Origin: Gemmatimonadota bacterium
Lineage (GTDB): Bacteria; Gemmatimonadota; Gemmatimonadetes; Palauibacterales; Palauibacteraceae
Length of the DNA: 64,000 nt
Reading direction: 5' to 3'
Assembly: GCA_046758745.1 (NCBI GenBank)
Contig: JBHIAV010000005.1
Span: 16,291 to 80,290, forward strand
The notes beneath the pieces were generated by a model, which was not told where the DNA came from, searched no databases, and worked only from the letters and a program-made list of their open reading frames with translations. Positions within the stretch are counted from its first letter, which is position 1. The number at the start of each line of letters is the position of its first letter. A program made the position numbers and the translations under genes. Shown piece after piece: positions 1 to 64,000 of the stretch.

Positions 1-469
1 TGCGATGCACGAGATACAGGAGAGGAACCAGGGCGGCGACGACCACGTGCGCCCACCACGCCCACCGGTTCTGTCGGCTGGCGGCGGCCGTCAGGATGAA
101 CAGGCCGGTCGCGGCCAGGGAGAGGCCGAGAGCCACGAAGAGCAGGCCCGAAACGATGCTCGATCGGTGACGGCGCCTCCACACCTTCGGCAGGTGACTC
201 ACTGCGAAGACGATGAGAAGCGTCGCGAGCAGGAGGCCGACGCCCGTGTGCGTGAGCACCATCGCCTGAAGGAGCTTGGGAAGCGAGAGCTCCCCCGGAA
301 CGAAGAAGCGCCAGCCGATGGCTGCCGCCGCTCTATGGAAGAGAAGATAGAGCGTGTTGGCGAGCATGAACGCGGCAAGCGCCAGGGCGACGCCCAGGAA
401 GCGCTTGAGGGTGCGCGGCAGGAGCGACGGCAGCACGTCCCGCGGCGGCCGCGGGCTCGGGCCGTTCAC
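1..469 (-). CDS. N-terminal part (runs off the window edge) of a multi-pass membrane protein with TM histidines; resembles the membrane N-terminus of multiheme cytochrome/TPR proteins
   Basis: Not in the ORF track because it has no stop in the window. Hand translation from GTG 469: MNGPSPRPPRDVLPSLLPRTLKRFLGVALALAAFMLANTLYLL...MVLTHTGVGLL...VSHLPKVWRRR...WAWWAHVVVAALVPLLYLVHR, about 4 TM helices with His residues. Start could be 478. Confidence 0.7.
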   Translation of the reverse strand, partial: MNGPSPRPPRDVLPSLLPRTLKRFLGVALALAAFMLANTLYLLFHRAAAAIGWRFFVPGELSLPKLLQAMVLTHTGVGLLLATLLIVFAVSHLPKVWRRRHRSSIVSGLLFVALGLSLAATGLFILTAAASRQNRWAWWAHVVVAALVPLLYLVHR

Positions 470-840
470 CTGGCCCACCTGCCCATCTCCGGCGACATGC
501 AGCTTTCCTTCACAGCTCCCGTCGTACGCAAGCGGCCTCTTCCATGACTCCTTTCAAGACTCCCTCCGCCCGGCAAGCGGTTCTTCCGACCGCCTCGGCC
601 TACGACCCCGGACGTAGGCAGGCGGCCGCTCGGAGCCCGGACGGCCGCGCTCGGCCCCCCTTCTCCGAAACGGGAAGATAGTCCGTAGCGGGAGGCCCTG
701 GAAGAAGAACCGAGCTCTCCGAAGGCGAGCCCCAGCCCCCCCGGCTGGCATCCGGAGAGCTCCTTCCGAAGGTGCGGCGCCCCGCATGGCCCCGGTGGGA
801 CCTTTTTTCACCCGCCGCCGGCGTCACCTAACCTCATACG

Positions 841-856
841 TGACATTATATGACAT
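841..856 (-). promoter_or_regulatory. Candidate promoter/operator: TATAAT -10 (845-850) overlapping a TGACAT direct repeat
   Basis: AT-rich patch tgacattatatgacatgaaat in a GC-rich background. TGACAT at 841-846 and 851-856 (10-bp period), between divergent genes. Confidence 0.45.
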
Positions 857-995
857 GAAATAAGCCGCTTTGTGCACGACACTTGGTCTACTGACGCCAG
901 CGCGGGGAACGCGCGTTGCAGCCGAGCAGGGCGGCGGGACAGGAGAGAAAGGCAGGAGCGGACATCCCTGGACTCCAGCAGACATCGGTGAAGTC

Positions 996-1754
996 ATGCG
1001 CAGGATCACAGCGCGAGCCTTCTTCATGGCCAAGCTCCTCCTCCCCTCCGCGGCGCTGGCGCAGGGCGCCGGACCGCTGCACAAGAGCGAACTGGTGCGG
1101 CTGCTCGCCGTCCGGCCGGAGTCGGAGGAGGAGCTCGCGGCGCTGGTCCGCGAGCACTGCCTGGCGTTCACCCCCACCGATCGCGATCGAGCCGACCTCA
1201 TCAAGCTTCGTGCGGGCGAGGGGGTCTTGCAGGCGATTCGGTCCTGCGAAGGGCGCGTGCGCTCCCCCTCTCGGCTCCGTCCCGCTACCCCCGCGGCAGC
1301 CGGTGGCGCCGAGCTCCTCGAGGCCCCGCCCGAGCTCCTCGATGGGACGCCGGCGTCGGAGATCATGGCCGTGGGCCTTCCGGTTCCGCAGTTCACCTCG
1401 GGCACGCCGCCTCTGGCCGGTCTGCCATCCCGATCAACCGTCGAGCAGATCGCACCCATGAGGATCGACCGGCCGCCGAGGCTCACCAACCCGGCCGAGG
1501 TCGCCCGGCTCCTCAAACAGCACTACCCGCCGGATCTCCTCCGACAGGGAATCGGAGGCAAGGTCGTCCTCCGCCTCCTGATCGACGTAGACGGACGGGT
1601 GGCTCAGACCGAGGTGGCGGAGTCGAGCTCGATCGCGAGGCTGGACGAGGCGGCCGTGCAGGTGGCGGCTAACATGCGATTCACGCCGGCCAGGGCGCGG
1701 AATCTCGAGGTCCGGACCTGGACGCGCCAGCCGGTGATCTTCACCGCCCAATAG
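996..1754 (+). CDS. TonB C-terminal domain protein (energy transducer TonB family)
   Basis: C-terminal YPPDLLRQGIGGKVVLRLLIDVDGRV...SS...LDEAA...RFTPA matches TonB_C. Signal-like N-terminus (SAALAQ) and Pro-rich linker. Confidence 0.8.
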   Translation: MRRITARAFFMAKLLLPSAALAQGAGPLHKSELVRLLAVRPESEEELAALVREHCLAFTPTDRDRADLIKLRAGEGVLQAIRSCEGRVRSPSRLRPATPAAAGGAELLEAPPELLDGTPASEIMAVGLPVPQFTSGTPPLAGLPSRSTVEQIAPMRIDRPPRLTNPAEVARLLKQHYPPDLLRQGIGGKVVLRLLIDVDGRVAQTEVAESSSIARLDEAAVQVAANMRFTPARARNLEVRTWTRQPVIFTAQ

Positions 1755-3159
1755 GCGGGGCCCCCTCCACCTCCTCGCAGGAGACACGGCTGGCGTACAC
1801 GGGCCCTCTTCGACCGATGCCGGGAGAGGTGTCAGCGAACGTCTGACCCCATCCGGTGAGGTCCTGCCCATCGAGGCGGAGCCGCGCCGACAGCCCCCGG
1901 AATCCATCGCTCCACCACAAAAACACAGAGTCCGTGGCGAAGGGCAACCATCGGTATCGCTCGACTTCGGAGGTTCGTTGCGAGCTCCGCACCTCGTACA
2001 TGCCGAAGAAATGCAGATCCAAGCGGCTCAGCAGCTCGATGCTCTCCGGGATGTCGATGCCGGTGGCCCATCCGAAGTCCAATCGGTAGCAGCCGAGCGC
2101 CGGATTCCCCTCCGCCGGTGCCGGATCCACCGGGAATCCGGTCATGCGGCGGGAGTCCTCCGGCGCCGGCTCGGTGACCGCACGGGCGCCGGGCGGCACA
2201 CGGTCGAGCTCCTCCGCCAAGCGTACCGGGGGCTCGGGGGCAGGTGCCTCCGCAGGCGGCGCGGCCTTGCTCAGCGGAGCGACCGCCTCCGCCGCCTCGT
2301 CGCGCCGGGCCGTCATGTCCCGCTTCGCTTCCGCCGGCGCGATGTCGCCCGCTTTCTCGGCACCCGGCCGGTGGGCCCCGGCTTCGGCCGGAACGATCCG
2401 GTCGTTCCCTTGTCGGTCGCGCTCCTCCTGGCCGGCCGGCCGGTCCTGCACCCGCGCCAACCGGCGAGCGGCCTCGACCCCATCGAAGGCTTTCCCTCTC
2501 ACGCGCCCGCCCCCGGCGCCGCCCGCCGCCTCCTGCAACTCACCGGCCGCCGCCTTGTCGGCGTTCGCCCCCGTCTCCCTCCCCGGTATCATCGCCGCGC
2601 CGCGCTCGTTCTCCATACGCCCGGCTGCCCGAAGCGCCGCCTGTTCGTCGAACGGCTCCTCGGCCGGCGGCGCCGTCTCCACGGCGACCGGAGCCTCCAC
2701 CGGCCCGTACACCATCAGACGGGCGAGCCACCCCGCCCCGAGCGCCAGCACGACGCTCGCCGCCCACGCCAGCTTGAGCGGATCGCGCAGCTGCCTTCGC
2801 ACTCCCGTCGGTCGGCCGACGGGGCGGCCGCGAGCCGCGTCCACCGGGGTCGAGCTGCCCGGGGGTCCCGACGGAGCGTCGCCGGAGATGTCTCTTCCGG
2901 CTCCCACCTCCGCCTCGCGGCGCCGCGCCTCGGCCCGCGCGGCCACAGCCTCAAAGGGAGGCGCCTCGACGGCTCCGGGCACGGCCTCCGCCAGCAGCTC
3001 GTGCGCCCGCCCTCGCAGGCGCCGTGCCTCCTCGAGGCGCGCCCGGCAGTCCGGGCACACGGCCAGGTGACGCTCCACGGCCTCTCCGTCCGGCGCTCCC
3101 ACCGCCTCCGGCGCGCCATCCAGCCACGCGTGCAGCTGTCCCTCATCCAGGTGCGGCAT
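1741..3159 (-). CDS. Zinc-binding anti-sigma factor (zf-HC2/ZAS) with TM helix and periplasmic tail
   Basis: MPHLDEGQLHAWLDG...ERHLAVCPDC (HxxxCxxC), TM LAWAASVVLALGAGWLA. Overlaps the 3' end of the ECF sigma gene. Confidence 0.8.
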   Translation of the reverse strand: MPHLDEGQLHAWLDGAPEAVGAPDGEAVERHLAVCPDCRARLEEARRLRGRAHELLAEAVPGAVEAPPFEAVAARAEARRREAEVGAGRDISGDAPSGPPGSSTPVDAARGRPVGRPTGVRRQLRDPLKLAWAASVVLALGAGWLARLMVYGPVEAPVAVETAPPAEEPFDEQAALRAAGRMENERGAAMIPGRETGANADKAAAGELQEAAGGAGGGRVRGKAFDGVEAARRLARVQDRPAGQEERDRQGNDRIVPAEAGAHRPGAEKAGDIAPAEAKRDMTARRDEAAEAVAPLSKAAPPAEAPAPEPPVRLAEELDRVPPGARAVTEPAPEDSRRMTGFPVDPAPAEGNPALGCYRLDFGWATGIDIPESIELLSRLDLHFFGMYEVRSSQRTSEVERYRWLPFATDSVFLWWSDGFRGLSARLRLDGQDLTGWGQTFADTSPGIGRRGPVYASRVSCEEVEGAPPIGR

Positions 3160-3649
3160 CCCGTTCCTCCAGCTCCTCGTAAGACTCGACCAACCGGCGA
3201 CGCGCCCGGGCCAGCGTCGTGCCGATGGCACCCTTCGCGAGGCCCGTCTGCGCCGCGATCTCCGCGTAGCTCAAGCCCGCGTCCCACAGGAGGAGGATGT
3301 CGCGGTCTCGATCGACGAGCCTCTCCAGCGCCCGGCGGACCGAGTGCCTTCTCTCCCTCCGCTCGAGCTCCGAGGCCGCGTCCGGGCCGGTCGCCCAGCT
3401 CTCCTGTTCGCTCACCAGAAGGGTCAGATGTCGCTTGCGCCGGATCGCCGCTCGTGCCTCGTCACGGGCCAGGTTCCCCGCCACGGTGAAGAGCCACGAA
3501 CGCGGGTTCTCCGGTGCGTGCTCGAGAGCGCGCACGAATGCCTCCTGCGCCAGATCCTGCGCCCGCTCCCCGTCCCACACCTTCCGGTAGAGGAAGCGGA
3601 CCAGGTCCTCGTACGTGGCGGCGTATACGGCCGCCCAGTCGACGCTCAC
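3143..3649 (-). CDS. ECF RNA polymerase sigma factor (sigma-70 family)
   Basis: AQDLAQEAFVRAL...SWLFTVAGNLARDEAR (region 2); GLSYAEIAAQTGLAKGAIGTTLARARRRL (region 4). Confidence 0.9.
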   Translation of the reverse strand: MSVDWAAVYAATYEDLVRFLYRKVWDGERAQDLAQEAFVRALEHAPENPRSWLFTVAGNLARDEARAAIRRKRHLTLLVSEQESWATGPDAASELERRERRHSVRRALERLVDRDRDILLLWDAGLSYAEIAAQTGLAKGAIGTTLARARRRLVESYEELEERDAAPG

Positions 3650-4081
3650 GGATCCATCCTTCCCTGAGCTCGCGGAGGGAGAGAGACGGATCCCGGCTTG
3701 CCCTGAGCCTCGCCGAACCTCTCCTTCGCGCTCGTGCGCCCGTCTTTCGAGGTGAAAGATGCGGCCGGCCGCCGTCCGAGTCATCCCGTCACCGGCCGGG
3801 CCTTCTCCAGCCCGAGCGACGGAGCCCGCTGCTCCTCCTCCCGTTCATCGTTTCCCCTCCGTTCGGTGTTCACAGAGAGGGACGCCGAAAGCCCTCGCGT
3901 TTGCACACGACCGGACGTCGGGATCCGGATCCGGACGGAGGGTAGGACGGCGGGCCCGACAGAATGCCGTGCTGACTTCGGCGCAGCCGCCGGGGCGCGG
4001 TGCGACGGCAGCCCATCGCGGTCCGGTGCGACGCAGGGCGCGAGCAGCTCAGAGACTCGACCCGTTCAAAAGGAGGCACCC

Positions 4082-4879
4082 GTGGCCCAGGTCAAGACCG
4101 CCGGCGACTTCGTCTGGTTCGATCTCCTGACGACCGACCCGGAAGCGGCGAGGGACTTCTACACCCAGGTCATCGGGTGGGGAACCCAGCTGTGGGACGG
4201 CATTCCCGGTCAACCGTACACCATGTGGACGGCCGGCGAGACGCCGCTTGGCGGCATCCACCCGCTGCCGAAGGAGGCGACGGCCGCCGGGGCGCCCCCG
4301 CACTGGCTCGCCTACATCTCCACCCCGGACGTGGACGCCACGGTGGCCCAAGCGACCGAGCTTGGAGCCGAGCTGAAGGTGCCGCCGACGGACATCCCGA
4401 CGGTCGGCCGCTTCGCCGTCCTGGCGGACCCGCAGGGCGCCGTGTTCGCGGTGTTCACCCCCTCGGGAGACTCCCCGGGCCGCGAGGGACCCCCGAAGAT
4501 CGGCGAGTTCTCGTGGCACGAGCTCGCCACCACGGACCACGAGGCGGCGCTCGGCTTCTACTCTGCGCTGTTCGGCTGGGAGAAGACGGATGCGATGGAG
4601 ATGGGTGAGGTGGGAATCTACCAGATGTACGGGCGCGGAGGCGACGCCCCGCTCGGCGGAATGTTCAACAAGACGGCGGACATGCCCGGCCCGCCGTGCT
4701 GGCTATACTACGCTATGGTGGAGGATGTCGCCCGGGTGGCCGAGAAGGTGAAGGAGCTGGGCGGTCAGGTCCTAAACGGGCCGATGGAGGTGCCCGGGGG
4801 AGACTTCATCGCACAGTGCATGGACCCGCAGGGCGCGGTGTTCGCCATCCACTCGAAGGCGCCGGCCGGCGGGAGCTGA
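4082..4879 (+). CDS. VOC/glyoxalase family protein (two-domain, CFP32-like)
   Basis: AGGAGG RBS before GTG 4082. Two repeats: GDFVWFDLLTTDPEAARDFY...DPQGAVF and GEFSWHELATTD...DPQGAVF. Confidence 0.88.
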   Translation: MAQVKTAGDFVWFDLLTTDPEAARDFYTQVIGWGTQLWDGIPGQPYTMWTAGETPLGGIHPLPKEATAAGAPPHWLAYISTPDVDATVAQATELGAELKVPPTDIPTVGRFAVLADPQGAVFAVFTPSGDSPGREGPPKIGEFSWHELATTDHEAALGFYSALFGWEKTDAMEMGEVGIYQMYGRGGDAPLGGMFNKTADMPGPPCWLYYAMVEDVARVAEKVKELGGQVLNGPMEVPGGDFIAQCMDPQGAVFAIHSKAPAGGS

Positions 4880-4918
4880 TCCCGCCCGCGCCGCCCGGGG
4901 CGCTGCCGGCTCGCTCCC

Positions 4919-5641
4919 CTACAGCTCGGCTCGCAGCGCCCTCGCCGCCCGGGCCCGATGGCTCAGGCGGGCCTTCACCTCCGGCGGGAGCTCGCCGAAC
5001 GTCTTGCCGTACTCCGGCACGACGAACAGCGGGTCGTAGCCGAACCCGCCCTCGCCGCGCGGCTCCTCGGCGATCCGGCCGTGCACGACGCCCTCGGCCA
5101 CCGCGGTCCGTGAGCCATCCACCAGGACGAGCGCGCACCGATAGTGCGCCGCCCGGCGATCCGCCGGCACGCCCTCGAGCCTTTCCAGCAGGTACGCGTT
5201 GTTGGCCGCGTCCCGTCCCAAACGCTCGGACCACTCGTCGGGGGCGAAGCGACGGGACCGGACGCCGGGCGCGCCGCGGAGCGCAGCCACGCACAGACCC
5301 GAGTCGTCGGCGAGGGTAGGCAGACCCGTGCGAGCGTGAAAATGCCGGGCCTTGGCGCGGGCGTTCTCCGCGAAGCTGTCGAACACCTCGATCGATGCTT
5401 CCTCGGCCCCGGGCCGAACGCCGATGTCGGTGAGAGAGACGAGCGCGAGCCCCTTGCCGCCGAGGAGGCCGCGAAGCTCGTTCAGCTTGTCGGCGCTTCG
5501 CGTGGCGACGAGAATCCTTCGACCGCGCGGCGGCCGCTTCTCCTCGGGGCTCCTGGGTTCGGCACGTCGGCCCCCGCGCCTGGACGCCTCCGGTGTCTCC
5601 GCTTCGCCCTTCAGATCACTCCTCGGCCCACAGGACCTCAT
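4919..5641 (-). CDS. rdgB: Non-canonical purine NTP pyrophosphatase (RdgB/HAM1)
   Basis: ILVATRSADK, ENARAKA, LADDSGL, GAPGVRS, GFGYDPLF, SHRARA. Start uncertain; conserved core begins ~5520. Confidence 0.88.
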   Translation of the reverse strand: MRSCGPRSDLKGEAETPEASRRGGRRAEPRSPEEKRPPRGRRILVATRSADKLNELRGLLGGKGLALVSLTDIGVRPGAEEASIEVFDSFAENARAKARHFHARTGLPTLADDSGLCVAALRGAPGVRSRRFAPDEWSERLGRDAANNAYLLERLEGVPADRRAAHYRCALVLVDGSRTAVAEGVVHGRIAEEPRGEGGFGYDPLFVVPEYGKTFGELPPEVKARLSHRARAARALRAEL

Positions 5642-6578
5642 CCTTCAGCTTCTCTCGCAGGCCGGGGTGCACGTTCCACATGTACACCCCCACGGTGAAC
5701 GCGGCGATGACGTTGCCGAGGAGGACCGACCACCAGGCGAGCTGCTCGAGGATCCAGTTGCCGAGCATCACGACCATCGCGATGAAGAACGTCTGCACCA
5801 CCACGAACATGAGGAGGAGGAGAAAGAGGATGGGCGGCGTACGCTCCGCCTGGGTGACGAGACCGGAGACGATCACGCCGAACACGAGGAACGCCGCGAG
5901 GTGGATCAGCGTGTATCCCAGTATGGTGGCCGCGGCGAAGTCGACGTTCCGGGCGGCGTCGGTACCGTGGAAGATCGCGGAGCCGAGCGCGGCCGGAGTG
6001 AAGAGGGGCCGTCCGGCCACAGAGTCCACGATGAGGAACCACACCGCCACGACGAACGCTCCGAGGAGTCCCGCCACGATCCCCTCCCGCAGGGTCCGGT
6101 GGGCCATGAGCTGCGCCCACACACCCGTCACCCCCGGCTCGGGGCTCGTCCAGTGCAGGTAGCCGACGATGACGAGGCCGGCGAGGACGTTCCCGAAAAA
6201 GACGGCCGGCCAGGCGGGGGCGGCCAGGATGTCCGTTCCGGACAGCACCAGCGAAGGGTAGAAGACGAGCGAGCAGGCGAAGAGGCCGTAGGCCGCTCCG
6301 AGCAGGAGATTCTTCGGGAGCCGCGTCACCTCGAACAGGAGGGAGGCCCCTATCCCCAGGATGAGGAAGGCGACGTAGTGGGCGGCCGTGTACAGGGCGA
6401 TCCGCAGCGACCCGCCCTCCACCCCCATCTGCCCCAGCAGGGCGCCTGAGAGGAAGGTGGGCGTGTGAAGCGGCTGCCCACGCGCCAGGTCGAGGAAGAG
6501 GAAGACGATGATGAGGACGGTCCCACCCAGCAGTCCCGCCATCACACCGTCCCACAGCGCCTTCCTGCTCAGCGTCAC
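5616..6578 (-). CDS. Uncharacterised integral membrane protein made of two homologous ~4-TM halves
   Basis: GTG 6578 overlaps the cyoE stop. Halves share G[VI]xAGLLG...D...GxPLxTP...YTxxH...W...GNV. Confidence 0.75.
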   Translation of the reverse strand: MTLSRKALWDGVMAGLLGGTVLIIVFLFLDLARGQPLHTPTFLSGALLGQMGVEGGSLRIALYTAAHYVAFLILGIGASLLFEVTRLPKNLLLGAAYGLFACSLVFYPSLVLSGTDILAAPAWPAVFFGNVLAGLVIVGYLHWTSPEPGVTGVWAQLMAHRTLREGIVAGLLGAFVVAVWFLIVDSVAGRPLFTPAALGSAIFHGTDAARNVDFAAATILGYTLIHLAAFLVFGVIVSGLVTQAERTPPILFLLLLMFVVVQTFFIAMVVMLGNWILEQLAWWSVLLGNVIAAFTVGVYMWNVHPGLREKLKDEVLWAEE

Positions 6579-7747
6579 GGAGCATCCTCGCGAGCCCTCA
6601 GGGCTCGACCGGTCTCCCCGACGGCCTCCTCCAGAAGCCGCTCGACCTCCTCCCGCATGGCGCGCCGATACGTGTGCACCAGCCCGCCCCCGATCACCAC
6701 GAGCAGGAAGGCGGGCGCCGCCATCAGCAGCACCATCCCCCAGAAGAAGCCCTGGCTCAGCTCCGGGCTCGACCCCTGGATGCATCCGGGGCATGCGAGC
6801 AGCTCTCCCGCCCCGGCCACGGATGCGGCCACGGCGGAACCCGCGCCCGGATCGAAGGTGAGAAGGAGGAGGAGTGCCGGAAGGTACACGAGCGACGCAC
6901 GGAAGAGGCCACGTGCGCGCCGCACATCGGCCTGGAGCGCGAAACGGAGGGCGCTCGTCAGGTATGCCGTTCCCAGCGCCACCGCTCCGAGGGCGTACAC
7001 CGCCCCGCCGAGCCCCAGCACGGCCGGGATGAGGCTCACCGGAAGGAGGGCGAGCGAGTAGCTCACCGCCTGCCTTCCCGTGCGGGCTCCGCACGGGTCC
7101 GCCACGCTCAGCGTGCGCAGCCCCGCCCGCCTGTAGTCCTCCCGATACAGCCACCCGAGCGCGAGGAAGTGCGGGAGCTGCCACAGGAAGAGGATGGCGA
7201 ACAGAGTGATGGCGCCGGGGCCGAGCTCCCCGGTCGCCGCGCTCCATCCGCCGACGGCGGGGAGCGCGCCCGGGACCGCCCCGACCAGGATGGCCAGCGA
7301 GCCGACCCGCTTGAGCGGCGTGTACGCGAAGTCGTACACGATCAGGGCCAGGGCCCCCAGCGCGGCGGTGAGCAGGTTCACGGCCACGGCGAGGTACAGG
7401 ACCCCTCCGGCCGCAAGAGCGAGGGAGAAGGCCATCGCCACGGCCGGCGACAGCCTTCCGTCGGGAAGCGGCCGGCGCCGGGTGCGGGCCATCCGCGCGT
7501 CCACGTCGCGCTCCAGCACCTGGTTCAGGGCGCTCGTGCCGCCACACACGAGCGCGATGCCGATGAGCGCCTCCAGGAGACCCGGCGCGCCAGCTGTGGA
7601 GCGAGCTCCCAGGAGATACCCGGCCGCGCTGGTCACCAGCACCATCAGGGTGATGCGCGGCTTCGTAAGGGAAAGGAGGTCGGCCGCCACGGACGTCCAG
7701 CCGGCCCGGCGGGAAGCCGCCGCCAGGGCCCCCGCCTCAGCGCTCAT
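6575..7747 (-). CDS. cyoE: Heme O synthase (protoheme IX farnesyltransferase) with extra C-terminal CxxC + TM segment
   Basis: LTKPRI, ALNQVLERDVDARMARTRRRPLP, YTPLKR, GAVPGALP, FLWQLPHF; extra tail ACPGC...FFWGMVLLM. Confidence 0.92.
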   Translation of the reverse strand: MSAEAGALAAASRRAGWTSVAADLLSLTKPRITLMVLVTSAAGYLLGARSTAGAPGLLEALIGIALVCGGTSALNQVLERDVDARMARTRRRPLPDGRLSPAVAMAFSLALAAGGVLYLAVAVNLLTAALGALALIVYDFAYTPLKRVGSLAILVGAVPGALPAVGGWSAATGELGPGAITLFAILFLWQLPHFLALGWLYREDYRRAGLRTLSVADPCGARTGRQAVSYSLALLPVSLIPAVLGLGGAVYALGAVALGTAYLTSALRFALQADVRRARGLFRASLVYLPALLLLLTFDPGAGSAVAASVAGAGELLACPGCIQGSSPELSQGFFWGMVLLMAAPAFLLVVIGGGLVHTYRRAMREEVERLLEEAVGETGRALRAREDAP

Positions 7748-7815
7748 CCGGTGGCCCCCGCGTCGACCCTACCGCGTTCACGTCGCTGCGCCTCACGTCG
7801 GAGTCCCGTCCTGTT

Positions 7816-8085
7816 TCAGTATTCCATCAGCACCAGGACGACGAGGATCGCCGCCGGCAGGAGGGGGGCGGCGGCCACGACCGAGACCAGCCTCGGCTCG
7901 AAGCGGAGGTGCATGAAGTACAGAGCCACGAGGAGCGCCTTCCAGATCGCCAGTCCGAGCAGCCCCAGGATCGTCACGGCGCGGGGGAGCCCCATGAAGG
8001 CGACCCCGAGCTCGACTACCGTGAGGAGGGCCAGCCCGCCGAACACCGCCAGATAAGGAGGCTGTCTCTTTCGTGCCTCTTCCAT
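7816..8085 (-). CDS. Cytochrome c oxidase subunit IV (CtaF-like)
   Basis: Three TM helices, LALLTVVE and KALLVALYFMHLRFE motifs. Confidence 0.85.
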   Translation of the reverse strand: MEEARKRQPPYLAVFGGLALLTVVELGVAFMGLPRAVTILGLLGLAIWKALLVALYFMHLRFEPRLVSVVAAAPLLPAAILVVLVLMEY

Positions 8086-8095
8086 GCCGGACTCC

Positions 8096-8755
8096 TCAGA
8101 TCAGGTATACGACGGTGAAAAGGATAATCCACACCAGGTCCACGAAGTGCCAGTACAGCCCGATGATCTCGACGCCCTGGTGGTCCTCGCGCGTGTAGCC
8201 TCCCCGGAACGCTCTCACCGTCACCCAGATCATCGAGATGACGCCGCAGGTTACGTGGAAGCCGTGGAAACCGGTCATCGTGTAGAAGGTGGCCCCGTAC
8301 AGCGCCCCCGAGGCCGCCGGGAGCGCGCCGTGCGCCACCTCCTCCGCCAGCGCGCTCCCCGGTGCGTAGCCGCTCGGAAGGAAGCCGTGCTGGGCGAGGT
8401 GAATGTACTCGTACACCTGCACCCCGATGAACGTCGAGCCGATGAGGACGGTCGCGATGAGGAACGTCTTCAGGCCGCGGAGATCGCCGGTCTCGATCGC
8501 GGCGAACGCCTTCACCATCGTCACCGAGCTGCAGATGAGGATGAAGGTGTTGATGGCGGTGACGGGAACGTTGAGGACCACGCCCGGGGCCGGCCACTCC
8601 CCGGCCGCCCCGAAGCGCAGGATGATGTAGGACCCGATCAGCCCGGTGAAGAACATCACCTCCGAGCAGAGGAAGATCCACATCCCCACCTTTTTGTCAT
8701 AGATGCCGAGCCCGCGCTCCCGGGGATGCTCGAGCGCCACCGCGTGCGTGCTCAT
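8096..8755 (-). CDS. ctaE: Cytochrome c oxidase subunit III (short 5-TM form)
   Basis: GMWIFLCSEVMFF, NTFILICSS, FYTMTGFHGFHV, GLYWHFVDLVW. Confidence 0.93.
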   Translation of the reverse strand: MSTHAVALEHPRERGLGIYDKKVGMWIFLCSEVMFFTGLIGSYIILRFGAAGEWPAPGVVLNVPVTAINTFILICSSVTMVKAFAAIETGDLRGLKTFLIATVLIGSTFIGVQVYEYIHLAQHGFLPSGYAPGSALAEEVAHGALPAASGALYGATFYTMTGFHGFHVTCGVISMIWVTVRAFRGGYTREDHQGVEIIGLYWHFVDLVWIILFTVVYLI

Positions 8756-10521
8756 GCGGGCGCTCCCTTCGCGTGCGCGGGGGACACGATGTCCGGCCGC
8801 TCGTTCTGCGCCAGCCAGTCACGCTCCATGTCCGGATGGCTGTACTCGTACGGGCCGTGGTACACGACGGGGATCTCCTTCCAGTTCAGGTGCTTCGGCG
8901 GCGACGGGGTCTGCCACTCCAGGGTGGTCGCGTTCCACGGGTTCGCCGGCGCCCTCTCCTTGCGGAAGAGCCCGTATAGGAAGTTCCCGGCGAAGAGGAG
9001 GCCGGAGAGGAAGAGTCCGAGCGCGCTCACCGTGACCAGGATGTTCGTGTCCTCCAGGCCGGCCAGGTGCTGGTACTGGGTGGGGTCGTACAGCCGCCGC
9101 ATCATCCCTTTCATGCCGAGCCCGTGCATCGGGAAGAAGGTCAGGTTGAAGAAGAGGAAGGTGAGGACGAAGTGGATCTTCCCCACCGTCTCGCTCATCA
9201 TCTTCCCGAACATCTTCGGGAACCAGTAGTAGAACGCCCCGAACAGGGCGAACAGGCTCCCGCCGAAGAGCACGTAGTGGATGTGAGCCACGATGAAATA
9301 GGTATCGTGGATGTAGATGTCCACCGGCGTGGCCGCCATGTACACCCCGCTCAGCCCTCCGATCACGAACATCATCACGAACCCGATGCCGAAGAGGCTC
9401 GGGGAGGTGAGCTGGATGTCTCCCCGCCACAGGGTACCCATCCAGTTGAACGTCTTGATGGCGGAGGGGACGGCGATCACCATGGTCGAGACCATGAAGC
9501 TCATGCCGAGCGTCGGGTTCATCCCGCTCTGGAACATGTGGTGTCCCCACACGATGAACCCGAGGAAGGCGATCCCGATGATCGCGAACACCATGCTGTG
9601 ATAGCCGAAGATCGGCTTGCGCGAACCGTTGGCGATCAGCTCGGAGGTGAATCCCATCGCCGGCAGGATGAGGATGTACACCTCCGGGTGGCCGAAGAAC
9701 CAGAAGAGGTGCTGCCACAGGAGCGGCTGTCCGCCCTCCGCCGGAAGGAAGAAGTGCGTGCCGATCGTCTGGTCGAACAGCAGCATGATCACCGCCGCCG
9801 CCAGGACCGGCATGGCCAGCAGCACCAGGATGGCCGTGATGAAGAGGGCCCATATCGACAGCGGTAGGCGGAACCAGGTCATGCCCGGCGCCCGCAGGTT
9901 GACGACCGTCGTGATGTAGTTCACCGCCCCGAGGAGCGAGCTCAGCCCGAGAACCAGGAGGCTGACGATCCACAGCTGCTGGCCGTACGACACCCCGCTC
10001 GCCTCCGGCATGGCGCTCAGCGGCGCGTACGACGTCCACCCTGCGCCGGCGGCTCCTCCCTCCACCGCGAAGCTCGCCAGCATGATGATGCCCGCCGGGA
10101 CGGCCACCCAGAAGGACATCATGTTGAGTCGCGGGAAGGCCATGTCCCGCGCCCCGATCTGGAGAGGGATGAGGTAGTTGGCGAACACGCCGACGAGCAG
10201 CGGCATGATGGCGAAGAACACCATGATCGTGCCGTGCATCGTGACGAGCGAGTTGTAGAACTCGGGGAGCACGAACCCCTGGTTGGCCATCGCCTCCGGC
10301 AGCAGGCGTCCGAGCGGCAACGGCCGGTCCGGCCAGGCGAGCTGGAAGCGCATCATCATCGCGAGCAGCCCGCCGACCAGTAGGAAGAAGAGGCTCATGA
10401 AGAGGAACTGTATCCCGATGATCTTGTGATCGGTCGAGAAGATGTACCTCCGGATGAACGGGAGCGGATGCTCCTCTTCGAGGATCGCCTGCCCCGTCGC
10501 CTCCGCTACGATAGTCGCCAT
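8752..10521 (-). CDS. ctaD: Heme-copper oxidase subunit I, A1 type
   Basis: STDHKIIG, TMHG, D-channel RDMAFPRLN, FWFFGHPEVY, WGHHMF, K-channel VPSAIK, VAHIHYV, GMMRR. Confidence 0.96.
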   Translation of the reverse strand: MATIVAEATGQAILEEEHPLPFIRRYIFSTDHKIIGIQFLFMSLFFLLVGGLLAMMMRFQLAWPDRPLPLGRLLPEAMANQGFVLPEFYNSLVTMHGTIMVFFAIMPLLVGVFANYLIPLQIGARDMAFPRLNMMSFWVAVPAGIIMLASFAVEGGAAGAGWTSYAPLSAMPEASGVSYGQQLWIVSLLVLGLSSLLGAVNYITTVVNLRAPGMTWFRLPLSIWALFITAILVLLAMPVLAAAVIMLLFDQTIGTHFFLPAEGGQPLLWQHLFWFFGHPEVYILILPAMGFTSELIANGSRKPIFGYHSMVFAIIGIAFLGFIVWGHHMFQSGMNPTLGMSFMVSTMVIAVPSAIKTFNWMGTLWRGDIQLTSPSLFGIGFVMMFVIGGLSGVYMAATPVDIYIHDTYFIVAHIHYVLFGGSLFALFGAFYYWFPKMFGKMMSETVGKIHFVLTFLFFNLTFFPMHGLGMKGMMRRLYDPTQYQHLAGLEDTNILVTVSALGLFLSGLLFAGNFLYGLFRKERAPANPWNATTLEWQTPSPPKHLNWKEIPVVYHGPYEYSHPDMERDWLAQNERPDIVSPAHAKGAPA

Positions 10522-10543
10522 GCGATCGTACCTCTCTCCGTTG

Positions 10544-11224
10544 TCACTCCGCGGCGGCTGCCACGGCCTCGCTTCTCTCCCGGTACCACGCCTCGTAGGA
10601 GGCGGCGTCGTGGACCTTCACGGAGGCCCGCATCCTGTAATGACCCGGCCCGCACAGCTCGGCACAGCCGATCTGGAAGTCCCCCGTCTCGGTGGCCTGG
10701 AACCAGATCGGGATGGTCATGCCCGGGACGGCGTCCTGCTTCACCCGTAGCACCGGGATGAAGAAGGAGTGGATCACGTCCTCGGAGGTCAGTCGGACGA
10801 TGATCGGTTCGCCCACCGGGATGTGGAACTGATTGCGGATCGTGAAGTCGTCTTCGTTGCCGGGGATCCGGTCCGTTCCGGGGTAGGTGACGTTCCACTC
10901 GAACTGCTTGGCCGTCACGCTCAGGGTGAGGGCGTCCTCCGGAAACGAGTCGGGGCCGCGGATGTCCGCCCAGATGCGTCCGCTGTAGATGCCGAGGAGG
11001 ACCACGGTGACCGCGGTCACCGATGTCCACGTCACCTCGGCCCGCACATCGCCGTGCGTGTACCGCGCGCGGTGCCCCTCGCGCCGCCGGTATCTGAAGA
11101 CGAACCACAGGACGCCCGTTTCGACGATCACGAAGGCGATGCCGGTGACCCAGGCGATGATCCAGAAGAGCCGGTCGATGTCGACGCCCTGCGTCGAGGC
11201 GTTGATCGGTAGCGACCAGTCCAT
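10544..11224 (-). CDS. ctaC: Cytochrome c oxidase subunit II (CuA, no fused cyt c)
   Basis: Two TM helices, AKQFEW, DVIHSF...KQDAVPG, CAELCGPGHYRM. Confidence 0.94.
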   Translation of the reverse strand: MDWSLPINASTQGVDIDRLFWIIAWVTGIAFVIVETGVLWFVFRYRRREGHRARYTHGDVRAEVTWTSVTAVTVVLLGIYSGRIWADIRGPDSFPEDALTLSVTAKQFEWNVTYPGTDRIPGNEDDFTIRNQFHIPVGEPIIVRLTSEDVIHSFFIPVLRVKQDAVPGMTIPIWFQATETGDFQIGCAELCGPGHYRMRASVKVHDAASYEAWYRERSEAVAAAAE

Positions 11225-11309
11225 GCCCTCTCCCCTTTTCAGTCGCGATCGAGGCGGGGCGCCGCGCGTCGGACGAAAGCCCGAGATGCGCGGCGTCCCC
11301 GGCCGAAGC

Positions 11310-12161
11310 TCATCGCGCGGCCGCCGCGTGGACCCCGTGCAGGTCGATCGGCTCGCCGAGCGGCACGACGGCATCGGCCGCCATGTCACTGCGGAAGGTG
11401 AAGCTGATCTCCTTCGTCTCCTGCGCGCCCACCGTGACGTTTTGGGTGAGCGTGCCGTACAGCTCGTGCCACGCCTCGACGACGTAGTCTCCCGGCGGCA
11501 GCCCGTCGAGGGTGAAGGATCCGTTCGACCCGGAGACGGAGTGGAAGGGGTGCTCCGTGACGCCGATGTAGGCCTCCATCCACCCGTGCACGTCGCACTT
11601 CACCGGGACCATGATCTCGGGGAAGGCGAACTTTTTCGTCGTCTCCATTCCCTCACGCGGCTGGCTCACGTTGAAGCCGCGGTTCTCCGTCGGCTGGGTG
11701 TTGATGTTGTGCAGCAGCGGGTCGCTGTTCCTGATGAGGAGCGGCTGCCCGGCCTGGATCCCCAGCACGTGCGGATGGTACCGGCAGCCATCCTGGTCGA
11801 TCACGACTGGCTCCGAGGGTGGCGCGAAGCTCTGGCTGAGCCCGGACTTCACGTACACGAAGACATTGGCCAGCCGCCCGTCCGTCACCACCACGCCCTC
11901 GGTCATGGGCGGGCCTTCCTCGTACTTGACAGCGCAGTCCGGCTCCTCGGCCATGTCGATCGGCTGCGCGGCAGGCGGCGTACCCTCGAAAGCAATGTGG
12001 CCGCGAATCGTGGCGGCGACCGCCGGATCGACGGCCGGCGCGGCCGATGCGGCTTCGCCGCCTTCCTCCGCGCCCGCGCTCTCGCCCTCGCCTCCACCGC
12101 CGCACGCCATGAGGCCCACCAGAAGGACCCCGGTCGCCAGCATCCTCTCTCGATCTCTCAT
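11310..12161 (-). CDS. Lipoprotein with cupredoxin-like and carboxypeptidase-regulatory-like domains
   Basis: Lipobox LMAC; IDQDGCRYHPHV, NSDPLLHN, KCDVHGWM, GSFTLDGLPPGDYVVEAWHE. Confidence 0.75.
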   Translation of the reverse strand: MRDRERMLATGVLLVGLMACGGGGEGESAGAEEGGEAASAAPAVDPAVAATIRGHIAFEGTPPAAQPIDMAEEPDCAVKYEEGPPMTEGVVVTDGRLANVFVYVKSGLSQSFAPPSEPVVIDQDGCRYHPHVLGIQAGQPLLIRNSDPLLHNINTQPTENRGFNVSQPREGMETTKKFAFPEIMVPVKCDVHGWMEAYIGVTEHPFHSVSGSNGSFTLDGLPPGDYVVEAWHELYGTLTQNVTVGAQETKEISFTFRSDMAADAVVPLGEPIDLHGVHAAAAR

Positions 12162-12207
12162 CCCTTGCCTCCGAAGAAAGAGCCTCCGACTCTCGGCAGA
12201 GCCGTTC

Positions 12208-13776
12208 TCACACCATGACCGCCTGCGCCTCCTCCTCCCGGCGCGCCCGCCGCTGCGCTCGCGATACCGCCAGCAGACCGAGGCCGCCGGTGAGCAGCAC
12301 GGCCAACACGGGCGCCGCGTACCGGACGGTGGAGGCGGGTTCCTCCAGGTACACATAGTACCATCCGCTCACCGATCCCCGCACGGCCGTCTCCCCGCTG
12401 GAGCCATCCCACGCGAAGAACGCCACCGGGATGGCGACACCCTCCTGGAAGGCGAGCGCCCCTTCCGTCTTTGTCACCAGGGCACGCCGGAAGTGCACGC
12501 GCCACCGGCCGTCATCGTACGCGGCGGAGCCGCCCACTCCCTCGCCGTCCATCGGCTGGAGCTGGCCGAGCCCCCGGGCCCAGGCCTCGCCGACCCCACC
12601 CTCGCTCCCCCAGCTCCAAAGGTACACGGGCCTCCGTCCGTCGCCCATCAGGAAGTACGGCCTCTCCATCCCTTCCGGGATCGTCGGCGGGAACTGCACG
12701 AGAAGCCCGTCGGGGAGATGCGGCAGCTCGGTGACGGTCGTATCCCGATCGTCGGCGAAGAGCGTGGCCGTGATCTTTTCCTGCCACTCGTCCCACGAGG
12801 GATCCGGACTGCGTGAGGGGTCCGACCAGCTCACGCGCATCGCCAGCTCCGTCCCGTCGTGCGCCGCCTGCACCCACACCCCATCCACCGCGGGTGCCAA
12901 CTGGCGGGGCTTCTGGATCACCTGACCGACGAGGGGGATGTAGAAGGTCTCCATCTTGTCCCACCCCTGCGCGTCGGGACCGTCCGGGAGAGGGCCCTCG
13001 AACCGGCGCGCGACGATTACGTCCCGCACGCGGGGCTCGCTCTCCGGCGCGAGGCTGCGGACGTAGCGCGCCAGGTCCCACAGCTCCTTGTCGGACACCA
13101 CCCCGGAGGCGAGGGCGTCGCTGTACGCCGGCATCGGCGTGCCGTCCAGCCCGGTGAGCATCCGAGTGTGGATCGCCTCGACCGTGAAGCCGCCGTTGAA
13201 GCCCCAGGGCTCGGTGAGATCGGCCGCGCGGATGGGCAGCTTCCGCCAATCCTCGAGCGTCGGCGCCGATTGTCCGTTGCCACGGCCGGAGTCGCCATGG
13301 CACTTCCAGCACTCGAGCGCCCGGTAGGCGTCCCTCCCGGACTCGAGGGCGTCCGCCCCACCGCCCGGGTCGCTCCCCAGATCGGCCGGCTGCGGGGCGG
13401 CCCCCTGGAAGAAGCGCGAGAAGCTCTTGATGTAGGCGATCACGTCCCGTCGCTCGGCCTCGCCGAGGTTCGGCCACGCCGGCATCACGGTGCCCGGCAT
13501 GCCGTTGCGCAACACGTTGAGGAGATCCTCATCGGTCGGGAGCTCCCCGCTCGCCGTGGTGCGAATCTGGTAGCGTGCCTGCACGAAGTCGCGCGGCCGC
13601 GGGAGCATCCGATCGGCGGCCGGACCGTCGCCGCGTCCCTCGGCGCCGTGACACTCCACGCACCACTTCTCGTACAGCGCCCTCCCCCGCTCCGCGTCCT
13701 GCGCCCCGCAGGGCGCGGCCAGGGCGAGGAGGGTGAGGGCGGCCGCGCATGCGGGCCCGACGCCGCGCGAGCTCAA
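12208..13776 (-). CDS. Diheme c-type cytochrome fused to an ethylbenzene-dehydrogenase-gamma-like (DOMON) domain, C-terminal TM anchor
   Basis: CVECH and CWKCH; PRPRDF...GMPGTVMPAW; DOMON-like AAHDGTELAMRVSWSDP...PYFLMGD...VAFFAWDG. TTG start overlaps the upstream stop. Confidence 0.85.
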   Translation of the reverse strand: MSSRGVGPACAAALTLLALAAPCGAQDAERGRALYEKWCVECHGAEGRGDGPAADRMLPRPRDFVQARYQIRTTASGELPTDEDLLNVLRNGMPGTVMPAWPNLGEAERRDVIAYIKSFSRFFQGAAPQPADLGSDPGGGADALESGRDAYRALECWKCHGDSGRGNGQSAPTLEDWRKLPIRAADLTEPWGFNGGFTVEAIHTRMLTGLDGTPMPAYSDALASGVVSDKELWDLARYVRSLAPESEPRVRDVIVARRFEGPLPDGPDAQGWDKMETFYIPLVGQVIQKPRQLAPAVDGVWVQAAHDGTELAMRVSWSDPSRSPDPSWDEWQEKITATLFADDRDTTVTELPHLPDGLLVQFPPTIPEGMERPYFLMGDGRRPVYLWSWGSEGGVGEAWARGLGQLQPMDGEGVGGSAAYDDGRWRVHFRRALVTKTEGALAFQEGVAIPVAFFAWDGSSGETAVRGSVSGWYYVYLEEPASTVRYAAPVLAVLLTGGLGLLAVSRAQRRARREEEAQAVMV

Positions 13777-14579
13777 CTCCCCCCTCCTCCCGCCGCCAGC
13801 TCCCACGTGCGCGGCGTCCATCCCGTCTGGTCGTACAGGTACAGGATCACCGCCCAGATCTCCTCCTCGGCGAGAAGAGACTCCCAAGCCGGCATGGCGG
13901 AGTTCCACGGCGTCCCCTCCCTGGGCAGCCCCGGTCCCCCTTTGGCGATGCGCCAGAAGACATAGCTCTCGGTGAGCTGGGCGATCGTGCCGTTGTCCGT
14001 GAAGTCGGCCGGGACCGGATTGAAGGCGTGGGCGAAGTGCCCCTCGCCGTCCAGGCGATCGCCGTGGCACGGGACGCAATTCTGCACGTAGACCCGCGCG
14101 CCGACCTGCAGGTGCTCCTGCATGGAGCCTTCCGCCCTCAGGGGATTCTCCAGTCCCGCCAGGCGCATCGTCTTCCCGCGGAAGGTGATCTCGTTCGGCG
14201 GAGCCGGATGGATCGAGCGGAGCGCGGCCGGCGCGGCGAAGCTCGGACGCACCTGCCGGTACGCGGCGAACCCGATGAGAAGGGGCAGGACGATGAGCAG
14301 GGCGATCCGTACCCCGCGCCGATCCGGGTCCACCATCACCCCGTGGATCGGCTCCTTGAAGGTCCGCCACCGCTCCTCATCCGCGCTCACGTACAGGAGG
14401 ACGCCGACCAGGGCGGTGAGCATGAACTGCACCACGACCGAGCGGGGCACGGGAGCGCTCGCAGCTCCGAAGAGCGGGGGCAGGTAGGCGATCCCGTAGC
14501 GGAAGAGGAGGTACGAAGCCGCGAGGAGGAGAAGGGCCTGCCAGAACGGGTGCCGGAGGAAGCCGCGGGGATCCGTCAC
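13773..14579 (-). CDS. Membrane-anchored monoheme c-type cytochrome
   Basis: Three N-terminal TM segments, CVPCH, axial Met in SAMPAW. Confidence 0.85.
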   Translation of the reverse strand: MTDPRGFLRHPFWQALLLLAASYLLFRYGIAYLPPLFGAASAPVPRSVVVQFMLTALVGVLLYVSADEERWRTFKEPIHGVMVDPDRRGVRIALLIVLPLLIGFAAYRQVRPSFAAPAALRSIHPAPPNEITFRGKTMRLAGLENPLRAEGSMQEHLQVGARVYVQNCVPCHGDRLDGEGHFAHAFNPVPADFTDNGTIAQLTESYVFWRIAKGGPGLPREGTPWNSAMPAWESLLAEEEIWAVILYLYDQTGWTPRTWELAAGGGGS

Positions 14580-14697
14580 CGTCGCATCCTCCAGGTGGCT
14601 CCCCGCCTCCTCGCGCCGCCGCGCCGCCGGAACCGCCGGCGCGAACCCTCACGCTCTCCCGCATGGGGCCGCGCGGCACGACCGATCGGGACGCGGC

Positions 14698-15495
14698 TCA
14701 CTTTCGCTCCGACAGGAACTGCACGATCGCCTCGAGCTGCGCAGCCGTAAGCTGCTGGCCGAACGTGGGCGGCATCGTGCCGGCGAACTGCTCGAAGCCC
14801 TGCGCCGTGTCCGCGTTCGGAAAGAGGATGGAACGGCGGATGTAGTCCGGCGCCAGGCGCGCTCCCATCCCGTCGAAGGGGGGACCGAGGGCGCCACCCG
14901 CCCCGTCGAGCAGGTGGCAGGCGAGGCACCCGCTCGCCTCGATGAGCTCGCCCGGGTCCGTAGCGGCCGGCGGCGTCCCGGCTCCACCCTGCGGCGCGGC
15001 GGCCGCCACGCCACCGCTCGCGGGGGCGCCTTCCTCCCCCGCCGTAGCGGCAATGTCATCGGCCGTAACCGTCACCGTCCCGCCCTGGCTCTCGAGGAAG
15101 GCCACCACGGCCCAGATCTGTTCGTTGGAGAGGGTGCGCCGCATGTCCGGCATGATCGGCTGGAAGCCCTCCACGAGGAAGGCCGTCGGCTCGACCAGCG
15201 ACTGATACAGGTACTCCTTGCAGGCGAAGTCAGAACGCCGCGTCGCGCAGTTCGAGCCCACGACGCCCAGGAGGTCGGGAGCGCGGGTGCCGAGCCCGTG
15301 GCACGTCGTGCAGCCCCCGGCCCCCAGGTAGATCTCCTCTCCCGCCGCCGCCAGCTCCTCCGCGGTCACGTCCGCCCCGAGCACGAGCTCGGTCGGGACC
15401 TCCGACTCCAGCTGAGGGATGATGTTCGCCACGGTGGTGTACACGGCCAGGGTGCCGACCACCGTCAGAACGATCGCCACGTTCGTGCGCCACAC
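14698..15495 (-). CDS. Diheme c-type cytochrome
   Basis: N-terminal anchor, CTTCH and CLACH, YLYQSLVEP...IMP and YIRRSILFP...TMP; GAGGA RBS before GTG 15495. Confidence 0.85.
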   Translation of the reverse strand: MWRTNVAIVLTVVGTLAVYTTVANIIPQLESEVPTELVLGADVTAEELAAAGEEIYLGAGGCTTCHGLGTRAPDLLGVVGSNCATRRSDFACKEYLYQSLVEPTAFLVEGFQPIMPDMRRTLSNEQIWAVVAFLESQGGTVTVTADDIAATAGEEGAPASGGVAAAAPQGGAGTPPAATDPGELIEASGCLACHLLDGAGGALGPPFDGMGARLAPDYIRRSILFPNADTAQGFEQFAGTMPPTFGQQLTAAQLEAIVQFLSERK

Positions 15496-15505
15496 GTCCG
15501 GTTCC

Positions 15506-17338
15506 TCAGCTCCCCGTCGCCAGCTCGGGGGCGAGACCGCCGGGTCCGCCCGCCCGCGCGGTGGCGAGCACCGGCTTCTCCACCAGGCCCCCGATCCAGA
15601 AGATGAGCGCCACCAGTCCAAGGAAGATGAGCACGCACACGCTGATGATCACCGACGCCGGCCCGAGCGCCGGGGTGACGGCCTGCGGACTCGTGTCCCG
15701 GACGACCTCATAGATGTGCCAGTGCTGCCGGATGCCGCTCCGCGCGAAGCCCATCAGCCCCATCAGCCAGGTGAAGGTGACCGCGAGGATGAAGAGCGCG
15801 TACTGCGAGCGGGCCGGCATGTGGCCCCAGCGGATGGCGCCGCGCGATTCCGCCCCGCGCATGAGCGCGATGTCGATGAAGACGACGAAGAGGATCGCGG
15901 CCAGCACGGCGAGCACCTGGTAGACGCTGAACCCGATGCGCACGATCGCGGTGACGAAGTAGCCGTACACACCGTAGAAGACGACCACCGCCGTCGCGGC
16001 GGCCAGCGCGATCCCCTGCGTGATCGTCCCCGTCCGTGCCCAGCTCACCACCGGGGTCTTGTTGGCCCGCCGGTACAGCATGAAGGAAAGGAAGGTGGTG
16101 AGGATCATCAGGTTCACCGCGGTGTTCTTGGCGCTCATCACGCCGAGCACGCCGAGGAAGGGATGGTGCGTCCCTCCCATCGCCGCGATCTCGTCGCGGG
16201 TCGCGATCATGGTGTGCGGGGTAGCCCACACGATCACGCCGAGGACCAGGAGGAGGAGCATCCACTTCACGTACTTCGTGAACCGCTCGGCCCCCGGGAT
16301 CCTCCCCATGCCGATCCACAGGTAGTAGTTGCCGGCCAAGAAGAGCACCCCGATGAGGAAGGCCTGGACGATCCACAGCCAGCTCATGAAGCCGCCCATC
16401 ATCGTGATGCCGAGCTGCTCGTTGAACTCGTAGACCTCCCGGCCCAGGTAGTAGCCGGCGAACGGGAGGACGATGAGGGCTCCGATGGCGATGAAGTTCC
16501 CCACGTAGCCCATCCAGTCGTAGTGCGCCCGCTCCTCGTCGGTACGGGCGGCGAGGAAGCGGTAGGCGGCGTACGCGCCCACAATGGCCCCGCCGAACAC
16601 CACGTTGGCGATGAGCCGGTGGATGTTGATCGGCATCCAGGTGGCGTTGGCGATGGCGCTCCACGTCTGCACGGTGGCCGGGGCCGTGTCCGGTGTCGCC
16701 TCGGCGGGCGGGCTCATCATGTAGGTGAGCCATCCGTTGGCGATGAACATCACCACCGTGCCCCACACGTTGAGCAGGATCCCGAGGCTCCAGTGCCACG
16801 CCTTGGCCCGCCCCGCCTTCCACCGCTCCCACCCGTAGTAGTACAGGTACAGGGTGAACGACTCCAGGAAGAAGAGCCCGACGTACAGCCACATCGAGGG
16901 TCCGAAGACGGCCGTCATGTATGCCCAGAAGACGGGGTACAGGGTCGAGAGGAAGAAGACGAGGATGGCGCCCCAGATCGCCGTGGCGCTGTAGGCGATG
17001 AGGAGGAGGCGGGTGAACTCCCTGGCCAGCCGGTCGTATCTGTCGTCCTTGCCGAAGATCCCGATCGCCTCCACCACCACCGCGAACATCGGAACCCCGA
17101 GCACGAAGGCCGCGAACATGAGGTGCACCTCGGCCGCGATCCACACCGCTCCGCGCGCGCCCACGATCGGGAAGTCTCCGTACGCCCGGACCGCCTCCTG
17201 CGCGACGAGCGGATCGGCCGCGAGCAGCAGCCCGGCGGCGATCGCCCCTCCGACGCCGAAGGCGCGTCTCCCGACCCTCCTACCAGCCGCAGCGGGCGCC
17301 CGCACGCGCCGCGTGCCGAGGCGGGGGGATCTTCTCAC
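15506..17338 (-). CDS. Cytochrome bd-like oxidase subunit I (CydA superfamily, Nitrospira/OR-N-like, no Q-loop)
   Basis: EVHLMFAAFVLGVP (H19 equivalent), FFLES...YYGW, NIHRLIAN (H186 equivalent), GIRQHW (RQPW equivalent); about 13 TM helices. Confidence 0.82.
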   Translation of the reverse strand: MRRSPRLGTRRVRAPAAAGRRVGRRAFGVGGAIAAGLLLAADPLVAQEAVRAYGDFPIVGARGAVWIAAEVHLMFAAFVLGVPMFAVVVEAIGIFGKDDRYDRLAREFTRLLLIAYSATAIWGAILVFFLSTLYPVFWAYMTAVFGPSMWLYVGLFFLESFTLYLYYYGWERWKAGRAKAWHWSLGILLNVWGTVVMFIANGWLTYMMSPPAEATPDTAPATVQTWSAIANATWMPINIHRLIANVVFGGAIVGAYAAYRFLAARTDEERAHYDWMGYVGNFIAIGALIVLPFAGYYLGREVYEFNEQLGITMMGGFMSWLWIVQAFLIGVLFLAGNYYLWIGMGRIPGAERFTKYVKWMLLLLVLGVIVWATPHTMIATRDEIAAMGGTHHPFLGVLGVMSAKNTAVNLMILTTFLSFMLYRRANKTPVVSWARTGTITQGIALAAATAVVVFYGVYGYFVTAIVRIGFSVYQVLAVLAAILFVVFIDIALMRGAESRGAIRWGHMPARSQYALFILAVTFTWLMGLMGFARSGIRQHWHIYEVVRDTSPQAVTPALGPASVIISVCVLIFLGLVALIFWIGGLVEKPVLATARAGGPGGLAPELATGS

Positions 17339-18696
17339 GATCGGTCCCTGCCTCCGGCGAAGAACGGGAGGCGACGCGAGAAGTCGATCGGCATCTCCGA
17401 GCGAATCCTCTCCATGAGCTCCGGCGTGACGCGGGCGTGCCCCTTCCGGCGGGCGTACGCCTCGACCCGGCTCACCACGACACCCCGCACGAAGGAGGGG
17501 ATCCGGGCGAGCCGCGCCTCGGCCTCCGGCGTCCACTCCAGCTCCGGGAGCTGCGCCATGCCGTACAGCACCGCGCGCCGAGGCTCCACCACCGGGAGGT
17601 CGCCGGCGGGCTCGTACGCGCAGGAGGGATCCTCGGCCAGGAAGTCCCCGTCCCGCGCGAAGGCGCGTGCCCGGCACCCGCCGCACACCTTCCGGTACTC
17701 GCACCTTCCGCACTTCCCCCCCAGCTCCCCCTCGCGCAGGAGGCGGAAGAGGGGAGCCGAGCGCCACACCTCCGCGAACCCCTCCGACCGCAGGTCGCCG
17801 GCCACGGCCGGAAGGTAAGGGCAGGGCGTAAGCTTCCCCTCGGGAGTGATCCGGCAGTACTGCACGCCGCATGGGCAGCGGGTGCCGTAGTTGAGGAGAG
17901 GCGACTCGGGGTCGGACTCCCATGCGTGACGCATGATCTGCGGCTGGCACTTCGAGCGGACGAGCATCCGGCCCCGGTATCTCCGCTCCAGGATGACGAG
18001 GCCGCGCAGGACCTCCTCGTTCTCGACCGGAGCGAGGCCCCGCATCCCCTCACCCCGACCGGTCTGGACCAGGAAGTACACGTTGAACGACACGGCCCCC
18101 GCATCGGCGGCCCACTCGGCCAGTGCGGGTATCTCGTCCCGATTCCCTCGCGTGACCGTCGTCTGGACGATGAAGTCGAGGCGCGCATTCCTCAGCCGTT
18201 CCACCGCCCCCAGCGTCTCCTCCAGCGCTCCGGATCCGTGCCGGAAGCGGTCGTGGTAGCGAGGGTTCAGCGAGTCGACGCTGATCGCCGCCCCGCTCAC
18301 TCCGGCCTCCTGCAGGGACTCGATTCGCTCCACGGTCAGCCGCGTGCCGTTCGTCCCGACGACCACCGTGGCGCCCCCCTTGTGGGCGTGTGAGGCGATC
18401 GCCTCCAGGTCGTCGCGGAGGAGGGGCTCGCCCCCGCTGAGGATCAGCAGGGGAGCGGGGTTCAAGGCGAGGATCTCTTCGATGATGCGGAAGCACTCCC
18501 CCGTCGTGAGCTCTCCCTCCGCGGAGTGCCACGTTCCGGCGGAGATATAGCAATGCGCGCACGCGAGATTGCAGCGACGGGTGACGTTCCACGCCACCAC
18601 GTGGGGAAGGTAGCCGTCGCCGGCAGCCGGCCGTGCCCCCGGACGCGCCGCCACGAGGGCCTCCGGCCACTCGGGTGCGCCGGCCGGCCCGCTCAC
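17335..18696 (-). CDS. Radical SAM/SPASM enzyme, AhbC/AhbD/NirJ-like, with C-terminal PCP-reductase-type helical domain
   Basis: WNVTRRCNLACAHCY, SGGEPLLR, GTNGT, HDRFR; SPASM CPCG..C..PCPY..GKCGRC..CGGCRARA..DPSC; tail WTPEAEARLARIPSFVRG. Confidence 0.85.
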   Translation of the reverse strand: MSGPAGAPEWPEALVAARPGARPAAGDGYLPHVVAWNVTRRCNLACAHCYISAGTWHSAEGELTTGECFRIIEEILALNPAPLLILSGGEPLLRDDLEAIASHAHKGGATVVVGTNGTRLTVERIESLQEAGVSGAAISVDSLNPRYHDRFRHGSGALEETLGAVERLRNARLDFIVQTTVTRGNRDEIPALAEWAADAGAVSFNVYFLVQTGRGEGMRGLAPVENEEVLRGLVILERRYRGRMLVRSKCQPQIMRHAWESDPESPLLNYGTRCPCGVQYCRITPEGKLTPCPYLPAVAGDLRSEGFAEVWRSAPLFRLLREGELGGKCGRCEYRKVCGGCRARAFARDGDFLAEDPSCAYEPAGDLPVVEPRRAVLYGMAQLPELEWTPEAEARLARIPSFVRGVVVSRVEAYARRKGHARVTPELMERIRSEMPIDFSRRLPFFAGGRDRS

Positions 18697-18808
18697 GTCG
18701 CCCTGGACACCCGCACCGGAGGCACCGCGACCCTACCCGGCCGCGCGCCGGGGTGGCTCCATGACGCGGAGGGCCCGGCACGGCTGTGTGGGATCGGAGC
18801 TCCCCTCA

Positions 18809-20818
18809 CTACTCGCCCATCGGCCCGGGAACGTCGGCCTCCTTCCTCATCAGCTCCTCGACGGCGCGCCTCGCCTCCTCGGGGGTGGCCGTCTTGAAGT
18901 CCACCGGACAGCGCTCCACCTGACGCTCGATGTCGCGGATCGGGCAGCGCGTTACCCCCGCCGCCTTCGCCTCATCGATGAACTTCCGCATCTCGGGACT
19001 CACCCCATCCAGTCCCGCCGCCTCCGCCCGCGCCTGCTTCGCCTTGAGCTCGTTGAACATCACGAGCATGGTGTCCATGTCGAACTCGTCGGCTTCGATC
19101 ATCGCCTGCTTGTTGTCGTCCATCACCATCGTGGTGACACGCCACATGCCGTGGCGCCGGGCAAAGCGCTCCACCGTGTTGCGGGCGAGAGGGCGCGCGA
19201 TGAGCGGGACCTGGCGGAGACGGTCGTACGCCTCGTGCGTCCACACGACCGGGTCTTCCTCGGTCCGCTCGCGCACGGTGGCGTGTCCGGAATAGGGGCA
19301 CTTCGTCTCCACGGGTCGGGGCGACTCGAAGACGTCCGCGTCGTGCGTCTCCACGACGGTGCGCTTCATCGCCTCCTCCGCCTTCACCTCGGCCAGGGCG
19401 AGCTCCTCGGCATCACCGACACCCATGATGAGCTGCATGTGGGTGGGGAGTAGCCTGCGGATCGCTCGGTCCAGCCACTCGTTCGTGACGGTCGGCAGTT
19501 CGGGCGGCGTGTGCTCCACATTCTCGAGAACGAACTCCTCGACCGCCTTTCGGGCGATCCCGAGCGCAAAGGGAGGGACCCGAAGGATTCGCACCTCGGC
19601 CTCCGGCGCCCACTCCAGACCGGTCTCGCCGTCTTCCTCGATCCATGGGATCTCGTCGGGTCGCACGTCCGTCGTCCCGATGAGGAGCACGCTGCACGGC
19701 GCGAGGCGGATCAGGTTCTCGGCCTGCGACCCCATCTCCGTGCCGTCGACGCGGTGCGCCCCGTGTCGGGCCAGCACCAGCAGAGTCGGCTCGACCTCCT
19801 CGGCCCACTGGAGCACCACCTGGAAGGGCTTCCCGATGAGGATCTGCGTCGCGAGCTTGACGTCCGGGTACTCCTTCGCCATCGCCTCGGCCCGCTTGAG
19901 GTTGGCCTGGCAGAGACGGAGCAGACCCTTGTCGATGATGTTGTTGTGCAGCTCCTCCTGCTCCTCGAACTTGAAGACCTTCGAGGCCTGCACGGAGAGG
20001 ACGTCCTTGATGTTGTTGAAGACGACGTGGTGGTACTCGACGTCGAAGGCGCTGCACACGAAGAGCTTGGCCCCGAACTCTCGCGCCATCTCCAGCGCCA
20101 TCCGCATCGCCTTGTAGCAGTAAGACGATCCATCAATGCACACCATCCACCGTCCGCCCTGTAGCGGCCGGTCGTCACGCACGATGAGGACATCCTTGTG
20201 CACCGAACGGACCACGCGGGAGACCACGCCGCCGAGCTGCGAGTAGGGCTGACGTCCGATGCCGTGCGCCCCTATGGCCAGGAGGTCGTAGCGTCGCCCG
20301 GAAGAGCCGGCGAGCTTCCGCTCCGAGTCTTCTTCCTCCGCCACGAGGCGACCGGTCTCGCTGATCTTCACGTCGCTGCGAACGACGTCGCCGCCGTCGT
20401 ATCGGGCGGCGATGTTCGGATCGAACCCGATGAGGCTCGGGAGCTGGCCGCGGCCCTCGTTCGCCTCCCGGATGATCTCCTCGAAGTTGATCCCCTCGAG
20501 GAGCTGCCGGGTGAGCGGCGCACCCGCCTCCGAGCAGCGCTGGGCGACCCGGTCCAGAAAGCTGTCCGCGATGAGCTGGAGACCCTTCTCGATCAGCTTG
20601 TCGTGAATCTTCCGCTGTCGCTTGATCTCCTCGGAAGTCTGGAAGCGAGCGGGGAGCCCGCTCTCCAGCTGGCGGAAGCGAATGTCGTGGAGCCGCGCTG
20701 CGTACACGTGGTTCGCCGTGATGCGGCCGCCCGACCGCGAGCACAGCTCGATCGCGCGCTCGAGGGCCCAATCAGAGTGGACCGAGTTGTCCACGGGAAC
20801 GAGCAGCTCACGGTACAT
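18809..20818 (-). CDS. Multidomain universal stress protein (2x USP + 2x PCP-reductase-type domain, CP motifs)
   Basis: MYRELLVPVDNS...DLLAIGAHG...LGGV; MVCIDGS...LLVLARHG...MGSQAENLIRLAPCSVL; WAPEAEVRILRVP; WTHEAYDRLRQVP. Confidence 0.85.
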   Translation of the reverse strand: MYRELLVPVDNSVHSDWALERAIELCSRSGGRITANHVYAARLHDIRFRQLESGLPARFQTSEEIKRQRKIHDKLIEKGLQLIADSFLDRVAQRCSEAGAPLTRQLLEGINFEEIIREANEGRGQLPSLIGFDPNIAARYDGGDVVRSDVKISETGRLVAEEEDSERKLAGSSGRRYDLLAIGAHGIGRQPYSQLGGVVSRVVRSVHKDVLIVRDDRPLQGGRWMVCIDGSSYCYKAMRMALEMAREFGAKLFVCSAFDVEYHHVVFNNIKDVLSVQASKVFKFEEQEELHNNIIDKGLLRLCQANLKRAEAMAKEYPDVKLATQILIGKPFQVVLQWAEEVEPTLLVLARHGAHRVDGTEMGSQAENLIRLAPCSVLLIGTTDVRPDEIPWIEEDGETGLEWAPEAEVRILRVPPFALGIARKAVEEFVLENVEHTPPELPTVTNEWLDRAIRRLLPTHMQLIMGVGDAEELALAEVKAEEAMKRTVVETHDADVFESPRPVETKCPYSGHATVRERTEEDPVVWTHEAYDRLRQVPLIARPLARNTVERFARRHGMWRVTTMVMDDNKQAMIEADEFDMDTMLVMFNELKAKQARAEAAGLDGVSPEMRKFIDEAKAAGVTRCPIRDIERQVERCPVDFKTATPEEARRAVEELMRKEADVPGPMGE

Positions 20819-21133
20819 CGACACCTCGAATCCAGGGGTGCCGCCGCCCAAGTGGGAGCGCGGGAGGCGCCGGGCGTGCGGGAGGGGCGAGCCGCAGGGC
20901 CGGTGGTGACGCGGCTCCGCCCGCGAAGCAGCGCGCGACGGTCTCGGAGCCGGATCTCCACCTCAGCCCCACGAGCCTCTCGACCCGTCGTTCCCGAGGC
21001 CCACTTCGATTCCGGCGTAGGGCGCGCGCCGCGCGCGGCGGGCCCGCCTCTATCGGTGAGACGGGCCCCCGCCCGTCCCGAATTCGACTCGAAAGGAGCG
21101 CCTCTCCCCTGACCCGGGAGTGCGCTCGGCGTG

Positions 21134-21164
21134 AGTATATAGCCGCGGCGGCGACAGCTGTCAA
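21134..21164 (-). promoter_or_regulatory. Sigma-70-type promoter for the USP-oxidase operon
   Basis: Minus strand reads TTGACA-17 nt-TATATACT, about 310 nt upstream of the USP start. Confidence 0.65.
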
Positions 21165-21259
21165 ACGCCGCCAAACAGGCGCTCTCGAGGCGCGGACGAC
21201 CCCCCGATCCACCGCTCTCCGCGCCCGAGGAACGCTCTCGCCGGCGGGTTCGGATGGGC

Positions 21260-22012
21260 TCACGCAGCCGCTCCGGCGAGCCGGCGGGCGAGGGTCGGCG
21301 CCGCCGCGAGAACAAGCCCCGCCCCCAGCAGGACGACGGCGATGGGCCCGATCCACGAGGCGAGGGGACCGACCCCGCCGGTACCCGTCAGCGCCCGGGT
21401 GACCGCAGGGGACCCCGCCGAGACAGCGAGCAGGCCGTCGTGGAGCGGGCCGAATGGGCTGAGGTGTTCCACCGTCTCGGCCCATGTTCCGGGCCCGGCC
21501 GCGCGGAACACCCCGCTCAGGTGGAGCGCGAAGAGCGACGCCGCCGCGCACGCGAGGGCGCCCTCGGCGAGCGAGCGCACGAGCGCCGCGATGACACTTC
21601 CGAGGAGGTTTCCGAAGAGAAGCGCGAGCAGCAGCCCCGCCGCGGCGCCGAGGCCCGGCGCCCACGAGGCTCCGGAGACCGCGAGCAGGATGAGGAGGAG
21701 GGGCAGGAGCTGGAGCGCGTCCAGGGCCGCCGCCGCGATCGTACGCTCGGCGAGCCAGGCGCGCTCGCCATACCCGGTCAGCCTCACTTTCTCCACCCAG
21801 CCGGACGCCCCCTCTCGCACGAGCGGGATGCAGCTCCCAAAGGTGGCGAAGAAGACGATGAAGACGCTGAACACGGCCGCCCGGTGCGGTGCGGCCGCCG
21901 GACTCGCCGCCACCGGGAGCAGAAGCGCGACGGGGACGATCACGTTCCAGGCGAAGAGTCGGCGACGCGTGAGGGCGATCCGCCACTCCAGGGCCCACAC
22001 GCGCCCGATCAC
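21260..22012 (-). CDS. ABC-2-type transporter permease
   Basis: About 6 TM helices, LVREGASG..EKVRLT, HLSPFG; follows an ABC ATPase. Confidence 0.7.
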   Translation of the reverse strand: MIGRVWALEWRIALTRRRLFAWNVIVPVALLLPVAASPAAAPHRAAVFSVFIVFFATFGSCIPLVREGASGWVEKVRLTGYGERAWLAERTIAAAALDALQLLPLLLILLAVSGASWAPGLGAAAGLLLALLFGNLLGSVIAALVRSLAEGALACAAASLFALHLSGVFRAAGPGTWAETVEHLSPFGPLHDGLLAVSAGSPAVTRALTGTGGVGPLASWIGPIAVVLLGAGLVLAAAPTLARRLAGAAA

Positions 22013-22043
22013 GGGTGCTCCCTCCCCCGACCCTCTCTGTCCC

Positions 22044-23060
22044 TCACGGGCCGCCGCGAGCGGAGAGACCCGTCCCCCGCAGCGCCGTCTCGTCGGGGGC
22101 CGGGGCCGCCCCGTCGAGGGGAACCCCGGCCAGCTCCAGGAAGACGTCGGCAAGGTTCGGCTCGTGCACCCGAATGGAGCGGGGCTCGCACCCGGCCTCG
22201 AGCAGGCGTGCGCACAGCTCCGGGAGCGCGGCGCCCCCCGCGGGTGAAGCGAAGCGTGCTCCCTGCGGATACAGTGCCAGCGTCCGCACCTGCGGCTGCG
22301 GTTCGAAGCTCCTGCTCGGCATCTTTCCCGACACCTCGATCACGGTCTCCTTCGCCAGCCCGGCGATGAGGTCGCGGGGAGGGCCGTCCGCGATGAGCCT
22401 TCCGCCGTGCAGGAAAGCGACCCGGCTGCACGCCGTCTCCACGAACGCCGGATCGTTGGAGGCCACCAGGGCCGCCGCTCCTCTCGACGCCGCATCGGCC
22501 ATGGCCGCTCGCAGCGCCGCCACGCCGAGGGGATCCAGCCCGAGCGTGGGCTCGTCGAGCAGGAGGAGGTCGGCTGATGCGGCCACCGCCTCTGCGAGGG
22601 CGAGACGGCGGCGCATCCCGTGCGAGTAGATCGATACCCTTTCCACAGCGCGGTCGGCGAGGCCGAAGTCGCGCAGCGCGCTATCCAGCGCACCGGCCGC
22701 TGCCTCGCCCCCGTGTCCCCTGAGGCCGAGCAGACGGAGAACGTTCTCGCGCCCCGGGAGGGATTCCTGAAACGGAGTGCGGTCGAAGACGACGGCAACC
22801 CGCCGGCGGAGGTGCGACGCCGAGTCGGAGGGCTCGTTCGGGAAGAGGCGTGCCGAGCCCTCGGCCGGAGGGAGCACCCCGGCTACGATGCGGAGAAGGG
22901 TCGTCTTCCCGGAGCCGTTCGGCCCCATCACTCCGAGGACTTCCCCGGCCGCCAGCTGGAGCGTCAGCCCCACCAGAACAGGCGGCCCGTCGGCGTAGCG
23001 GTGGCCCAGCCCGCACAGGGCCAGGACGGGTCCCACCGGGACGGACGGACCTGTCGTCAT
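22044..23060 (-). CDS. ABC transporter ATP-binding protein (exporter type)
   Basis: GPNGSGKTT, YSHGMRRRL, LLLDEPTLGLD, EPNLADVFLELAG. Confidence 0.88.
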   Translation of the reverse strand: MTTGPSVPVGPVLALCGLGHRYADGPPVLVGLTLQLAAGEVLGVMGPNGSGKTTLLRIVAGVLPPAEGSARLFPNEPSDSASHLRRRVAVVFDRTPFQESLPGRENVLRLLGLRGHGGEAAAGALDSALRDFGLADRAVERVSIYSHGMRRRLALAEAVAASADLLLLDEPTLGLDPLGVAALRAAMADAASRGAAALVASNDPAFVETACSRVAFLHGGRLIADGPPRDLIAGLAKETVIEVSGKMPSRSFEPQPQVRTLALYPQGARFASPAGGAALPELCARLLEAGCEPRSIRVHEPNLADVFLELAGVPLDGAAPAPDETALRGTGLSARGGP

Positions 23061-23416
23061 GGGACGAGCGTGTGACCGTCCTCGTCATACACGGTGATCG
23101 CGTCCACCGGACAGGCGGCGCACGCCCGCAGGAGACGCTCTCGCCCCACCGCCTCCGGAGTCGTCAGCACCGCGATCTCTTCCGCGTCCAGCGCGAACGC
23201 CGCCGGCGCTTCGGCGATGCACTCCGCGAAGCCGACGCACAGGCCCCGGTCGATCGCCACGCGAAGCCTCCCGACCCGGCGGTCGCACCGCGCATCCGCG
23301 ATGGCTTCCGGCATCCGGCCCGCAGCGAGGACCGGCGACTGTCCCGGCGCGGCCTCCTCCCGCCGGGCAGCCGCCGACCCGGCACCGCGAGGGGGAGGGG
23401 GGACGGATGCCGTCAC
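23057..23416 (-). CDS. Single-cluster ferredoxin (probably [3Fe-4S])
   Basis: IDRGLCVGFAECIAEAPAAF...ACAACPVDAI; second Cys position is Phe. Start is 23416 (GTG) or 23314 (ATG). Confidence 0.8.
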   Translation of the reverse strand: MTASVPPPPRGAGSAAARREEAAPGQSPVLAAGRMPEAIADARCDRRVGRLRVAIDRGLCVGFAECIAEAPAAFALDAEEIAVLTTPEAVGRERLLRACAACPVDAITVYDEDGHTLVP

Positions 23417-23862
23417 ATCCCCTCGAGGCCGAGCTCCCGACGTGCCCGATCCATGATGGCGGGAGTGATCTCGGCGATGCCCCGCTCCCTCGCATAGTCG
23501 ATGTAGATGCGCTTTACCATCCCGCGCACGAAGGAGGGGACGGCCCCCAGCCGTTCGATCGCCTCCACGCTCCAGCGCACCGTGGCGGCCGACGGCTCGG
23601 GCGGTGCGGTATCCGCGAACGCCTTCTCCCGGCCCTCCGCCAGAGAGCCCCGCACCATCTCGAAGGGCTGTTCGGGCACCGCACGCCCCCCGATCCGGAC
23701 CCCGAGGGAGGCCACGAGCTGCGTCTCCATGGGGTTGGTCAGCAGTCCGACCCGGTGGTCGCACGACGGGCAGCGGAAGGCGGCCGCCAGCGTGCCGTCC
23801 CCCGGGAGGTCCCGCTCCTCGAACACCATCTGCTCGTCGCACTCCACGCACAGGAACTTCAC
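23413..23862 (-). CDS. Zn-ribbon (CxxC...CxxC) protein with C-terminal PCP-reductase-type domain
   Basis: MKFLCVECDEQM...FRCPSC...TNPMETQLV; WSVEAIERLGAVPSFVRGMV...YARERG..EIT. Confidence 0.8.
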   Translation of the reverse strand: MKFLCVECDEQMVFEERDLPGDGTLAAAFRCPSCDHRVGLLTNPMETQLVASLGVRIGGRAVPEQPFEMVRGSLAEGREKAFADTAPPEPSAATVRWSVEAIERLGAVPSFVRGMVKRIYIDYARERGIAEITPAIMDRARRELGLEGM

Positions 23863-24746
23863 GCCGCCTCCTCGCCCCCCAGGAGGGTCGCGGCGATCGT
23901 CGCCAGTGCCCTGCCCGCCGGACGATCGAGGGCGCCGAGCGGGTCTCCCTTCTCCGCCAGCGCGGCGCTCTCGGGATCAAGCGGGACGCGCCCGAGCAGC
24001 GGGATTCCGAACAGCCCGGCCAGAGACTCACCGGCATCGCCTCGGAAAAGAGGCCGCACCGCTCCACACTCCGGGCAGGCGTACCCGGACATGTTCTCGA
24101 TCACACCCAGGGCGGGCATGCCCCGCTCCCGGGCCTCGCGGAGGGAACGCTCCACGCTGGCGCGGGACGCGTCCGAGGGGATGGTGACGACCAATGTCCC
24201 CGAGAGGTCGGGAACGAGTTCCGCGAGGTCGATCATGCGCCCCGTACCGGGCGGAAGATCGATCAGAAGGAGATCCAGCTTCCCCCACTCCACGTCCCCC
24301 AGGAACTCGCGCAGTGCCCCCTGCTCCTGCGCTCCCCGCCACACGAAGCTCTCCGAGGCGGGCTCCTTCCAGGCGAGAGGTCGTCCCGCCTCCAGAAGCA
24401 GCTCCATCGACATGACCCGCACTCCCGCCGGGCTCACCGCCGGCACCACCGCCGATTGCTCCACGCGGAGCTCTCCCGGCGACACCCCCGACAGGCGGGC
24501 GGCCGTCGGGCCGTGAAGGTCGGCGTCGAGCAACCCGACCCGGGCCCCTGCGCGAGCGGATTGGGCGGCCAGCAGGGCTGCCACGAAGCTCTTCCCGACC
24601 CCGCCCTTTCCGCTCATCACGGCCACACAGCGTTCCACCAGCTCGAGGCGCCGGCGCACTTTTTCGCGCTGCGCGGTCACCTGAGCGACGAGGTCGGACC
24701 GGTCCCGGCCGAGGAGCTCCGAGTAGGTGCGGAAACCGATCGTCAC
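23859..24746 (-). CDS. Mrp/NBP35 (ApbC) Fe-S cluster carrier ATPase
   Basis: MSGKGGVGKS, LDADLHGP, VWRG, WGKLDLLLIDLPPGTG, IENMSGYACPECG, LGRVPLDP. Confidence 0.88.
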   Translation of the reverse strand: MTIGFRTYSELLGRDRSDLVAQVTAQREKVRRRLELVERCVAVMSGKGGVGKSFVAALLAAQSARAGARVGLLDADLHGPTAARLSGVSPGELRVEQSAVVPAVSPAGVRVMSMELLLEAGRPLAWKEPASESFVWRGAQEQGALREFLGDVEWGKLDLLLIDLPPGTGRMIDLAELVPDLSGTLVVTIPSDASRASVERSLREARERGMPALGVIENMSGYACPECGAVRPLFRGDAGESLAGLFGIPLLGRVPLDPESAALAEKGDPLGALDRPAGRALATIAATLLGGEEAA

Positions 24747-25210
24747 AGGTCCCAGCCGGCGCGGGCCAGCATCCACAGGTTGATGAGCACGACGACCACG
24801 GCCGTCACGTAGAGCGCCGCCGGGAGGCGGGCCTCCGCAACGGGCAGGAAGCCCCGCCGGACGAGGGCGGGGAGGCGGAGCGCGTGAAGGAGCCACACCG
24901 CCCGCGCGAACCACGGATTCTGCCAGCGCCACAACCCCCAGAAGACGACGGCCACGATGGCCGCGCCGAGGAGGAGCCACACCCAGACCGCACCGCGCTC
25001 GGCCGGCAGGACGCCGGCCCGAGCCGCGGCGATGACGGCCGCCTCGTACAGGAGTCCGACGTGCAGATAGACAAACGCCGCCTGCCGGAACTTGACGGCC
25101 CGCGCCGGCGCGTGAGGCAACCTTCGCGCCCGGCGAGCCGCCGGCTCGGCCGAACCGGGCCCGTCCGCCACCGCGCCTTCCGGACTCTCCGCCGCTCGGC
25201 TCCCCGCCAT
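24743..25210 (-). CDS. Hypothetical 4-TM membrane protein
   Basis: KFRQAAFVYLHVGLLYE...NLWMLARAGWDL; stop overlaps the Mrp start. Confidence 0.65.
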   Translation of the reverse strand: MAGSRAAESPEGAVADGPGSAEPAARRARRLPHAPARAVKFRQAAFVYLHVGLLYEAAVIAAARAGVLPAERGAVWVWLLLGAAIVAVVFWGLWRWQNPWFARAVWLLHALRLPALVRRGFLPVAEARLPAALYVTAVVVVLINLWMLARAGWDL

Positions 25211-25422
25211 ACTCTCTTCCGTCTGGGGTCTTTCGCTCACCTTACCGGTACAGCTTGCCGGGGCGCCCGCTGTTCCGCAACAGCGGCTGTCCCGCCGCGC
25301 CGCCGCGCGCTAGTTTTCTGGGTGTAGGGTGCCGCGAAGCGGCGCTTTCTCTGCCTGGGGTGCGGCGAGCCGGCACGTGGCAGTGCACACGCGTCCCGCG
25401 GCATGGAACATGAGGAGGCGAC

Positions 25423-25626
25423 GTGTCCCTCATCGGCTTTCACAGGGTTCTGATCGGGAGCGCGATTCTCTTCTGCGCGCTCTTCGCAGTGTGGGAGGGG
25501 TGGCGATACCTGCAGGCGGGAGGCGCGGCCGAGCTCACCCTCGCCGTCGTGTTCGGAGTCCTCGCCTGCTCCCTCGCGTACTATCTGGCGAGGCTCAACC
25601 GCTTCCTCGGACGCGAATCTTCTTGA
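25423..25626 (+). CDS. Small 2-TM membrane protein
   Basis: GAGGAGG RBS; MSLIGFHRVLIGSAILFC...YYLARLNRFLG. Confidence 0.65.
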   Translation: MSLIGFHRVLIGSAILFCALFAVWEGWRYLQAGGAAELTLAVVFGVLACSLAYYLARLNRFLGRESS

Positions 25627-25695
25627 GGGCGGCGCGTCCCCGGCGACCCGCCGCCCGCGCCGGGGCTGCCGACTGACCGAGGCTTCCGAGCCGGC

Positions 25696-26328
25696 GTGAG
25701 CGACGAGGTCGGCGCCGGCGGGAGTCCCGCCTGGCTCCTCGGCGCGGCGGCGCTCTTCCTCCTGCTCCTGGCGGCTCTCGTCGCGACCTCCCTGTGGCGC
25801 CGCGAACCTCCGGCCTTTCCCATCACCCACCGGACGCCTCAAGAGGCGGGAGACTCGCTCGGCCGAGGCCTCGTGACGCTCGACGCACGGGACCGGCGCG
25901 CCTGGGTGCGCTTCGACTTCTCCCGCTCCGCGGTCGTGGAGAGCGGGGAGCCGGCGGGCTGGGATGTGGCCGCTCGCCGCCATCGATTGATCGTCAACGG
26001 TGGCCAGGGCTTCGCCGGGCACGGAGGCGTGATCGAGGTCACCGGCACGCCGTACGAGGCGGTGGGCGAGGCACCCGACGAGGGGTACACGGGATCCAGG
26101 GTCACCGCGGGAGGCGACTCGGTCAACTCCGTCTTCGACGGCTGGTACCGCTACGGCTTCTTCTCTCACCTGCTCGAGCCGAAGCCGGCCACGTACATCG
26201 TGCGAACGGCAGACGGAAGATATGCGAAGCTGCGCATCCTCAGCTACTACTGTCCGGGAGCGGAGCCCGGCTGCCTCACCTTCGAGTACAGCTACCAGGG
26301 AGCGGGCGGAACGAGGCTGGCGCCCTAG
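25696..26328 (+). CDS. HmuY-family heme-binding protein with N-terminal TM anchor
   Basis: WVRFDFS, GWDVAARR..LIVNGG, WYRY..SHLLEP, YIVRTADGRYAKLRILSYYC. Confidence 0.8.
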   Translation: MSDEVGAGGSPAWLLGAAALFLLLLAALVATSLWRREPPAFPITHRTPQEAGDSLGRGLVTLDARDRRAWVRFDFSRSAVVESGEPAGWDVAARRHRLIVNGGQGFAGHGGVIEVTGTPYEAVGEAPDEGYTGSRVTAGGDSVNSVFDGWYRYGFFSHLLEPKPATYIVRTADGRYAKLRILSYYCPGAEPGCLTFEYSYQGAGGTRLAP

Positions 26329-26831
26329 TCGTCCGACAGCTCCCTGATGCGAGTCACCAGGCGCGAGGTCGAGCGTTCCGGCACAAGCGGGAGCACGTGC
26401 ACCTCGCCACCCGCCGCGAGCACGTCGGGGCCGCCCACGATCTCCTGTGGTCCGTAGTCGCTCCCTTTTACAAGCACGTCGGGGAGCAGCTTCCGGATCA
26501 GCTCGAGCGGCGTGTCCTCGTCGAACACGGTGACAGCGTCCACGCAGCGGAGCGCGGCGAGGATCACCGCCCGGTCCCCCGCCGTCTGGAACGGCCTGCC
26601 TCTTCCCTTGACCCGGCGCGCCGAGGCATCCGAGTTCACTGCCACCACGAGTCGATCACCCAGGCGGCGAGCCTCCTCGAGACACCGGATGTGCCCGGCG
26701 TGCAGGAGGTCGAACACCCCGTTCGTGAAGACGAGCCGGTGGTCGCGAGGCCTTCCGTACGTCGCGCACAGCGCCGGCCGGGCGAGCACGCGCCCCATGC
26801 CCGGTACGCGGCGTTCCTCGCCGCCCCTCAC
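26325..26831 (-). CDS. rfaE2: D-glycero-beta-D-manno-heptose 1-phosphate adenylyltransferase (HldE domain II)
   Basis: VFTNGVFDLLHAGH, AVNSDAS..KG..RP, FDEDTP, PDVLVKGSDY, STS. Confidence 0.9.
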   Translation of the reverse strand: MRGGEERRVPGMGRVLARPALCATYGRPRDHRLVFTNGVFDLLHAGHIRCLEEARRLGDRLVVAVNSDASARRVKGRGRPFQTAGDRAVILAALRCVDAVTVFDEDTPLELIRKLLPDVLVKGSDYGPQEIVGGPDVLAAGGEVHVLPLVPERSTSRLVTRIRELSDD

Positions 26832-27784
26832 CTCGGGTCCCTCGCACGGCGCCCGAGCAGCTCTCCCGCTCCTCGCTCGAGGAGTCGTTCGGCGAGCGCC
26901 CTCCCGATCGCCGCCGGCTCGAACGCCGAGCCGGAGAGCGCATCTCGGATGGCGACCCGCCCGTCGGGCGAGAAGACGGCGGCGGCGGCGCGCAGGCGCG
27001 GCCCCTCCACCTCCGCGAATGCCCCAACCGGGATCTGGCACCCCCCTCCGAGCGCTGCCAGCAGGCTCCGCTCGCACTCGACCGCGGTCCTCGCTTCCCG
27101 GCTCTCGATCGCCGCCAGCAGGCGAGCCGACTCTTCGTCCGAGGCCCGTGCCTCCACGCCGAGGGCGCCCTGCCCCACGGCCGGGAGCCATTCCGGCGGT
27201 TCGAGCCGGGCGAGATGCCGGTGCGGGAGGCCAAGCCGCCGCAGTCCGGCCGCCGCCAGGATGATCGCGTCGTACTCCCCGTCCCGACACTTGCGAAGGC
27301 GGGTTTCGACGTTCCCCCTGATGCTCCGAACCTCGCAGTCCGGCCGCCGGGCCAAGAGCTGCGCGACGCGCCTCAGGGAGGAGGTGCCGAGCACGCTACC
27401 TGCCGGAAGATCCTCGAGTCCTCCCCTTCCCTCCCGGCGGATGAGCAGGTCGGCTGCGTCCGAGCGCTCTGGAACGCATGCCAGGCAGAGCCCCGCCGCC
27501 AGGTCGGTCGGGAGATCTTTGAGGGAGTGCACCGCGGCGTCGATCTCCCCCCGCAGGATCCGCCTCTCCAGCTCGGCGGTGAAGAGACCCTTGCCGCCGA
27601 TCTCGGGAAGCGGTCGATCGATCGATCGATCCCCCTCGGTCTCCACGCCGACGATCTCCACGACGAGACCGGGCCAGGCCGTCCGCACCCGCTCGGCGAC
27701 GACCTCGCTCTGGGCCATAGCGAGCCGCGACCGGCGCGAGCCGATGATGAACCGGGAACGGGAGAGCTCTGGCATGGCCGCCAT
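26828..27784 (-). CDS. hemC: Hydroxymethylbilane synthase (porphobilinogen deaminase)
   Basis: GSRRSRLAMAQ, TEGD, GGKGLFT, AVHSLKDLP, GTSSLRR, IRGNV, PAVGQGAL, GGCQIP. Confidence 0.95.
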   Translation of the reverse strand: MAAMPELSRSRFIIGSRRSRLAMAQSEVVAERVRTAWPGLVVEIVGVETEGDRSIDRPLPEIGGKGLFTAELERRILRGEIDAAVHSLKDLPTDLAAGLCLACVPERSDAADLLIRREGRGGLEDLPAGSVLGTSSLRRVAQLLARRPDCEVRSIRGNVETRLRKCRDGEYDAIILAAAGLRRLGLPHRHLARLEPPEWLPAVGQGALGVEARASDEESARLLAAIESREARTAVECERSLLAALGGGCQIPVGAFAEVEGPRLRAAAAVFSPDGRVAIRDALSGSAFEPAAIGRALAERLLERGAGELLGRRARDPR

Positions 27785-29397
27785 CAGAGAACCCGCCCCG
27801 GAAGGCGGCCGGGCCTACGGGCCGCGGCCACCGCCTCCCGCAGGTCCTTTCGCTGGAAGAGGATCTTGAGGAAGGGCGGCACGATGAAGGTGGAGAGAAT
27901 CACCATGATGAGGATCGCGCTGTACACCGCGTTCGACAGGATCCCCGCCGTGAGACCGATCGAAGCGAAGATGAGCCCCACCTCACCCCGCGGGATCATC
28001 CCCACCCCCACCAGCAGCTTGCTGGTGTCCCGCCGCCGCACCGCCAGACCGGATACGATCTTTCCGATGACCGCGATCACGGTGAGGATGAGGCCGACTG
28101 CCAGGACGGCCAGATCGAAGTCGTCCGATCCGGGAATGAACAGCTTCACGTTCACAGGCGCGCCCACCGCCACGAAGAAGATCGGGGTGAACACGTCGGC
28201 CACCGGCTCGATCCGCTCCACCACCGCGTCGAACTGGTTCGTCGAGGAGAGCACGATCCCGGCGGCGAACGCTCCGATGATCATTGCGGATCCCGCCCAG
28301 TCGGCCAGCGCCGCCACCCCGAGCGCGAAACAGAAGGCCGTAACGAGCAGAACGCCGCGCACACGCATGCGATCCACGTAGTTGAACAGCGCCGGTGCGA
28401 ACCGATTCCCGATCACCACGGCGAGGACGAGGAAGCCGACCGCGAAGAGGAAGATCTTCCCGATCGACAGGACGCCGACGGCGACGCCGCCCGCGAGCCC
28501 CGATACGACGGCGAGGATCACGATGCCCATCACGTCGTCGATGACCGCCGCCCCGATGATGATGCGCGCCTCGGGGGTACTCATCTTCTTGAGGTCCGCC
28601 AGGACGCGCGCGGTGATGCCGACGGAGGTGGCCGTGAGCGTCGCACCCACGAAGACGGCGACGATGGCGAAGGTGATTCCCTGCGGGTGGGCCCCGATAC
28701 CGGGATTGATCATGTACCAGTAGAGAAAGCCGAGCCCGAAGGGCACGACGACGCCGACCGTCGCGACGGAGAAGGCGGTCGGGCCCACATGGAACATCTC
28801 CTTGAGGTCCGTCTCGAGCCCGATCTCGAAGAGGAGGATCGCCACTCCGATCTCGGCGAAGATCTGGACGATCTCCCCGGTGGGTGTGTCGAACGGCGGC
28901 ACGACCCCGAGCAGGCTGCTGCCGAGGACCACCCCGGCGACCAGCTCGCCGAGCACCGCCGGCTGTCCGCGCCGCTCCGCGAACTCGCCGAACAGCTTCC
29001 CGAGAAGGAGAATGGCGATGAGGACAAAGAAGACGTCGCGGACCCTCAGCCCGTCTTCCGCCTCTCCCGTCGAGTCGTGCGCGTTCTGCAGCGCCGGCCG
29101 GCCGGCCTCCCGGGCCGTTTCCGTCAGCCCGGCCCCGGTGTCCGCGCCCCCCCTTACCCCTTCCGCTCCCCGCCCCCGGCTCCTCGGTTCCGCGGTCCGG
29201 ATCGCCCCGGGTGTGCCTCCGGCCGCTCGCCCCGTGCCTGCCGCGCCGGCGAGCAGCGGAGCCGGGGAGACAGGCGCTTCGCCCCCCGCCCGGCCCGCTC
29301 CGCCCGCGATGACGAAGCACAAGCCGAGCGCGACGAGGCCGCGTCGCCAGAGCCTCCGGGTGCTCGCGCGCCGGCCTCGCCCCCTGCCGACTCTCAC
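27784..29397 (-). CDS. Cation:proton antiporter (CPA2/NapA-like)
   Basis: QPAVLGELVAG, LLFEIGLE, ATSVGITARVL, AAVIDDV, GMIPRGEV. Start uncertain (low-complexity N-terminus). Confidence 0.88.
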   Translation of the reverse strand: MRVGRGRGRRASTRRLWRRGLVALGLCFVIAGGAGRAGGEAPVSPAPLLAGAAGTGRAAGGTPGAIRTAEPRSRGRGAEGVRGGADTGAGLTETAREAGRPALQNAHDSTGEAEDGLRVRDVFFVLIAILLLGKLFGEFAERRGQPAVLGELVAGVVLGSSLLGVVPPFDTPTGEIVQIFAEIGVAILLFEIGLETDLKEMFHVGPTAFSVATVGVVVPFGLGFLYWYMINPGIGAHPQGITFAIVAVFVGATLTATSVGITARVLADLKKMSTPEARIIIGAAVIDDVMGIVILAVVSGLAGGVAVGVLSIGKIFLFAVGFLVLAVVIGNRFAPALFNYVDRMRVRGVLLVTAFCFALGVAALADWAGSAMIIGAFAAGIVLSSTNQFDAVVERIEPVADVFTPIFFVAVGAPVNVKLFIPGSDDFDLAVLAVGLILTVIAVIGKIVSGLAVRRRDTSKLLVGVGMIPRGEVGLIFASIGLTAGILSNAVYSAILIMVILSTFIVPPFLKILFQRKDLREAVAAARRPGRLPGRVL

Positions 29398-29456
29398 GGC
29401 CTACCGGGTCCGCTCGCCCGGCCGGGCTCCGCCGCGGACGGTCCGGCCGCGAGCGC

Positions 29457-29963
29457 TTACCACTGGGACTGCGCCCCGTCCACGATCTTCTGGATGAGGT
29501 TCTCGAGCGCCAGCTGCTGACCCTCGTCCTCCGTCTCCGTCTCGGGGTCGTACTCGCCCACGCCGGTCACCGAGGGAGCGTTCCAGATCACCTCGTTGCG
29601 CTGCAGGTCGATGATCTCCACACGGGCCCGAATCGTGATCCGCCGCTGGAACACGTCGGCTCCGACATCCTCGCGAGCCTCGAAGTTCAGCGCGCGGTCG
29701 GCGTACCCGGTGATGGTCGCGCGGATCACGGAGTCCGCGTCCCCCTCCGAGGCGAGCTGCACACCTAGGCGACCGCGCGCGGCGTCGAGAAGACCCTGAG
29801 TGAGCTGTTCCGTGAGGGTGAAGCGGGTCGTCTGATTCTCGACCGGAGGGACGAACATGGTGTGGACATGCGAGGGAAGGCCCCCTCCCCCGGAGAAGGT
29901 GTAGTTGCAGCCGGCCAGAGCGAGGACGAGAGCGAGCCGGCTAACGCGAAGACGTGAGCTCAT
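29457..29963 (-). CDS. lptE: LPS assembly lipoprotein LptE-like
   Basis: Lipobox LAGC-NYTF, LPSHVHTMFVPPVENQT, ADSVIRATI, C-terminal W. Confidence 0.72.
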   Translation of the reverse strand: MSSRLRVSRLALVLALAGCNYTFSGGGGLPSHVHTMFVPPVENQTTRFTLTEQLTQGLLDAARGRLGVQLASEGDADSVIRATITGYADRALNFEAREDVGADVFQRRITIRARVEIIDLQRNEVIWNAPSVTGVGEYDPETETEDEGQQLALENLIQKIVDGAQSQW

Positions 29964-30729
29964 AGATCTCTTTCGGGTGAGGCGCGGTGGCCCGTACTTT
30001 CCCCATCTCCCATCTAACGCGGCTCCGGGCGGCGAGGTCCCGATACTCGGCTCTGCGGGGCCACTCCCCCTCGGCATGCCACTCGACGACTACCCTCCGG
30101 AGAGTGCGGCCGGCTCTTCGCTGCTCGAGCCGTCGCAGGCGTCCCTCGCGCAGGAAGAAGTACGTGGTCTCGCTCCGGTCGTTCCCATACACCAGCACCT
30201 CGTCCTCTCCGGAAACGTATCCGCGGGTCGGCTCCGGGGCGGCCGGCCGGAAGATGCCGGCCATCGCGTACAGGAATGGCGGGGACGGCAACTCGACATC
30301 CTCGATCTCGCCGAGGGTGGCGAGGGAATCGCCCGCCAGGGAGACGGCGAGGGCCAGGTCGCCGGAGGTGAACAGGTCCAGTCGCAGGCTGTCGGGGGGG
30401 TTGAAGCGCGCGATCCCCTCCCCTTCCACCCGCCCGCGGCGGTCGCCGTACCGCCACTCGAATCGCACCGTCGCCGGCGTCACCGCACCGCCGAGGGAAG
30501 CCCGACGGACCACGGCCACGGGATCGTCGAGAGGCGGGCCCGTCCCGACAAACCCGGTACAGCCGGTCGCCGTCAACACGCTCGCCACCAGCGCCCCGAC
30601 CCGAAAGCGGTCCCGGGGGGGCAAAAAGCCCGGAAGGCACGGGCGCTGACGCAGGGGGGCGAGCAGAGGAAGGGGGCCGCGACAGCTCATCCGGAGCGAC
30701 CATCCGGGCGGCGGCCGCTCAGCTCGCAT
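29941..30729 (-). CDS. Hypothetical lipoprotein (possible LolB/DUF4292-like fold)
   Basis: LTATGC lipobox, GEGIARFNPPDSLRLDLF. Start uncertain. Confidence 0.55.
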   Translation of the reverse strand: MRAERPPPGWSLRMSCRGPLPLLAPLRQRPCLPGFLPPRDRFRVGALVASVLTATGCTGFVGTGPPLDDPVAVVRRASLGGAVTPATVRFEWRYGDRRGRVEGEGIARFNPPDSLRLDLFTSGDLALAVSLAGDSLATLGEIEDVELPSPPFLYAMAGIFRPAAPEPTRGYVSGEDEVLVYGNDRSETTYFFLREGRLRRLEQRRAGRTLRRVVVEWHAEGEWPRRAEYRDLAARSRVRWEMGKVRATAPHPKEIYELTSSR

Positions 30730-31177
30730 GCTCCGCCGGCCGGGCAGCGCCGTCGGCTCGCGCGAGCTCCTCCAACGCCTTCCGCAGCTCGGCCGGCATT
30801 CGCCGCGGTCTCCCCGCGACGTCCGTGCACACCAGGTCGGTGGATGCGCGGGCGAGAAGCTCCCCGTCGGAACTCCGCAACACGTCGTACAGGAAGGTCA
30901 CGGAGCGACTGCGCACGGCGCTGACTCGCGTCTCGACGGCCACGAGCTCCTCGTACTCCGCTCCCCGTCGGTACTCGACCTCCAGGCGGGAGACGGGCAG
31001 GAGGATTCCTCTCCTTTCCAGCTCCGCGTACGAGATGCCGCTCTCCCGCATCAGGGCGGTGCGACCCAGCTCGCACCAGACCACGTAGGCTCCGTGATGT
31101 GCCCTTCGCATCTGGTCTGTCTCGGCGTAGCGAACCCGAACTTCGACCCGCCCGCCGCATTTCGCCTCGTCTCTCAT
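30719..31177 (-). CDS. Acyl-CoA thioesterase (YbgC/4HBT family)
   Basis: VRVRYAETDQM..AHHGAY..WCELGRT. Confidence 0.85.
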   Translation of the reverse strand: MRDEAKCGGRVEVRVRYAETDQMRRAHHGAYVVWCELGRTALMRESGISYAELERRGILLPVSRLEVEYRRGAEYEELVAVETRVSAVRSRSVTFLYDVLRSSDGELLARASTDLVCTDVAGRPRRMPAELRKALEELARADGAARPAEHAS

Positions 31178-31340
31178 CGGCCTGAACAGAGGGAGATCCC
31201 CTCGCCTCGCGCAAGGGGCGGGGAGCGAGGGACGCTCCGCGCGTGCCCGGCGACGACATGCACCGGTCCCGCCCGCGCCGAACACCGGGACGTCGGCGGC
31301 CGCCTTTCCGGTCTCCGGGGCGGGGATCTATGTTTCATCG

Positions 31341-32075
31341 GTGGATCCGATCACGCTGGTCACCTCGGACGCACATCTCGGCGAGGTGTCCGCCGAGAAC
31401 GAGGCGGCGTTTCACGCCTTCCTCCGGCACGCCGCGGGCGCCGCCGGCGAGCTCCTGATCAACGGCGACTTGTTCGACTTCTGGTTCGAATACCGCTCCG
31501 TCGTGCTTCGCCGTCATTTCATGACCCTGCGTCTTCTGGCCGACCTGGTGGACGCGGGGGTGCGGGTGCGCCTGGTAGGCGGCAATCACGACGCGTGGGG
31601 CGGGCCCTTCCTGACCGAGGAGATCGGGATGGAGCTCATCCAGGGTCCCGTGGTGACATCGGTCGGCGGACGCCTCGCCTACCTGGCACACGGCGACGGG
31701 CTGGCGGAGGGTGACTGGGGGTACCGCGGGCTCAAGCGGGTGATCCGGAGCCGGGGTGCTCGGAAGCTCTTTCGGCTCGTTCATCCGGACCTGGCGACGC
31801 GTCTGGTGCGCCGTGTGAGCCGCACGCAAGAGAGGCGGGCTGATGGCCCGCGGGACGATCTCCGTCGCGCCGAGCTCCTCTCATCGCACGCCGAGGCGAT
31901 CCTCGAGGAACGACCCGAACTGGAGCTAGTGATCTTCGGTCACGCGCACCGTCCTGAGCTCCGCGAGATAGCTCCAGGCCGGCACTACCTGAATCCCGGC
32001 GACTGGATCCATCATTGCAGTTACGCGGTGGTGAGCCCGGAGCGGATCGAGCTCAAGCGGTGGAATCCACGCTGA
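31341..32075 (+). CDS. lpxH: UDP-2,3-diacylglucosamine diphosphatase (LpxH-like metallophosphoesterase)
   Basis: SDAHLG, GDLFDFWFEY, GNHD, AHGDG, FGHAHRP, YLNPGDW. Confidence 0.85.
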   Translation: MDPITLVTSDAHLGEVSAENEAAFHAFLRHAAGAAGELLINGDLFDFWFEYRSVVLRRHFMTLRLLADLVDAGVRVRLVGGNHDAWGGPFLTEEIGMELIQGPVVTSVGGRLAYLAHGDGLAEGDWGYRGLKRVIRSRGARKLFRLVHPDLATRLVRRVSRTQERRADGPRDDLRRAELLSSHAEAILEERPELELVIFGHAHRPELREIAPGRHYLNPGDWIHHCSYAVVSPERIELKRWNPR

Positions 32076-32913
32076 CCTTCTCGAGGTGGTCGATCTCGCC
32101 ACCCAGAAACCTGCTCGCCAAGCTGCCGAAGCGTTCCGCGTCGTCCGTCACGAAGTAGCGCCCTGCCACTGCACGACCTTCGGGTGCGAGCAGTCCCGCG
32201 CCGGCCAGGGATCTCGCCACATGGTCCGCCGTCGCCTCCGCCGAGTCGATGAGTGTCACGGTCGGCCCCGCCACGTCCGCCAGAAGGGGCTTGAGGAGCG
32301 GGTAGTGGGTGCAGCCGAGGACGAGCGTGTCGATGCCCCGATCGAGAAGCGGCCGCAGGTAGTGCTCGGCCGTGAGACGCGCCACCTCGCCCGCCGTCCA
32401 TCCCTCCTCCACGAGCGGCACGAAGAGAGGACACGGGGCCGCGACGATCTCCGCCTCCGGCCGCCAGGAGCGGATGGCGCTCTCGTAAGCCCCGCTCTCG
32501 ATCGTCCCCTGTGTGCCGATGACGCCGATCCGCCCGCTCGGCGAGTCGGTCGCCGCCCGTCTGGCACCGGGCTCGACTACGCCGATCACCGGTACCCGGG
32601 CGCGCTCTCCGATCACGGCCAACGCGTGCGCGCTGGCGGTGTTGCACGCCACCACGATCGCCTTGACCCCTCGCGCGACCAGGAAATCCGCCGCCTCCGT
32701 CGAGTACCGCCGTATGGTCGAGGCCGATTTCGGACCGTATGGGAGGCGGGCCGTGTCCCCCAGATACACCGTCGACTCGTCCGGGAGGCACCGACGGATC
32801 TCCCGCAGCACCGTGAGGCCCCCGATGCCGGAATCGAACACGCCGATCGGCGCTTCGAGGCGGAGATCCCCTCCGTTCCCGGTGACTCCGCTCGCTCCTC
32901 CCCGCGCCGCCAT
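32053..32913 (-). CDS. murI: Glutamate racemase
   Basis: PIGVFDSGIGGLTV, GDTARLPYG, VACNTASA, LVLGCTHYP. Confidence 0.95.
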   Translation of the reverse strand: MAARGGASGVTGNGGDLRLEAPIGVFDSGIGGLTVLREIRRCLPDESTVYLGDTARLPYGPKSASTIRRYSTEAADFLVARGVKAIVVACNTASAHALAVIGERARVPVIGVVEPGARRAATDSPSGRIGVIGTQGTIESGAYESAIRSWRPEAEIVAAPCPLFVPLVEEGWTAGEVARLTAEHYLRPLLDRGIDTLVLGCTHYPLLKPLLADVAGPTVTLIDSAEATADHVARSLAGAGLLAPEGRAVAGRYFVTDDAERFGSLASRFLGGEIDHLEKVSVDSTA

Positions 32914-32918
32914 CGATG

Positions 32919-33677
32919 CTATGGGCCACGCACGGCGATGCGGTAACGCAGCTCGAGGCCTGCCGCGCCGTCCGCGGGTGGCGTCACCTCTCCCTCGAAC
33001 CCCTGCAGGTGCGCGGACACCCACGCGTCCACGCCGCTGAGAAGCGCGAAGAAGGCAGCCAAGACGATCCAATCCTCCCGCTGCTCCTTGCGCGCATCCA
33101 CCAGGGCGCTGTCGGCCGGTGAGGCGCGCCGCGCCGCGTCCAGCTTCGACTGAGTCTTGAAGACCATGAACAGGCTTCCCGCCTCGGCGGCAAAGTAGAA
33201 GGCCCCACGGCCCGGCTTTCCCGCCGCCACCTGGCCCCACCCCGGGACGATGAGCGATCGGCCGAGCGCGCCGAGCGGGCTGACCCGGGGGCGGGCCGCA
33301 GAGTCGGGGACGACCCCGGCTTCCTGCCGTTCCTCCGCCTGCCGCGGCTCGCCGGCTCCCCCTTCCCGCGAAGCTCCACCAGCGGCCGGACTCCCGCCGC
33401 CGCTCTCGGCGGGGCCAGGCTCCTCCGCCCGCGGCCGCTCCGGCTCCTGAGCCGACGCGTTCCGGGACGGCCGTGCCGCAGCCGCCGCCACGCAGAACAG
33501 GAGCACCGCCGAGCGGGAGATGACGATGCGGAAGCAGGTACGGGAGGCGAGGGGGGCCGAGCGCCCCGTTCCCTGGGCCCCGCGCCCGGATTCCGGTCGC
33601 TCCCGTGGCCCCCGCTTCCCTGCCCCTGCCGGCGGCCGGTCCCGCGCCTCCGGAAGCCGCGATCCCCGCTCTGGCAC
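32919..33677 (-). CDS. Hypothetical DUF5683-like membrane protein
   Basis: SPLGALGRSLIVPGWGQ, SGVDAWVSAHL. Start uncertain. Confidence 0.6.
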   Translation of the reverse strand: MPERGSRLPEARDRPPAGAGKRGPRERPESGRGAQGTGRSAPLASRTCFRIVISRSAVLLFCVAAAAARPSRNASAQEPERPRAEEPGPAESGGGSPAAGGASREGGAGEPRQAEERQEAGVVPDSAARPRVSPLGALGRSLIVPGWGQVAAGKPGRGAFYFAAEAGSLFMVFKTQSKLDAARRASPADSALVDARKEQREDWIVLAAFFALLSGVDAWVSAHLQGFEGEVTPPADGAAGLELRYRIAVRGP

Positions 33678-33693
33678 CGGGAGGGCCGGGAAA

Positions 33694-33790
33694 TGGCGGG
33701 AGCGTGTGGGAATCGAACCCACCCGGGACGCTATCCGCACCCCGAAACGGTTTTGAAGACCGCCGGTGACACCAGCCACCATCCGCTCCC
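33694..33790 (-). tRNA. selC: tRNA-Sec (UCA)
   Basis: GGGAGCG acceptor; 6-bp D-stem GGTGGC/GTCACC with 4-nt loop; anticodon loop CTTCAAA; long variable arm; GTGGG-TTCGATT-CCCAC; ends GCCA; 97 nt. Confidence 0.93.
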
Positions 33791-33845
33791 CCGGCGTCGC
33801 GCCAAACGCTCTCCCTCCGGCGTCGCCCCGCTCCATCCCCCTTCC

Positions 33846-34247
33846 TCAACCGCCGGCGGCGGGGCGGAGACGAGCGATGAGCTCCACCTCCACCCGGGCG
33901 TCGCGCGGAAGCCTCGCCGACTGCACGGCCGAGCGAGCCGGGTACGGCTCCTCGAACGCCTCTGCGTACACCTCGTTCACCGCCGCGAACTCGTCCATGT
34001 CGGCCAGGTACACCGTCGTCTTGACGACGTCTCGGAAGCCGAGCCCGGCGGCGCGAAGCACCGCGTCGAGGTTTCGGAACAGCTGGCGGGCCTGGCTCAC
34101 CACATCCGGACCGGCCATCTTTCCGGTAGCCGGATCGATCCCGATCTGTCCGGCGGCGAAAAGGTACCCCCCGGCGATGATGCCCTGCGAGTACGGACCG
34201 AGGGCGGCCGGCGCCCCCTTCGTGTGAACTGCTCTCGTGTCCGTCAC
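33846..34247 (-). CDS. ridA: RidA/YjgF enamine deaminase
   Basis: APAALGPYSQG, AGQIG, VVKTTVYL, FAAVNEVY, PARS, LPRDARVEVE. Confidence 0.92.
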   Translation of the reverse strand: MTDTRAVHTKGAPAALGPYSQGIIAGGYLFAAGQIGIDPATGKMAGPDVVSQARQLFRNLDAVLRAAGLGFRDVVKTTVYLADMDEFAAVNEVYAEAFEEPYPARSAVQSARLPRDARVEVELIARLRPAAGG

Positions 34248-34367
34248 CTCGCTTCCTCTCCGTCCGGTTCGGTCCGCACGGGGGCCGAGCGCGGCCCTCC
34301 GCCGCGCGCGTGGGAATGTCGCGGCGGCGCGTCGCCGAGCCGCCGGCGCGTGTGAGCTTCCGGACCT

Positions 34368-36032
34368 CTAAAAAAGCCCCTCGATCCGTCCGTCCGGGTG
34401 CACACGCATCGCCTCTGCTGCGGGTCGGGCCGGCAGCCCGGGCATCGTCAACACGTCGCCCGTGAGCGCCACCACGAACCCCGCGCCCGCCGAGAGTCGA
34501 AGCTCGCGCACGGTGACCTCGAAGTCACACGGCCGGCCGTGCAGAGCCGGATTGTCGCTGAGCGAGTATTGGGTCTTGGCGACGCACACCGGAAGGTCCC
34601 CATAGCCCGCCGCCACGAAGCGCGTCACCGCTCGCTCGGCGGCGGGGAGCATGTTGATGCCGCGTGCACCATACGCCCGGGTGGCGATGGTTTCCAGCTT
34701 CTCGGCGAGCGGCACCTCGAGCGGATAGAGGGGCCGGAAATCGGCACCGTCATCCTCCAGAAGCTGGAGGAGACGAGCGGCCAGGGACTCGCCCCCCTCA
34801 CCCCCCCGCGCCCACACATCCGCCGTTTCGCACGGAGCGCCGGCCTCCTTGCACAGCTCGGTCACCGCGGTCAGCTCCTGCTCGGAATCGGAGGCGAAGC
34901 GGTTCACCGCGACGATGGTGGGCACGCCGAACTGCTTCACGTTCTCGATGTGGTGAAGCAGGTTCGGGAAGCCCGCCCGCACGGCTTCCGGGTTCGGGTG
35001 GGTCAGCTCCGCGGCCGGAAGGCCCGCGTGTCGTTTCAGCGCGCGTATCGTGGCCACGACGACTGCAGCGTGGGGCGTCAGCTTACCGGTGCGGCACTTG
35101 ATGTCGAAGAATTTCTCCGCCCCCAGCTCGGAGGCGAAGCCCGCCTCGGTCACCACGATATCTCCGAGCGTCAGCGCCGCACGCGTCGCGATCAGGGAGC
35201 TGCACCCATGCGCGATGTTGGCGAATGGCCCGCCGTGCACGAAGGCGGGTCCCCCCTCCAGCGTCTGCACCAGATTCGGAGCCAGCGCGTCCCGCATGAG
35301 GAGCGCCATGGCGCCGCTCACCTTCAGCTCGGCGGCCGACACGAGCGTGCCGTCGGATCGCACCCCGAGCACGATGCGTGCGAGCCGCTCCTCGAGGTCT
35401 CGCAGGTCGGTCGCAAGGCAGAAGATCGCCATCACCTCGGACGCCGCGGTGATGGTGAACCTCTCCTCGCGGGGGACACCGTTCAGCGCACCGCCCAGAC
35501 CGACCACCACCCGGCGTAGGGCTCTGTCGTTCATGTCGGTCGCTCGTTGCCACTGGATGCGCCGCGGATCGATCCCGAGCGAGTTCCCACGGTGGAGGTT
35601 GTTGTCGAGCGCCGCGGAGAGAAGGGAGTTGGCCGCCGTGATCGCGTGGAAGTCCCCGGTGAAGTGGAGGTTGATCTCCTCCATCGGGAGCACCTGGGAA
35701 TACCCACCCCCGGCCGCCCCACCCTTCATCCCGAACACCGGGCCGAGCGACGGTTCCCGCAGGCAGAGAACCGCGTTTCGGCCGAGCCGGCGAAGGGCCT
35801 GTACGAGTCCGACCGAGACCGTGGATTTTCCCTCCCCGGCCGGCGTCGGCGTCATGGCGGTCACGAGGACCAGCCTGGCTGTGGGCTTTCGGGCGAGCAG
35901 AGTCTCGAGGTCGACCTTGGCGACGTAGTGTCCGTACAGCCGGAGCTCTGCCTCTCCGAGCCCCAGCTCTTCGGCGACCTCTCGGATCGGCCGCAGGGTG
36001 GCGCACTGCGCGATCTCGATGTCCGTCGGCAT
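34368..36032 (-). CDS. fhs: Formate--tetrahydrofolate ligase
   Basis: TPTPAGEGKST, REPSLGP, KGGAAGGGYSQ, HGGPFANIAHG, GAEKF, AKTQYS, TMPGLP. Confidence 0.96.
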   Translation of the reverse strand: MPTDIEIAQCATLRPIREVAEELGLGEAELRLYGHYVAKVDLETLLARKPTARLVLVTAMTPTPAGEGKSTVSVGLVQALRRLGRNAVLCLREPSLGPVFGMKGGAAGGGYSQVLPMEEINLHFTGDFHAITAANSLLSAALDNNLHRGNSLGIDPRRIQWQRATDMNDRALRRVVVGLGGALNGVPREERFTITAASEVMAIFCLATDLRDLEERLARIVLGVRSDGTLVSAAELKVSGAMALLMRDALAPNLVQTLEGGPAFVHGGPFANIAHGCSSLIATRAALTLGDIVVTEAGFASELGAEKFFDIKCRTGKLTPHAAVVVATIRALKRHAGLPAAELTHPNPEAVRAGFPNLLHHIENVKQFGVPTIVAVNRFASDSEQELTAVTELCKEAGAPCETADVWARGGEGGESLAARLLQLLEDDGADFRPLYPLEVPLAEKLETIATRAYGARGINMLPAAERAVTRFVAAGYGDLPVCVAKTQYSLSDNPALHGRPCDFEVTVRELRLSAGAGFVVALTGDVLTMPGLPARPAAEAMRVHPDGRIEGLF

Positions 36033-36090
36033 CCCCTCCCCTTCCTCCTCCTCTCCTACTGGTCGAACCGGTCAGGCTCGAGCTGTCGCC

Positions 36091-37140
36091 TCACGCGCGG
36101 GATCTCGCCGAGGCGGGCCCCCGCCGTCCGACGCCGGCGGTCTCCTCCGCCGGGCAGCCCGCTATGAGCTCACCCCGGGTGACGGGGACGGCGCCCAGGC
36201 GAGATACCTCGATCCCGGCCGCGTGGTTCGCCAGAGCGGCGGCGGCGGGCACGGGCGCGCCGCCCGCGAGCAGCACCGCCAGCGTGGCGGTCACCGTGTC
36301 GCCCGCCCCGGTGACATCGAACACCTCCCGCGCGCGGGACGGAATGGCCAGCGGCGCCGGGTCGTCGCGCGTGAGCAGGAGCATGCCCCCCTCACCGAGA
36401 GTGAGGAGGAGGTGGTCGCACGCCAGGCGTTCCGCCACTCCCCGCAGCACCTCCGCCGCGCGCGGAACCCGCTCCACGCCGAGGGCCGCCGCCAGCTCCC
36501 TCCCGTTGGGCTTTACGAGGAACGCCCCGCGGTAGTCGAAGAAGTGCCGGCGCTTCGGATCGACCAGGGCCGGGATCCCGCGTGTCCGGGCCTCCGCGAG
36601 CAACCGAACCGCGAGGCCAGGCTCGAGGACTCCCTTGTCGTAGTCCTCCAGCACCACGGCGTCGGCCCATCCCAGCGCGCCAAGGGCCCGCGCGGCAAGC
36701 TCCTCCCGAGTGGCGGCGCCGATGGACGAGGTCGTCTCCCGGTCCACCCGAAGCATCTGCTGATGCTTGGCGAGGATCCGCGTCTTGATCGTCGTCGGCC
36801 GGCCACGCTCCACCACTAGGTCATCGCTCCCGATCCCGTGCGCACCCAGCCCCTCGCGGATGAGCTCGGCTTCCGCGTCGGACCCGGTGACCGACACGAG
36901 GCGGCAGGCGGCCCCCAGGGCGGTAACTCCCGCAGCCACGTTCGCCGCCCCGCCGAGGGCGGTGCGCTCCTCCGCCACGCGAACGACGGGGACCGGCGCC
37001 TCGGCCGAGATCCGCTCGACCGTTCCGCTCACGTAGCGATCCAGCATGCTGTCGCCTACGACGAGAACGCGTGCTCCGTCCGCGGCATCCAGAAAGCGGC
37101 GGGCCTCATCGGAACCAACGAGATGGGCGTCCGGTCGCAC
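36091..37140 (-). CDS. rfaE1: D-glycero-beta-D-manno-heptose-7-phosphate kinase (HldE domain I)
   Basis: GDSMLDRY, RISAEAPVPV, GGAANVA, DYDKG, VDPK, DVTGAGDTV. Confidence 0.92.
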   Translation of the reverse strand: MRPDAHLVGSDEARRFLDAADGARVLVVGDSMLDRYVSGTVERISAEAPVPVVRVAEERTALGGAANVAAGVTALGAACRLVSVTGSDAEAELIREGLGAHGIGSDDLVVERGRPTTIKTRILAKHQQMLRVDRETTSSIGAATREELAARALGALGWADAVVLEDYDKGVLEPGLAVRLLAEARTRGIPALVDPKRRHFFDYRGAFLVKPNGRELAAALGVERVPRAAEVLRGVAERLACDHLLLTLGEGGMLLLTRDDPAPLAIPSRAREVFDVTGAGDTVTATLAVLLAGGAPVPAAAALANHAAGIEVSRLGAVPVTRGELIAGCPAEETAGVGRRGPASARSRA

Positions 37141-37322
37141 CTCGCTTCACCTTGCGCCGAAGATGGGGCCTCGGTAACCTGCGCGAGTCCTTCCGGCCCG
37201 GTCCCGGTGCCGTAACGTGTTGCCCCGCAACGGGCTGTACGATGGAGCGGACCGAAGGCCGAATTCGGGCGCGAAGATAGCCGGGATCCGAGAGAGAGTC
37301 AAAAGGCCCGCCGAAACAGCTC

Positions 37323-38153
37323 ATGAGCTCCGCGACGCCCGGCCCGGCACCGATCGCCTTCGCCAACGAGACGCTGAAAGGGTGGGCCTTTCACACCCAG
37401 GAATACATCGGCCTGCTGGGTCGAACTCTTCGCGCCTGTGTCTCGCGGCCCTTCTATTTCCGCGACCTCACGATTCAGATGGACGTCATCGGGGTCGGCT
37501 CGATCATGATCGTCCTCCTCACGGGGCTCTTCACCGGGATGGTGTTGGCCCTTCAGTCGGCCGTCGAAATGGAGCAGTTTGGCGCGGAGATCTACATCGG
37601 ACGGCTGGTGGGAGCGAGCGTGGTACGCGAGCTCGGCCCGGTGCTTACCGCGCTCATGGTCACCGGTCGGGCGGGATCCGGGATGGCTGCGGCGATCGGC
37701 GCCATGGTGGTGACGGAGCAGGTCGACGCGCTGTACACGATCGGCGTCGATCCCGTGCGCAAGCTCGTCGTTCCGCGCTTCCTGGCCGGGCTCATCATGC
37801 TGCCGATTCTGACCATGATCACGGACGTCGTGGCGGTCTTCGGCGGTTTGATCATTGCCCTCTTCAAGATCGGTCTCACCTTCGACCTGTACATGCGGTC
37901 GGTGTACCTCACCCTGGCGGAGACCGGGTTCATACTCCGGTACATCCCCATCGACCTCATCTCCGGCCTGCTGAAGCCGATCTGGTTCGGAGCGATAATG
38001 GCCCTCACCGGCTCCTACTACGGCCTGAGCACGACCGGTGGAACCGAGGGCGTCGGGCGGGCGACCACCCGCGCCGTGGTGACCGCTTCGGTGCTGATCC
38101 TGGCGTTCGACTACTTCCTCACACAGATCCTCATAGTCCTGCTGATAGAGTGA
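37323..38153 (+). CDS. mlaE: MlaE-family ABC permease
   Basis: RELGPVLTALMVTGRAGSG, VTEQVDAL, LVVPRF, GVGRATTRAVV. Confidence 0.9.
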   Translation: MSSATPGPAPIAFANETLKGWAFHTQEYIGLLGRTLRACVSRPFYFRDLTIQMDVIGVGSIMIVLLTGLFTGMVLALQSAVEMEQFGAEIYIGRLVGASVVRELGPVLTALMVTGRAGSGMAAAIGAMVVTEQVDALYTIGVDPVRKLVVPRFLAGLIMLPILTMITDVVAVFGGLIIALFKIGLTFDLYMRSVYLTLAETGFILRYIPIDLISGLLKPIWFGAIMALTGSYYGLSTTGGTEGVGRATTRAVVTASVLILAFDYFLTQILIVLLIE

Positions 38154-38992
38154 AGGCGCGAGGACTCGGAGACAGCGGCGAGCTGCGGCGCGAAGTTCGC
38201 GCCATGGTGCGGAAGGAGCTGGGGCTAGCGGTCGAAGACGACCGCCCCTCCACCCCCGCGGGCGAGGTCGTCATCGAGCTGCAGGACGTGTGGCTGGCCT
38301 ATCCGGACAATCCGGTTCTCCGTGGCATCAGCCTTCAGCTCCTCCGAGGAGAGACCCTGTGCGTCCTGGGGGGCTCCGGCGCCGGCAAGTCTACGATCCT
38401 GCGCCTCATCCTGGGCCTCACCAAGCCGGACGCCGGGGAGATCGTCGTCGATGGCTTGGTGCTCGCGCACGCTTCGCTCGAACAGGTCCTGGAGACGCGA
38501 CGAAAGATCGGAATGGTGTTCCAGGGCGCCGCGCTTTTCGACTCCCTGTCGGTGTACGACAACGTCGCCTTCTATCTTCACGAGCACACCAGCCTGGAGG
38601 AGGAGGTGATCGCGGAGTGCGTGCGCGAGGCGCTCGATTTCGTGGATCTGGACACGGACGTGATCCGCGAGCTCCTGCCGGCGGAGCTGTCGGGTGGCAT
38701 GAAGAAGCGTGTCGGAATCGCCCGAGCGATCATCCACCGACCGGAGATTCTCCTTTTCGACGAGCCCACCAGCGGGCTGGATCCGATCACCACCCACACG
38801 ATCAACGAGCTGGTTCGCAAGCTCCAGCGTGAGATGCGTGTAAGTTCGGTCGTGGTCACGCACGACATTCGATCGGCCTTCCGCATCGCCAACCGGGTCG
38901 CTCTATTGTTCAACGGAGAGATCATCTTCATGGGGAGCCCGGAGGAGATGGTGGGGTCGGAGGAAGAGTATGTGCGGGCATTCCTTCGCTGA
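38150..38992 (+). CDS. mlaF: MlaF-family ABC ATPase
   Basis: GGSGAGKS, FQGAALFDSL, LSGGMKKRV, DEPTSGLDP, VVTHD. Start is 38150 or 38204. Confidence 0.9.
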   Translation: MKARGLGDSGELRREVRAMVRKELGLAVEDDRPSTPAGEVVIELQDVWLAYPDNPVLRGISLQLLRGETLCVLGGSGAGKSTILRLILGLTKPDAGEIVVDGLVLAHASLEQVLETRRKIGMVFQGAALFDSLSVYDNVAFYLHEHTSLEEEVIAECVREALDFVDLDTDVIRELLPAELSGGMKKRVGIARAIIHRPEILLFDEPTSGLDPITTHTINELVRKLQREMRVSSVVVTHDIRSAFRIANRVALLFNGEIIFMGSPEEMVGSEEEYVRAFLR

Positions 38993-39094
38993 GGGACCGG
39001 GCCGCGGGTTCCGGCCCGGCGGTTTCCGCGAAGCGCTGCCCGTCGGCGCGGTCCCCCTCGATTCGCACCGCCGGTCCCGACTTCGGAGGGGAGG

Positions 39095-40075
39095 ATGAGA
39101 CGCGGGACGAGGGTGACGTGGGAGCAGGTGCGCACCGGAGTCGTGCTCATTCTCGGCTTCGCGGTTCTTGCCGTCGGAGTCGTCTTCATCGGACAGACGG
39201 GCCACGTGTTCGGCGAGCGCTATCGCCTCGTCACCCTCATGCACAGCGCGGCCGGTCTCGTCCCGGGCGCCGCCGTGCAGCTGGCCGGCCAGAACGTCGG
39301 CCAGGTGGACGCGGTGGAGCTCATCGAGCCGGACCGGCGGCCGGAGAGTGGCGAGGCGGTTGCCGTGTGGCTGGCCATCAACCGGGAGGTGCAGACCCAG
39401 ATCCGACGCGATTCGCAGGCCCGGGTCCGCACACAGGGCCTCCTCGGGGATCGGATCATCGACATCCGGCCGGGGACCTCCGCGGCCCGAGTGCTTCGCG
39501 AAGGCGACACACTGACGGCGGCCAGCGCACTCGATGTGGATCGACTCTTCGAAGAAGGGGCGGCTGCCGTCAGCGGGCTCTCCGAGGTGGCGAACAACCT
39601 GGCGGACCTCACGCGTCGCCTGCTGGCAGGTGAAGGCTCGCTCGGCCAACTCGTGGTGGACGACGCGCTCTACCGGCGGATGGTCGACCTCTCCGCCTCC
39701 CTCGACACCCTGGTCGAGGTCACGGCGAATGAGAACACGACCTTCGGTCGGTTGCTGCGGGACGACGCGCTGTACCGCGCGCTCCTCGGCGCCGTGGCGG
39801 CCTTCGACACCCTTACGGCGAACATCGCGAGCGGAGAGGGTACGCTCGGCCGCATGCTGATGTCCGATTCCCTGTACGTGGTCCTGCACTCGGTGGTCGC
39901 GCGATCCGACTCCCTGCTCGCATCACTCCAGAGCGGGAAAGGGTCGGCGGGGCGCCTCCTCTCAGACGAGCGACTCTACGAGGAGCTCCTCCGCACCGTC
40001 GTCGAGCTCAACAACATCCTCGCCGAGCTTCGCGAGGAGCCGCGCCGCTACATCCCACCGGTAAAGGTCTTCTGA
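39095..40075 (+). CDS. mlaD: MlaD/MCE-domain protein
   Basis: N-terminal TM, GLVPGAAVQLAG..VG, TQGLLGDR.IDI.PG, repeated GS/TLGRL..DD.LY helices. Confidence 0.88.
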   Translation: MRRGTRVTWEQVRTGVVLILGFAVLAVGVVFIGQTGHVFGERYRLVTLMHSAAGLVPGAAVQLAGQNVGQVDAVELIEPDRRPESGEAVAVWLAINREVQTQIRRDSQARVRTQGLLGDRIIDIRPGTSAARVLREGDTLTAASALDVDRLFEEGAAAVSGLSEVANNLADLTRRLLAGEGSLGQLVVDDALYRRMVDLSASLDTLVEVTANENTTFGRLLRDDALYRALLGAVAAFDTLTANIASGEGTLGRMLMSDSLYVVLHSVVARSDSLLASLQSGKGSAGRLLSDERLYEELLRTVVELNNILAELREEPRRYIPPVKVF

Positions 40076-40134
40076 GGACAACCCGCACCTGCCCTCGGTG
40101 ACGCGCGGCGCAGGCGCGTTCGGCGCTCCTCGTC

Positions 40135-40599
40135 CTACGAGCCTCGAGGCACTTCGGCCGCCGGCCGCGGTGCTTCCTCCGACGCGGGGCTGGCGTGTAT
40201 GATCCGACGCCCCTGAAATGCGGTGGCGAGAAGGATGATGGCGGTGGCCGCTGCGACGATCGTCGTTAGGCTGCCCAGGAGCCTGCCACCCCGGTACAGC
40301 CAGCCGGCTGCTGTCACTCCGCTCGCCAGGGCGCCGAGAAGCGCCCACAGGCCCAGCTCCTCGTGCTCCTCGATCGCCGCCTCGGCCGCGTACCACAAGG
40401 ACCCGACCGTCTCCTCCGCCTGACGGCCGGTGATGTACACGACAGGAGCGGTCAGCCCGGCGAGAACGAGGGAGATCGCCCCATAGCGCATCAGACTATC
40501 TCGGCCCGATGCTTTTCCGGCCCCCATCGCGACCGCGCCGACGATCGCCAGGATGATGGGGAAGTGGTTGGTGACCAGATGGAGGTAGGGCCAGTTCAT
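40135..40599 (-). CDS. DUF2231-like 4-TM membrane protein
   Basis: LHLVTNHFPI, ITGRQAEE, IEEHEE, G..IIH. Confidence 0.65.
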   Translation of the reverse strand: MNWPYLHLVTNHFPIILAIVGAVAMGAGKASGRDSLMRYGAISLVLAGLTAPVVYITGRQAEETVGSLWYAAEAAIEEHEELGLWALLGALASGVTAAGWLYRGGRLLGSLTTIVAAATAIILLATAFQGRRIIHASPASEEAPRPAAEVPRGS

Positions 40600-40653
40600 C
40601 GGGGATTTCCCATCGCCGACGGCGAGGCCATCGCCGCCAGGCACGGGGGTCGG

Positions 40654-41148
40654 CTAACGCTTGCCGTCGCCGTTGGGCCCGACGAGGTCGTGCAGCGTCA
40701 TGAACGCCGTGATCCGGTACCGGATCGACCCACCGGGGAGGGTCACGGTGACCTCCTCTCCGACCCGGCGGCCGAGCAGCGCGCGTCCGATCGGCGAGGC
40801 CATCGAGATCTCGGACTTGTCGAAGTCGATGTAGTCGCCGAAGGCGAGTGTGAAGCTCTCCTCGGTGCGGCCATCGAGGTCGATCACTCGGACCTGAGAG
40901 CCGAAGCCCACGCGATCCGCAGGAATCTGCTCGAGATCGATCTCGGCCAGCTCGGAGAGACGGCGCGAGATGTGGTCGAGGCGGGCCCGCACGAGCTGTT
41001 GCCGCTCGAGCGCGGCCGAGTATTCCGAGTTCTCGCGGAGATCGCCCTGTCCGACCGCCCTCTCGATTTCGGCGGGCAGTACGACCTTCAGCTCGTGCAG
41101 GAGTCGCTCGGACTCCTCGCTCAGTCGCTCCCTCAACCGATCCAGCAC
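40654..41148 (-). CDS. greA: Transcription elongation factor GreA
   Basis: GDLRENSEYSAA, VGFGS, ISMASPIGRALLG. Confidence 0.9.
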   Translation of the reverse strand: MLDRLRERLSEESERLLHELKVVLPAEIERAVGQGDLRENSEYSAALERQQLVRARLDHISRRLSELAEIDLEQIPADRVGFGSQVRVIDLDGRTEESFTLAFGDYIDFDKSEISMASPIGRALLGRRVGEEVTVTLPGGSIRYRITAFMTLHDLVGPNGDGKR

Positions 41149-41289
41149 GGTGGTTTCTCCCTTGATCGGCGGCCGCGCCTCGCGCTCACGTGGGGAGCGA
41201 GGCGGGCCCACCCACCCCTCCCACGCACGGAAGGAACTCGAGAAAAAAATCGCCGCGCGGAACTCGGCGAGCCCCGCGCGACATGGTGA

Positions 41290-41656
41290 TGGAGGTGCCG
41301 GGAATTGCACCCGGGTCCGCGAACCCATCGATCGCAGTCGCTACGTGCGTAGTCGGAGATTCAATCTCGTCGGAGTCGGGCTCACCGACGGCCCGTCACC
41401 GACCAGCCGCTATCGGCTTTACGCCATCTCGCCCCCTGCGCGCGCGGCACGCGCTGCGGGCCAGCCCGATTCTTCGACGCCCGCCGGCCCGCCTCGGGCC
41501 CGGCAGATCGACGGACGGACTACGTCAACTTTCGTTACGCAGCCAGTGCCAAGTTATCGTTGGCAGATGTTGTTTTTCCCGGTGTTTCGCGAGGTTCCGA
41601 GCACCTCGGCACGCTACCACGACCTCAGGAGAACACGTCGAATCTGATTCACCCCC
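41290..41656 (-). ncRNA. ssrA: tmRNA; tag (A)ANDNLALAA
   Basis: 5' GGGGGTG..GATTCGAC; tag GCC AAC GAT AAC TTG GCA CTG GCT GCG TAA at 41564-41535; 3' GGACCCGGGTGCAATTCCCGGCACCTCCA with G3-U pair; extended -10 TGATAACCT just upstream. Confidence 0.93.
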
Positions 41657-41719
41657 AGGTTATCAAGCAGCCTTCATCGCCTGAGGCCCTCGAGGGGGCC
41701 CCGGGCACACTCTTGCACA

Positions 41720-42298
41720 CTAGGAACCATTGATTGTTCCGTCAATCGGCCCGTCCGACCGAGGCCCCGTGCCGAGGGCGCTCCCGCGGCCGCTCGCCTG
41801 CACCCGGGCCCGGTACAGGGCGCGCAGGTGGCGAAGCGCCGGGCCGAGCGCCGGACGGACGGACGGCCCCGGGGGCCCTTCGAAGGATATGCAAAGAACG
41901 CGCCCGGGCCCGGCCGGCCCACCGACCAGGGACCAGCCGACGCCGGAGCCGAAGAGGTCCTCCGAGGAGAGCTGCAGGAGGAGCCCCTCCCGGAGCGACC
42001 AGGTGAACGGGTGGCCCGCCGCCTCCAGGGCGCATCCACCCAGCGATGCCGTCCGCTCTGTCCGTGTCTCCCGCTCGACGACCCACACCTCCCCTTCCAG
42101 CAACCACACCGCGATCCGTGCCGCGGCGAACGCCACGCGAAGGGCATCCAGAAAGCTCTCGAGGGGCGTGGCCTCTTCCCCCGCCCCGGAGAGCCCGGAG
42201 GGGATATCGGTCAGCGAGCGGGCCCGCTCTTCGTCAGAAAACGAGTTCCGGAGGCGCGACCACCAATCGGAGAGCCAGCGTCTCGGCCGATGAATCAA
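41720..42298 (-). CDS. Hypothetical protein (possibly degenerate GAF-like)
   Basis: ORF overlapping the larB stop; no motif recognised. Confidence 0.45.
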   Translation of the reverse strand: MIHRPRRWLSDWWSRLRNSFSDEERARSLTDIPSGLSGAGEEATPLESFLDALRVAFAAARIAVWLLEGEVWVVERETRTERTASLGGCALEAAGHPFTWSLREGLLLQLSSEDLFGSGVGWSLVGGPAGPGRVLCISFEGPPGPSVRPALGPALRHLRALYRARVQASGRGSALGTGPRSDGPIDGTINGS

Positions 42299-43062
42299 TC
42301 GCAGGACGCGAGGTGTTGGTTGATACGGGTGGCGGCGCAGGCGGCTCCATATCCGTTGTCGATGTTCACCACGGTGAGGCCGGGCGCGCAGGAGGTGAGC
42401 ATGGTGAGGAGCGGCGTGAAGCCGCGGAGTGCGGCTCCGTATCCGCGACTGGTGGGCAACGCGATGACCGGCGTCGGAACCATCCCCGCAACCACCGAGG
42501 GGAGAGCGCCGTCCATCCCGGCGGCGACGATGATCACCGCGGCCCGGCGCAGCTCGTCCTGGAGCGTCAGGATGCGATGGAGTCCGGCCACGCCGACGTC
42601 CAGCCGCACATCGACGGGATTGCCGTACGCCCGCGCGGCCACCCGAGCCTCCTCCGCTATGGGCAGATCGGATGTGCCAGCCGTCAGGATCAGCACGCGG
42701 CCGCGCACGTTGGGCGGGGTATCCTCCTTTGCCGGGAGGTGCGCGATGCGACCGGTTGGCGAGACCTCGATCCCGGGAAACTCACTCCGCAGCGCCCGGA
42801 GCTGTGGGTCTGTCGCCCTCGTCGCGAGAAAGCCCTCGCCCCGCCCGGCGAGTCCCGCGCAGATATCCAGCAGCTGAGCCGTCGTCTTCCCCTCGCACAA
42901 CACGGCCTCCGGGTGCCCTAGACGGAGGGCACGGTGATGGTCGAGCTCGGCGAATCCGAGCTTCTCCGTGGGGAAGCCATCGAGCTCGGCCAGCACCTCA
43001 TCGCACCCGATACCACCCGTCGCGAGCCGTTCGAGAAGACGACTCAATCGCTCTCGTCGCAC
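42295..43062 (-). CDS. larB: Nickel-pincer cofactor biosynthesis protein LarB (PurE-like)
   Basis: DHHRALRLGHPEAVLCEGKT, TAGTSDLPIAEEA, DVGVAGLHR, AGMDGALPSV, PTSRGYG, VVNIDNGYGA. Confidence 0.9.
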   Translation of the reverse strand: MRRERLSRLLERLATGGIGCDEVLAELDGFPTEKLGFAELDHHRALRLGHPEAVLCEGKTTAQLLDICAGLAGRGEGFLATRATDPQLRALRSEFPGIEVSPTGRIAHLPAKEDTPPNVRGRVLILTAGTSDLPIAEEARVAARAYGNPVDVRLDVGVAGLHRILTLQDELRRAAVIIVAAGMDGALPSVVAGMVPTPVIALPTSRGYGAALRGFTPLLTMLTSCAPGLTVVNIDNGYGAACAATRINQHLASCD

Positions 43063-43162
43063 TATGCCTCGCCCGTGTCTGTCTGGTCGCCCGGTCCGTC
43101 GGCGGAGCGCCTCCGCCGGTTGGGTGCAAGGTGGGATCCGCCGGCGTGCTACGCCAGCCCTT

Positions 43163-43192
43163 TTGACACGTTTTCGCGGCCCTGGATATACT
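43163..43192 (+). promoter_or_regulatory. Sigma-70-type promoter
   Basis: TTGACA (43163-43168), 18 nt, TATACT (43187-43192), upstream of the PTS IIA gene. Confidence 0.6.
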
Positions 43193-43310
43193 GCGTGCGA
43201 GTCTCTTCCCGGAGGTGGCCGGGGCGACTCCCGGGGCGGCCCGGGAGCGAAACGATCATGCACATCCGTGGGGGTCGACCCGATCCCCTTGTCATAAGGA
43301 GATGGCTGAC

Positions 43311-43763
43311 ATGCAGCTGCGGGATTTCTTCTCCGAGAATGCGATCAATCTGGACCTCAAGGCGCAGACCAAAGACGGCGTCCTCAAGGAGCTCGTACGC
43401 CTGTTCGATCTGGACGAGAAGTCCGAGGGTATCCTCTTCAAGATGCTCAAGCGGCGTGAGAACCTCGGTTCGACGGGAATCGGGAAAGGGATCGCCATCC
43501 CCCATTGTCGATCGCTGGTCGTCAACAGGCTGCGCGTCGCCTTCGGACGTCACAGCGCCGGGATCGACTTCAAGGCGATCGACAAGAAACCGGTCCACCA
43601 CATCTTCCTGATCGTCGCCCCTCCGCTCGAAGTCTCCAACCAGTATCTGCCCGTGCTCGGGAAGATCGCCCAGTTCGGCAAGGAGTCCGACATTCCGGAG
43701 CGCCTGACGCGGATTGACAAGCCCTCGCAGTTTCTGGAGCTGCTTCAGGAGAAGGGGGTCTGA
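43311..43763 (+). CDS. PTS IIA component (fructose/mannitol/Ntr type)
   Basis: RENLGSTGIGKGIAIPHCR, GIDFKAIDKKPV; AAGGAG RBS. Confidence 0.88.
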   Translation: MQLRDFFSENAINLDLKAQTKDGVLKELVRLFDLDEKSEGILFKMLKRRENLGSTGIGKGIAIPHCRSLVVNRLRVAFGRHSAGIDFKAIDKKPVHHIFLIVAPPLEVSNQYLPVLGKIAQFGKESDIPERLTRIDKPSQFLELLQEKGV

Positions 43764-43767
43764 CCGC

Positions 43768-44124
43768 ATGCACCCGCAGCTCGAGATCCTGCTCGAGATG
43801 CAGGACCTCCACAGCCAGAGGCGGGCGTTGCTCGAAGAGCCGACGCGGGAGGTCGAATCGTCCTTCTTCGACCTGGAGATCGACGAGGCCGTACGGATCC
43901 TCGATAAGAAGATCGAGGAGCTGATCGGACGGCTCGAGCCCACCGTGCAAGCCCGATACCGGACGATCGCCGGCTCACTGGGCCGCGCCGTAGTGCCGGT
44001 GGTGAACGGGATCTGTTACGGCTGCTTCGTGGCCGTACCCACGGCGTGGGCCTCGGAGGCGAGCCGCAACGACCGGGTGCGCGTGTGCGACCAGTGCGGT
44101 CGTTTCCTGTATCACGTCGACTGA
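43768..44124 (+). CDS. C4-type zinc-ribbon domain protein (DUF164-like, short)
   Basis: AVVPV..GICYGC...CDQCGRFLY. Confidence 0.75.
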   Translation: MHPQLEILLEMQDLHSQRRALLEEPTREVESSFFDLEIDEAVRILDKKIEELIGRLEPTVQARYRTIAGSLGRAVVPVVNGICYGCFVAVPTAWASEASRNDRVRVCDQCGRFLYHVD

Positions 44125-44210
44125 TCCACCCCACCGCCGAGCCGCGCAGATCGTGAGCTCGTTCCTCTCGGAGGAGAAACGGACCCCGCTCTCCGCCAAT
44201 GCACCGGCCG

Positions 44211-44654
44211 TCATCGGGAGGCGAGGAGCTTCCTGACCTCACTCTCTCCGTTGACCAGCAGCTGCACGAAGTAGGGCCCCGACGCGACCCTCCGGCCGGA
44301 ACGGTCCCGACCGTCCCATAAGGCGAGATACCGGCCGGGTCGTGGATACGAGAGGGAGTCGATGGGCTCGCCGCGGCCCGCCGGGTGGTCGAGGGCCGTC
44401 GGGATCGCCACCAGCTGGTGGAGGAGGCTGAAGATGCGCATCGAGACGGTGACCTCTCCTCCCGACGCGAAGGCGGAATCCCCCAGAACGAAGGGGATGC
44501 GGGCGGTCGACCGGAACGGGTTCGGATACGGGACCCCCAGCGCAAACGGCGGCGCGGCGGTCGCCCGAGGGTCGGACGAGACCTCCTGCGCGTGCGCGGA
44601 CCCGGCTTGCACGCCGCCGAGGAGCAGCAGAAGCGCGGCGGCGGCCGCTCTCAT
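44211..44654 (-). CDS. Secreted protein with FlgD-Ig/secretion-tail-like domain
   Basis: Signal peptide (SAHAQ), PYPNPF, WDGRDRSGRRVASGPYF. Confidence 0.65.
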   Translation of the reverse strand: MRAAAAALLLLLGGVQAGSAHAQEVSSDPRATAAPPFALGVPYPNPFRSTARIPFVLGDSAFASGGEVTVSMRIFSLLHQLVAIPTALDHPAGRGEPIDSLSYPRPGRYLALWDGRDRSGRRVASGPYFVQLLVNGESEVRKLLASR

Positions 44655-46537
44655 CGCTCGACGAGCTCCCTTCCCTCGCCTACGCGTCTCGTAACTCCCG
44701 TCCTATCCAAGAATTCCATAAGAGGGATCAAGTACTTTCGCGATACGCCGAACGCCTCTTTGAAGTCCCCCGGCGCCGCGGTACCCCGCTCCCCGAGGAG
44801 GCGGCGGGCTCGAAGTCGGGCGTTCTCGGCCTCCTCCGCGGCGAGGAAGATCTCCGGCGTCAGCGCCACGATCTCCTCCCGCTCGAGGAGGAGGCGAAGG
44901 AGGTCGTTGAGCAGCGGACGGTCCAGACCCAGCCTCGCCGCGATCTCATCGACGGTCGGTGGCGCCAGTCCTCCCTCGCCCACCGCGCGCGCCACCTCGG
45001 CCAGCGCCCGCTCTTCGGCGGCCGTCAGCTCGGCGCCGTGGCCGGGAAGCCGGGCGCTCGGGCCGTCGACCAGGATCTTCCGCTCGTCTACGAGCTCGTC
45101 GAGGGCGCGCTCCAGCAGTGCGGGTGCGAAACGACCGGCGGCGGCGGAGCGCAACCCCTCCAGGGATACGGACGGCGCCCTGCGGTTCGCGGCGTGCGCT
45201 CTCCGCACAGCGTCGAGGAGTGCGGACCGAGCGCCGGAGAGGATTTCCCGCGAGAACCACCGCCTGCCGATCCGGACCGCGTCTACGCGTCGCGCGTCGG
45301 GCCGGGCGAGCCGGTCGGCGGGAAGGCCCGTGACGATCGGGAGCCTCTCGTCGGCCAGCCCCTGGCCGGCGGCGAGGCGAACCGCGGCGACGATCGCCTC
45401 CTCGGCGGTACCGTCGAGGCAACGCTCCCATGCCCCGACCCGCTCACGCCAGCCTCTCGGCGGATCGAGCGCAGAGATGCGCCCGCCCCCGATCGTGGTG
45501 ACGGGCGAGTAGAAGCGGATGACGAAGCGGTCGCGGCCGCGCGCCACCACCGGCGTCTCGAGCGCGAGGACCGCCCATCCACGCTGGCCGGGCTCGAGCC
45601 GGTCCCTGTTGGCGAGCACCACCCTGCTCATGACCTCGCTGGTGCCCAGATACAGGCGAACGCGCTGACCATGCTCCACGTGGCGCGGAGCGTGCGCGAG
45701 GACCTCCAGCCACACGCCGACGCGCCGGGACGGCCTCCAAGCGCCCTCCGAGACGATCACGCTCCCCCGCTTCGCCTCGTCGGCCTGGACCCCGACGAGG
45801 GCGAGGGCTGCCCGCCGTCCGGCGGCGACGCGCGGGCGCGTCCGTCCGTGCACTTCCACGGAGCGCACCCTCACCCTCTTCCCGCCCGGAAAGAGGCGAA
45901 CCCTATCCCCGCTCGCCACCTCCCCACTCCACACGGTCCCGGTCACCACGGTACCCACACCACGGATGGTGAAAGAGCGATCGACGGGCATGCGGAACAG
46001 GTCCCTTCCCTCCTTCCCGCGCGCATGCGCCGCCTGCCGAAAGATCTCGGCGCGGAGCTCATCCACACCGGCTCGGGTAGCCGCCGAGACGGGCACCACC
46101 GGCCAGCGGGTGTGACCGAGGACGGCCCGAAGCTCTTCGGCCACCGCCTGTCGGGCCAGTTCGAGAAGCTCCGAGTCCGTCCGATCGACCTTGTTCAGGG
46201 CGACGATTCCGTGCTCCACTCCCAGGAGCCTGGCTATCGCCAGGTGCTCGCGGGTTTGCGGCATCGGCCCCTCCTCGGCCGCCACCACCAGGAGGAGGAG
46301 GTCGATGCCGGTGGAGCCCGCCAGCATGTTCTTGACGAAGTCCTCATGGCCGGGGACGTCGATCACTCCCACCTCGACCCCTTCCTCCGCTCCGAGTCGG
46401 GCGAAGCCGATGTCGATCGTCAGTCCGCGCTCCTTCTCCTCCTTCCAGCGGTCGGTGTCGACGCCTGTCAGGGCGCGAACGAGCGCCGTCTTCCCATGGT
46501 CGACATGTCCGGCCGTGCCCACCACCACCCCTTTCAT
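44651..46537 (-). CDS. selB: Selenocysteine-specific elongation factor
   Basis: GTAGHVDHGKT, EEKERGLTIDIGF, DVPGHEDF, PQTREH, C-terminal winged helix GVSRKYLIPLMEFLD. Confidence 0.95.
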   Translation of the reverse strand: MKGVVVGTAGHVDHGKTALVRALTGVDTDRWKEEKERGLTIDIGFARLGAEEGVEVGVIDVPGHEDFVKNMLAGSTGIDLLLLVVAAEEGPMPQTREHLAIARLLGVEHGIVALNKVDRTDSELLELARQAVAEELRAVLGHTRWPVVPVSAATRAGVDELRAEIFRQAAHARGKEGRDLFRMPVDRSFTIRGVGTVVTGTVWSGEVASGDRVRLFPGGKRVRVRSVEVHGRTRPRVAAGRRAALALVGVQADEAKRGSVIVSEGAWRPSRRVGVWLEVLAHAPRHVEHGQRVRLYLGTSEVMSRVVLANRDRLEPGQRGWAVLALETPVVARGRDRFVIRFYSPVTTIGGGRISALDPPRGWRERVGAWERCLDGTAEEAIVAAVRLAAGQGLADERLPIVTGLPADRLARPDARRVDAVRIGRRWFSREILSGARSALLDAVRRAHAANRRAPSVSLEGLRSAAAGRFAPALLERALDELVDERKILVDGPSARLPGHGAELTAAEERALAEVARAVGEGGLAPPTVDEIAARLGLDRPLLNDLLRLLLEREEIVALTPEIFLAAEEAENARLRARRLLGERGTAAPGDFKEAFGVSRKYLIPLMEFLDRTGVTRRVGEGRELVER

Positions 46538-47271
46538 CGGACCCGCCCGAGTCCGAGGAAGTCGAGCGAGCGGAGACGCACCCCCTCGGCCAGGTGATGC
46601 CGGATGAAATCGGCCACGAGAGTCACCTGTCGGTCGGTGACATCCCCCGCGCCGTCCCCCCCCCCCGCCAGCGCGCGCAGCTTCGTGAGCTCCGCCCCGC
46701 TCAGGAGCGCCCCCACTTGCGAACAGCTTTCGCAGCGTACACCTCCCGAGGCGCAATCGAATCTGCCCGGCTCACCGGAGGCGATCGGCCGGCCGCACTC
46801 GAGGCAGAGATCCAGGGCCGGGGCGAAGCCCAGCACCGCGACGAGCCGCCAGATCCGTCCGAGAGCGACCGACGGCACGACTGGCACCGAAGCCGCCAGG
46901 AGGGCATCGAGCCCGCCGGTAAGCGCCTCGTACAGTCGCTGATCCGCCTGCTCGGGGGCGAGGCGAAGGACGAGCTCGCAAAGGACCGAGGCGCCGGAGA
47001 AGCGATCGAGGTCCGAACCCAGCTCCTGCCGGGCGTGCAGGAGCTCGAAATCGGAGAGGGTGTGGAGGTCGCGGTTCGACTTCAGATAGAGGGTGGCGCG
47101 GCCTTCCGCGAACGGCTCGAGGAGCCCTGCGAGGCGACTCCGCGGCCGAAGAGCTCCCCGGGCGATCGCCGAACGCGGTCCATGCTCCCGCGTCATGAGG
47201 CGAAGGATCTTGCTCGTGTCGCTGTACCGGAACGTCTGCAACACGACGCAGCGGGTCGTTACGATCGGCAC
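46534..47271 (-). CDS. recO: DNA repair protein RecO
   Basis: YSDTSKIL..TREHG..AIARGA, LEPF, GFAP..CLECG...GGVRCESC. Confidence 0.9.
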   Translation of the reverse strand: MPIVTTRCVVLQTFRYSDTSKILRLMTREHGPRSAIARGALRPRSRLAGLLEPFAEGRATLYLKSNRDLHTLSDFELLHARQELGSDLDRFSGASVLCELVLRLAPEQADQRLYEALTGGLDALLAASVPVVPSVALGRIWRLVAVLGFAPALDLCLECGRPIASGEPGRFDCASGGVRCESCSQVGALLSGAELTKLRALAGGGDGAGDVTDRQVTLVADFIRHHLAEGVRLRSLDFLGLGRVR

Positions 47272-47428
47272 GAGCGCAAGTTACGCGCGTCATGATGGGC
47301 GAGCAACGAGTCATCGGTCGCCCCGGTTCGGGATCGAGGGGGTGCGCCCGCCGCGGGGGGATCATGACCGAGGGCGGCCGCGTCGCTCTGCACGGGGCCG
47401 CCAGGGCCCGGGGGGGCCGCGTGCGACC

Positions 47429-48229
47429 CTATTCGCCCGATCCCCGCGATGCGGCGGAGAGGGGCACCACCTGCCGTCCGAGCGCACCGAGGTTCAGCAC
47501 CCGCACCGGCCAGCCGAAGGCCGATTCCAGGCGCTCCGGCACCAGCACGTCGGATGGCCGTCCCAACGCTTCGACCCGCCCCCCCACGAGAAGCACCAGG
47601 TGGTCCGCGTACCGAGCCGCGAGGTTGAGATTGTGGGTGATGGAGATCACGTCTAGTCCCTTCTCTCGAACGAGGTCCGACACGAGCTCGAAGAACTCCA
47701 TCTCATGCCCGAGATCCAGGTGCGCGGTGGGCTCGTCGAGAACCAGGTGGCGGGGCGACTGGGCGAGTGCCCGGGCGAGCCGCGCGCGCTGCATCTCGCC
47801 CGCAGAGAGCCGCGACACGTCGCGCCACACGAGCTCCGCCAACCCCGTTCGCTCGATCGCTTCCCACACGATCTGCCGATCCTCGCGGGCCAGGCCCGCC
47901 CATGCCCGGAGGTAGGGGTGGCGTCCCATCTCGACGTACTCCCACACGGCGAGCGGAAAGTGAACCGGCTCCTCCTGCGTTACGACGCCGACGCACCGGG
48001 CGAGCTCCCGCCTGGGCCAGGAGCTGCTCGGGCGGCCCCTGAACAGGGCCTCGCCGTGCTCGGGCTCCAGAATACCGAGCAACAGCCGGAGGAGCGTGCT
48101 CTTCCCCGCCCCGTTTGGACCCACGATGATGGTGTGCATCCGCGCCGGACATTCGAGGCTCACCTCGGCCACCGCCGGCATGCTCGCCCCCGGGTAGCGA
48201 TATGACACGCGGGAGAGCTCGAAGCTCAC
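47429..48229 (-). CDS. Cobalamin/siderophore ABC ATPase (BtuD-like)
   Basis: GPNGAGKS, LSAGEMQRA, LDEPTAHLD, THNLNLAARYAD. Confidence 0.88.
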   Translation of the reverse strand: MSFELSRVSYRYPGASMPAVAEVSLECPARMHTIIVGPNGAGKSTLLRLLLGILEPEHGEALFRGRPSSSWPRRELARCVGVVTQEEPVHFPLAVWEYVEMGRHPYLRAWAGLAREDRQIVWEAIERTGLAELVWRDVSRLSAGEMQRARLARALAQSPRHLVLDEPTAHLDLGHEMEFFELVSDLVREKGLDVISITHNLNLAARYADHLVLLVGGRVEALGRPSDVLVPERLESAFGWPVRVLNLGALGRQVVPLSAASRGSGE

Positions 48230-49212
48230 CGGACGTAGCGCCGCCGGAGGAGCACGAGGAAGAAAGGAACGCCCACGAATGCCATCACCACCCCCACGGG
48301 AATCTCCAGCGGCGCGGCGGCTGTGCGCGCGGCCGAGTCCGCCGCCACGAGCACCGCTCCGCCCCCCAGGAAGCTGAGTGGGATCAGCCGCCGGTGGTCT
48401 GCCCCCCACAGCATGCGGACGGCGTGCGGGACGACGAGCCCGACGAAGCCGATCACGCCGGCAACGCTCACCGCAATGGCCGCGAGGAACGATGCCAGGA
48501 GATAGGCGAGCCGCTTGACGCGCTCGACTTCGGTCCCCAGGTGCGCGGCGGTCTCCTCCCCGAGGGCCAGCGCGTTCAGGTGCCGCCCAAGCGCGACGGA
48601 CGCCACGACGGCCGGAAGGGCGTAGGCGGCGACGATGGCCGTCATGCGCCAGGACGCCTGTCCGAGGCTTCCCATCGTCCAGAATATCGCCGATTGAAGG
48701 GCCCGCGCCGACGCCAAGGTGAAGAGCAGCATCACGCAAGCGGTGAAGAACGCGCCGGCTACGACACCGGCCAGGAGCAGAATGCGGGTGTCGAGCCGAC
48801 CCACGGACGACGCGACGCGGAAGACCAACGCGATCGCGAGGACGGCGCCCGCGAACGCAGCCAGCGGAAGGCTCACCGCGCCGAGCGCCGACATCCCGAC
48901 CGTGATCGCCGCGACGGCGCCCAGGGCCGCACCCGATTGGACGCCGAGCAGGTAGGGCTCCGCCAGTGGGTTTCTCAGCAGCGCCTGGAAGAGCGCACCG
49001 GAGACGGCGAGGCTCGCTCCCGTGAGGATGCCGGCCGTCACGCGCGGGAGCCGCACCGCCAGGAGGATGGTGCGGGCCGGAGTCTCCTCGCCGCTGACGA
49101 CGGCGCGCCACAGCTCCGCCGGGGTGAGCGAGGCCGGGCCCAGAAGGAGCCCGGTCATCGCGCTCGCCACAAGAAGCGCGCCCGCGATGGCGAATGGGAT
49201 GACCCGCCTCAC
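48226..49212 (-). CDS. Cobalamin/siderophore ABC permease (BtuC/FecCD)
   Basis: VRLPR, LLRNPLAEPYLLGV, LGEETAAHLG, GVIGFVGLVVPH. Confidence 0.9.
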   Translation of the reverse strand: MRRVIPFAIAGALLVASAMTGLLLGPASLTPAELWRAVVSGEETPARTILLAVRLPRVTAGILTGASLAVSGALFQALLRNPLAEPYLLGVQSGAALGAVAAITVGMSALGAVSLPLAAFAGAVLAIALVFRVASSVGRLDTRILLLAGVVAGAFFTACVMLLFTLASARALQSAIFWTMGSLGQASWRMTAIVAAYALPAVVASVALGRHLNALALGEETAAHLGTEVERVKRLAYLLASFLAAIAVSVAGVIGFVGLVVPHAVRMLWGADHRRLIPLSFLGGGAVLVAADSAARTAAAPLEIPVGVVMAFVGVPFFLVLLRRRYVR

Positions 49213-50222
49213 GGCGCGTCCGACCGCACGGCCATCGGTCCCTCCAAGGGGCGACCGGCGCTTCCCCGACCTCCTCCACGTGCCGGGGGGGCACCGTCCG
49301 GCGGGCCGACAACGCCCACCTCCGGATGTATGGCCACGGCGAGGATCGCGGCGGCTTGCCCGATGCGGGGTCCCAACCGGTGCACGATGTCCGCATCGAC
49401 GGTGCGCACAGAACCCTCCCGAACGGCACGAACGGCGTTCCACCCCGGCCTCTTCGTCGGGGGTGTCTGCCGACCGGCTGGTTCCGCGGTCAACGGATAC
49501 AGGATGACCTCAGGGTCGCGCTCCGCGATCGCCTCGAGGCTCACCTGAGGGGACGGCGAGGCAAGATCGCTGAAGATGTTCCGCCCGCCCACGATCGCGA
49601 TGAGGGAATCCAGATAGCTGCCAGCGCCGATCGTGATCGCGGGAGGATACCAGATATCGTAGTAGACGGATCGTGGCGGCAGATGCCGCGTCAGCTCCTT
49701 CACCCTGCGGAGCTCTCGCCGCACCCCCGTCAACAAGGCCTCGGCCGCCTCGGTCCGGCCGGTTAGGAGGCCGAGGCGCCCGACGGTACGCTCGAAGTCC
49801 GGTAGCGTGTTGAGAGCGACGGCCAGGGAGGGGATCCCCAGACGCTCGAACTCCCGCACGGCCGGCACGTTGTCCGAGCCGGCGAACAGGATCACGACGT
49901 CGGGACGGTGAGCCAGCACCAGCTCGGTCGAAGGACGAACGGCGTCGCCGAGATTGGGGAGGTTCAGCACCTCCGGCGGATAGTCGTCCCACCGGGACCG
50001 GCCGGCCACGCTCTCCCCCGCGCCAATCGCGAAAAGGACCTCCGTGACGGCGGGGATAAGGGAGACGATGCGATCCGGAGGCCGGGCAAAAACCAGGGTA
50101 CGCCCGAGGTCATCGGTGACCCATGTGGTGTCGCCGCGACGGGCGTGAACCGTTCCGTCCGTGGCTCCCGCCACCGACACGAAGGCGGCCAGGGCGTACA
50201 GAGCGCCGGCGACTTCCAACAA
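49209..50222 (-). CDS. Cobalamin-binding periplasmic protein (BtuF-like)
   Basis: DDLGR, RIVSLIPAVTEVLFAIG, DYPPE, HRLGPR; downstream of a B12 riboswitch. Confidence 0.85.
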   Translation of the reverse strand: MLEVAGALYALAAFVSVAGATDGTVHARRGDTTWVTDDLGRTLVFARPPDRIVSLIPAVTEVLFAIGAGESVAGRSRWDDYPPEVLNLPNLGDAVRPSTELVLAHRPDVVILFAGSDNVPAVREFERLGIPSLAVALNTLPDFERTVGRLGLLTGRTEAAEALLTGVRRELRRVKELTRHLPPRSVYYDIWYPPAITIGAGSYLDSLIAIVGGRNIFSDLASPSPQVSLEAIAERDPEVILYPLTAEPAGRQTPPTKRPGWNAVRAVREGSVRTVDADIVHRLGPRIGQAAAILAVAIHPEVGVVGPPDGAPPARGGGRGSAGRPLEGPMAVRSDAP

Positions 50223-50314
50223 GATCCCCTCCTTCCGCGGGAGGGGAACGGGTACCCCGGGGCGCCTGTCCGCCCACACCCTTCCCGCGAAGAGCTCGAG
50301 TGGGCGGGGACGGG

Positions 50315-50495
50315 ACACGTCTCCTGGCTCGAGGCCTCGCCGTGCCTTCCCGGAGCGCCTCCAGTGGCGTGTTACGGCGAGAGCGGCTCCTGGCCGCGGT
50401 GCCTCTCACAGTGGCGGGGCCGCGCCGGCTTCACACCGGCTTCCGTATGCCCCATCCCCGATCCGTGCCGGGCGGCGCAGGTCATCACCTTCGCA
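50315..50495 (-). promoter_or_regulatory. Cobalamin riboswitch
   Basis: Minus strand GGAAGCCGGTGTGAAGCCGGCGCGGCCCCGCCACTGTGA, GCCACTGGA...CCGGGAAGG, B12 box AGCCAGGAGAC (50329-50319). Boundaries approximate. Confidence 0.88.
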
Positions 50496-50621
50496 CCCAC
50501 GGGGTGCGGACGACTGTCGCCGGCCGTGGCCGGAACGCCGCCCGGCGGTCTCGACCTACACTAGCCGGCGGATCGATGGCGGGGCAAGCGGGGCGCCGGG
50601 CGGGGTGGAGACCGGTCGGCT

Positions 50622-51701
50622 CTACCGGCAGCCGCTGCGACGCATAGCGAAGACGGCGGCCGCCAGAAGAGTGATGCCGGCGGCCAGCCATGCCCACGCG
50701 GCGGCGTTCGGACCGGCGGCGGACCAACTGACGGCCACGCGCGACCCCGCATCGAGCTCCCTGCCGGTGAAGCGAAGGTAGACACGGCCCTCGACCTCGG
50801 TGGTCTCCCGCGCCTCCGCCCCTTCCACCCGAGGCTCCGAGGCGGTACGAGCGATCAGCAGCTCGAGCCTGCGGGTCCGGTGATCGACCGGTAGCTCCAG
50901 AGCGCCGTCCGGCACCATGTAGCGAAGCGTCACCCTCCGCCCGGTCGGCCGCAGCGGGCCCGCGAGGATCACCCTCCCGTCGACGAACCGGATCTCACCG
51001 GTGGCAGGGCCGCTGGGGACGACCACCTTGTCCGTCGCGCCGCGTGGGAATCGGGCCGTCCATACGGCCTGGCCGGGGGCCGCGGCCACCAGCGTTCGAC
51101 CGGACGTTCCCTCGAGGTCGAAGACATCCATCACCTCGAGGGCAGGGCTCCCGGGCTCGAGCGGCGAGAGGATCGTGTGGCGCACGGAGACGGTGACGTC
51201 CCCGGGCGCGCCGGACACGATCGCCGTGTCGTAGACCAGGACCCGGTAGGGGCGGGGTGGATCCTCTCCTCCGTGCAGGGGCGGCCCGAAGTACAGAACG
51301 CCCTGGTGGCGGGCGGCGGTGAGGTACACCGCCGTGCTGCCGGGAGGCTCGCGCAGGAGGAAGCGGAACGACCCGTCGCGAGCGGAGACGACCGAGTCCA
51401 CGAGGGCGCCGGAGTCGGCCGTGACCCGGTGCAGTTCCACCCACGCCCCAGAGACGCCGCGTGAGTCCACCCCCCGCACGACCACGCCCCTGAGCTCTCT
51501 CGCCGCGTCCTGGGCCGGCCGGGTGACCCGGGACTCCACCACGGCCTCGGCCGGAGCGGCCGCGTGAGGACTCTCCGCGACGGCCAGGGGCGCAGGCGGG
51601 AGCAGGAGAGAACAAGATAACAGCGAGGCGGTGACCGGGCGCCGGACGACGGCCGTGCCTTCCACAAGCGCACGACCGGCCGCCGGAACGGCTTCGCTCA
51701 C
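50622..51701 (-). CDS. Hypothetical periplasmic protein with carboxypeptidase-regulatory-like N-domain and C-terminal TM anchor
   Basis: GAWVELHRV...DSVVSARDGSFRF...HQGVLYFG; C-terminal TM followed by RR. Confidence 0.6.
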   Translation of the reverse strand: MSEAVPAAGRALVEGTAVVRRPVTASLLSCSLLLPPAPLAVAESPHAAAPAEAVVESRVTRPAQDAARELRGVVVRGVDSRGVSGAWVELHRVTADSGALVDSVVSARDGSFRFLLREPPGSTAVYLTAARHQGVLYFGPPLHGGEDPPRPYRVLVYDTAIVSGAPGDVTVSVRHTILSPLEPGSPALEVMDVFDLEGTSGRTLVAAAPGQAVWTARFPRGATDKVVVPSGPATGEIRFVDGRVILAGPLRPTGRRVTLRYMVPDGALELPVDHRTRRLELLIARTASEPRVEGAEARETTEVEGRVYLRFTGRELDAGSRVAVSWSAAGPNAAAWAWLAAGITLLAAAVFAMRRSGCR

Positions 51702-52243
51702 GGGGTGAAGCGCCCGAAGTCCTCCGGATTCAGTCGCTTCAGGTAGTCCCGGAGCTTTTCCTTCTCCTCCTCCGTCGGCTCGCTCTCGCCGGAAGCGCCG
51801 ACCGCCCAGGGTGGAGCGTCCGCTTCGTCCTCGAAGCTCGACTCCTCGATCTCGAAGCTTGTCATCTCGAGCAGCGAGTCGTCCGCCAGAATCGGAGCCG
51901 ACGCCCGCAGAGCGAGGGCGACGCTGTCGCTCGGGCGGGAGTCGATGGAGATGAGCTCTCCGTCGCGCCGGAAGATCAGGGAGGCGTAATAGGTGTTGTC
52001 CACCACCTTGGTGATCAACACGCGCACGAGCTCACTCCCGAGCCCTCGCACCACGGTATTGAAGAGATCGTGAGTCAGCGGCCGCGAGAACTTGATGCCG
52101 GCCAGCTCCATGGCGATCGCGCTCGCTTCGCCAGGGCCGATCCAGATCGGCAACAGGCGGTCCCCGCCCTTCTCCCTCAGGATGACGACCGGCGTGTTCG
52201 AGGCCTTGTCCAGCCCGAGGCTCGCGACTTCGACTTCGGTCAT
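51698..52243 (-). CDS. Bifunctional nuclease family protein (DUF151)
   Basis: LPIWIGPGEASAI, RPLTHDL, IDSRPSDSVALALR. Confidence 0.9.
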   Translation of the reverse strand: MTEVEVASLGLDKASNTPVVILREKGGDRLLPIWIGPGEASAIAMELAGIKFSRPLTHDLFNTVVRGLGSELVRVLITKVVDNTYYASLIFRRDGELISIDSRPSDSVALALRASAPILADDSLLEMTSFEIEESSFEDEADAPPWAVGASGESEPTEEEKEKLRDYLKRLNPEDFGRFTP

Positions 52244-52277
52244 CCGCACCCCCGGCGAGGCGTTCTCACAGGCCCCC

Positions 52278-53744
<1,467 letters not shown>

Positions 53745-54902
53745 CTACACCTTCGCCTTGAGCTCCTCCACCCGGTCGGTCCGTTCCCAGCTGAAGCCGC
53801 CGTCCGGCTGTGGGGATCGGCCGAAATGACCGTACGCAGCAGTCCGGCGGTAGATAGGCCGGCGAAGCTCGAGGGCCTCCATGATGGCCAGGGGGCGAAG
53901 ATCGAAGACCTCCTTGACCGTCCGCTCCAGCTCCACATCGGGTACCGCGCCCGTGCCGGATGTGTCGACCGTGACCGACACCGGCTCCGCCACCCCGATC
54001 GCGTAGGCGAGCTGGATCTCCACCTCCCGGGCGAGCCCCGCCGCGACGACGTTCTTGGCCACCCAGCGGGCCGCGTAACTCGCCGAGCGATCTACCTTCG
54101 AGGGGTCCTTGCCGCTGAATGCTCCGCCTCCGTGTCTGCCCCAGCCCCCGTACGTGTCCACGATGATCTTCCGCCCCGTAACGCCGGCATCCCCCCGAGG
54201 CCCACCCACCACGAACCGGCCCGTCGGGTTGATGTGCACGACCACGCTTTCGGGATCGTACAGCTCCGACGGCAGCGCCGCCTCGACAACCTGTGGGATG
54301 AGCGCTTCGCGCAGTTGCTCCTGCGAGACGTCCGGGGAGTGCTGCGCGGAAAGCACGACCGTGGTCACCCGAAGGGGACAGTCGCCCTCGTACTCGACCG
54401 TCACCTGCGACTTCCCGTCGGGGCGAAGCCAGTCGAGGATCCCCTCGTGGCGCACCTGAGCTAGACGGTGCGTCAGCCGATGTGCCAGGTGGATCGGCAG
54501 GGGCATCAGGTTCTTCGTCTCGTTGGTGGCGTAGCCGAACATCATCCCCTGATCACCGGCCCCGCCGCTGTCCACTCCGCGGGCTATGTCCGGCGACTGC
54601 CGATCGATCGAGGTGAGGACCGAGCAGGTGTCGCAGTCGAAGCCGTACGAGGCATCTTGGTACCCGATCCCCCGGATCGTGTCGCGCGCCACGTCGGGGA
54701 TGTGGACGTACCCACAGGTGGTGATCTCGCCGGCCACCAGGACCAGGCCGGTCGTGACGAGCGTCTCGCATGCCACCCGGGCCTTCGGATCCTGCTCCAG
54801 GATCGCGTCGAGCACACCGTCCGAGATCTGGTCGGCGATCTTGTCCGGATGGCCTTCGGTGACGGACTCCGAAGTGAAGAGATGGCGGCCGCTCGCGGGC
54901 AC
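53745..54902 (-). CDS. metK: S-adenosylmethionine synthetase
   Basis: [57 protein letters not shown]. Confidence 0.96.
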
Positions 54903-54990
54903 TTGTGCTCCCGTCGTGGTGGACACTCCGAGCTCGACCGGCCCCCATGCGCGGGACCGGGGAGCAAAGCGCCCGGAAGCTACCGGTAGC

Positions 54991-56802
54991 CTATTCGACT
55001 GACAAGCCGCTCCGGAAGGCGAGGGCGGGCATCTCGATGTCGTCCAGATACTCGCGGATGGCGACGCGCACCTCCCTAGCCGACTCCACGCGATGAAGGT
55101 CTGCGCACAGGCGCTCGAGGTCGCCCGCTGAAACGGCGCGTACGACCTCCTTGACCTCGGCCAGAGAGGAGAGCGAGAGGCTGAACTTACGGTAGCCGAG
55201 GCCGATGAGGACGCAGATCCCGATCGGGTCTCCCGCCACGTCCCCGCAGGCCCCGAGGTCGAGTTCGTGCCGGGCCGCTTCCCGCACGAGCCGGGAGTAC
55301 ATACGCAGCATGGCCGGGTGCAGCGAATCGTACATCTCCGCCAGCTTCGCATTGCCCCGGTCCGCCGCCAGAACGTATTGCGTCAGGTCGTTCGACCCCA
55401 GACTGACGAAATCCACGTGCGGGGCCAGCAGGTCGAGGATCTCCAGCGCCGCGGGCGTCTCGACCATGACCCCGACGGGCACCCGTCTCTCGCGCAGGCC
55501 CGGCTCCAGCGAGTCGTACACCTCCCGCAGGATCGCCCGCGTGCGACGCACCTCGTCGACTGAAACGATGAACGGGAGCAGGAGGCGAAGGTCCCCGTGC
55601 TGCGCCGCGCGCACGGCCGCCCGTAGCTGGTTGCGGAAGAGCTCCGGCAGATCCAGGCAGACCCGGATCGCGCGCCACCCGAGGTAAGGGTTCTCCTCCG
55701 GCGGCATCGCGAGGAAGAGTGGAAACTTGTCTCCTCCGATGTCGAAGGTTCGGAGAGTGACCTCGCTCCGGGGGAAGACCTCTAACACGCGCCGATACGC
55801 CTCGTACTGCTCCTCTTCGCTCGGGATCTCACGTCGGCCGATGACGAGAAACTCCGAGCGGAAAAGGCCGACGCCGCGCGCCCCGAGGTCGCGGGCTTCC
55901 CCCGCGTCGTCTGGCTGGTCGAGGTTCGCCTGGACGACCACCGGCACCCGGTCCGTCGTCTCCGTCGGCTGGTGGGCGAGCTCGGTGAGGCGTCTCTGCC
56001 GCTGCGACGCCTGTACCGCGGCCCGGCAGAAGCTGTCGATCTCATCCTCGGAGGGATCGAGGACGATCCTCCCCGTGCCGCCGTCGAGCAGAAGGAAGCT
56101 CCCGTCCTCGATCTCGGCCAGGCGAGGCCCGACTCCCACCACGGCCGGGATACCGAGAGCGCGCGCGAGGAGGGCGGTGTGCGAGCCGCGGGATCCTCCG
56201 GCGCTCACGAAGCCCACCACACGTGCCGGATCGAAGCGTACGGCAACGCTGGGCGTGACCTCGTCGGCCACCAGGATCGATGGTTCGTCCCACGGTGTCT
56301 CCCAGGGAGGACCCGCGTTTCCGAGCAGCGGGTAGAGGACGCGGAGGCGGACGTCGCGCAGGTCGGCGAGGCGATCGAGAACCATCGCGTGCGCCGAGTC
56401 GAGGAACCGCGCACGGATCTCCAGGATCCGCCAATCGAAGGCTCGCTCGGCAGCGAGGTAGTTGTCGCGGATGTAGGCGATCGTGCCCTCGACCATATCG
56501 GGATCGTCGATCATCAGCGCCTGCGATTCGAACAGCTTCGCCTCGAGAGGTCCGATTCGTTCGGCCGTTTCGTCGCGCAGCCCGAGGATCTCCCGTCGAG
56601 CCCAGTCACGGGCTCTGGTGAAGCGCTCGATCTCCGCTTCGACTTCCCCGGGACCGATGGTGCGGTGAGGCACGGGCGGAATGTCCCAATCGACCCGCCG
56701 CGCTATACCCAGGACTCGGCCGGTAGAGGCCGCGATCCCCTCGATGTGGCAGCTCAGCGCGCCCTTCGATTCCGGCAGCTCAGGACTCCTCCCCCGCGAC
56801 AT
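54991..56802 (-). CDS. ptsP: PTS enzyme I
   Basis: [63 protein letters not shown]. Confidence 0.95.
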
Positions 56803-57088
56803 TCTCGTAGTCCGTCTCCTGTTCGCCGAAGTCTCTCCGCACCAGCTCGCATAGGGCCGCGACCGCCTGGGAGCTGTCCTCGCCCTCCGCCCGTATGGTT
56901 AACGTGGATCCACATTCCGCGGCCAGCATCATCACGCCCATGATGCTCTTCCCGTTGACCTCCAATCCGTCCTTCTCGACCAATATCGTCGCCGCGAAGC
57001 TCGAAGCCAGCTTCACGAACTCGGCCGCCGGCCGCGCGTGCAGCCCGAATCGGTTCCCCACCCGGACGGTGGCGCTGCTCTCGCTCAC
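56780..57088 (-). CDS. ptsH: Phosphocarrier protein HPr
   Basis: GLHARPAA, NGKSIMGVMML. Confidence 0.95.
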   Translation of the reverse strand: MSESSATVRVGNRFGLHARPAAEFVKLASSFAATILVEKDGLEVNGKSIMGVMMLAAECGSTLTIRAEGEDSSQAVAALCELVRRDFGEQETDYENVAGEES

Positions 57089-57128
57089 CGGCGCGACCCA
57101 AAGGCCGGAGCGCCCGACCGTCCCCACA

Positions 57129-57866
57129 CTAGCCGAGCGTCAGCCAGACGAGCGGGGCGGCGAGAAGCAGGCCGATCGCGATCTTCCCACCTCTGGCCGG
57201 CCACCGAAACGCCACCAGCGCGGCGCTCGCCCCGCCGATCGCCAGCGGGATGCCGGCGTCGGCTACGTGCGGGATCCGCAGCGAGAGCGCGAGCGTCGCC
57301 GCCCCGAGCAGCAGCAGGTTCAGGGGAGCCAGCGCCGTTGCCACCCGGTCCAGCCACGAGTCGTGGAGTGCGCGGCCGAGGCGAAGCCCGCGCAGCCATC
57401 CCGTGCGCATCCCCCAGATGCGGAGCGCGGCGTGGCCGGAGTTGTACAGCCCGAGGAAGGCGAGGGCCGCCACCCACGGCGTCGCTCCCGCCGCGAAGAG
57501 CAGGATCGCGACGAAGAGACAGACGGGGCGCCACGTCGCCCATACGAGGCGGTCTCCGAGCGTGCCGAGCGGTCCCCGAATTGCGATCCGGAATCGCTCG
57601 ATCTTTTCGGCCTCTTCACCCTCCGCCTCGAGGCGCGCCAGGGCCCCGACCGCCATTGGGCAGAGGTAGGGGTGGGCGTTGAAGGACTCGAGATGACGCC
57701 GAACCGCTGTCTTGAGCCCCACCGGGTCCCCGGCGTACACCCGCCGCAGCAGCGGAAGGAGGCTGTACGCGATGCCGCCCCCCAGCAGCGTGCGGTAGTT
57801 CCACGAGCCCTGGACGGCGAATCCGCGAAGCCAGGCGGACACGAAGTCCGTTCGGAGGGGCCGCAT
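57129..57866 (-). CDS. PTS mannose/fructose/sorbose-family IID
   Basis: QGSWNY, RHLESFNAHP, GPLGTLGDRLVW. Confidence 0.88.
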   Translation of the reverse strand: MRPLRTDFVSAWLRGFAVQGSWNYRTLLGGGIAYSLLPLLRRVYAGDPVGLKTAVRRHLESFNAHPYLCPMAVGALARLEAEGEEAEKIERFRIAIRGPLGTLGDRLVWATWRPVCLFVAILLFAAGATPWVAALAFLGLYNSGHAALRIWGMRTGWLRGLRLGRALHDSWLDRVATALAPLNLLLLGAATLALSLRIPHVADAGIPLAIGGASAALVAFRWPARGGKIAIGLLLAAPLVWLTLG

Positions 57867-58567
57867 CAGTACGCCCTCCCGACGACCCAGGCGACGGCGG
57901 CTCCGAGCAGCAACAGATGCCACGCGTGGAGGCTGGCCGAGAGGGTCCTCGCTCCCGACCCTGCGGACCCGCTCACCGCCACGACGAGAAGCGCGGCGGT
58001 GGCGGCCACGGCCGTTGGAGCGAGCGAAGAACCCGCCGCCAGTCGCGTCGCGATCGCCGTCGGCAGGGCAAAGCCGCCCGTGATCAGGCCCGCCCGGAGG
58101 GCATCCAGCGCGATCGCGGTGCGGTGGCGACGCTCCAGCCTCGCCGGCTCGCCCGCCAGCGCCTCGACTGGCTTGAGGAGCCCTTCATTGATGCGCCGGA
58201 GCAGGTGGACGGAACGGGCGCCGAGCCACCCGATCGCCCAGCCGGCGAGGAGCGCCACGACCAGGGCCGCGAGCCCGGACCCTCCCGCCGCAGCGTATCC
58301 GGCGCCGGCGACGACTCCGGCCGGTCCGGTGTCCGGGTACGTCGCGGCGCCGTAGGGGGGATGGGCGAGGGCGAGCAGCTCCAGAATCGCCCCGCACATG
58401 AAACCCGCGGCCGGATCACCGAGCAGCGTCCCCCCCAGCGTGCCGGCGACCAACGGGCGCGACAGCATGAGCTGGGGCCACGAGACGGCGTCAACGCCGC
58501 ACACGGCGCCGCACGTCACCAGCAGGAGCCAGGTGCCCGGGCCGATCGCGAGCTCAGTCAGCGGCAT
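57866..58567 (-). CDS. PTS mannose-family IIC
   Basis: QLMLSRPLVAG, GAILEL, PYGAA.YPD. Confidence 0.85.
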   Translation of the reverse strand: MPLTELAIGPGTWLLLVTCGAVCGVDAVSWPQLMLSRPLVAGTLGGTLLGDPAAGFMCGAILELLALAHPPYGAATYPDTGPAGVVAGAGYAAAGGSGLAALVVALLAGWAIGWLGARSVHLLRRINEGLLKPVEALAGEPARLERRHRTAIALDALRAGLITGGFALPTAIATRLAAGSSLAPTAVAATAALLVVAVSGSAGSGARTLSASLHAWHLLLLGAAVAWVVGRAY

Positions 58568-59042
58568 GCAGCACTCCGTCCAGCTCTACCTCCGTCGCGG
58601 TGGGGAGATCACGTGCGGTGAGCGAGCGCGCCAGCTCCGCGATGACCCGAAGGTCGTCCACCTCGGCGTCCCGCAGGTACACGTAGTCGAGCACGGCGCG
58701 GCGGCCGGGGCCATCGTGCAGCCCTCCGACGTTCACACGCCGGTCCTGCAGCCGGCCCGTCTCCGCGAGGGCCCGCATCGCCCCGGTGCCTCGCGTGAGC
58801 AGCGCGCCCACACCCGGCAGCGCGTCCAGCTCCGAGAAACGATCGATCGCTTCCACCTCGCTCAGGAAGTAGACAGAGATGTTCTTGGGAAGCCCGGCGC
58901 CATACAGCTCCTGCTCCCACTCGCTCTCCGCGATCCGGTCGTCCACCACCACGTAATACGAGATCCGGAGCCGCACGCCCCAGCCGACGATCACCTGGCC
59001 GTGCAGGAGGCGTTCGTCAATCCGAAACAGGCTGATCGGCAC
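58554..59042 (-). CDS. PTS mannose-family IIB
   Basis: RIDERLLHGQV..GW, VNVGG. Confidence 0.9.
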   Translation of the reverse strand: MPISLFRIDERLLHGQVIVGWGVRLRISYYVVVDDRIAESEWEQELYGAGLPKNISVYFLSEVEAIDRFSELDALPGVGALLTRGTGAMRALAETGRLQDRRVNVGGLHDGPGRRAVLDYVYLRDAEVDDLRVIAELARSLTARDLPTATEVELDGVLHAAD

Positions 59043-59430
59043 GCGACGACTCCCCGGGGAGGTGGAGCGTGGTCCCGGCCCGACCCTTGGCCACAAGCCG
59101 ACGGCTGAGCGTCTCCAGCTCCATGTCGCGGTGGAAGACGAAATCGAGCAGCATGGAAAGGCTGACTCCGGTGACCACCGCGACCCGCGGCGACCGCATG
59201 CACAGGGCCCGGCCGGCGAAAGCGCAGCTGCCGCTCGCCAAGTCGACGAAGATGATCGCCGGTCCCTCGCCCACGGCCGTCTCCACGCGAGCGCTCAGCT
59301 CCTCCGGTGTGCAGCCGAGGTTGCTGATCGGTGAGAGGGCGCCACGCACCCCGGAGATCTCCTCCGCGGCGCGGATCATGGACGCGGCCATGTCACCGTG
59401 TGCAACCACGACGCCGACCACGTCACTCAT
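59017..59430 (-). CDS. PTS mannose-family IIA
   Basis: GVVVAHG.MA, FVDLASGSC, VTGVSLSMLL. Confidence 0.88.
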   Translation of the reverse strand: MSDVVGVVVAHGDMAASMIRAAEEISGVRGALSPISNLGCTPEELSARVETAVGEGPAIIFVDLASGSCAFAGRALCMRSPRVAVVTGVSLSMLLDFVFHRDMELETLSRRLVAKGRAGTTLHLPGESSRADQPVSD

Positions 59431-60382
59431 AATCCTCCTCGAGATACTCCCGGATCGGCTGCAACTTCTCCTTCAGCCGATGTTGAAAGAGCGTGGCGCT
59501 GTCCACACCGGCATAGCGAAGGAGATGCCGCATGGCGACGACCTCACACAGCACCGTCAGGTTCTTCCCCGGGTTCAACGGGATCACCACCTTGGGGAGC
59601 GGCACGGCCAGGATCGGGGTCGATTCCACCTCCAGCCCGGTCCGATCGTAGTAGCCGTCGTCCCTCCACTCCTCGAGCTGCACCACCACCTCGATCCGCT
59701 TCTGCTGTCGGGTCGCCCGAATGCCGAACAGCGCCCGCACATCGATGATCCCGATCCCCCGAATCTCCATGTGATGGCGCTGCAGCTCGTGACCCCGGCC
59801 GATCAGGACATCGACCCCGCGCCGGGTGATCATCACGACATCGTCAGCGACCAACCGGTGACCGCGTTCGACCAGATCCAGCACGCACTCGCTCTTCCCG
59901 ATCCCGCTCTTGCCCACGAACAGCAGTCCGACCCCGTACACGTCCGCCAGCGAACCGTGGATCGCCGTCGTGGGGGCGAATTCCTCTTCGAGGAACGGCT
60001 GGATACGCCGGTAGAACTCGCCCGTCTTGAGCGTCGTCCGAATCAGGGGCACGGAGCTCGCTCGGGCGCACTCGACCAGCTCGGCCGGAGGCTCCAGCCC
60101 CTTCGTGACGAAGATCGCGGGAATGTCGAAGGTGAGGAACTCGCGCAGCACGGACGCCCGCTGGTCCGGCGGGAGAGATCTCAGGTATGTGATCTCCGTC
60201 TCGCCCATGACCTGGATCCGGCGCTCGGGAAAGCGCTCGACGTACCCGCTGAGCGCGAGGCCCGGGCTCGATACCTCGGGGCCGGCGATGATGCGGTCCA
60301 GGCCGCCGTTCCCCCCCACGAGATCGAGGAAGAGGATCTCCCGCTTCCGCGCCAGGAGATCCCGTACACGGAGTTCGCTCAA
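59423..60382 (-). CDS. hprK: HPr kinase/phosphorylase
   Basis: PGLALSG, RIQVMGETE, GKSGIGKSE, GHRLVADD, MEIRGIGII, PGKN. Confidence 0.95.
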   Translation of the reverse strand: MSELRVRDLLARKREILFLDLVGGNGGLDRIIAGPEVSSPGLALSGYVERFPERRIQVMGETEITYLRSLPPDQRASVLREFLTFDIPAIFVTKGLEPPAELVECARASSVPLIRTTLKTGEFYRRIQPFLEEEFAPTTAIHGSLADVYGVGLLFVGKSGIGKSECVLDLVERGHRLVADDVVMITRRGVDVLIGRGHELQRHHMEIRGIGIIDVRALFGIRATRQQKRIEVVVQLEEWRDDGYYDRTGLEVESTPILAVPLPKVVIPLNPGKNLTVLCEVVAMRHLLRYAGVDSATLFQHRLKEKLQPIREYLEEDYE

Positions 60383-60714
60383 GCGCTCTGATCCAGCTCG
60401 AGGGTGGCTTCTCTCGCGACGGCTTTGTGATCGCGTCGTCGAGAGCGGGATTTCTTCAGCTGCCGGGACAGCTTGTCTATCACCCGGTCGATGGCCGTGC
60501 GGAACTCGGACGCCTCGGCGTGCGCGTGGATCGAGTCGGCGCGGCTGATCGCGAGCTGGGCCTCCACCTCGCACCGGTTCTTCTCTTCGAGGAGCGTGAC
60601 CTCAACCCGCAAGATGCGCGGCTCGAACCGGACGAGTCGGGAGAACCGCTCGTCGATCAGAGAACGGAGTGTGTCTGACACCTCGAAATGCCGAGCAGAA
60701 ACGATCACCTGCAT
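60379..60714 (-). CDS. raiA: Ribosome hibernation factor (HPF/RaiA)
   Basis: MQVIVSARHFEVSDTLR...AIDRVIDKLSRQL; AAGGAGG RBS. Confidence 0.88.
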   Translation of the reverse strand: MQVIVSARHFEVSDTLRSLIDERFSRLVRFEPRILRVEVTLLEEKNRCEVEAQLAISRADSIHAHAEASEFRTAIDRVIDKLSRQLKKSRSRRRDHKAVAREATLELDQSA

Positions 60715-60728
60715 TCTGTATGCCTCCT

Positions 60729-61838
60729 TTACCGCGAGCACACGGCGGCGAGCGTCTCCTCCGTCTCTCGGGCCGCTCGATCCCAGGTGAAACCGGCCGC
60801 GTGGGCGATTCCCCCCTCACCGAGTCGCGCCCGCAGCTCGGGGTCCGTGCAGATCGCCTGCAGCCGGTCCGCCCACGCCTGCGGGTCGTCGTGGCGAACC
60901 AGGAAGCCGCTCACTCCATCCACGACTGACTCGCGAAGCCCGGGCGAATCGCTGGCGACACAGGGCGTGCCGCACGCCGCGGCTTCCAGATTCGTGATCC
61001 CCCAACCCTCCTTCGGCGAGGGATATACACTTACCCACGCGCGTCTCAGAAGATCGATCTTCTCCTCCTCCCCGACGAATCCCAGAAACTTCACGCGCTC
61101 CTCGACCCTGGCTCGCTCGGCGATCCGGACGAGCCGTTCGGCGTCGTCACCCCGCCCCGCGACCAGCAGCCGGGTCCGCAGGCCGCGAGCCTCAAGGATC
61201 GCCAGCGCGCGAATGACGACGTCGAGGCCCTTGTAACGCTTCAGACGACCCACGTACGCCAGTGTCGGTTCGGTGAAACGCGGCCTGGAGGGATCTGGCT
61301 TGAACCGCGAGTGATCCAGGCCCGGGAAGATCACTCGGATCCTCTCGGGATCGAAGCCGCGCTTTTCCAGGTCCCCCGCCGTGCTGCGGGAGATCGCCAC
61401 GAACGGCACCGCGCCGTACGCGATCGGCATGAGACGCTCCGCGAGCCAAACGGTCGCCGCGATCGGGAACGCCTCCTGCGTGAACGCCGTGGTACCGAAA
61501 AGGTGGGGCACCAGGCCGAGCACCGGGACCCGACTCCACCATGGTGTGAACAGCGGCAGCTTGTTGATGTCCTCGACAATGATGTCGAAGTCCTCGCCAC
61601 GCGACCTCGTCACGAAGGCCCGATACGCTACCAGCGGGAACGTGTACCGCCTGCCGGCCCTCCACACCCTCATCCCGTCGACGCCTGTCTCCACGGGCGC
61701 ATCGCTCCACCCCGACGCGAGGAGCGTCACGTCGTGACCCCTGGCCGCCACGCGCCCGAAGATCTCGTGCAGGTGAACCTCGGCGCCCCCCGCCTGCGGG
61801 TTCAGCCGGTCCTGCCAGTTGACCACGAGGATCCGCAC
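60729..61838 (-). CDS. Glycosyltransferase family 4
   Basis: GGAEVH, YVGRLKRYKG, EGWGITNLEAAACGTP. Confidence 0.9.
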   Translation of the reverse strand: MRILVVNWQDRLNPQAGGAEVHLHEIFGRVAARGHDVTLLASGWSDAPVETGVDGMRVWRAGRRYTFPLVAYRAFVTRSRGEDFDIIVEDINKLPLFTPWWSRVPVLGLVPHLFGTTAFTQEAFPIAATVWLAERLMPIAYGAVPFVAISRSTAGDLEKRGFDPERIRVIFPGLDHSRFKPDPSRPRFTEPTLAYVGRLKRYKGLDVVIRALAILEARGLRTRLLVAGRGDDAERLVRIAERARVEERVKFLGFVGEEEKIDLLRRAWVSVYPSPKEGWGITNLEAAACGTPCVASDSPGLRESVVDGVSGFLVRHDDPQAWADRLQAICTDPELRARLGEGGIAHAAGFTWDRAARETEETLAAVCSR

Positions 61839-61858
61839 GCGTTCGGCGCACTCCGCGG

Positions 61859-62284
61859 TCAGCGGGTGACCGGGATCTTGCGGCTCACGGCGTCGAGAAC
61901 GCCGTTGACGAAGCGCGGGCTGTCGATGCTTCCGTATTTCTCGGCCAGCCGGATCGCCTCGTGGATCACTACCGGGACCGGGACATCCGGACAGGAGGTC
62001 AGCTCGGCGACCGCGAGACGGAGGATGTTCCGGTCGATCGCCGACAGCCGCTCGATCCTCCAGTTCTCCATGCACTCCTCGAGAAGCGAGTCGATGCCGC
62101 CGACCCGTCCCTCCACACTCCTGAGCAGCCGGTCGATGTGCGGGCGATAGCGTCTCCCGACCCTTCGGCGGAGCATCTCGCGCTCCGCAAACTCGATGAG
62201 CGACGGCTCGCCCGAGATCTCCCAGGCGTACAGCAGCTGCAGGACCCAGCTTCGGGCACGGGTCCTCGGGCTTCTGCCCTTCAT
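61859..62284 (-). CDS. nusB: Transcription antitermination factor NusB
   Basis: RARSWVLQLLY, NWRIERL..IDRNILR, EAIRLAEKYG, FVNGVLD. Confidence 0.93.
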   Translation of the reverse strand: MKGRSPRTRARSWVLQLLYAWEISGEPSLIEFAEREMLRRRVGRRYRPHIDRLLRSVEGRVGGIDSLLEECMENWRIERLSAIDRNILRLAVAELTSCPDVPVPVVIHEAIRLAEKYGSIDSPRFVNGVLDAVSRKIPVTR

Positions 62285-62742
62285 GGCAGCTGATCGGCCA
62301 GGGCGCTCAGCTCGAGCGCGGCGAGCGCGGCCTCCTCGCCCTTGTTGCCCACCGTACCACCCGAGCGGTCGAGCGCCTGGGGCAGGTTCTCAGTGGTCAG
62401 CAGACCGAAGCCGATCGGAATCGGATTCTGCCGCGCCAGCGCGGCCAGCCCATCCGTGGCCCCGCGACACACGTAGTCGAAGTGGGGCGTTTCCCCCCGG
62501 ATCACGCAGCCCAGGGCCACGATCCCGTCGTAGCCCATCCGCGCGGCCATGCGTGCGGCCTGAGGGAGCTCCCATGCGCCCGGCACCCTGATGACGTCGA
62601 TATCCTCCGCACGTACGCCGTGCCGGAGGAGCGCCTGCCGTGCCCCCGCTTCCAGGCGCTCCGTAACCATCGGGTTGAACCGGCTGACCACCAGGCAGAA
62701 GCGCCGTCCCTCACCCCGCGGCTCCGCCTGGAACTCCGTCAT
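62281..62742 (-). CDS. ribH: 6,7-dimethyl-8-ribityllumazine synthase
   Basis: VSRFN, VPGAWELP, GCVIRGETPHFDYV, GNKG. Confidence 0.95.
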   Translation of the reverse strand: MTEFQAEPRGEGRRFCLVVSRFNPMVTERLEAGARQALLRHGVRAEDIDVIRVPGAWELPQAARMAARMGYDGIVALGCVIRGETPHFDYVCRGATDGLAALARQNPIPIGFGLLTTENLPQALDRSGGTVGNKGEEAALAALELSALADQLP

Positions 62743-63956
62743 GAAGTGCCGAGCAGATGCCCGAGCTTCTCGCGCTTCGTCTCCAGGTAGTCCGCGTTCA
62801 CCCGTGACGCGCCCATCTCGAGCGGGACGCGATCCGTGATCTCCAGCCCGAACCCCTCGAGACCCGAGAGCTTCTTGGGATTGTTCGTCATGATCCGGAT
62901 CGTGCTCAGGCCGAGATCGACTAGAATCTGGGCCCCGATTCCGTAGTTCCGAAGGTCGGCCGGAAAGCCCAGCACCTCGTTGGCCTCGACGGTGTCGTGC
63001 CCGCGGTCCTGCAGCTCATAGGCGCGCAGCTTGTTGAGAAGTCCGATCCCGCGGCCCTCTTGATCCAGGTACACGATGACCCCGGCGCCCGCCTCCGTCA
63101 CCATGCGCATCGCGGCCTCGAGCTGCGCCCCGCAGTCACATCGGCAGGAGTGGAAGACATCGCCGGTCAGGCATTTGGAGTGCACTCGAACCAGCACGTC
63201 CGCGGCGCCCCGCACATCGCCGCGAACCAGCGCCACGTGCTCATGGGCATCGACGTCGTTGCGGTAGCCGATGATCTGGAACTCGCCGAACGGGGTGGGG
63301 AGCTTGGCCTCGGCCACGCGGTGGACGAGCCTCTCGTTCTTCAGACGGTACGACACGATCTGGGCGACGGTGACGAACGGAACGGCATGGCGCTTCGAGA
63401 ACTCCTGCAGCTGCGGACGGCGGGCCATCGTGCCGTCCGGGTTCAGGATCTCGCAGATGACTCCAGCCGGAACCAGCCCCGCCATCCGCGCGAGGTCCAC
63501 CGAGGCTTCGGTCTGTCCGACCCGCTGTAAGACCCCCCCGGGTCTCGCGCGGAGCGGGAAGACATGGCCGGGACGCACCAGGTCCGACGGTCGGGTGCTC
63601 GGCCCGACCGCAACCTGAATCGTGCGGGCTCTGTCCGCCGCGCTGATACCGGTCGAGACCCCGAGCTCCTGCCGCGCGTCGATGGAAACCGTGAAAGCAG
63701 TCTCGTTCGGCCCGGCCGCACGGCCGTTCGCCATCAGCGGCAGGTCCAACCTGTCCGCGATCTGGGGCGCCAGGGTGAGGCAGATGAGCCCGCGCCCGTA
63801 CGTAGCCATGAAGTTGATCTTCTCCGGCGTGATCTTCTCCGCCGCGCAGACCAGGTCACCCTCGTTCTCGCGGTCCTCGTCGTCGGCCACGATGACCAGC
63901 TCCCCACGCCGGATCGCTCCGATCGCCTCCTGTACCTTCCGATCGAACACCAACAC
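62739..63956 (-). CDS. ribBA: Bifunctional DHBP synthase / GTP cyclohydrolase II
   Basis: DDEDRENEGD, TGISAADR, PGHVFPL, RVHSKCLTGD..RCDCG, QEGRGIG, TNNPKK. Confidence 0.96.
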   Translation of the reverse strand: MLVFDRKVQEAIGAIRRGELVIVADDEDRENEGDLVCAAEKITPEKINFMATYGRGLICLTLAPQIADRLDLPLMANGRAAGPNETAFTVSIDARQELGVSTGISAADRARTIQVAVGPSTRPSDLVRPGHVFPLRARPGGVLQRVGQTEASVDLARMAGLVPAGVICEILNPDGTMARRPQLQEFSKRHAVPFVTVAQIVSYRLKNERLVHRVAEAKLPTPFGEFQIIGYRNDVDAHEHVALVRGDVRGAADVLVRVHSKCLTGDVFHSCRCDCGAQLEAAMRMVTEAGAGVIVYLDQEGRGIGLLNKLRAYELQDRGHDTVEANEVLGFPADLRNYGIGAQILVDLGLSTIRIMTNNPKKLSGLEGFGLEITDRVPLEMGASRVNADYLETKREKLGHLLGTS

Positions 63957-64000
63957 GAGATCCTACCCCCGCTCTGGATGACTCCCGGCGGCCGTGGCTT

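What the first reader, a model, noticed from the sequence alone, without database searches (positions are those of the whole stretch)
5616..26328. Hybrid respiratory locus: A1 heme-copper oxidase and CydB-less bd-like oxidase with a dedicated heme/Fe-S accessory module
Seen: 19 co-oriented minus-strand genes, many with overlapping stop/start codons. Order: membrane protein, Mrp, Zn-ribbon, ferredoxin, ABC pair, promoter, USP, radical SAM, CydA-like, 3 cyt c, cupredoxin lipoprotein, coxII-I-III-IV, cyoE, duplicated membrane protein. HmuY is divergent and hemC lies just beyond. Established: bd-like CydA with c-cytochromes and an EbdC-like DOMON protein is known mainly from nitrite oxidisers such as Nitrospira. 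Inference: here that module may be co-transcribed with an aa3-type oxidase, forming a branched terminal supercomplex or an electron-feeding unit, with its own cofactor assembly and sensing line. I know of no description of this full architecture.
Basis: partly seen in the sequence, partly recalled or inferred. Interest (0 to 1): 0.85.

Follow-up and report, generated by a model that had tools for sequence, protein, structure and literature searches.

The report
Gemmatimonadota bd-like plus aa3 respiratory island
A conserved block of about 19 genes in Gemmatimonadota bacteria joins a poorly understood "bd-like" membrane enzyme known from nitrite oxidisers to an ordinary aa3 oxygen-reducing enzyme and to a private set of cofactor-making genes, which offers a new way to find out what the bd-like enzyme does.

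Summary
In detail: 19 co-oriented minus-strand genes (5616-25210), with divergent HmuY and hemC beyond. The core (14-helix CydA-like protein, a diheme and a monoheme membrane cytochrome c, a diheme-c/EB_dh heme-b protein with a membrane anchor, and a blue-copper lipoprotein) matches a known module: "TO_1" / bd-like + alt-NxrC of Nitrospira, Nitrospina, Kuenenia and Manganitrophus, which is the OR-N branch of the bd superfamily. That part is not new.

The context appears undescribed. In 40 of 43 sampled Gemmatimonadota genomes that carry the module, a dedicated A1 aa3 operon lies 6-7 kb downstream on the same strand; the other 3 are broken by contig ends. Median projected junction gap is 21 nt. 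In 43 of 43, the module sits beside Mrp, Zn-ribbon-PCP_red, ferredoxin, USP-PCP_red and an AhbD/NirJ-like radical SAM-PCP_red. An NXR-like enzyme is found in only 2 of 151 genomes.

Best reading (0.5): a cytochrome c/cupredoxin-fed bd-like oxygen reductase with its own tetrapyrrole/Fe-S maturation genes, genetically coupled to aa3. The main rival is an ACIII-like feeder. Co-transcription, a supercomplex and the cofactor chemistry are untested. This is a new variant of a known kind; interest 0.6.

The parts
24743..25210 (-). small membrane protein, first gene of the array, no family
   Evidence: No Pfam or NCBIfam hit. ATG at 25210. tblastn hits in only part of the related loci.
23859..24746 (-). 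Mrp/NUBPL-type P-loop Fe-S cluster carrier; third paralogue in the genome
   Evidence: PF10609, 215 bits. NCBIfam MrpORP 219 bits and ApbC 129 bits, both below their cut-offs. Two other copies at 39-40% identity on C29 and C54. Present in 56 of 56 loci.
23413..23862 (-). Zn-ribbon protein with a C-terminal PCP_red (BchB C-terminal-like) domain
   Evidence: CxxC-x21-CxxC. PF08369, 48.9 bits. Present in 58 of 58 loci.
23057..23260 (-). small single-cluster 4Fe-4S ferredoxin
   Evidence: PF13370/PF13459 on the C-terminal 57 residues of the long ORF. GTG at 23260. Present in 55 of 59 loci.
21260..23060 (-). ABC-2 exporter pair (ATPase 22044-23060, permease 21260-22012); accessory, not core
   Evidence: PF00005 and PF01061. 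Present in only 16 of 55 and 16 of 58 related loci.
21136..21164 (-). promoter-like TTGACA-N17-TATATA in the 441-bp gap upstream of the USP gene
   Evidence: Single exact site. TTGAC core aligned in 5 of 9 upstream regions. Not listed by the consensus scan. Function not shown.
18809..20818 (-). cytoplasmic tandem USP protein with two PCP_red domains
   Evidence: PF00582 118 bits, PF08369 54 bits. 70-81% identical across families. Present in 60 of 60 loci.
17335..18696 (-). radical SAM/SPASM enzyme of the AhbD/NirJ (tetrapyrrole side-chain) clade, with a C-terminal PCP_red domain
   Evidence: PF04055, PF13186, PF08369. NirJ2 293 bits and AhbD 286 bits, both below the 500-bit cut-offs. CxxxCxxC in the translation. 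Present in 75 of 76 loci.
15506..17305 (-). CydA-like (OR-N type, 14-helix) bd-like subunit; an alternative GTG at 17338 overlaps the radical SAM stop codon
   Evidence: PF01654, 78 bits, profile positions 4-240 of 418. AF2 pLDDT 86.9 with 14 long helices. VIA Z 33.8 to 7ose_A. Conserved H61, H171, H229, H381, H530 and E148.
14698..15495 (-). membrane-anchored diheme cytochrome c
   Evidence: PF13442/PF00034, 2 stretches. Two CxxCH motifs in the translation. Present in 70 of 70 loci.
13773..14579 (-). monoheme cytochrome c with an N-terminal multi-helix membrane domain; predicted subunit of the CydA-like protein
   Evidence: PF13442. Present in 66 of 66 loci. Complex model ipSAE 0.73 against best control 0.00.
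12208..13821 (-). diheme cytochrome c fused to an EB_dh (periplasmic heme-b, NxrC/EbdC-like) domain and a C-terminal anchor ('alt-NxrC'-like)
   Evidence: PF00034 and PF09459. TIGR03477 102 bits, below the 170-bit cut-off. ATG at 13821 (and counting). Present in 62 of 62 loci.
11310..12161 (-). lipoprotein with a type-1-copper cupredoxin domain plus a CarboxypepD_reg-like beta-sandwich
   Evidence: Lipobox-like LMACGGG. Invariant H152, C190, H193 and M196 in 17 sequences. Foldseek best hits are a copper nitrite reductase (NirK) chain, amicyanin and plastocyanin, E from 2e-6. Present in 59 of 60 loci.
10544..11224 (-). CoxII with a CuA site and no heme c domain
   Evidence: PF00116/PF02790. CAELCGPGHYRM and no CxxCH. 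Present in 60 of 60 loci.
8752..10521 (-). CoxI, A1-type
   Evidence: PF00115, 520 bits. FFGHPEVY read. Orthologues are >=66% identical, other A-type copies <=54%.
7816..8755 (-). CoxIII (8096-8755) and CoxIV (7816-8085)
   Evidence: PF00510 and PF03626. Present in 55 of 55 and 53 of 55 loci.
6575..7747 (-). CtaB/CyoE heme O synthase with a C-terminal CxxC + membrane-helix extension
   Evidence: PF01040, 180 bits. Present in 25 of 49 loci.
5616..6578 (-). internally duplicated membrane protein of unknown function
   Evidence: Self-match 34% over 168 residues. No Pfam family above cut-off.
25696..26328 (+). divergent HmuY-like heme-binding lipoprotein
   Evidence: PF14064, 52 bits. Opposite-strand hits upstream in 19 of the 80 related loci by my own reading of the table.
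26828..27784 (-). HemC porphobilinogen deaminase, just beyond the array
   Evidence: PF01379 260 bits and PF03900.

Best explanation
The locus is a respiratory gene island made of three units and inherited as a block in roughly a third of sampled Gemmatimonadota.

Unit 1 is a TO_1/OR-N-type 'bd-like' membrane complex. It comprises:
- a 14-helix CydA-like catalytic subunit that keeps the CydA fold but not the quinol-binding Q-loop;
- a diheme and a monoheme membrane cytochrome c;
- a diheme-c/heme-b (EB_dh) anchored protein;
- a lipid-anchored blue-copper protein.

Inferred working of unit 1: electrons from bc-type complexes or periplasmic donors enter through the c hemes and copper. The monoheme cytochrome docks on the helices that replace the Q-loop. 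Electrons then reach the b-type hemes of the CydA-like subunit, which reduces O2.

Unit 2, directly downstream with no larger gap than within the units, is a dedicated A1 aa3 oxidase whose CoxII has no heme c of its own. It probably draws on the same c-type and copper carriers, giving two oxygen-reducing branches under one regulation.

Unit 3, upstream, is cytoplasmic: an Mrp Fe-S carrier, a ferredoxin, an AhbD/NirJ-like radical SAM enzyme, and three proteins that carry all four PCP_red domains of the genome. It serves unit 1, most likely by making or inserting a modified tetrapyrrole. Mrp and ferredoxin would supply clusters and electrons to the radical SAM enzyme, and the tandem USP protein would act as a nucleotide-sensing regulator.

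Shown here: gene content, folds, conservation, co-distribution, and a predicted CydA-like/cytochrome contact. Inferred: oxygen reduction, shared donors, cofactor chemistry, co-transcription.
For: - Gene families.
- CydA fold: Z 33.8, 355 residues aligned, rmsd 3.7, model residues 43-580 against chain residues 3-504 of 7ose_A. The ten best Foldseek hits are all CydA chains.
- The histidine aligned to His21 of 5doq_A and the glutamate aligned to its Glu108 are kept and conserved in 25 of 25 orthologues.
- Pfam matches only profile positions 4-240 of 418. The model has 14 long helices, as described for OR-N1/N2 and for the Nitrospina protein.
- Complex model of CydA-like + monoheme cytochrome c: ipSAE 0.73 against best control 0.00. 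That mark was reached by 58 of 80 solved complexes and 2 of 110 mismatched pairs. Runs agree in at least 47% of contacts and the partner's pLDDT is at least 74. The interface is CydA-like residues 316-384.
- Cupredoxin.
- Synteny in the 80 closest loci: cox1 56 of 56, cox2 60 of 60, USP 60 of 60, radical SAM 75 of 76, Mrp 56 of 56.
- Phylum sample of 151 genomes: 43 have the CydA-like gene. All 43 have USP-PCP_red on the same contig within about 3.5 kb. In 40 of 43 the cluster-type CoxI (>=66% identity) lies 6-7 kb downstream on the same contig and strand.
- Junction lipoprotein->coxII: median 21 nt, maximum 207, n=59.
- Cox-only genomes G065 and G124 lack both USP and CydA-like, which ties the accessory set to unit 1.
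- All 4 PCP_red matches of the genome lie in this cluster.
- Ferrochelatase and a ChdC-like gene exist elsewhere, so the radical SAM enzyme is not needed for ordinary heme b.
- Cytochrome b genes at three places and one NrfD gene exist elsewhere.
Against: - No biochemical evidence exists for O2 reduction by any OR-N/TO_1 enzyme (say so).
- The module is conserved in the strictly anaerobic Kuenenia, which fits poorly with an oxidase.
- The residue aligned to Glu101 of 5doq_A is Tyr141 here.
- No transcript data were available.
- The aa3 operon stands alone in 2 of 44 genomes that have its orthologue.
- A paralogous module on C12 has no cox and no accessory genes beside it. Physical or obligate functional coupling is therefore not required.
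- The radical SAM enzyme, Mrp and EB_dh protein all score below NCBIfam equivalog cut-offs, so their reactions are unknown.
- The synteny sample consists of related genomes, which are not independent.
- The 80 loci are the closest of at least 584 relatives, not a random draw.
Confidence: 0.5

Rival explanations
1. Feeder model. The bd-like module is not an oxidase. It is an ACIII-like quinol (or periplasmic donor):cytochrome c/cupredoxin oxidoreductase that delivers electrons to the aa3 oxidase encoded directly downstream, in the way act genes are followed by oxidase genes.
For: - It is always upstream of, and co-oriented with, an aa3 operon whose CoxII lacks its own heme c.
- It carries five c hemes, a heme b domain and a copper centre, which makes a long electron wire.
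- Lucker et al. proposed an 'alternative complex III'-like role, and the module is kept in anaerobic Kuenenia (passages).
- ACIII clusters commonly carry an oxygen reductase downstream (passage in PMC12342949).
- The model resembles ActC and PsrC quinol-site subunits at Z 16-20.
Against: - The Q-loop is missing and no alternative quinol site is known.
- The genome already has three cytochrome b genes and one NrfD gene.
- The paralogous module on C12 has no oxidase next to it.
- aa3 occurs without the module in G065 and G124.
- The active-site histidine and one channel glutamate are conserved.
- The Z 16-20 matches may reflect only a shared helical-bundle arrangement.
Confidence: 0.22
2. Plain neighbourhood. 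Three functionally independent operons (accessory, bd-like, cox) lie together only because they were acquired and inherited as one island. No donors are shared, there is no supercomplex, and the upstream genes are general stress or Fe-S genes.
For: - There is a non-coding gap with a promoter-like site before USP.
- There is a weak terminator-like hairpin at 12201-12184 after the EB_dh gene.
- The units are separable in nature.
- Distribution is patchy: 26 of 82 genera.
Against: - Order and orientation are kept across several families, with junctions of tens of bases.
- The accessory genes and the CydA-like gene co-occur in 43 of 43 genomes, and neither was found in the other 107 genomes at these thresholds, apart from one weak partial USP match in G048.
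- PCP_red domains occur nowhere else in the genome.
- The cluster-type CoxI forms a distinct identity class, >=66% against <=54%.
Confidence: 0.18
3. NXR-anchor model taken from nitrite oxidisers. The alt-NxrC-like protein and the bd-like subunit tether a periplasmic type II DMSO-reductase (NXR/pNar-like) enzyme to the membrane.
For: - This was proposed for Nitrospira and Nitrospina (passages).
- This genome has a molybdopterin/Fe-S/NarJ-like/cytochrome-c-EB_dh operon on C53, whose gamma subunit is 34% identical to the cluster protein.
Against: The beta subunit of that operon was found in only 2 of 151 sampled genomes (G000 and G008) at E<=1e-60, while 43 of 151 carry the module. G008 is not among the 43.
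Confidence: 0.04

Closest known systems
TO_1 complex / 'bd-like_3 + alt_NxrC_2 + two cytochromes c' cluster of Nitrospira, Nitrospina, Kuenenia and Ca. Manganitrophus
   Same: The parts list is the same. It has a 14-helix bd-like subunit lacking the Q-loop, one monoheme and one diheme membrane cytochrome c, a periplasmic heme-b (EB_dh/NxrC-like) protein with an anchor, cupredoxin-like proteins and a zinc-finger protein (passages read; compared).
   Different: - Here there is no nxrAB alongside; an NXR-like beta subunit was found in 2 of 151 genomes.
- An A1 aa3 operon is fused downstream, and Mrp/ferredoxin/USP/radical SAM genes lie upstream.
- The host phylum is different.
- Direct sequence orthology to the Nitrospira genes could not be tested, because no such sequences were available to me.
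OR-N family of the cytochrome bd superfamily (Murali, Gennis & Hemp, bioRxiv 10.1101/2021.01.16.426971)
   Same: CydA fold, conserved His19-equivalent, no quinol site, 14 helices as in OR-N1/N2, and a single cydA-like gene per operon as reported for OR-N2 (passages).
   Different: Assignment to a subfamily needs the authors' HMMs and supplementary tables, which I could not see. 'Gemmatimonad' does not occur in the main text.
Alternative complex III followed by caa3 oxidase genes (for example Flavobacterium johnsoniae, PDB 6btm)
   Same: A multi-heme membrane electron-transfer module is encoded directly upstream of an A-type oxidase operon (passage). The CydA-like model resembles ActC at Z 20.2, with 320 residues aligned at rmsd 4.6.
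   Different: There is no ActB-like molybdopterin/Fe-S subunit and no NrfD-family sequence. The catalytic subunit belongs to the bd superfamily.
Canonical cytochrome bd quinol oxidase (CydAB)
   Same: Same fold for subunit I. A true cydA (485 bits) also exists on contig C57.
   Different: There is no CydB in the cluster and no Q-loop. Pfam coverage stops at 240 of 418. The partners are c-type cytochromes rather than quinol.
AhbD / NirJ / NirJ2 radical SAM enzymes of alternative heme and heme d1 synthesis
   Same: Radical SAM + SPASM architecture with best NCBIfam hits in this clade.
   Different: Scores are 286-293 bits against cut-offs of 500. There is an extra C-terminal PCP_red domain. The genome has ferrochelatase and a ChdC-like gene. 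The substrate is unknown.
cbb3 oxidase (CcoNOP) as an architectural analogue
   Same: A catalytic membrane subunit served by membrane-anchored mono- and diheme cytochromes c. The cytochromes hit PF13442.
   Different: The catalytic subunit is bd-type, not heme-copper. This comparison rests on my own knowledge of cbb3.

Membership tests
Cytochrome bd superfamily, OR-N family | CydA-type fold and sequence similarity in the N-terminal helices | tested here: met
   PF01654 78.4 bits against a cut-off of 26.2. phmmer to 5doq_A, 3.2e-9. VIA Z 33.8 to 7ose_A.
Cytochrome bd superfamily, OR-N family | Conserved His19-equivalent heme ligand | tested here: met
   H61 aligns with His21 of 5doq_A. It is conserved in 25 of 25 orthologues, the paralogue, and 91% of 23 distant homologues. 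The equivalence to E. coli His19 is recalled, not tested.
Cytochrome bd superfamily, OR-N family | Absence of the quinol-binding Q-loop | tested here: inconclusive
   The Pfam match ends at profile position 240 of 418. The model has only short periplasmic segments at 195-223 and 360-390. Individual quinol-site residues were not mapped.
Cytochrome bd superfamily, OR-N family | 14 transmembrane helices (OR-N1/N2) | tested here: met
   14 long helices in the AF2 model, pLDDT 86.9. The criterion comes from the passage.
Cytochrome bd superfamily, OR-N family | Placement by the authors' phylogeny/HMM classifier | not testable with these tools
   The HMMs and tables are in supplements, which are closed.
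TO_1 / alt-NxrC-bd-like module | bd-like subunit + monoheme c + diheme c + periplasmic heme-b (EB_dh) protein encoded together | tested here: met
   Colinear in 62-70 of 62-70 loci. The definition comes from the passages.
TO_1 / alt-NxrC-bd-like module | Cupredoxin-like and zinc-finger proteins in the cluster | tested here: met
   Cupredoxin. Zn-ribbon.
TO_1 / alt-NxrC-bd-like module | Association with nxrAB | tested here: not met
   There are no nxr genes in the window. An NXR-like beta subunit was found in 2 of 151 genomes.
A1-type heme-copper oxidase (aa3) | CoxI with the helix-VI GHPEV motif, CuA CoxII, CoxIII | tested here: met
   PF00115 520 bits. FFGHPEVY. CAELCGPGHYRM. That the motif defines A1 is recalled.
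Canonical CydAB quinol oxidase | CydB partner and Q-loop | tested here: not met
   No ORF in the array matches a CydB family. The Q-loop region is not matched.
AhbD / NirJ2 equivalogs | Score above the NCBIfam equivalog cut-off | tested here: not met
   293 and 286 bits against a cut-off of 500. It works like the clade, but it is not a member of either equivalog.
Alternative complex III | ActB (molybdopterin-like/Fe-S) and NrfD-family ActC/F subunits | tested here: not met
   None are in the array. The only NrfD gene is on C14.

The most novel reading that the evidence does not exclude
In Gemmatimonadota the TO_1/OR-N module and its dedicated aa3 oxidase may form one machine. It would be either a two-headed terminal supercomplex or an ACIII-like feeder wired to aa3 through the copper lipoprotein. 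Its bd-like subunit would need a so far unknown tetrapyrrole made by the AhbD/NirJ-like radical SAM enzyme and handed over by PCP_red-domain proteins. That need would explain why no OR-N enzyme has yet been characterised.
Probability: 0.15. Interest if true: 0.85.

Novelty: new variant of a known kind. Interest (0 to 1): 0.6.

Why it matters
What the bd-like (OR-N/TO_1) complexes do has been open since the first Nitrospira genome. They are among the most highly expressed respiratory genes of nitrite and manganese oxidisers, yet no activity has been measured.

This locus adds three things:
- It separates the module from nitrite oxidoreductase.
- It ties the module genetically to a standard aa3 oxidase.
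- It points to a fixed set of maturation and regulatory genes (radical SAM, PCP_red proteins, Mrp, ferredoxin) that may be needed to make the enzyme.

These are concrete candidates for knock-outs, heme analysis and co-expression. They lie in a heterotrophic phylum common in soils and oceans. The locus also assigns a first genomic context to free-standing PCP_red domains outside chlorophyll synthesis.

Tried and rejected
- Expression: the look-up of sequencing runs listed no RNA holder. Only 4 DNA runs of one study held the stretch, so co-transcription could not be tested and read laying was not used.
- Outside the phylum: the single genome-contig scan returned only Gemmatimonadota among its best 80.
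- A scan of metagenome contigs with a distant homologue (P0158, 33% identical) gave 2 loci, L095 and L096. tblastn with the window's proteins found no neighbour match other than an ABC ATPase in either. In L096, which was annotated, the CydA-like gene stands between TruD and arginine-dihydrolase genes, with no cytochrome, USP, radical SAM or cox neighbour. With n=2 and unknown taxonomy, this does not settle whether the accessory genes accompany TO_1 elsewhere.
- The Atlas search only hints that USP+PCP_red proteins also occur in Nitrospinota and Pseudomonadota.
- The NXR-anchor idea was rejected on distribution.
- 'General heme b synthase' for the radical SAM enzyme was rejected because ferrochelatase and a ChdC-like gene exist and the gene is confined to cluster carriers.
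- The consensus promoter scan found nothing useful in the array: 1 site, with 0.9 expected.
- Literature. No paper held both 'Gemmatimonad' and 'bd-like'. PCP_red/PF08369 gave nothing relevant. Further searches gave no description of this cluster. PMC12569097 mentions both words in unrelated places. The printed ISME J version of Murali et al. is not held, and their supplementary tables, which list the distribution by phylum, are closed. They may already record OR-N genes in Gemmatimonadota.

Full report
**Observation.** The window has about 70% G+C, so many spurious ORFs appear. I picked genes by third-position G+C and by family searches. HmuY (25696-26328, +) is divergent, and HemC (26828-27784) lies just beyond. 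Start codons were checked. By my models, 5 to 7 of the 18 junctions overlap by a few bases. The largest gap, 441 bp, precedes the USP gene. That gap holds a TTGACA-N17-TATATA match at 21164-21136, whose TTGAC core aligns in 5 of 9 upstream regions. The consensus scan did not report it.

**The genes.** Upstream block:
- An Mrp/NUBPL P-loop protein. NCBIfam MrpORP 219 bits and ApbC 129 bits, both below cut-off.
- A CxxC-x21-CxxC zinc-ribbon protein ending in a PCP_red domain.
- A 67-residue ferredoxin.
- An ABC-2 exporter pair.
- A 669-residue protein with two USP and two PCP_red domains.
- A radical SAM/SPASM enzyme. Its best NCBIfam hits are NirJ2 (293 bits) and AhbD (286 bits), both below their 500-bit cut-offs. 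It also ends in PCP_red.

Middle block:
- A 599-residue CydA-like protein.
- A diheme cytochrome c and a monoheme cytochrome c, both membrane-anchored.
- A diheme cytochrome c fused to an EB_dh heme-b domain and a C-terminal anchor.
- A lipoprotein.

Downstream block:
- CoxII, with a CuA motif and no CxxCH.
- CoxI, with FFGHPEVY, which I recall as the A1 signature.
- CoxIII, CoxIV, CtaB and an internally duplicated membrane protein.

**The lipoprotein.** Pfam sees only a CarboxypepD_reg domain. An alignment of 17 orthologues and paralogues shows invariant His152, Cys190, His193 and Met196 (numbering of alignment A1). An AF2 model (pLDDT 84.1) finds cupredoxins as best Foldseek matches: a copper nitrite reductase (NirK) chain ranks first at E 2e-6, followed by amicyanin, plastocyanin and pseudoazurin down to E 4e-4.

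**The CydA-like protein.**
- Pfam Cyt_bd_oxida_I matches only profile positions 4-240 of 418.
- phmmer finds CydA of Geobacillus (5doq_A, 3.2e-9). In that alignment H61 pairs with His21 and E148 pairs with Glu108. The position of Glu101 is Tyr141.
- A second alignment (9r2g_A) pairs H229 with a helix-5 histidine. I recall that histidine as the heme b558 ligand.
- An AF2 model built on 49 sequences (pLDDT 86.9, pTM 0.85) has 14 long helices.
- The ten best Foldseek hits are CydA chains.
- VIA-align gives Z 33.8 (355 aligned residues, rmsd 3.7) over model residues 43-580 against chain residues 3-504 of 7ose_A. ActC of ACIII and PsrC follow at Z 16-20.
- So the whole CydA fold is kept, with inserted helices where the Q-loop would be.
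- H61, H171, H229, H381, H530, E79 and E148 are invariant in 25 orthologues, and most are kept in 23 distant homologues.
- The family has 1187 representative clusters at E<=1e-3 and 227 at E<=1e-30.

**Subunit contact.** A complex model of the CydA-like protein with the monoheme cytochrome c scored ipSAE 0.73 against a best control of 0.00. That mark was reached by 58 of 80 solved complexes and 2 of 110 mismatched pairs. Runs agree in at least 47% of contacts, and the partner's pLDDT is at least 74. My own alignments were used, so these counts hold only roughly. The contact involves CydA-like residues 316-384, which are the inserted helices and the conserved loop, and residues 30-68 of the cytochrome. 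The model supports binding; it does not show it.

**Known module.** Passages I read describe this parts list:
- Lucker et al. 2013 (PMC3578206) list genes conserved between Kuenenia, Nitrospira and Nitrospina. [quoted passage not shown] They suggest a possible 'alternative complex III'-like role.
- Mundinger et al. 2019 (PMC6606698) describe bd-like_3 with alt_NxrC_2 and two membrane cytochromes c as among the 40 most transcribed genes.
- Yu et al. (bioRxiv 10.1101/2021.11.15.468770) call bd-like + two cytochromes c + periplasmic cytochrome b 'TO_1'.
- Murali et al. (bioRxiv 10.1101/2021.01.16.426971) place such proteins in the OR-N family. N1/N2 have 14 helices, and N2 is often alone in its operon.
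- Two comparative papers state that function and subunit composition remain unproven.

The core of the finding is therefore a member of a known but uncharacterised kind.

**Conservation in the closest relatives.** The CydA-like protein has at least 584 relatives in species genomes. The best 80 are all Gemmatimonadota. tblastn of the window's proteins against these 80 loci, counted only where the flank suffices, gives:

| Gene | Loci with gene / loci with enough flank |
|---|---|
| Mrp | 56 / 56 |
| Zn-ribbon | 58 / 58 |
| ferredoxin | 55 / 59 |
| ABC ATPase | 16 / 55 |
| ABC permease | 16 / 58 |
| USP | 60 / 60 |
| radical SAM | 75 / 76 |
| diheme cytochrome c | 70 / 70 |
| monoheme cytochrome c | 66 / 66 |
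| EB_dh protein | 62 / 62 |
| lipoprotein | 59 / 60 |
| cox2 | 60 / 60 |
| cox1 | 55 / 55 |
| cox3 | 55 / 55 |
| cox4 | 53 / 55 |
| ctaB | 25 / 49 |

With a flank criterion of 6.5 kb or more, cox1 is present in 56 of 56 loci. Projected junction gaps are as small between the modules as within them. EB_dh->lipoprotein has a median of 17 nt (n=61, maximum 114). Lipoprotein->cox2 has a median of 21 nt (n=59, maximum 207).

**Conservation in an even phylum sample.** I searched 151 genomes including G000, 149 of them of high quality.
- 43 have the CydA-like gene at E<=1e-40.
- All 43 have the USP-PCP_red gene on the same contig within about 3.5 kb. I compared the coordinates.
- The only other USP hit is a 40%-identity partial match in G048.
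- Cluster-type CoxI forms a separate identity class, >=66% against <=54% for other A-type copies. It lies 6-7 kb downstream on the same contig and strand in 40 of the 43.
- In G116 and G149 it is on another contig. In G135 the contig ends inside the cluster.
- Two genomes of one genus (G065, G124) have this cox operon with no module and no USP gene.
- By genus the block is patchy: 26 of 82.
- These genomes are kin, so the counts are not independent events.

**The rest of the genome** (87% complete).
- It holds a true cydA on C57 and three further CoxI genes. These are a caa3 type with heme-c CoxII on C31, an aa3 type on C61 and a distant one on C15.
- Three cytochrome b genes and one NrfD gene are present.
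- Ferrochelatase and a ChdC-like gene are present.
- All 4 PCP_red matches lie in this cluster.
- A paralogous module on C12 reads: two cupredoxin lipoproteins, CydA-like at 54-56% identity, diheme c, monoheme c, diheme-c/EB_dh. Upstream of it lie a plastocyanin-like protein, a cytochrome c and a porin-like protein, and UvrA follows. It has no cox, USP, radical SAM or Mrp beside it.
- In the sample this paralogue occurs in 4 genomes, all of which also have the main block.
- A type II DMSO-reductase operon with a cytochrome-c/EB_dh gamma subunit sits on C53. Its beta subunit was found in only 2 of 151 genomes.

**Interpretation.**
- The cupredoxin belongs with the bd-like unit. It is absent from the cox-only locus and duplicated in the paralogous module.
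- The accessory genes also follow the bd-like unit rather than cox.
- The radical SAM enzyme is not the organism's heme b synthase. Its clade acts on propionate side chains of iron tetrapyrroles (my knowledge of AhbD and NirJ). PCP_red is the C-terminal domain of BchB (NCBIfam hits), which I recall as contacting the tetrapyrrole substrate in protochlorophyllide reductase.
- I therefore favour a dedicated tetrapyrrole/Fe-S maturation and regulation set for a cytochrome c/cupredoxin-fed bd-like enzyme. An aa3 oxidase would be co-regulated with it and probably share its donors (0.5).
- The ACIII-like feeder reading (0.22) is kept alive by three things: the invariable position upstream of a heme-c-less aa3, the module's presence in anaerobic Kuenenia, and the analogy with act-oxidase clusters. 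It is weakened by the lack of a quinol site, by the existing bc-type complexes and by the cox-less paralogue.
- Plain neighbourhood is rated 0.18.
- The NXR-anchor idea is rated 0.04, because of its distribution.

**Novelty and limits.**
- I found no paper linking Gemmatimonadota with bd-like enzymes or describing this block.
- Supplements of Murali et al. that tabulate phyla were closed, and the printed version is not held.
- I could not see whether the accessory genes accompany TO_1 in Nitrospirota, Nitrospinota or anammox bacteria. In the two distant metagenome loci recovered, tblastn found none of them, and the one locus annotated (L096) shows the CydA-like gene among unrelated genes. The Atlas search only hints at USP+PCP_red proteins in Nitrospinota and Pseudomonadota.
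- No RNA data exist for this organism.
- Gene starts, heme ligands and all functions are inferred.

**Verdict.** This is a real, strongly conserved and apparently undescribed arrangement of a known but enigmatic module: a new variant of a known kind, interest 0.6.

Noticed in passing
own genome contig C12, locus L088:5335-18760 (outside the window): A second, paralogous bd-like module reads: two cupredoxin lipoproteins, CydA-like (54-56% identical), diheme c, monoheme c, diheme-c/EB_dh. It is preceded by a plastocyanin/sulfocyanin-like protein, a cytochrome c, two unknown proteins and a porin-like protein, and is followed by UvrA. It has no cox or accessory genes. It was found in 4 of 151 sampled genomes, always together with the main block.
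   Followed up: partly
own genome contig C53, locus L090:2269-8000: An operon of a type II DMSO-reductase family enzyme (molybdopterin subunit, Fe-S subunit, NarJ-like chaperone). Its gamma subunit is a diheme-cytochrome-c/EB_dh fusion, 34% identical to the cluster protein. The beta subunit was found in only 2 of 151 phylum genomes. Substrate unknown.
   Followed up: partly
relatives G004, G040, G050, G058, G069 and others: The USP-PCP_red gene carries one in-frame TGA in several genomes of one genus. In other families it matches in two pieces within one long open frame, which suggests an insertion of roughly 100-240 bases. It could be a split gene, a recoded codon or an assembly error.
   Followed up: no
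window 6575-6900: CtaB has a C-terminal extension of about 100 residues with a CxxC motif and an extra hydrophobic helix, beyond the UbiA domain (Pfam covers residues 36-282 of 390).
   Followed up: no
window 1741-3784: An ECF-type sigma factor (3143-3784) and a zf-HC2 anti-sigma-like protein (1741-3231) lie on the minus strand downstream of the array. A tandem glyoxalase-domain gene (3734-4879, +) lies between them and Ham1.
   Followed up: no
own genome, contigs C31, C61, C15, C57: The respiratory chain is unusually branched for a 3.1-Mb genome. It has four CoxI genes (a caa3 type with fused CoxI-III frame, two aa3 types and one distant type with a small CuA subunit), one canonical cydA and two bd-like modules.
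   Followed up: partly
window 12184-12201: A weak terminator-like hairpin (5 pairs, T-rich tail) sits in the 43-nt spacer between the EB_dh gene and the cupredoxin gene. It could attenuate read-through into cupredoxin and cox.
   Followed up: no
model m0244a2c36064: The CydA-like model aligns to the quinol-site subunits ActC (ACIII) and PsrC at Z 16-20 over about 230-330 residues. This may point to a general structural kinship of the CydA and NrfD folds.
   Followed up: no

What the first reader, a model, noticed from the sequence alone, without database searches (positions are those of the whole stretch)
17335..23862. One small helical domain repeated four times in three unrelated neighbouring proteins: candidate docking code
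Seen, four aligned copies. Radical SAM C-terminus LEWTPEAEARLARIPSFVRGVVVSRVEAYARRKGHARVTPELM (~17400-17540). USP copies LEWAPEAEVRILRVPPFALGIARKAVEEF (~19460-19620) and VVWTHEAYDRLRQVPLIARPLARNTVERFARRHGMWRVTTMVM (~19110-19250). Zn-ribbon protein VRWSVEAIERLGAVPSFVRGMVKRIYIDYARERGIAEITPAIM (~23440-23580). Established: this matches the C-terminal PCP_red domain of protochlorophyllide reductase BchB/ChlB, a tetrapyrrole-handling Fe-S enzyme. No bch/chl genes are in the window. Inference: a tetrapyrrole-binding or interaction tag that organises a heme synthesis/trafficking complex.
Basis: partly seen in the sequence, partly recalled or inferred. Interest (0 to 1): 0.85.

Follow-up and report, generated by a model that had tools for sequence, protein, structure and literature searches.

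The report
Shared small domain in oxidase helpers
Three neighbouring proteins really do carry four copies of one small helical domain, and together with an iron-sulfur carrier they form a conserved helper gene set that always travels with a poorly understood respiratory oxidase, probably to make or deliver its heme cofactor.

Summary
Observation confirmed. Pfam PCP_red (PF08369) matches the radical SAM protein, the tandem-USP protein (two copies) and the Zn-ribbon protein. These are the genome's only four PCP_red matches, and no nitrogenase-like (Oxidored_nitro) gene was found.

The genes belong to one same-strand block: Mrp/NBP35 > ZnR-PCP_red > ferredoxin > (ABC transporter) > USP-PCP_red x2 > AhbD/NirJ-like radical SAM-PCP_red > cytochrome bd-like subunit I > three cytochromes c. 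That order holds in all 84 Gemmatimonadota-type loci as far as each reaches.

PCP_red and the bd-like gene co-occur. In 41 relatives, 23 have both, 1 has PCP_red only and 17 have neither. In a second phylum sample, 8 of 151 have both, 1 has a lone PCP_red and 142 have neither.

Best reading: a cytoplasmic maturation module for an OR-N-type bd-like oxidase, with PCP_red as a shared docking module around a tetrapyrrole-type radical SAM enzyme. Docking evidence is indirect: conserved 4-nt Mrp/ZnR overlap, rare fusions, and a weak complex-prediction pass. Tetrapyrrole binding by the domain is untested. No description was found in the papers searched; supplements and figures could not be seen.

The parts
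24743..25240 (-). Small membrane protein (165 aa), no family. First gene of the block.
   Evidence: No Pfam or NCBIfam match. Its TGA stop overlaps the GTG at 24746 that starts Mrp. A homologue lies upstream of Mrp in 15 of 84 loci by tblastn.
23859..24746 (-). Mrp/NBP35-type P-loop Fe-S cluster carrier ATPase. Probable GTG start at 24746; the open frame runs up to 24980.
   Evidence: Pfam ParA/NUBPL E 1.2e-63. NCBIfam MrpORP 217.5 bits (cut-off 450) and ApbC 128.1 bits (cut-off 348). GKGGVGKS and CPEC motifs are read in the translation. Its stop overlaps the ZnR-PCP_red start by 4 nt here and in 69 of 81 loci.
23413..23862 (-). ZnR-PCP_red (149 aa): N-terminal four-Cys zinc-ribbon or rubredoxin-like domain, disordered linker, C-terminal PCP_red (about 23428-23580).
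   Evidence: PCP_red E 6.7e-13. C5, C8, C31 and C34 are invariant in 36 sequences. AF2: beta domain 1-60, linker 67-92 with pLDDT below 50, three helices 99-143 above 90. Foldseek finds 2kru, 2l09 and 2ynm_D.
23057..23314 (-). Small single-cluster ferredoxin (about 85 aa; start inferred).
   Evidence: Pfam Fer4_13 E 4.6e-08 and Fer4_15 E 1.1e-06. Follows ZnR-PCP_red in 81 of 84 loci.
22044..23060 (-). ABC transporter ATPase (optional insert in the block).
   Evidence: Pfam ABC_tran E 8.9e-28; NCBIfam drrA subfamily below cut-off. Present in 32 of 84 loci.
21260..22153 (-). ABC-2 type permease (optional insert).
   Evidence: Pfam ABC2_membrane E 1.8e-08. Present in 31 of 84 loci.
18809..20851 (-). 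USP-PCP_red x2 (680 aa): tandem universal stress protein domains, PCP_red copy a (about 19448-19618, split by an insertion), copy b (about 19097-19249), and a C-terminal 100 aa with conserved Cys residues.
   Evidence: Pfam Usp E 7e-34 (3 stretches) and PCP_red E 2e-14 (2 stretches). Domain limits. Conserved KCP and RCPIRD...CPVDF motifs. Fused to the radical SAM gene in L036.
17335..18696 (-). Radical SAM / SPASM / PCP_red protein (453 aa), AhbD/NirJ-like. PCP_red at about 17389-17541.
   Evidence: Pfam Radical_SAM 1.4e-28, SPASM 2.1e-07, PCP_red 3.4e-15. NCBIfam NirJ2 292.9 and AhbD 286.5 bits, both below the 500 cut-off. C42/C46/C49 are invariant. AF2 pLDDT 84.2, pTM 0.78, with PCP_red helices at 390-434.
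15506..17330 (-). Cytochrome bd-like subunit I (CydA-like, OR-N-type by features). The start is uncertain.
   Evidence: Pfam Cyt_bd_oxida_I E 2.4e-22, matching only profile positions 4-240 of 418. About 13 hydrophobic segments, and His26 in an EVHL context. Follows the radical SAM gene in every locus long enough to show it.
14698..15621 (-). Dihaem cytochrome c.
   Evidence: Pfam Cytochrome_CBB3 and Cytochrom_C, 2 stretches.
13773..14579 (-). Cytochrome c (membrane-anchored).
   Evidence: Pfam Cytochrome_CBB3 E 1.8e-09.
12208..13800 (-). Cytochrome c fused to an EB_dh (DMSO-reductase type II gamma-like haem b) domain. The start is uncertain.
   Evidence: Pfam Cytochrom_C 5.2e-21 and EB_dh 1.7e-14. 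NCBIfam DMSO_red_II_gam 102.5 bits, below cut-off.

Best explanation
The four PCP_red copies mark a conserved cytoplasmic accessory module. Its members are a small membrane protein, an Mrp/NBP35 Fe-S carrier, ZnR-PCP_red, ferredoxin, USP-PCP_red x2 and an AhbD/NirJ-like radical SAM-PCP_red protein. The module is encoded directly upstream of, and co-inherited with, a cytochrome-c-linked cytochrome bd-like (OR-N-type) oxidase.

Proposed mechanism:
- The radical SAM enzyme acts on an iron tetrapyrrole. It either decarboxylates coproheme without oxygen or makes a modified heme for the oxidase.
- Mrp loads its Fe-S clusters.
- Ferredoxin and the Zn-ribbon or rubredoxin-like protein carry electrons to or from it.
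- The tandem-USP protein is a nucleotide-sensing scaffold.
- PCP_red is a three-helix adaptor on a flexible tether. It lets these proteins dock on one another or on a common partner, much as the BchB C-terminus works in trans across the DPOR tetramer.

Shown: the domain identity, the operon, and the co-occurrence with the oxidase in two phyla.

Inferred: the substrate class of the radical SAM enzyme, the docking role of PCP_red, and the direction of Fe-S and electron flow.
For: 1. Domain identity..

2. Synteny.
- In 84 loci (82 distinct; 80, 4 from relatives) the order is always Mrp > ZnR > Fdx > (ABC) > USP > rSAM > bd-like > cyt c > cyt c > cyt c-EB_dh on one strand.
- Counts are limited only by locus ends: Mrp 81, Fdx 81, USP 76, rSAM 64, bd-like 60 of 84.

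3. Phyletic profile.
- In 41 order-level relatives, PCP_red occurs in 24 and the bd-like gene in 23. All 23 bd-like genomes have PCP_red, and 17 have neither.
- In 151 genomes of the phylum of G041 (a MAG labelled Vicinamibacteria, Acidobacteriota), PCP_red occurs in 9 and the bd-like gene in 8. Those 8 are exactly the genomes with two or more PCP_red matches.
- There the gene order is rearranged (bd-like > cyt c x3 > USP ... Mrp > ZnR > rSAM) at 35-57% identity.

4. Census in Gemmatimonadota. 46 of 151 genomes have PCP_red at E <= 1e-6, and 41 of them have three or more matches.

5. Tetrapyrrole link.
- NirJ2 and AhbD are the top models over their full length.
- The genome has ChdC and ferrochelatase.
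- A second AhbD-like paralogue without PCP_red lies next to a CgoX-like FAD oxidase.
- A 2026 review states that AhbD occurs in organisms with the coproporphyrin-dependent route as an O2-independent coproheme decarboxylase (passages read, PMC13564367).

6. Docking.
- The Mrp stop and the ZnR start overlap by 4 nt in 69 of 81 loci.
- USP and rSAM are fused into one 1134-aa ORF in 1 of 63 loci (L036).
- Database proteins join an Mrp core to PCP_red (P0122) or an Mrp C-terminal part to the Zn ribbon (P0185).
- Other relatives put USP, five PCP_red copies and a rubredoxin-like domain in one chain (P0182, P0255).
- ZnR-PCP_red is two folded beads on a disordered linker.
- Complex prediction of the Mrp dimer with ZnR-PCP_red gave weak support: score 0.59, best of 3 controls 0.00. 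That mark was reached by 58 of 80 solved complexes and 2 of 110 mismatched pairs. At 0.60 or under it was reached by only 7 of those 80 and by both mismatches that passed. Runs agree in at least 79% of contacts, and the partner's pLDDT is at least 67.

7. Copy lineages. The copies are old, separate lineages rather than recent duplicates. USP copy a from both phyla forms one clade (97/93, 17 rows). Within Gemmatimonadota each copy type forms its own starred clade.
Against: - No result shows which surface of any protein PCP_red touches. The complex pass is weak and no interface was reported.
- The fusions are rare. One is 1 of 63 loci; the others are single-member database clusters that could be assembly or gene-calling artefacts, and P0123 is visibly frameshifted.
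- The radical SAM protein is far below the AhbD and NirJ2 equivalog cut-offs (about 290 versus 500 bits).
- Its nearest solved folds are peptide-modifying SPASM enzymes (PqqE, SkfB, SuiB, anSME). No AhbD or NirJ structure appeared among the listed matches for comparison.
- This genome has a second bd-like operon (contig C12, 54% identity) with no accessory genes beside it, so the module is not needed in cis for every copy.
- G036 shows the block without a radical SAM gene in the locus.
- G029 has PCP_red but no bd-like match. G164 has a lone small PCP_red protein without the oxidase.
- Kin are not independent, so the co-occurrence counts overstate the number of independent events.
- The counts 9/151 and 8/151 include the unpublished genome G091.
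Confidence: 0.5

Rival explanations
1. PCP_red is itself a tetrapyrrole-binding carrier or lid domain. The stand-alone protein, the multi-copy USP scaffold and the enzyme C-terminus pass a haem or precursor from one copy to the next. This would resemble the way HMA domains pass copper between chaperones and ATPases (the analogy is recalled, not tested).
For: - The domain occurs at the C-terminus of BchB/ChlB and of an AhbD/NirJ-like radical SAM protein.
- Arrays of 2-5 copies on one chain, together with stand-alone copies, fit a hand-off scheme.
- The motif W-x-x-E-A...P-x-F-V-R-G is shared by BchB and all types here, although their protein partners are unrelated.
Against: - No His, Cys, Met or Tyr is conserved across the four copy types.
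- The substrate-contact residue named for ChlB (Leu426) lies about 46 residues upstream of the PCP_red match 472-529.
- No binding was computed or measured.
- The conserved residues may simply form the core of a 45-residue bundle.
Confidence: 0.2
2. The module is regulatory or structural rather than biosynthetic. USP-PCP_red and ZnR-PCP_red would dock on the cytoplasmic face of the bd-like oxidase, or on Mrp, to switch it under low oxygen or low energy. The radical SAM enzyme would modify a protein subunit rather than a haem.
For: - USP domains are nucleotide-binding stress regulators (Pfam PF00582).
- In Nitrospira marina, USPs beside respiratory operons rise under low O2 (passages read, PMC8115632).
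- The nearest solved folds of the radical SAM protein are peptide or protein modifiers.
- The second bd-like operon lacks the module, as expected for a regulator of one isoform.
Against: - Family scores favour the tetrapyrrole clade by a wide margin: 293 and 287 bits versus 126 or less for peptide maturases.
- An Fe-S carrier plus a ferredoxin fits enzyme maturation and electron supply better than regulation.
- No precursor-peptide gene was seen in the block.
Confidence: 0.2
3. The shared domain has no common role. PCP_red is a stable helical filler that was recruited independently, and the neighbourhood reflects only operon inheritance.
For: - The domain is short.
- The USP copy a is degenerate by Pfam (23.6 bits).
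- All functional evidence is indirect.
Against: - Each copy type is conserved as its own lineage, one of them across two phyla.
- Copy number rises to five in relatives.
- All of the genome's copies sit in one operon.
- Presence tracks the oxidase.
Confidence: 0.05

Closest known systems
C-terminal PCP_red domain of DPOR subunit BchB/ChlB (PDB 2xdq, 3aek, 2ynm) and the stand-alone PCP_red proteins 2kru and 2l09 (Asr4154)
   Same: Same Pfam family and same three-helix fold. The profile of the ZnR-PCP_red family hits 2xdq_B 452-510 at E 8.7e-10 and 2kru at 8e-08. Foldseek gives rmsd 1.4-1.5 A. The P-x-F-V-R-G motif is shared.
   Different: There is no nitrogenase-like domain and there are no bch/chl genes in this genome. 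The hosts here are a radical SAM enzyme, a USP protein and a Zn-ribbon protein, and the context is respiratory rather than photosynthetic. The role of the domain in BchB was not tested here. That the BchB C-terminus acts in trans across the tetramer is recalled from Muraki et al. 2010 and Brocker et al. 2010, which I could not read.
AhbD (haem b synthase), NirJ and AhbC: radical SAM/SPASM enzymes of tetrapyrrole side-chain chemistry
   Same: Radical SAM CxxxCxxC motif plus a Cys-rich SPASM domain. The best NCBIfam matches are NirJ2 and AhbD over the whole model length. The genome has the coproporphyrin-dependent route, in which AhbD-type enzymes are proposed as the O2-independent decarboxylase.
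   Different: Scores are below both equivalog cut-offs. It carries an extra C-terminal PCP_red domain and a conserved P-V/I-D-F...P-F-F tail. It is 29% identical to the genome's other AhbD-like paralogue. It lies in an oxidase operon.
OR-N family of cytochrome bd-like oxygen reductases (Murali, Gennis and Hemp preprint 10.1101/2021.01.16.426971; Nitrospinota survey PMC10839748)
   Same: CydA-like N-terminal half with the His19-equivalent. There is no match to the quinol-loop half of the Pfam model. It has about 13 hydrophobic segments and an operon with cytochromes c as likely donors. The papers call OR-N uncharacterised (passages read).
   Different: Membership of an OR-N subfamily was not tested by phylogeny. 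The passages I read contain no occurrence of 'radical SAM' or 'universal stress' in the preprint (0 occurrences each). Its Figure 1 and its supplements, which show operon contexts, could not be seen.
Mrp/NBP35/ApbC Fe-S carriers with partner-specific adaptors (for example MrpORP of Desulfovibrio)
   Same: ParA/NUBPL P-loop core, GKGGVGKS and CPxC motifs. MrpORP is the best NCBIfam model.
   Different: Below the MrpORP and ApbC cut-offs. The gene is translationally coupled to a Zn-ribbon-PCP_red gene. A client enzyme is only inferred.

Membership tests
PCP_red (Pfam PF08369) | HMM match above the gathering score (32.5 bits). | tested here: met
   56.3, 53.7 and 48.9 bits for the three proteins. 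Taken alone, USP copy a reaches only 23.6 bits.
PCP_red (Pfam PF08369) | Three-helix fold as in the solved domain 2kru. | tested here: met
   The ZnR-PCP_red model matches 2kru with TM 0.76 (by target) and rmsd 1.5 A. The radical SAM model has helices at 390-397, 401-417 and 425-434. The USP copies were not modelled.
DPOR subunit BchB/ChlB | N-terminal nitrogenase-like Oxidored_nitro domain, with BchN and BchL partners. | tested here: not met
   No PF00148 match in the genome, which is 87% complete. BchB NCBIfam models match only their last 55-70 positions.
AhbD haem b synthase (TIGR04545) / NirJ2 (TIGR04055) | Score at or above the equivalog cut-off of 500 bits. | tested here: not met
   286.5 and 292.9 bits.
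AhbD haem b synthase (TIGR04545) / NirJ2 (TIGR04055) | Radical SAM CxxxCxxC cluster motif and a SPASM auxiliary-cluster domain. | tested here: met
   C42, C46 and C49 are invariant, and the SPASM Cys residues are conserved. Pfam SPASM E 2.1e-07.
AhbD haem b synthase (TIGR04545) / NirJ2 (TIGR04055) | SAM-dependent decarboxylation or cleavage of propionate side chains of an iron tetrapyrrole. | not testable with these tools
   Needs an enzyme assay.
Mrp/NBP35 Fe-S carrier | Deviant Walker A GKGGxGK[ST] motif, a CxxC bridging-cluster motif and the ParA/NUBPL domain. | tested here: met
   Pfam ParA E 1.2e-63. Both motifs are read in the translation. The MrpORP and ApbC equivalog cut-offs are not reached.
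OR-N cytochrome bd-like oxygen reductases | CydA-like four-helix core with the His19 ligand, no quinol-binding Q-loop, and an operon with alternative donors. | tested here: inconclusive
   The Pfam match covers profile positions 4-240 only. His26 is present, and three cytochrome c genes lie downstream. No tree against named OR-N sequences was made.
Universal stress protein (PF00582) | Usp domain match; nucleotide-binding G-2x-G-9x-G[ST] motif. | tested here: met
   Usp E 7e-34, 3 stretches. A G-2x-G-9x-G-G variant is read in domain 1 and a looser one in domain 2 (the motif itself is recalled). Binding was not tested.

The most novel reading that the evidence does not exclude
PCP_red is a dedicated tetrapyrrole hand-off module. 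A stand-alone carrier (ZnR-PCP_red), a multivalent USP scaffold (2-5 copies) and the enzyme's own C-terminal copy would pass an iron tetrapyrrole through a private pathway. In that pathway an AhbD/NirJ-like radical SAM enzyme would make a so far unknown modified haem for the OR-N class of bd-like oxidases. This would explain both what the domain does in BchB and where the active-site haem of these uncharacterised oxidases comes from.
Probability: 0.15. Interest if true: 0.85.

Novelty: new variant of a known kind. Interest (0 to 1): 0.62.

Why it matters
OR-N-type bd-like oxidases are described as the conserved, still uncharacterised putative terminal oxidases of nitrite oxidisers such as Nitrospinota (passages read). 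They also occur in Gemmatimonadota and Acidobacteriota.

A fixed helper set beside them gives concrete, testable candidates for how these enzymes get their cofactors. The set is an Fe-S carrier, a small redox or Zn protein, a ferredoxin, a nucleotide-sensing scaffold and a tetrapyrrole-type radical SAM enzyme.

It also gives the PCP_red domain a second, non-photosynthetic context. The domain has solved structures (2kru, 2l09) but I found no functional study of it, so its role can be dissected here without DPOR.

The ZnR-PCP_red family is large: 1144 clusters at 50% identity at E <= 0.001.

Similar USP-PCP_red clusters are listed for Nitrospinota and Pseudomonadota, and PCP_red clusters for Nitrospirota and Chloroflexota, in the ESM Atlas. 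These are leads only.

Tried and rejected
Tried without result:
- RNA evidence: no RNA holder was listed for window 15500-25000.
- The DPOR structure papers were not held. Brocker 2010 and Moser 2013 were tried by DOI and by PMC id; Muraki 2010 was not tried. What the PCP_red region contacts in BchB therefore rests on one passage, one review passage, sequence positions and recall.

Literature searches that found no description of these proteins:
- 'PF08369': 3 papers, none about function.
- 'PCP_red': 6 unrelated papers.
- 'PCP reductase family': 0 papers.
- 'bd-like' with 'radical SAM' or 'universal stress protein'.
- 'bd-like' with NirJ, AhbD or haem biosynthesis.
- Supplements are closed and figures are not held. 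The supplementary operon tables and Figure 1 of the OR-N preprint may already show these genes.

Limits of other steps:
- Foldseek of the radical SAM model found only generic SPASM enzymes, so it gives no substrate clue.
- I could not read model coordinates or PAE. Where PCP_red packs on the radical SAM core is unknown.
- The search for related loci returned only the 80 best of at least 574 hits, nearly all Gemmatimonadota. Other phyla were reached only through G041.
- Nitrospirota and Nitrospinota genomes could not be reached.

Considered and rejected:
- That these are degraded DPOR genes. No Oxidored_nitro match was found.
- That the copies are recent tandem duplicates. The tree shows separate lineages.
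- That the window's radical SAM protein is the housekeeping AhbD. A second paralogue sits beside a CgoX-like gene.
- Four Gemmatimonadota genomes with one or two PCP_red matches in 527-688 aa frames (G267, G291 and G323 about 18-22 kb apart; G279 a single match in a 143-aa frame) are probably BchB/BchZ of phototrophic members. This is an inference and was not followed up.

Full report
**What is there.** The window is 70% G+C DNA from a Gemmatimonadota genome of 3.08 Mb, 87% complete. On the minus strand between 12.2 and 25.2 kb lies a run of closely spaced or overlapping genes:
- a 165-aa membrane protein
- an Mrp/NBP35 P-loop Fe-S carrier (ParA/NUBPL E 1.2e-63)
- a 149-aa protein with a four-Cys zinc ribbon and a C-terminal PCP_red domain
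- a small Fer4_13 ferredoxin
- an ABC ATPase and an ABC-2 permease
- a 680-aa protein with tandem USP domains and two PCP_red domains
- a 453-aa radical SAM/SPASM protein ending in PCP_red
- a CydA-like membrane protein that matches only the first 240 of 418 positions of the cytochrome bd subunit I model
- two cytochromes c
- a cytochrome c fused to an EB_dh-type haem b domain

A caa3-type haem-copper oxidase operon with haem O synthase follows.

**The observation.**
- They are the only four in the genome.
- The first USP copy is split by an insertion and is sub-threshold alone (23.6 bits). A profile built from these domains covers it.
- The profile of the small protein family hits the C-termini of BchB/ChlB and the stand-alone NMR domains 2kru and 2l09.
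- The AF2 model of the small protein superposes on 2kru at 1.5 A.
- No Oxidored_nitro gene is present.

**Conservation.**
- With the window's proteins as tblastn queries against 84 loci (82 distinct), the order Mrp > ZnR > Fdx > (ABC pair) > USP > rSAM > bd-like > cyt c > cyt c > cyt c-EB_dh never varies as far as each locus reaches.
- Counts are Mrp 81, Fdx 81, USP 76, rSAM 64, bd-like 60 and ABC 32 of 84.
- The scan that supplied 80 of these loci found at least 574 species genomes with a close relative of the small protein.
- In an even sample of the phylum, 46 of 151 genomes have PCP_red at E <= 1e-6, and 41 of them have three or more matches.

**Link to the oxidase.**
- Among 41 order-level relatives, PCP_red is found in 24 and the bd-like protein in 23. 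Every genome with the bd-like gene has PCP_red, 17 have neither, and one fragmented genome (G029) has PCP_red only.
- In 151 genomes of a second phylum, PCP_red is found in 9 and the bd-like protein in 8. This phylum was reached through a MAG labelled Vicinamibacteria, Acidobacteriota. The 8 are exactly the genomes with two or more PCP_red matches. The ninth (G164) has one small PCP_red ORF. These tallies include the unpublished genome G091.
- In six of those genomes I fetched the loci. The same genes are there in a different order, at 35-57% identity: bd-like, three cytochromes c, USP-PCP_red, then Mrp, ZnR-PCP_red and rSAM-PCP_red.
- Kin are not independent. Even so, a rearranged yet complete set in a second phylum argues for function rather than inheritance alone.

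**What the parts suggest.**
- The radical SAM protein scores 292.9 bits on NirJ2 and 286.5 on AhbD over their whole length, against 125.8 for MftC and 105.3 for PqqE. It stays below the 500-bit cut-offs.
- The genome has ChdC and ferrochelatase, that is the coproporphyrin-dependent route. It also has another AhbD-like gene without PCP_red, next to a CgoX-like FAD oxidase.
- A 2026 review (passages read) says AhbD occurs in such organisms as the O2-independent coproheme decarboxylase.
- The window's enzyme is therefore a diverged paralogue dedicated to the oxidase operon. Its substrate is probably an iron tetrapyrrole, but this is inference.
- Foldseek gives only generic SPASM enzymes.
- The Mrp protein has the GKGGVGKS and CPEC motifs of cluster carriers.
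- The small protein is a zinc-ribbon bead and a PCP_red bead joined by a disordered linker. In Nitrospirota relatives the ribbon is annotated as rubredoxin-like.

**Is PCP_red a docking module?** The evidence is indirect.
- The Mrp stop overlaps the ZnR start by 4 nt in 69 of 81 loci. Here the membrane protein's stop likewise overlaps the Mrp start.
- USP and rSAM are one 1134-aa ORF in L036, 1 of 63 loci.
- Single database proteins join an Mrp core to PCP_red (P0122) or an Mrp C-terminal part to the ribbon (P0185). Others carry USP, five PCP_red copies and one or two rubredoxin-like domains in one chain (P0182, P0255). Some of these may be artefacts.
- A complex prediction of the Mrp dimer with ZnR-PCP_red gave weak support: 0.59 against 0.00 for the best of three controls. 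That mark was reached by 58 of 80 solved complexes and 2 of 110 mismatches. At 0.60 or under it was reached by only 7 of the 80 and by both mismatches. Runs agree in at least 79% of contacts, the partner's pLDDT is at least 67, and no interface was reported.
- A tree of 73 PCP_red domains shows that each copy type is its own lineage. USP copy a from both phyla forms one clade (97/93), so the copies are old and individually maintained. With only 55 columns, many forks stay open.

**Does it bind a tetrapyrrole?** This was not tested.
- Against: no potential axial ligand is conserved across copy types. The ChlB residue named as needed for substrate binding (Leu426) lies upstream of the PCP_red match (472-529).
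- For: a passage says the BchB C-terminal helix covers the Pchlide cavity, and the domain sits on two kinds of tetrapyrrole enzyme.
- I give this reading 0.2.

**What is known.**
- OR-N oxidases are described as uncharacterised.
- The preprint's main text has no occurrence of 'radical SAM' or 'universal stress'.
- Five literature searches found no account of these PCP_red proteins.
- Supplements and figures could not be seen, so the neighbours may already have been drawn without comment.
- The domain architectures themselves are visible in public annotation.

**Verdict.** The most secure new statement is that the PCP_red trio, with Mrp and ferredoxin, is the conserved accessory half of an OR-N-type bd-like oxidase operon. 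The docking role of PCP_red and the haem-directed chemistry of the radical SAM enzyme are the best-supported mechanism (0.5), but both remain unproven.

Noticed in passing
G000 contig C12, locus L101 4395-9917: A second bd-like operon in the same genome: bd-like at 54% identity, two cytochromes c and a cyt c-EB_dh. It has no Mrp, ZnR, USP or rSAM genes beside it. In relative G011 the second bd-like copy does have its own USP-PCP_red pair about 5 kb away.
   Followed up: partly
G000 contig C51, locus L100 213-2821: A second AhbD-like radical SAM gene (303.7 bits on TIGR04545, 400 aa, no PCP_red) converges on a FAD oxidase that looks like CgoX/HemY. It is probably the housekeeping O2-independent coproheme decarboxylase.
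   Followed up: partly
L036 11715-15122: USP-PCP_red x2 and rSAM-PCP_red are read as one 1134-aa ORF in a Gemmatimonadota MAG. It is the only fusion among 63 loci that hold both genes.
   Followed up: yes
L107 (G064 contig C147), 977-aa frame; proteins P0182 and P0255: Relatives of the USP protein carry five PCP_red copies. P0182 and P0255 also carry one or two rubredoxin-like (RUBY_RBDX) domains in the same chain. The Acidobacteriota-type USP proteins have a CxxC...CxxC insert between copies.
   Followed up: partly
window 17335-17400 and 18809-18900: The radical SAM protein ends in a nearly invariant M-P-V/I-D-F-S-x-R-x-P-F-F tail, which has low pLDDT. The USP protein ends near a conserved C-P-V-D-F motif. 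This may be a shared short linear motif.
   Followed up: no
window 25696-26328 (+) and 26828-27784 (-): An HmuY-like haem-binding protein gene and hemC (porphobilinogen deaminase) lie just upstream of the block. They are retained there in 26 and 23 of the 84 loci.
   Followed up: partly
window 6575-12356: A caa3-type oxidase set (COX2, COX1, COX3, haem O synthase) and a CarboxypepD_reg-domain protein directly follow the bd-like operon. The CarboxypepD_reg gene also accompanies the second bd-like operon on C12 and the Acidobacteriota loci.
   Followed up: no
L045 (G041 contig C280): In the MAG labelled Vicinamibacteria, the contig holding this block is 69% identical to the window's small protein. 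The MAG's other bd-like gene (C402) is 57% identical, like its phylum-mates. This suggests a contaminating Gemmatimonadota contig or a recent transfer. L070, labelled Rokuibacteriota, behaves likewise.
   Followed up: no
G291 C1 3098431-3120986; G323 C1 1566553-1588961; G267 C91 10367-28220: These Gemmatimonadota genomes have just two PCP_red matches about 18-22 kb apart, in 527-688 aa frames. They are probably BchB and BchZ of phototrophic members, which would mean COR subunit Z also carries the domain.
   Followed up: no
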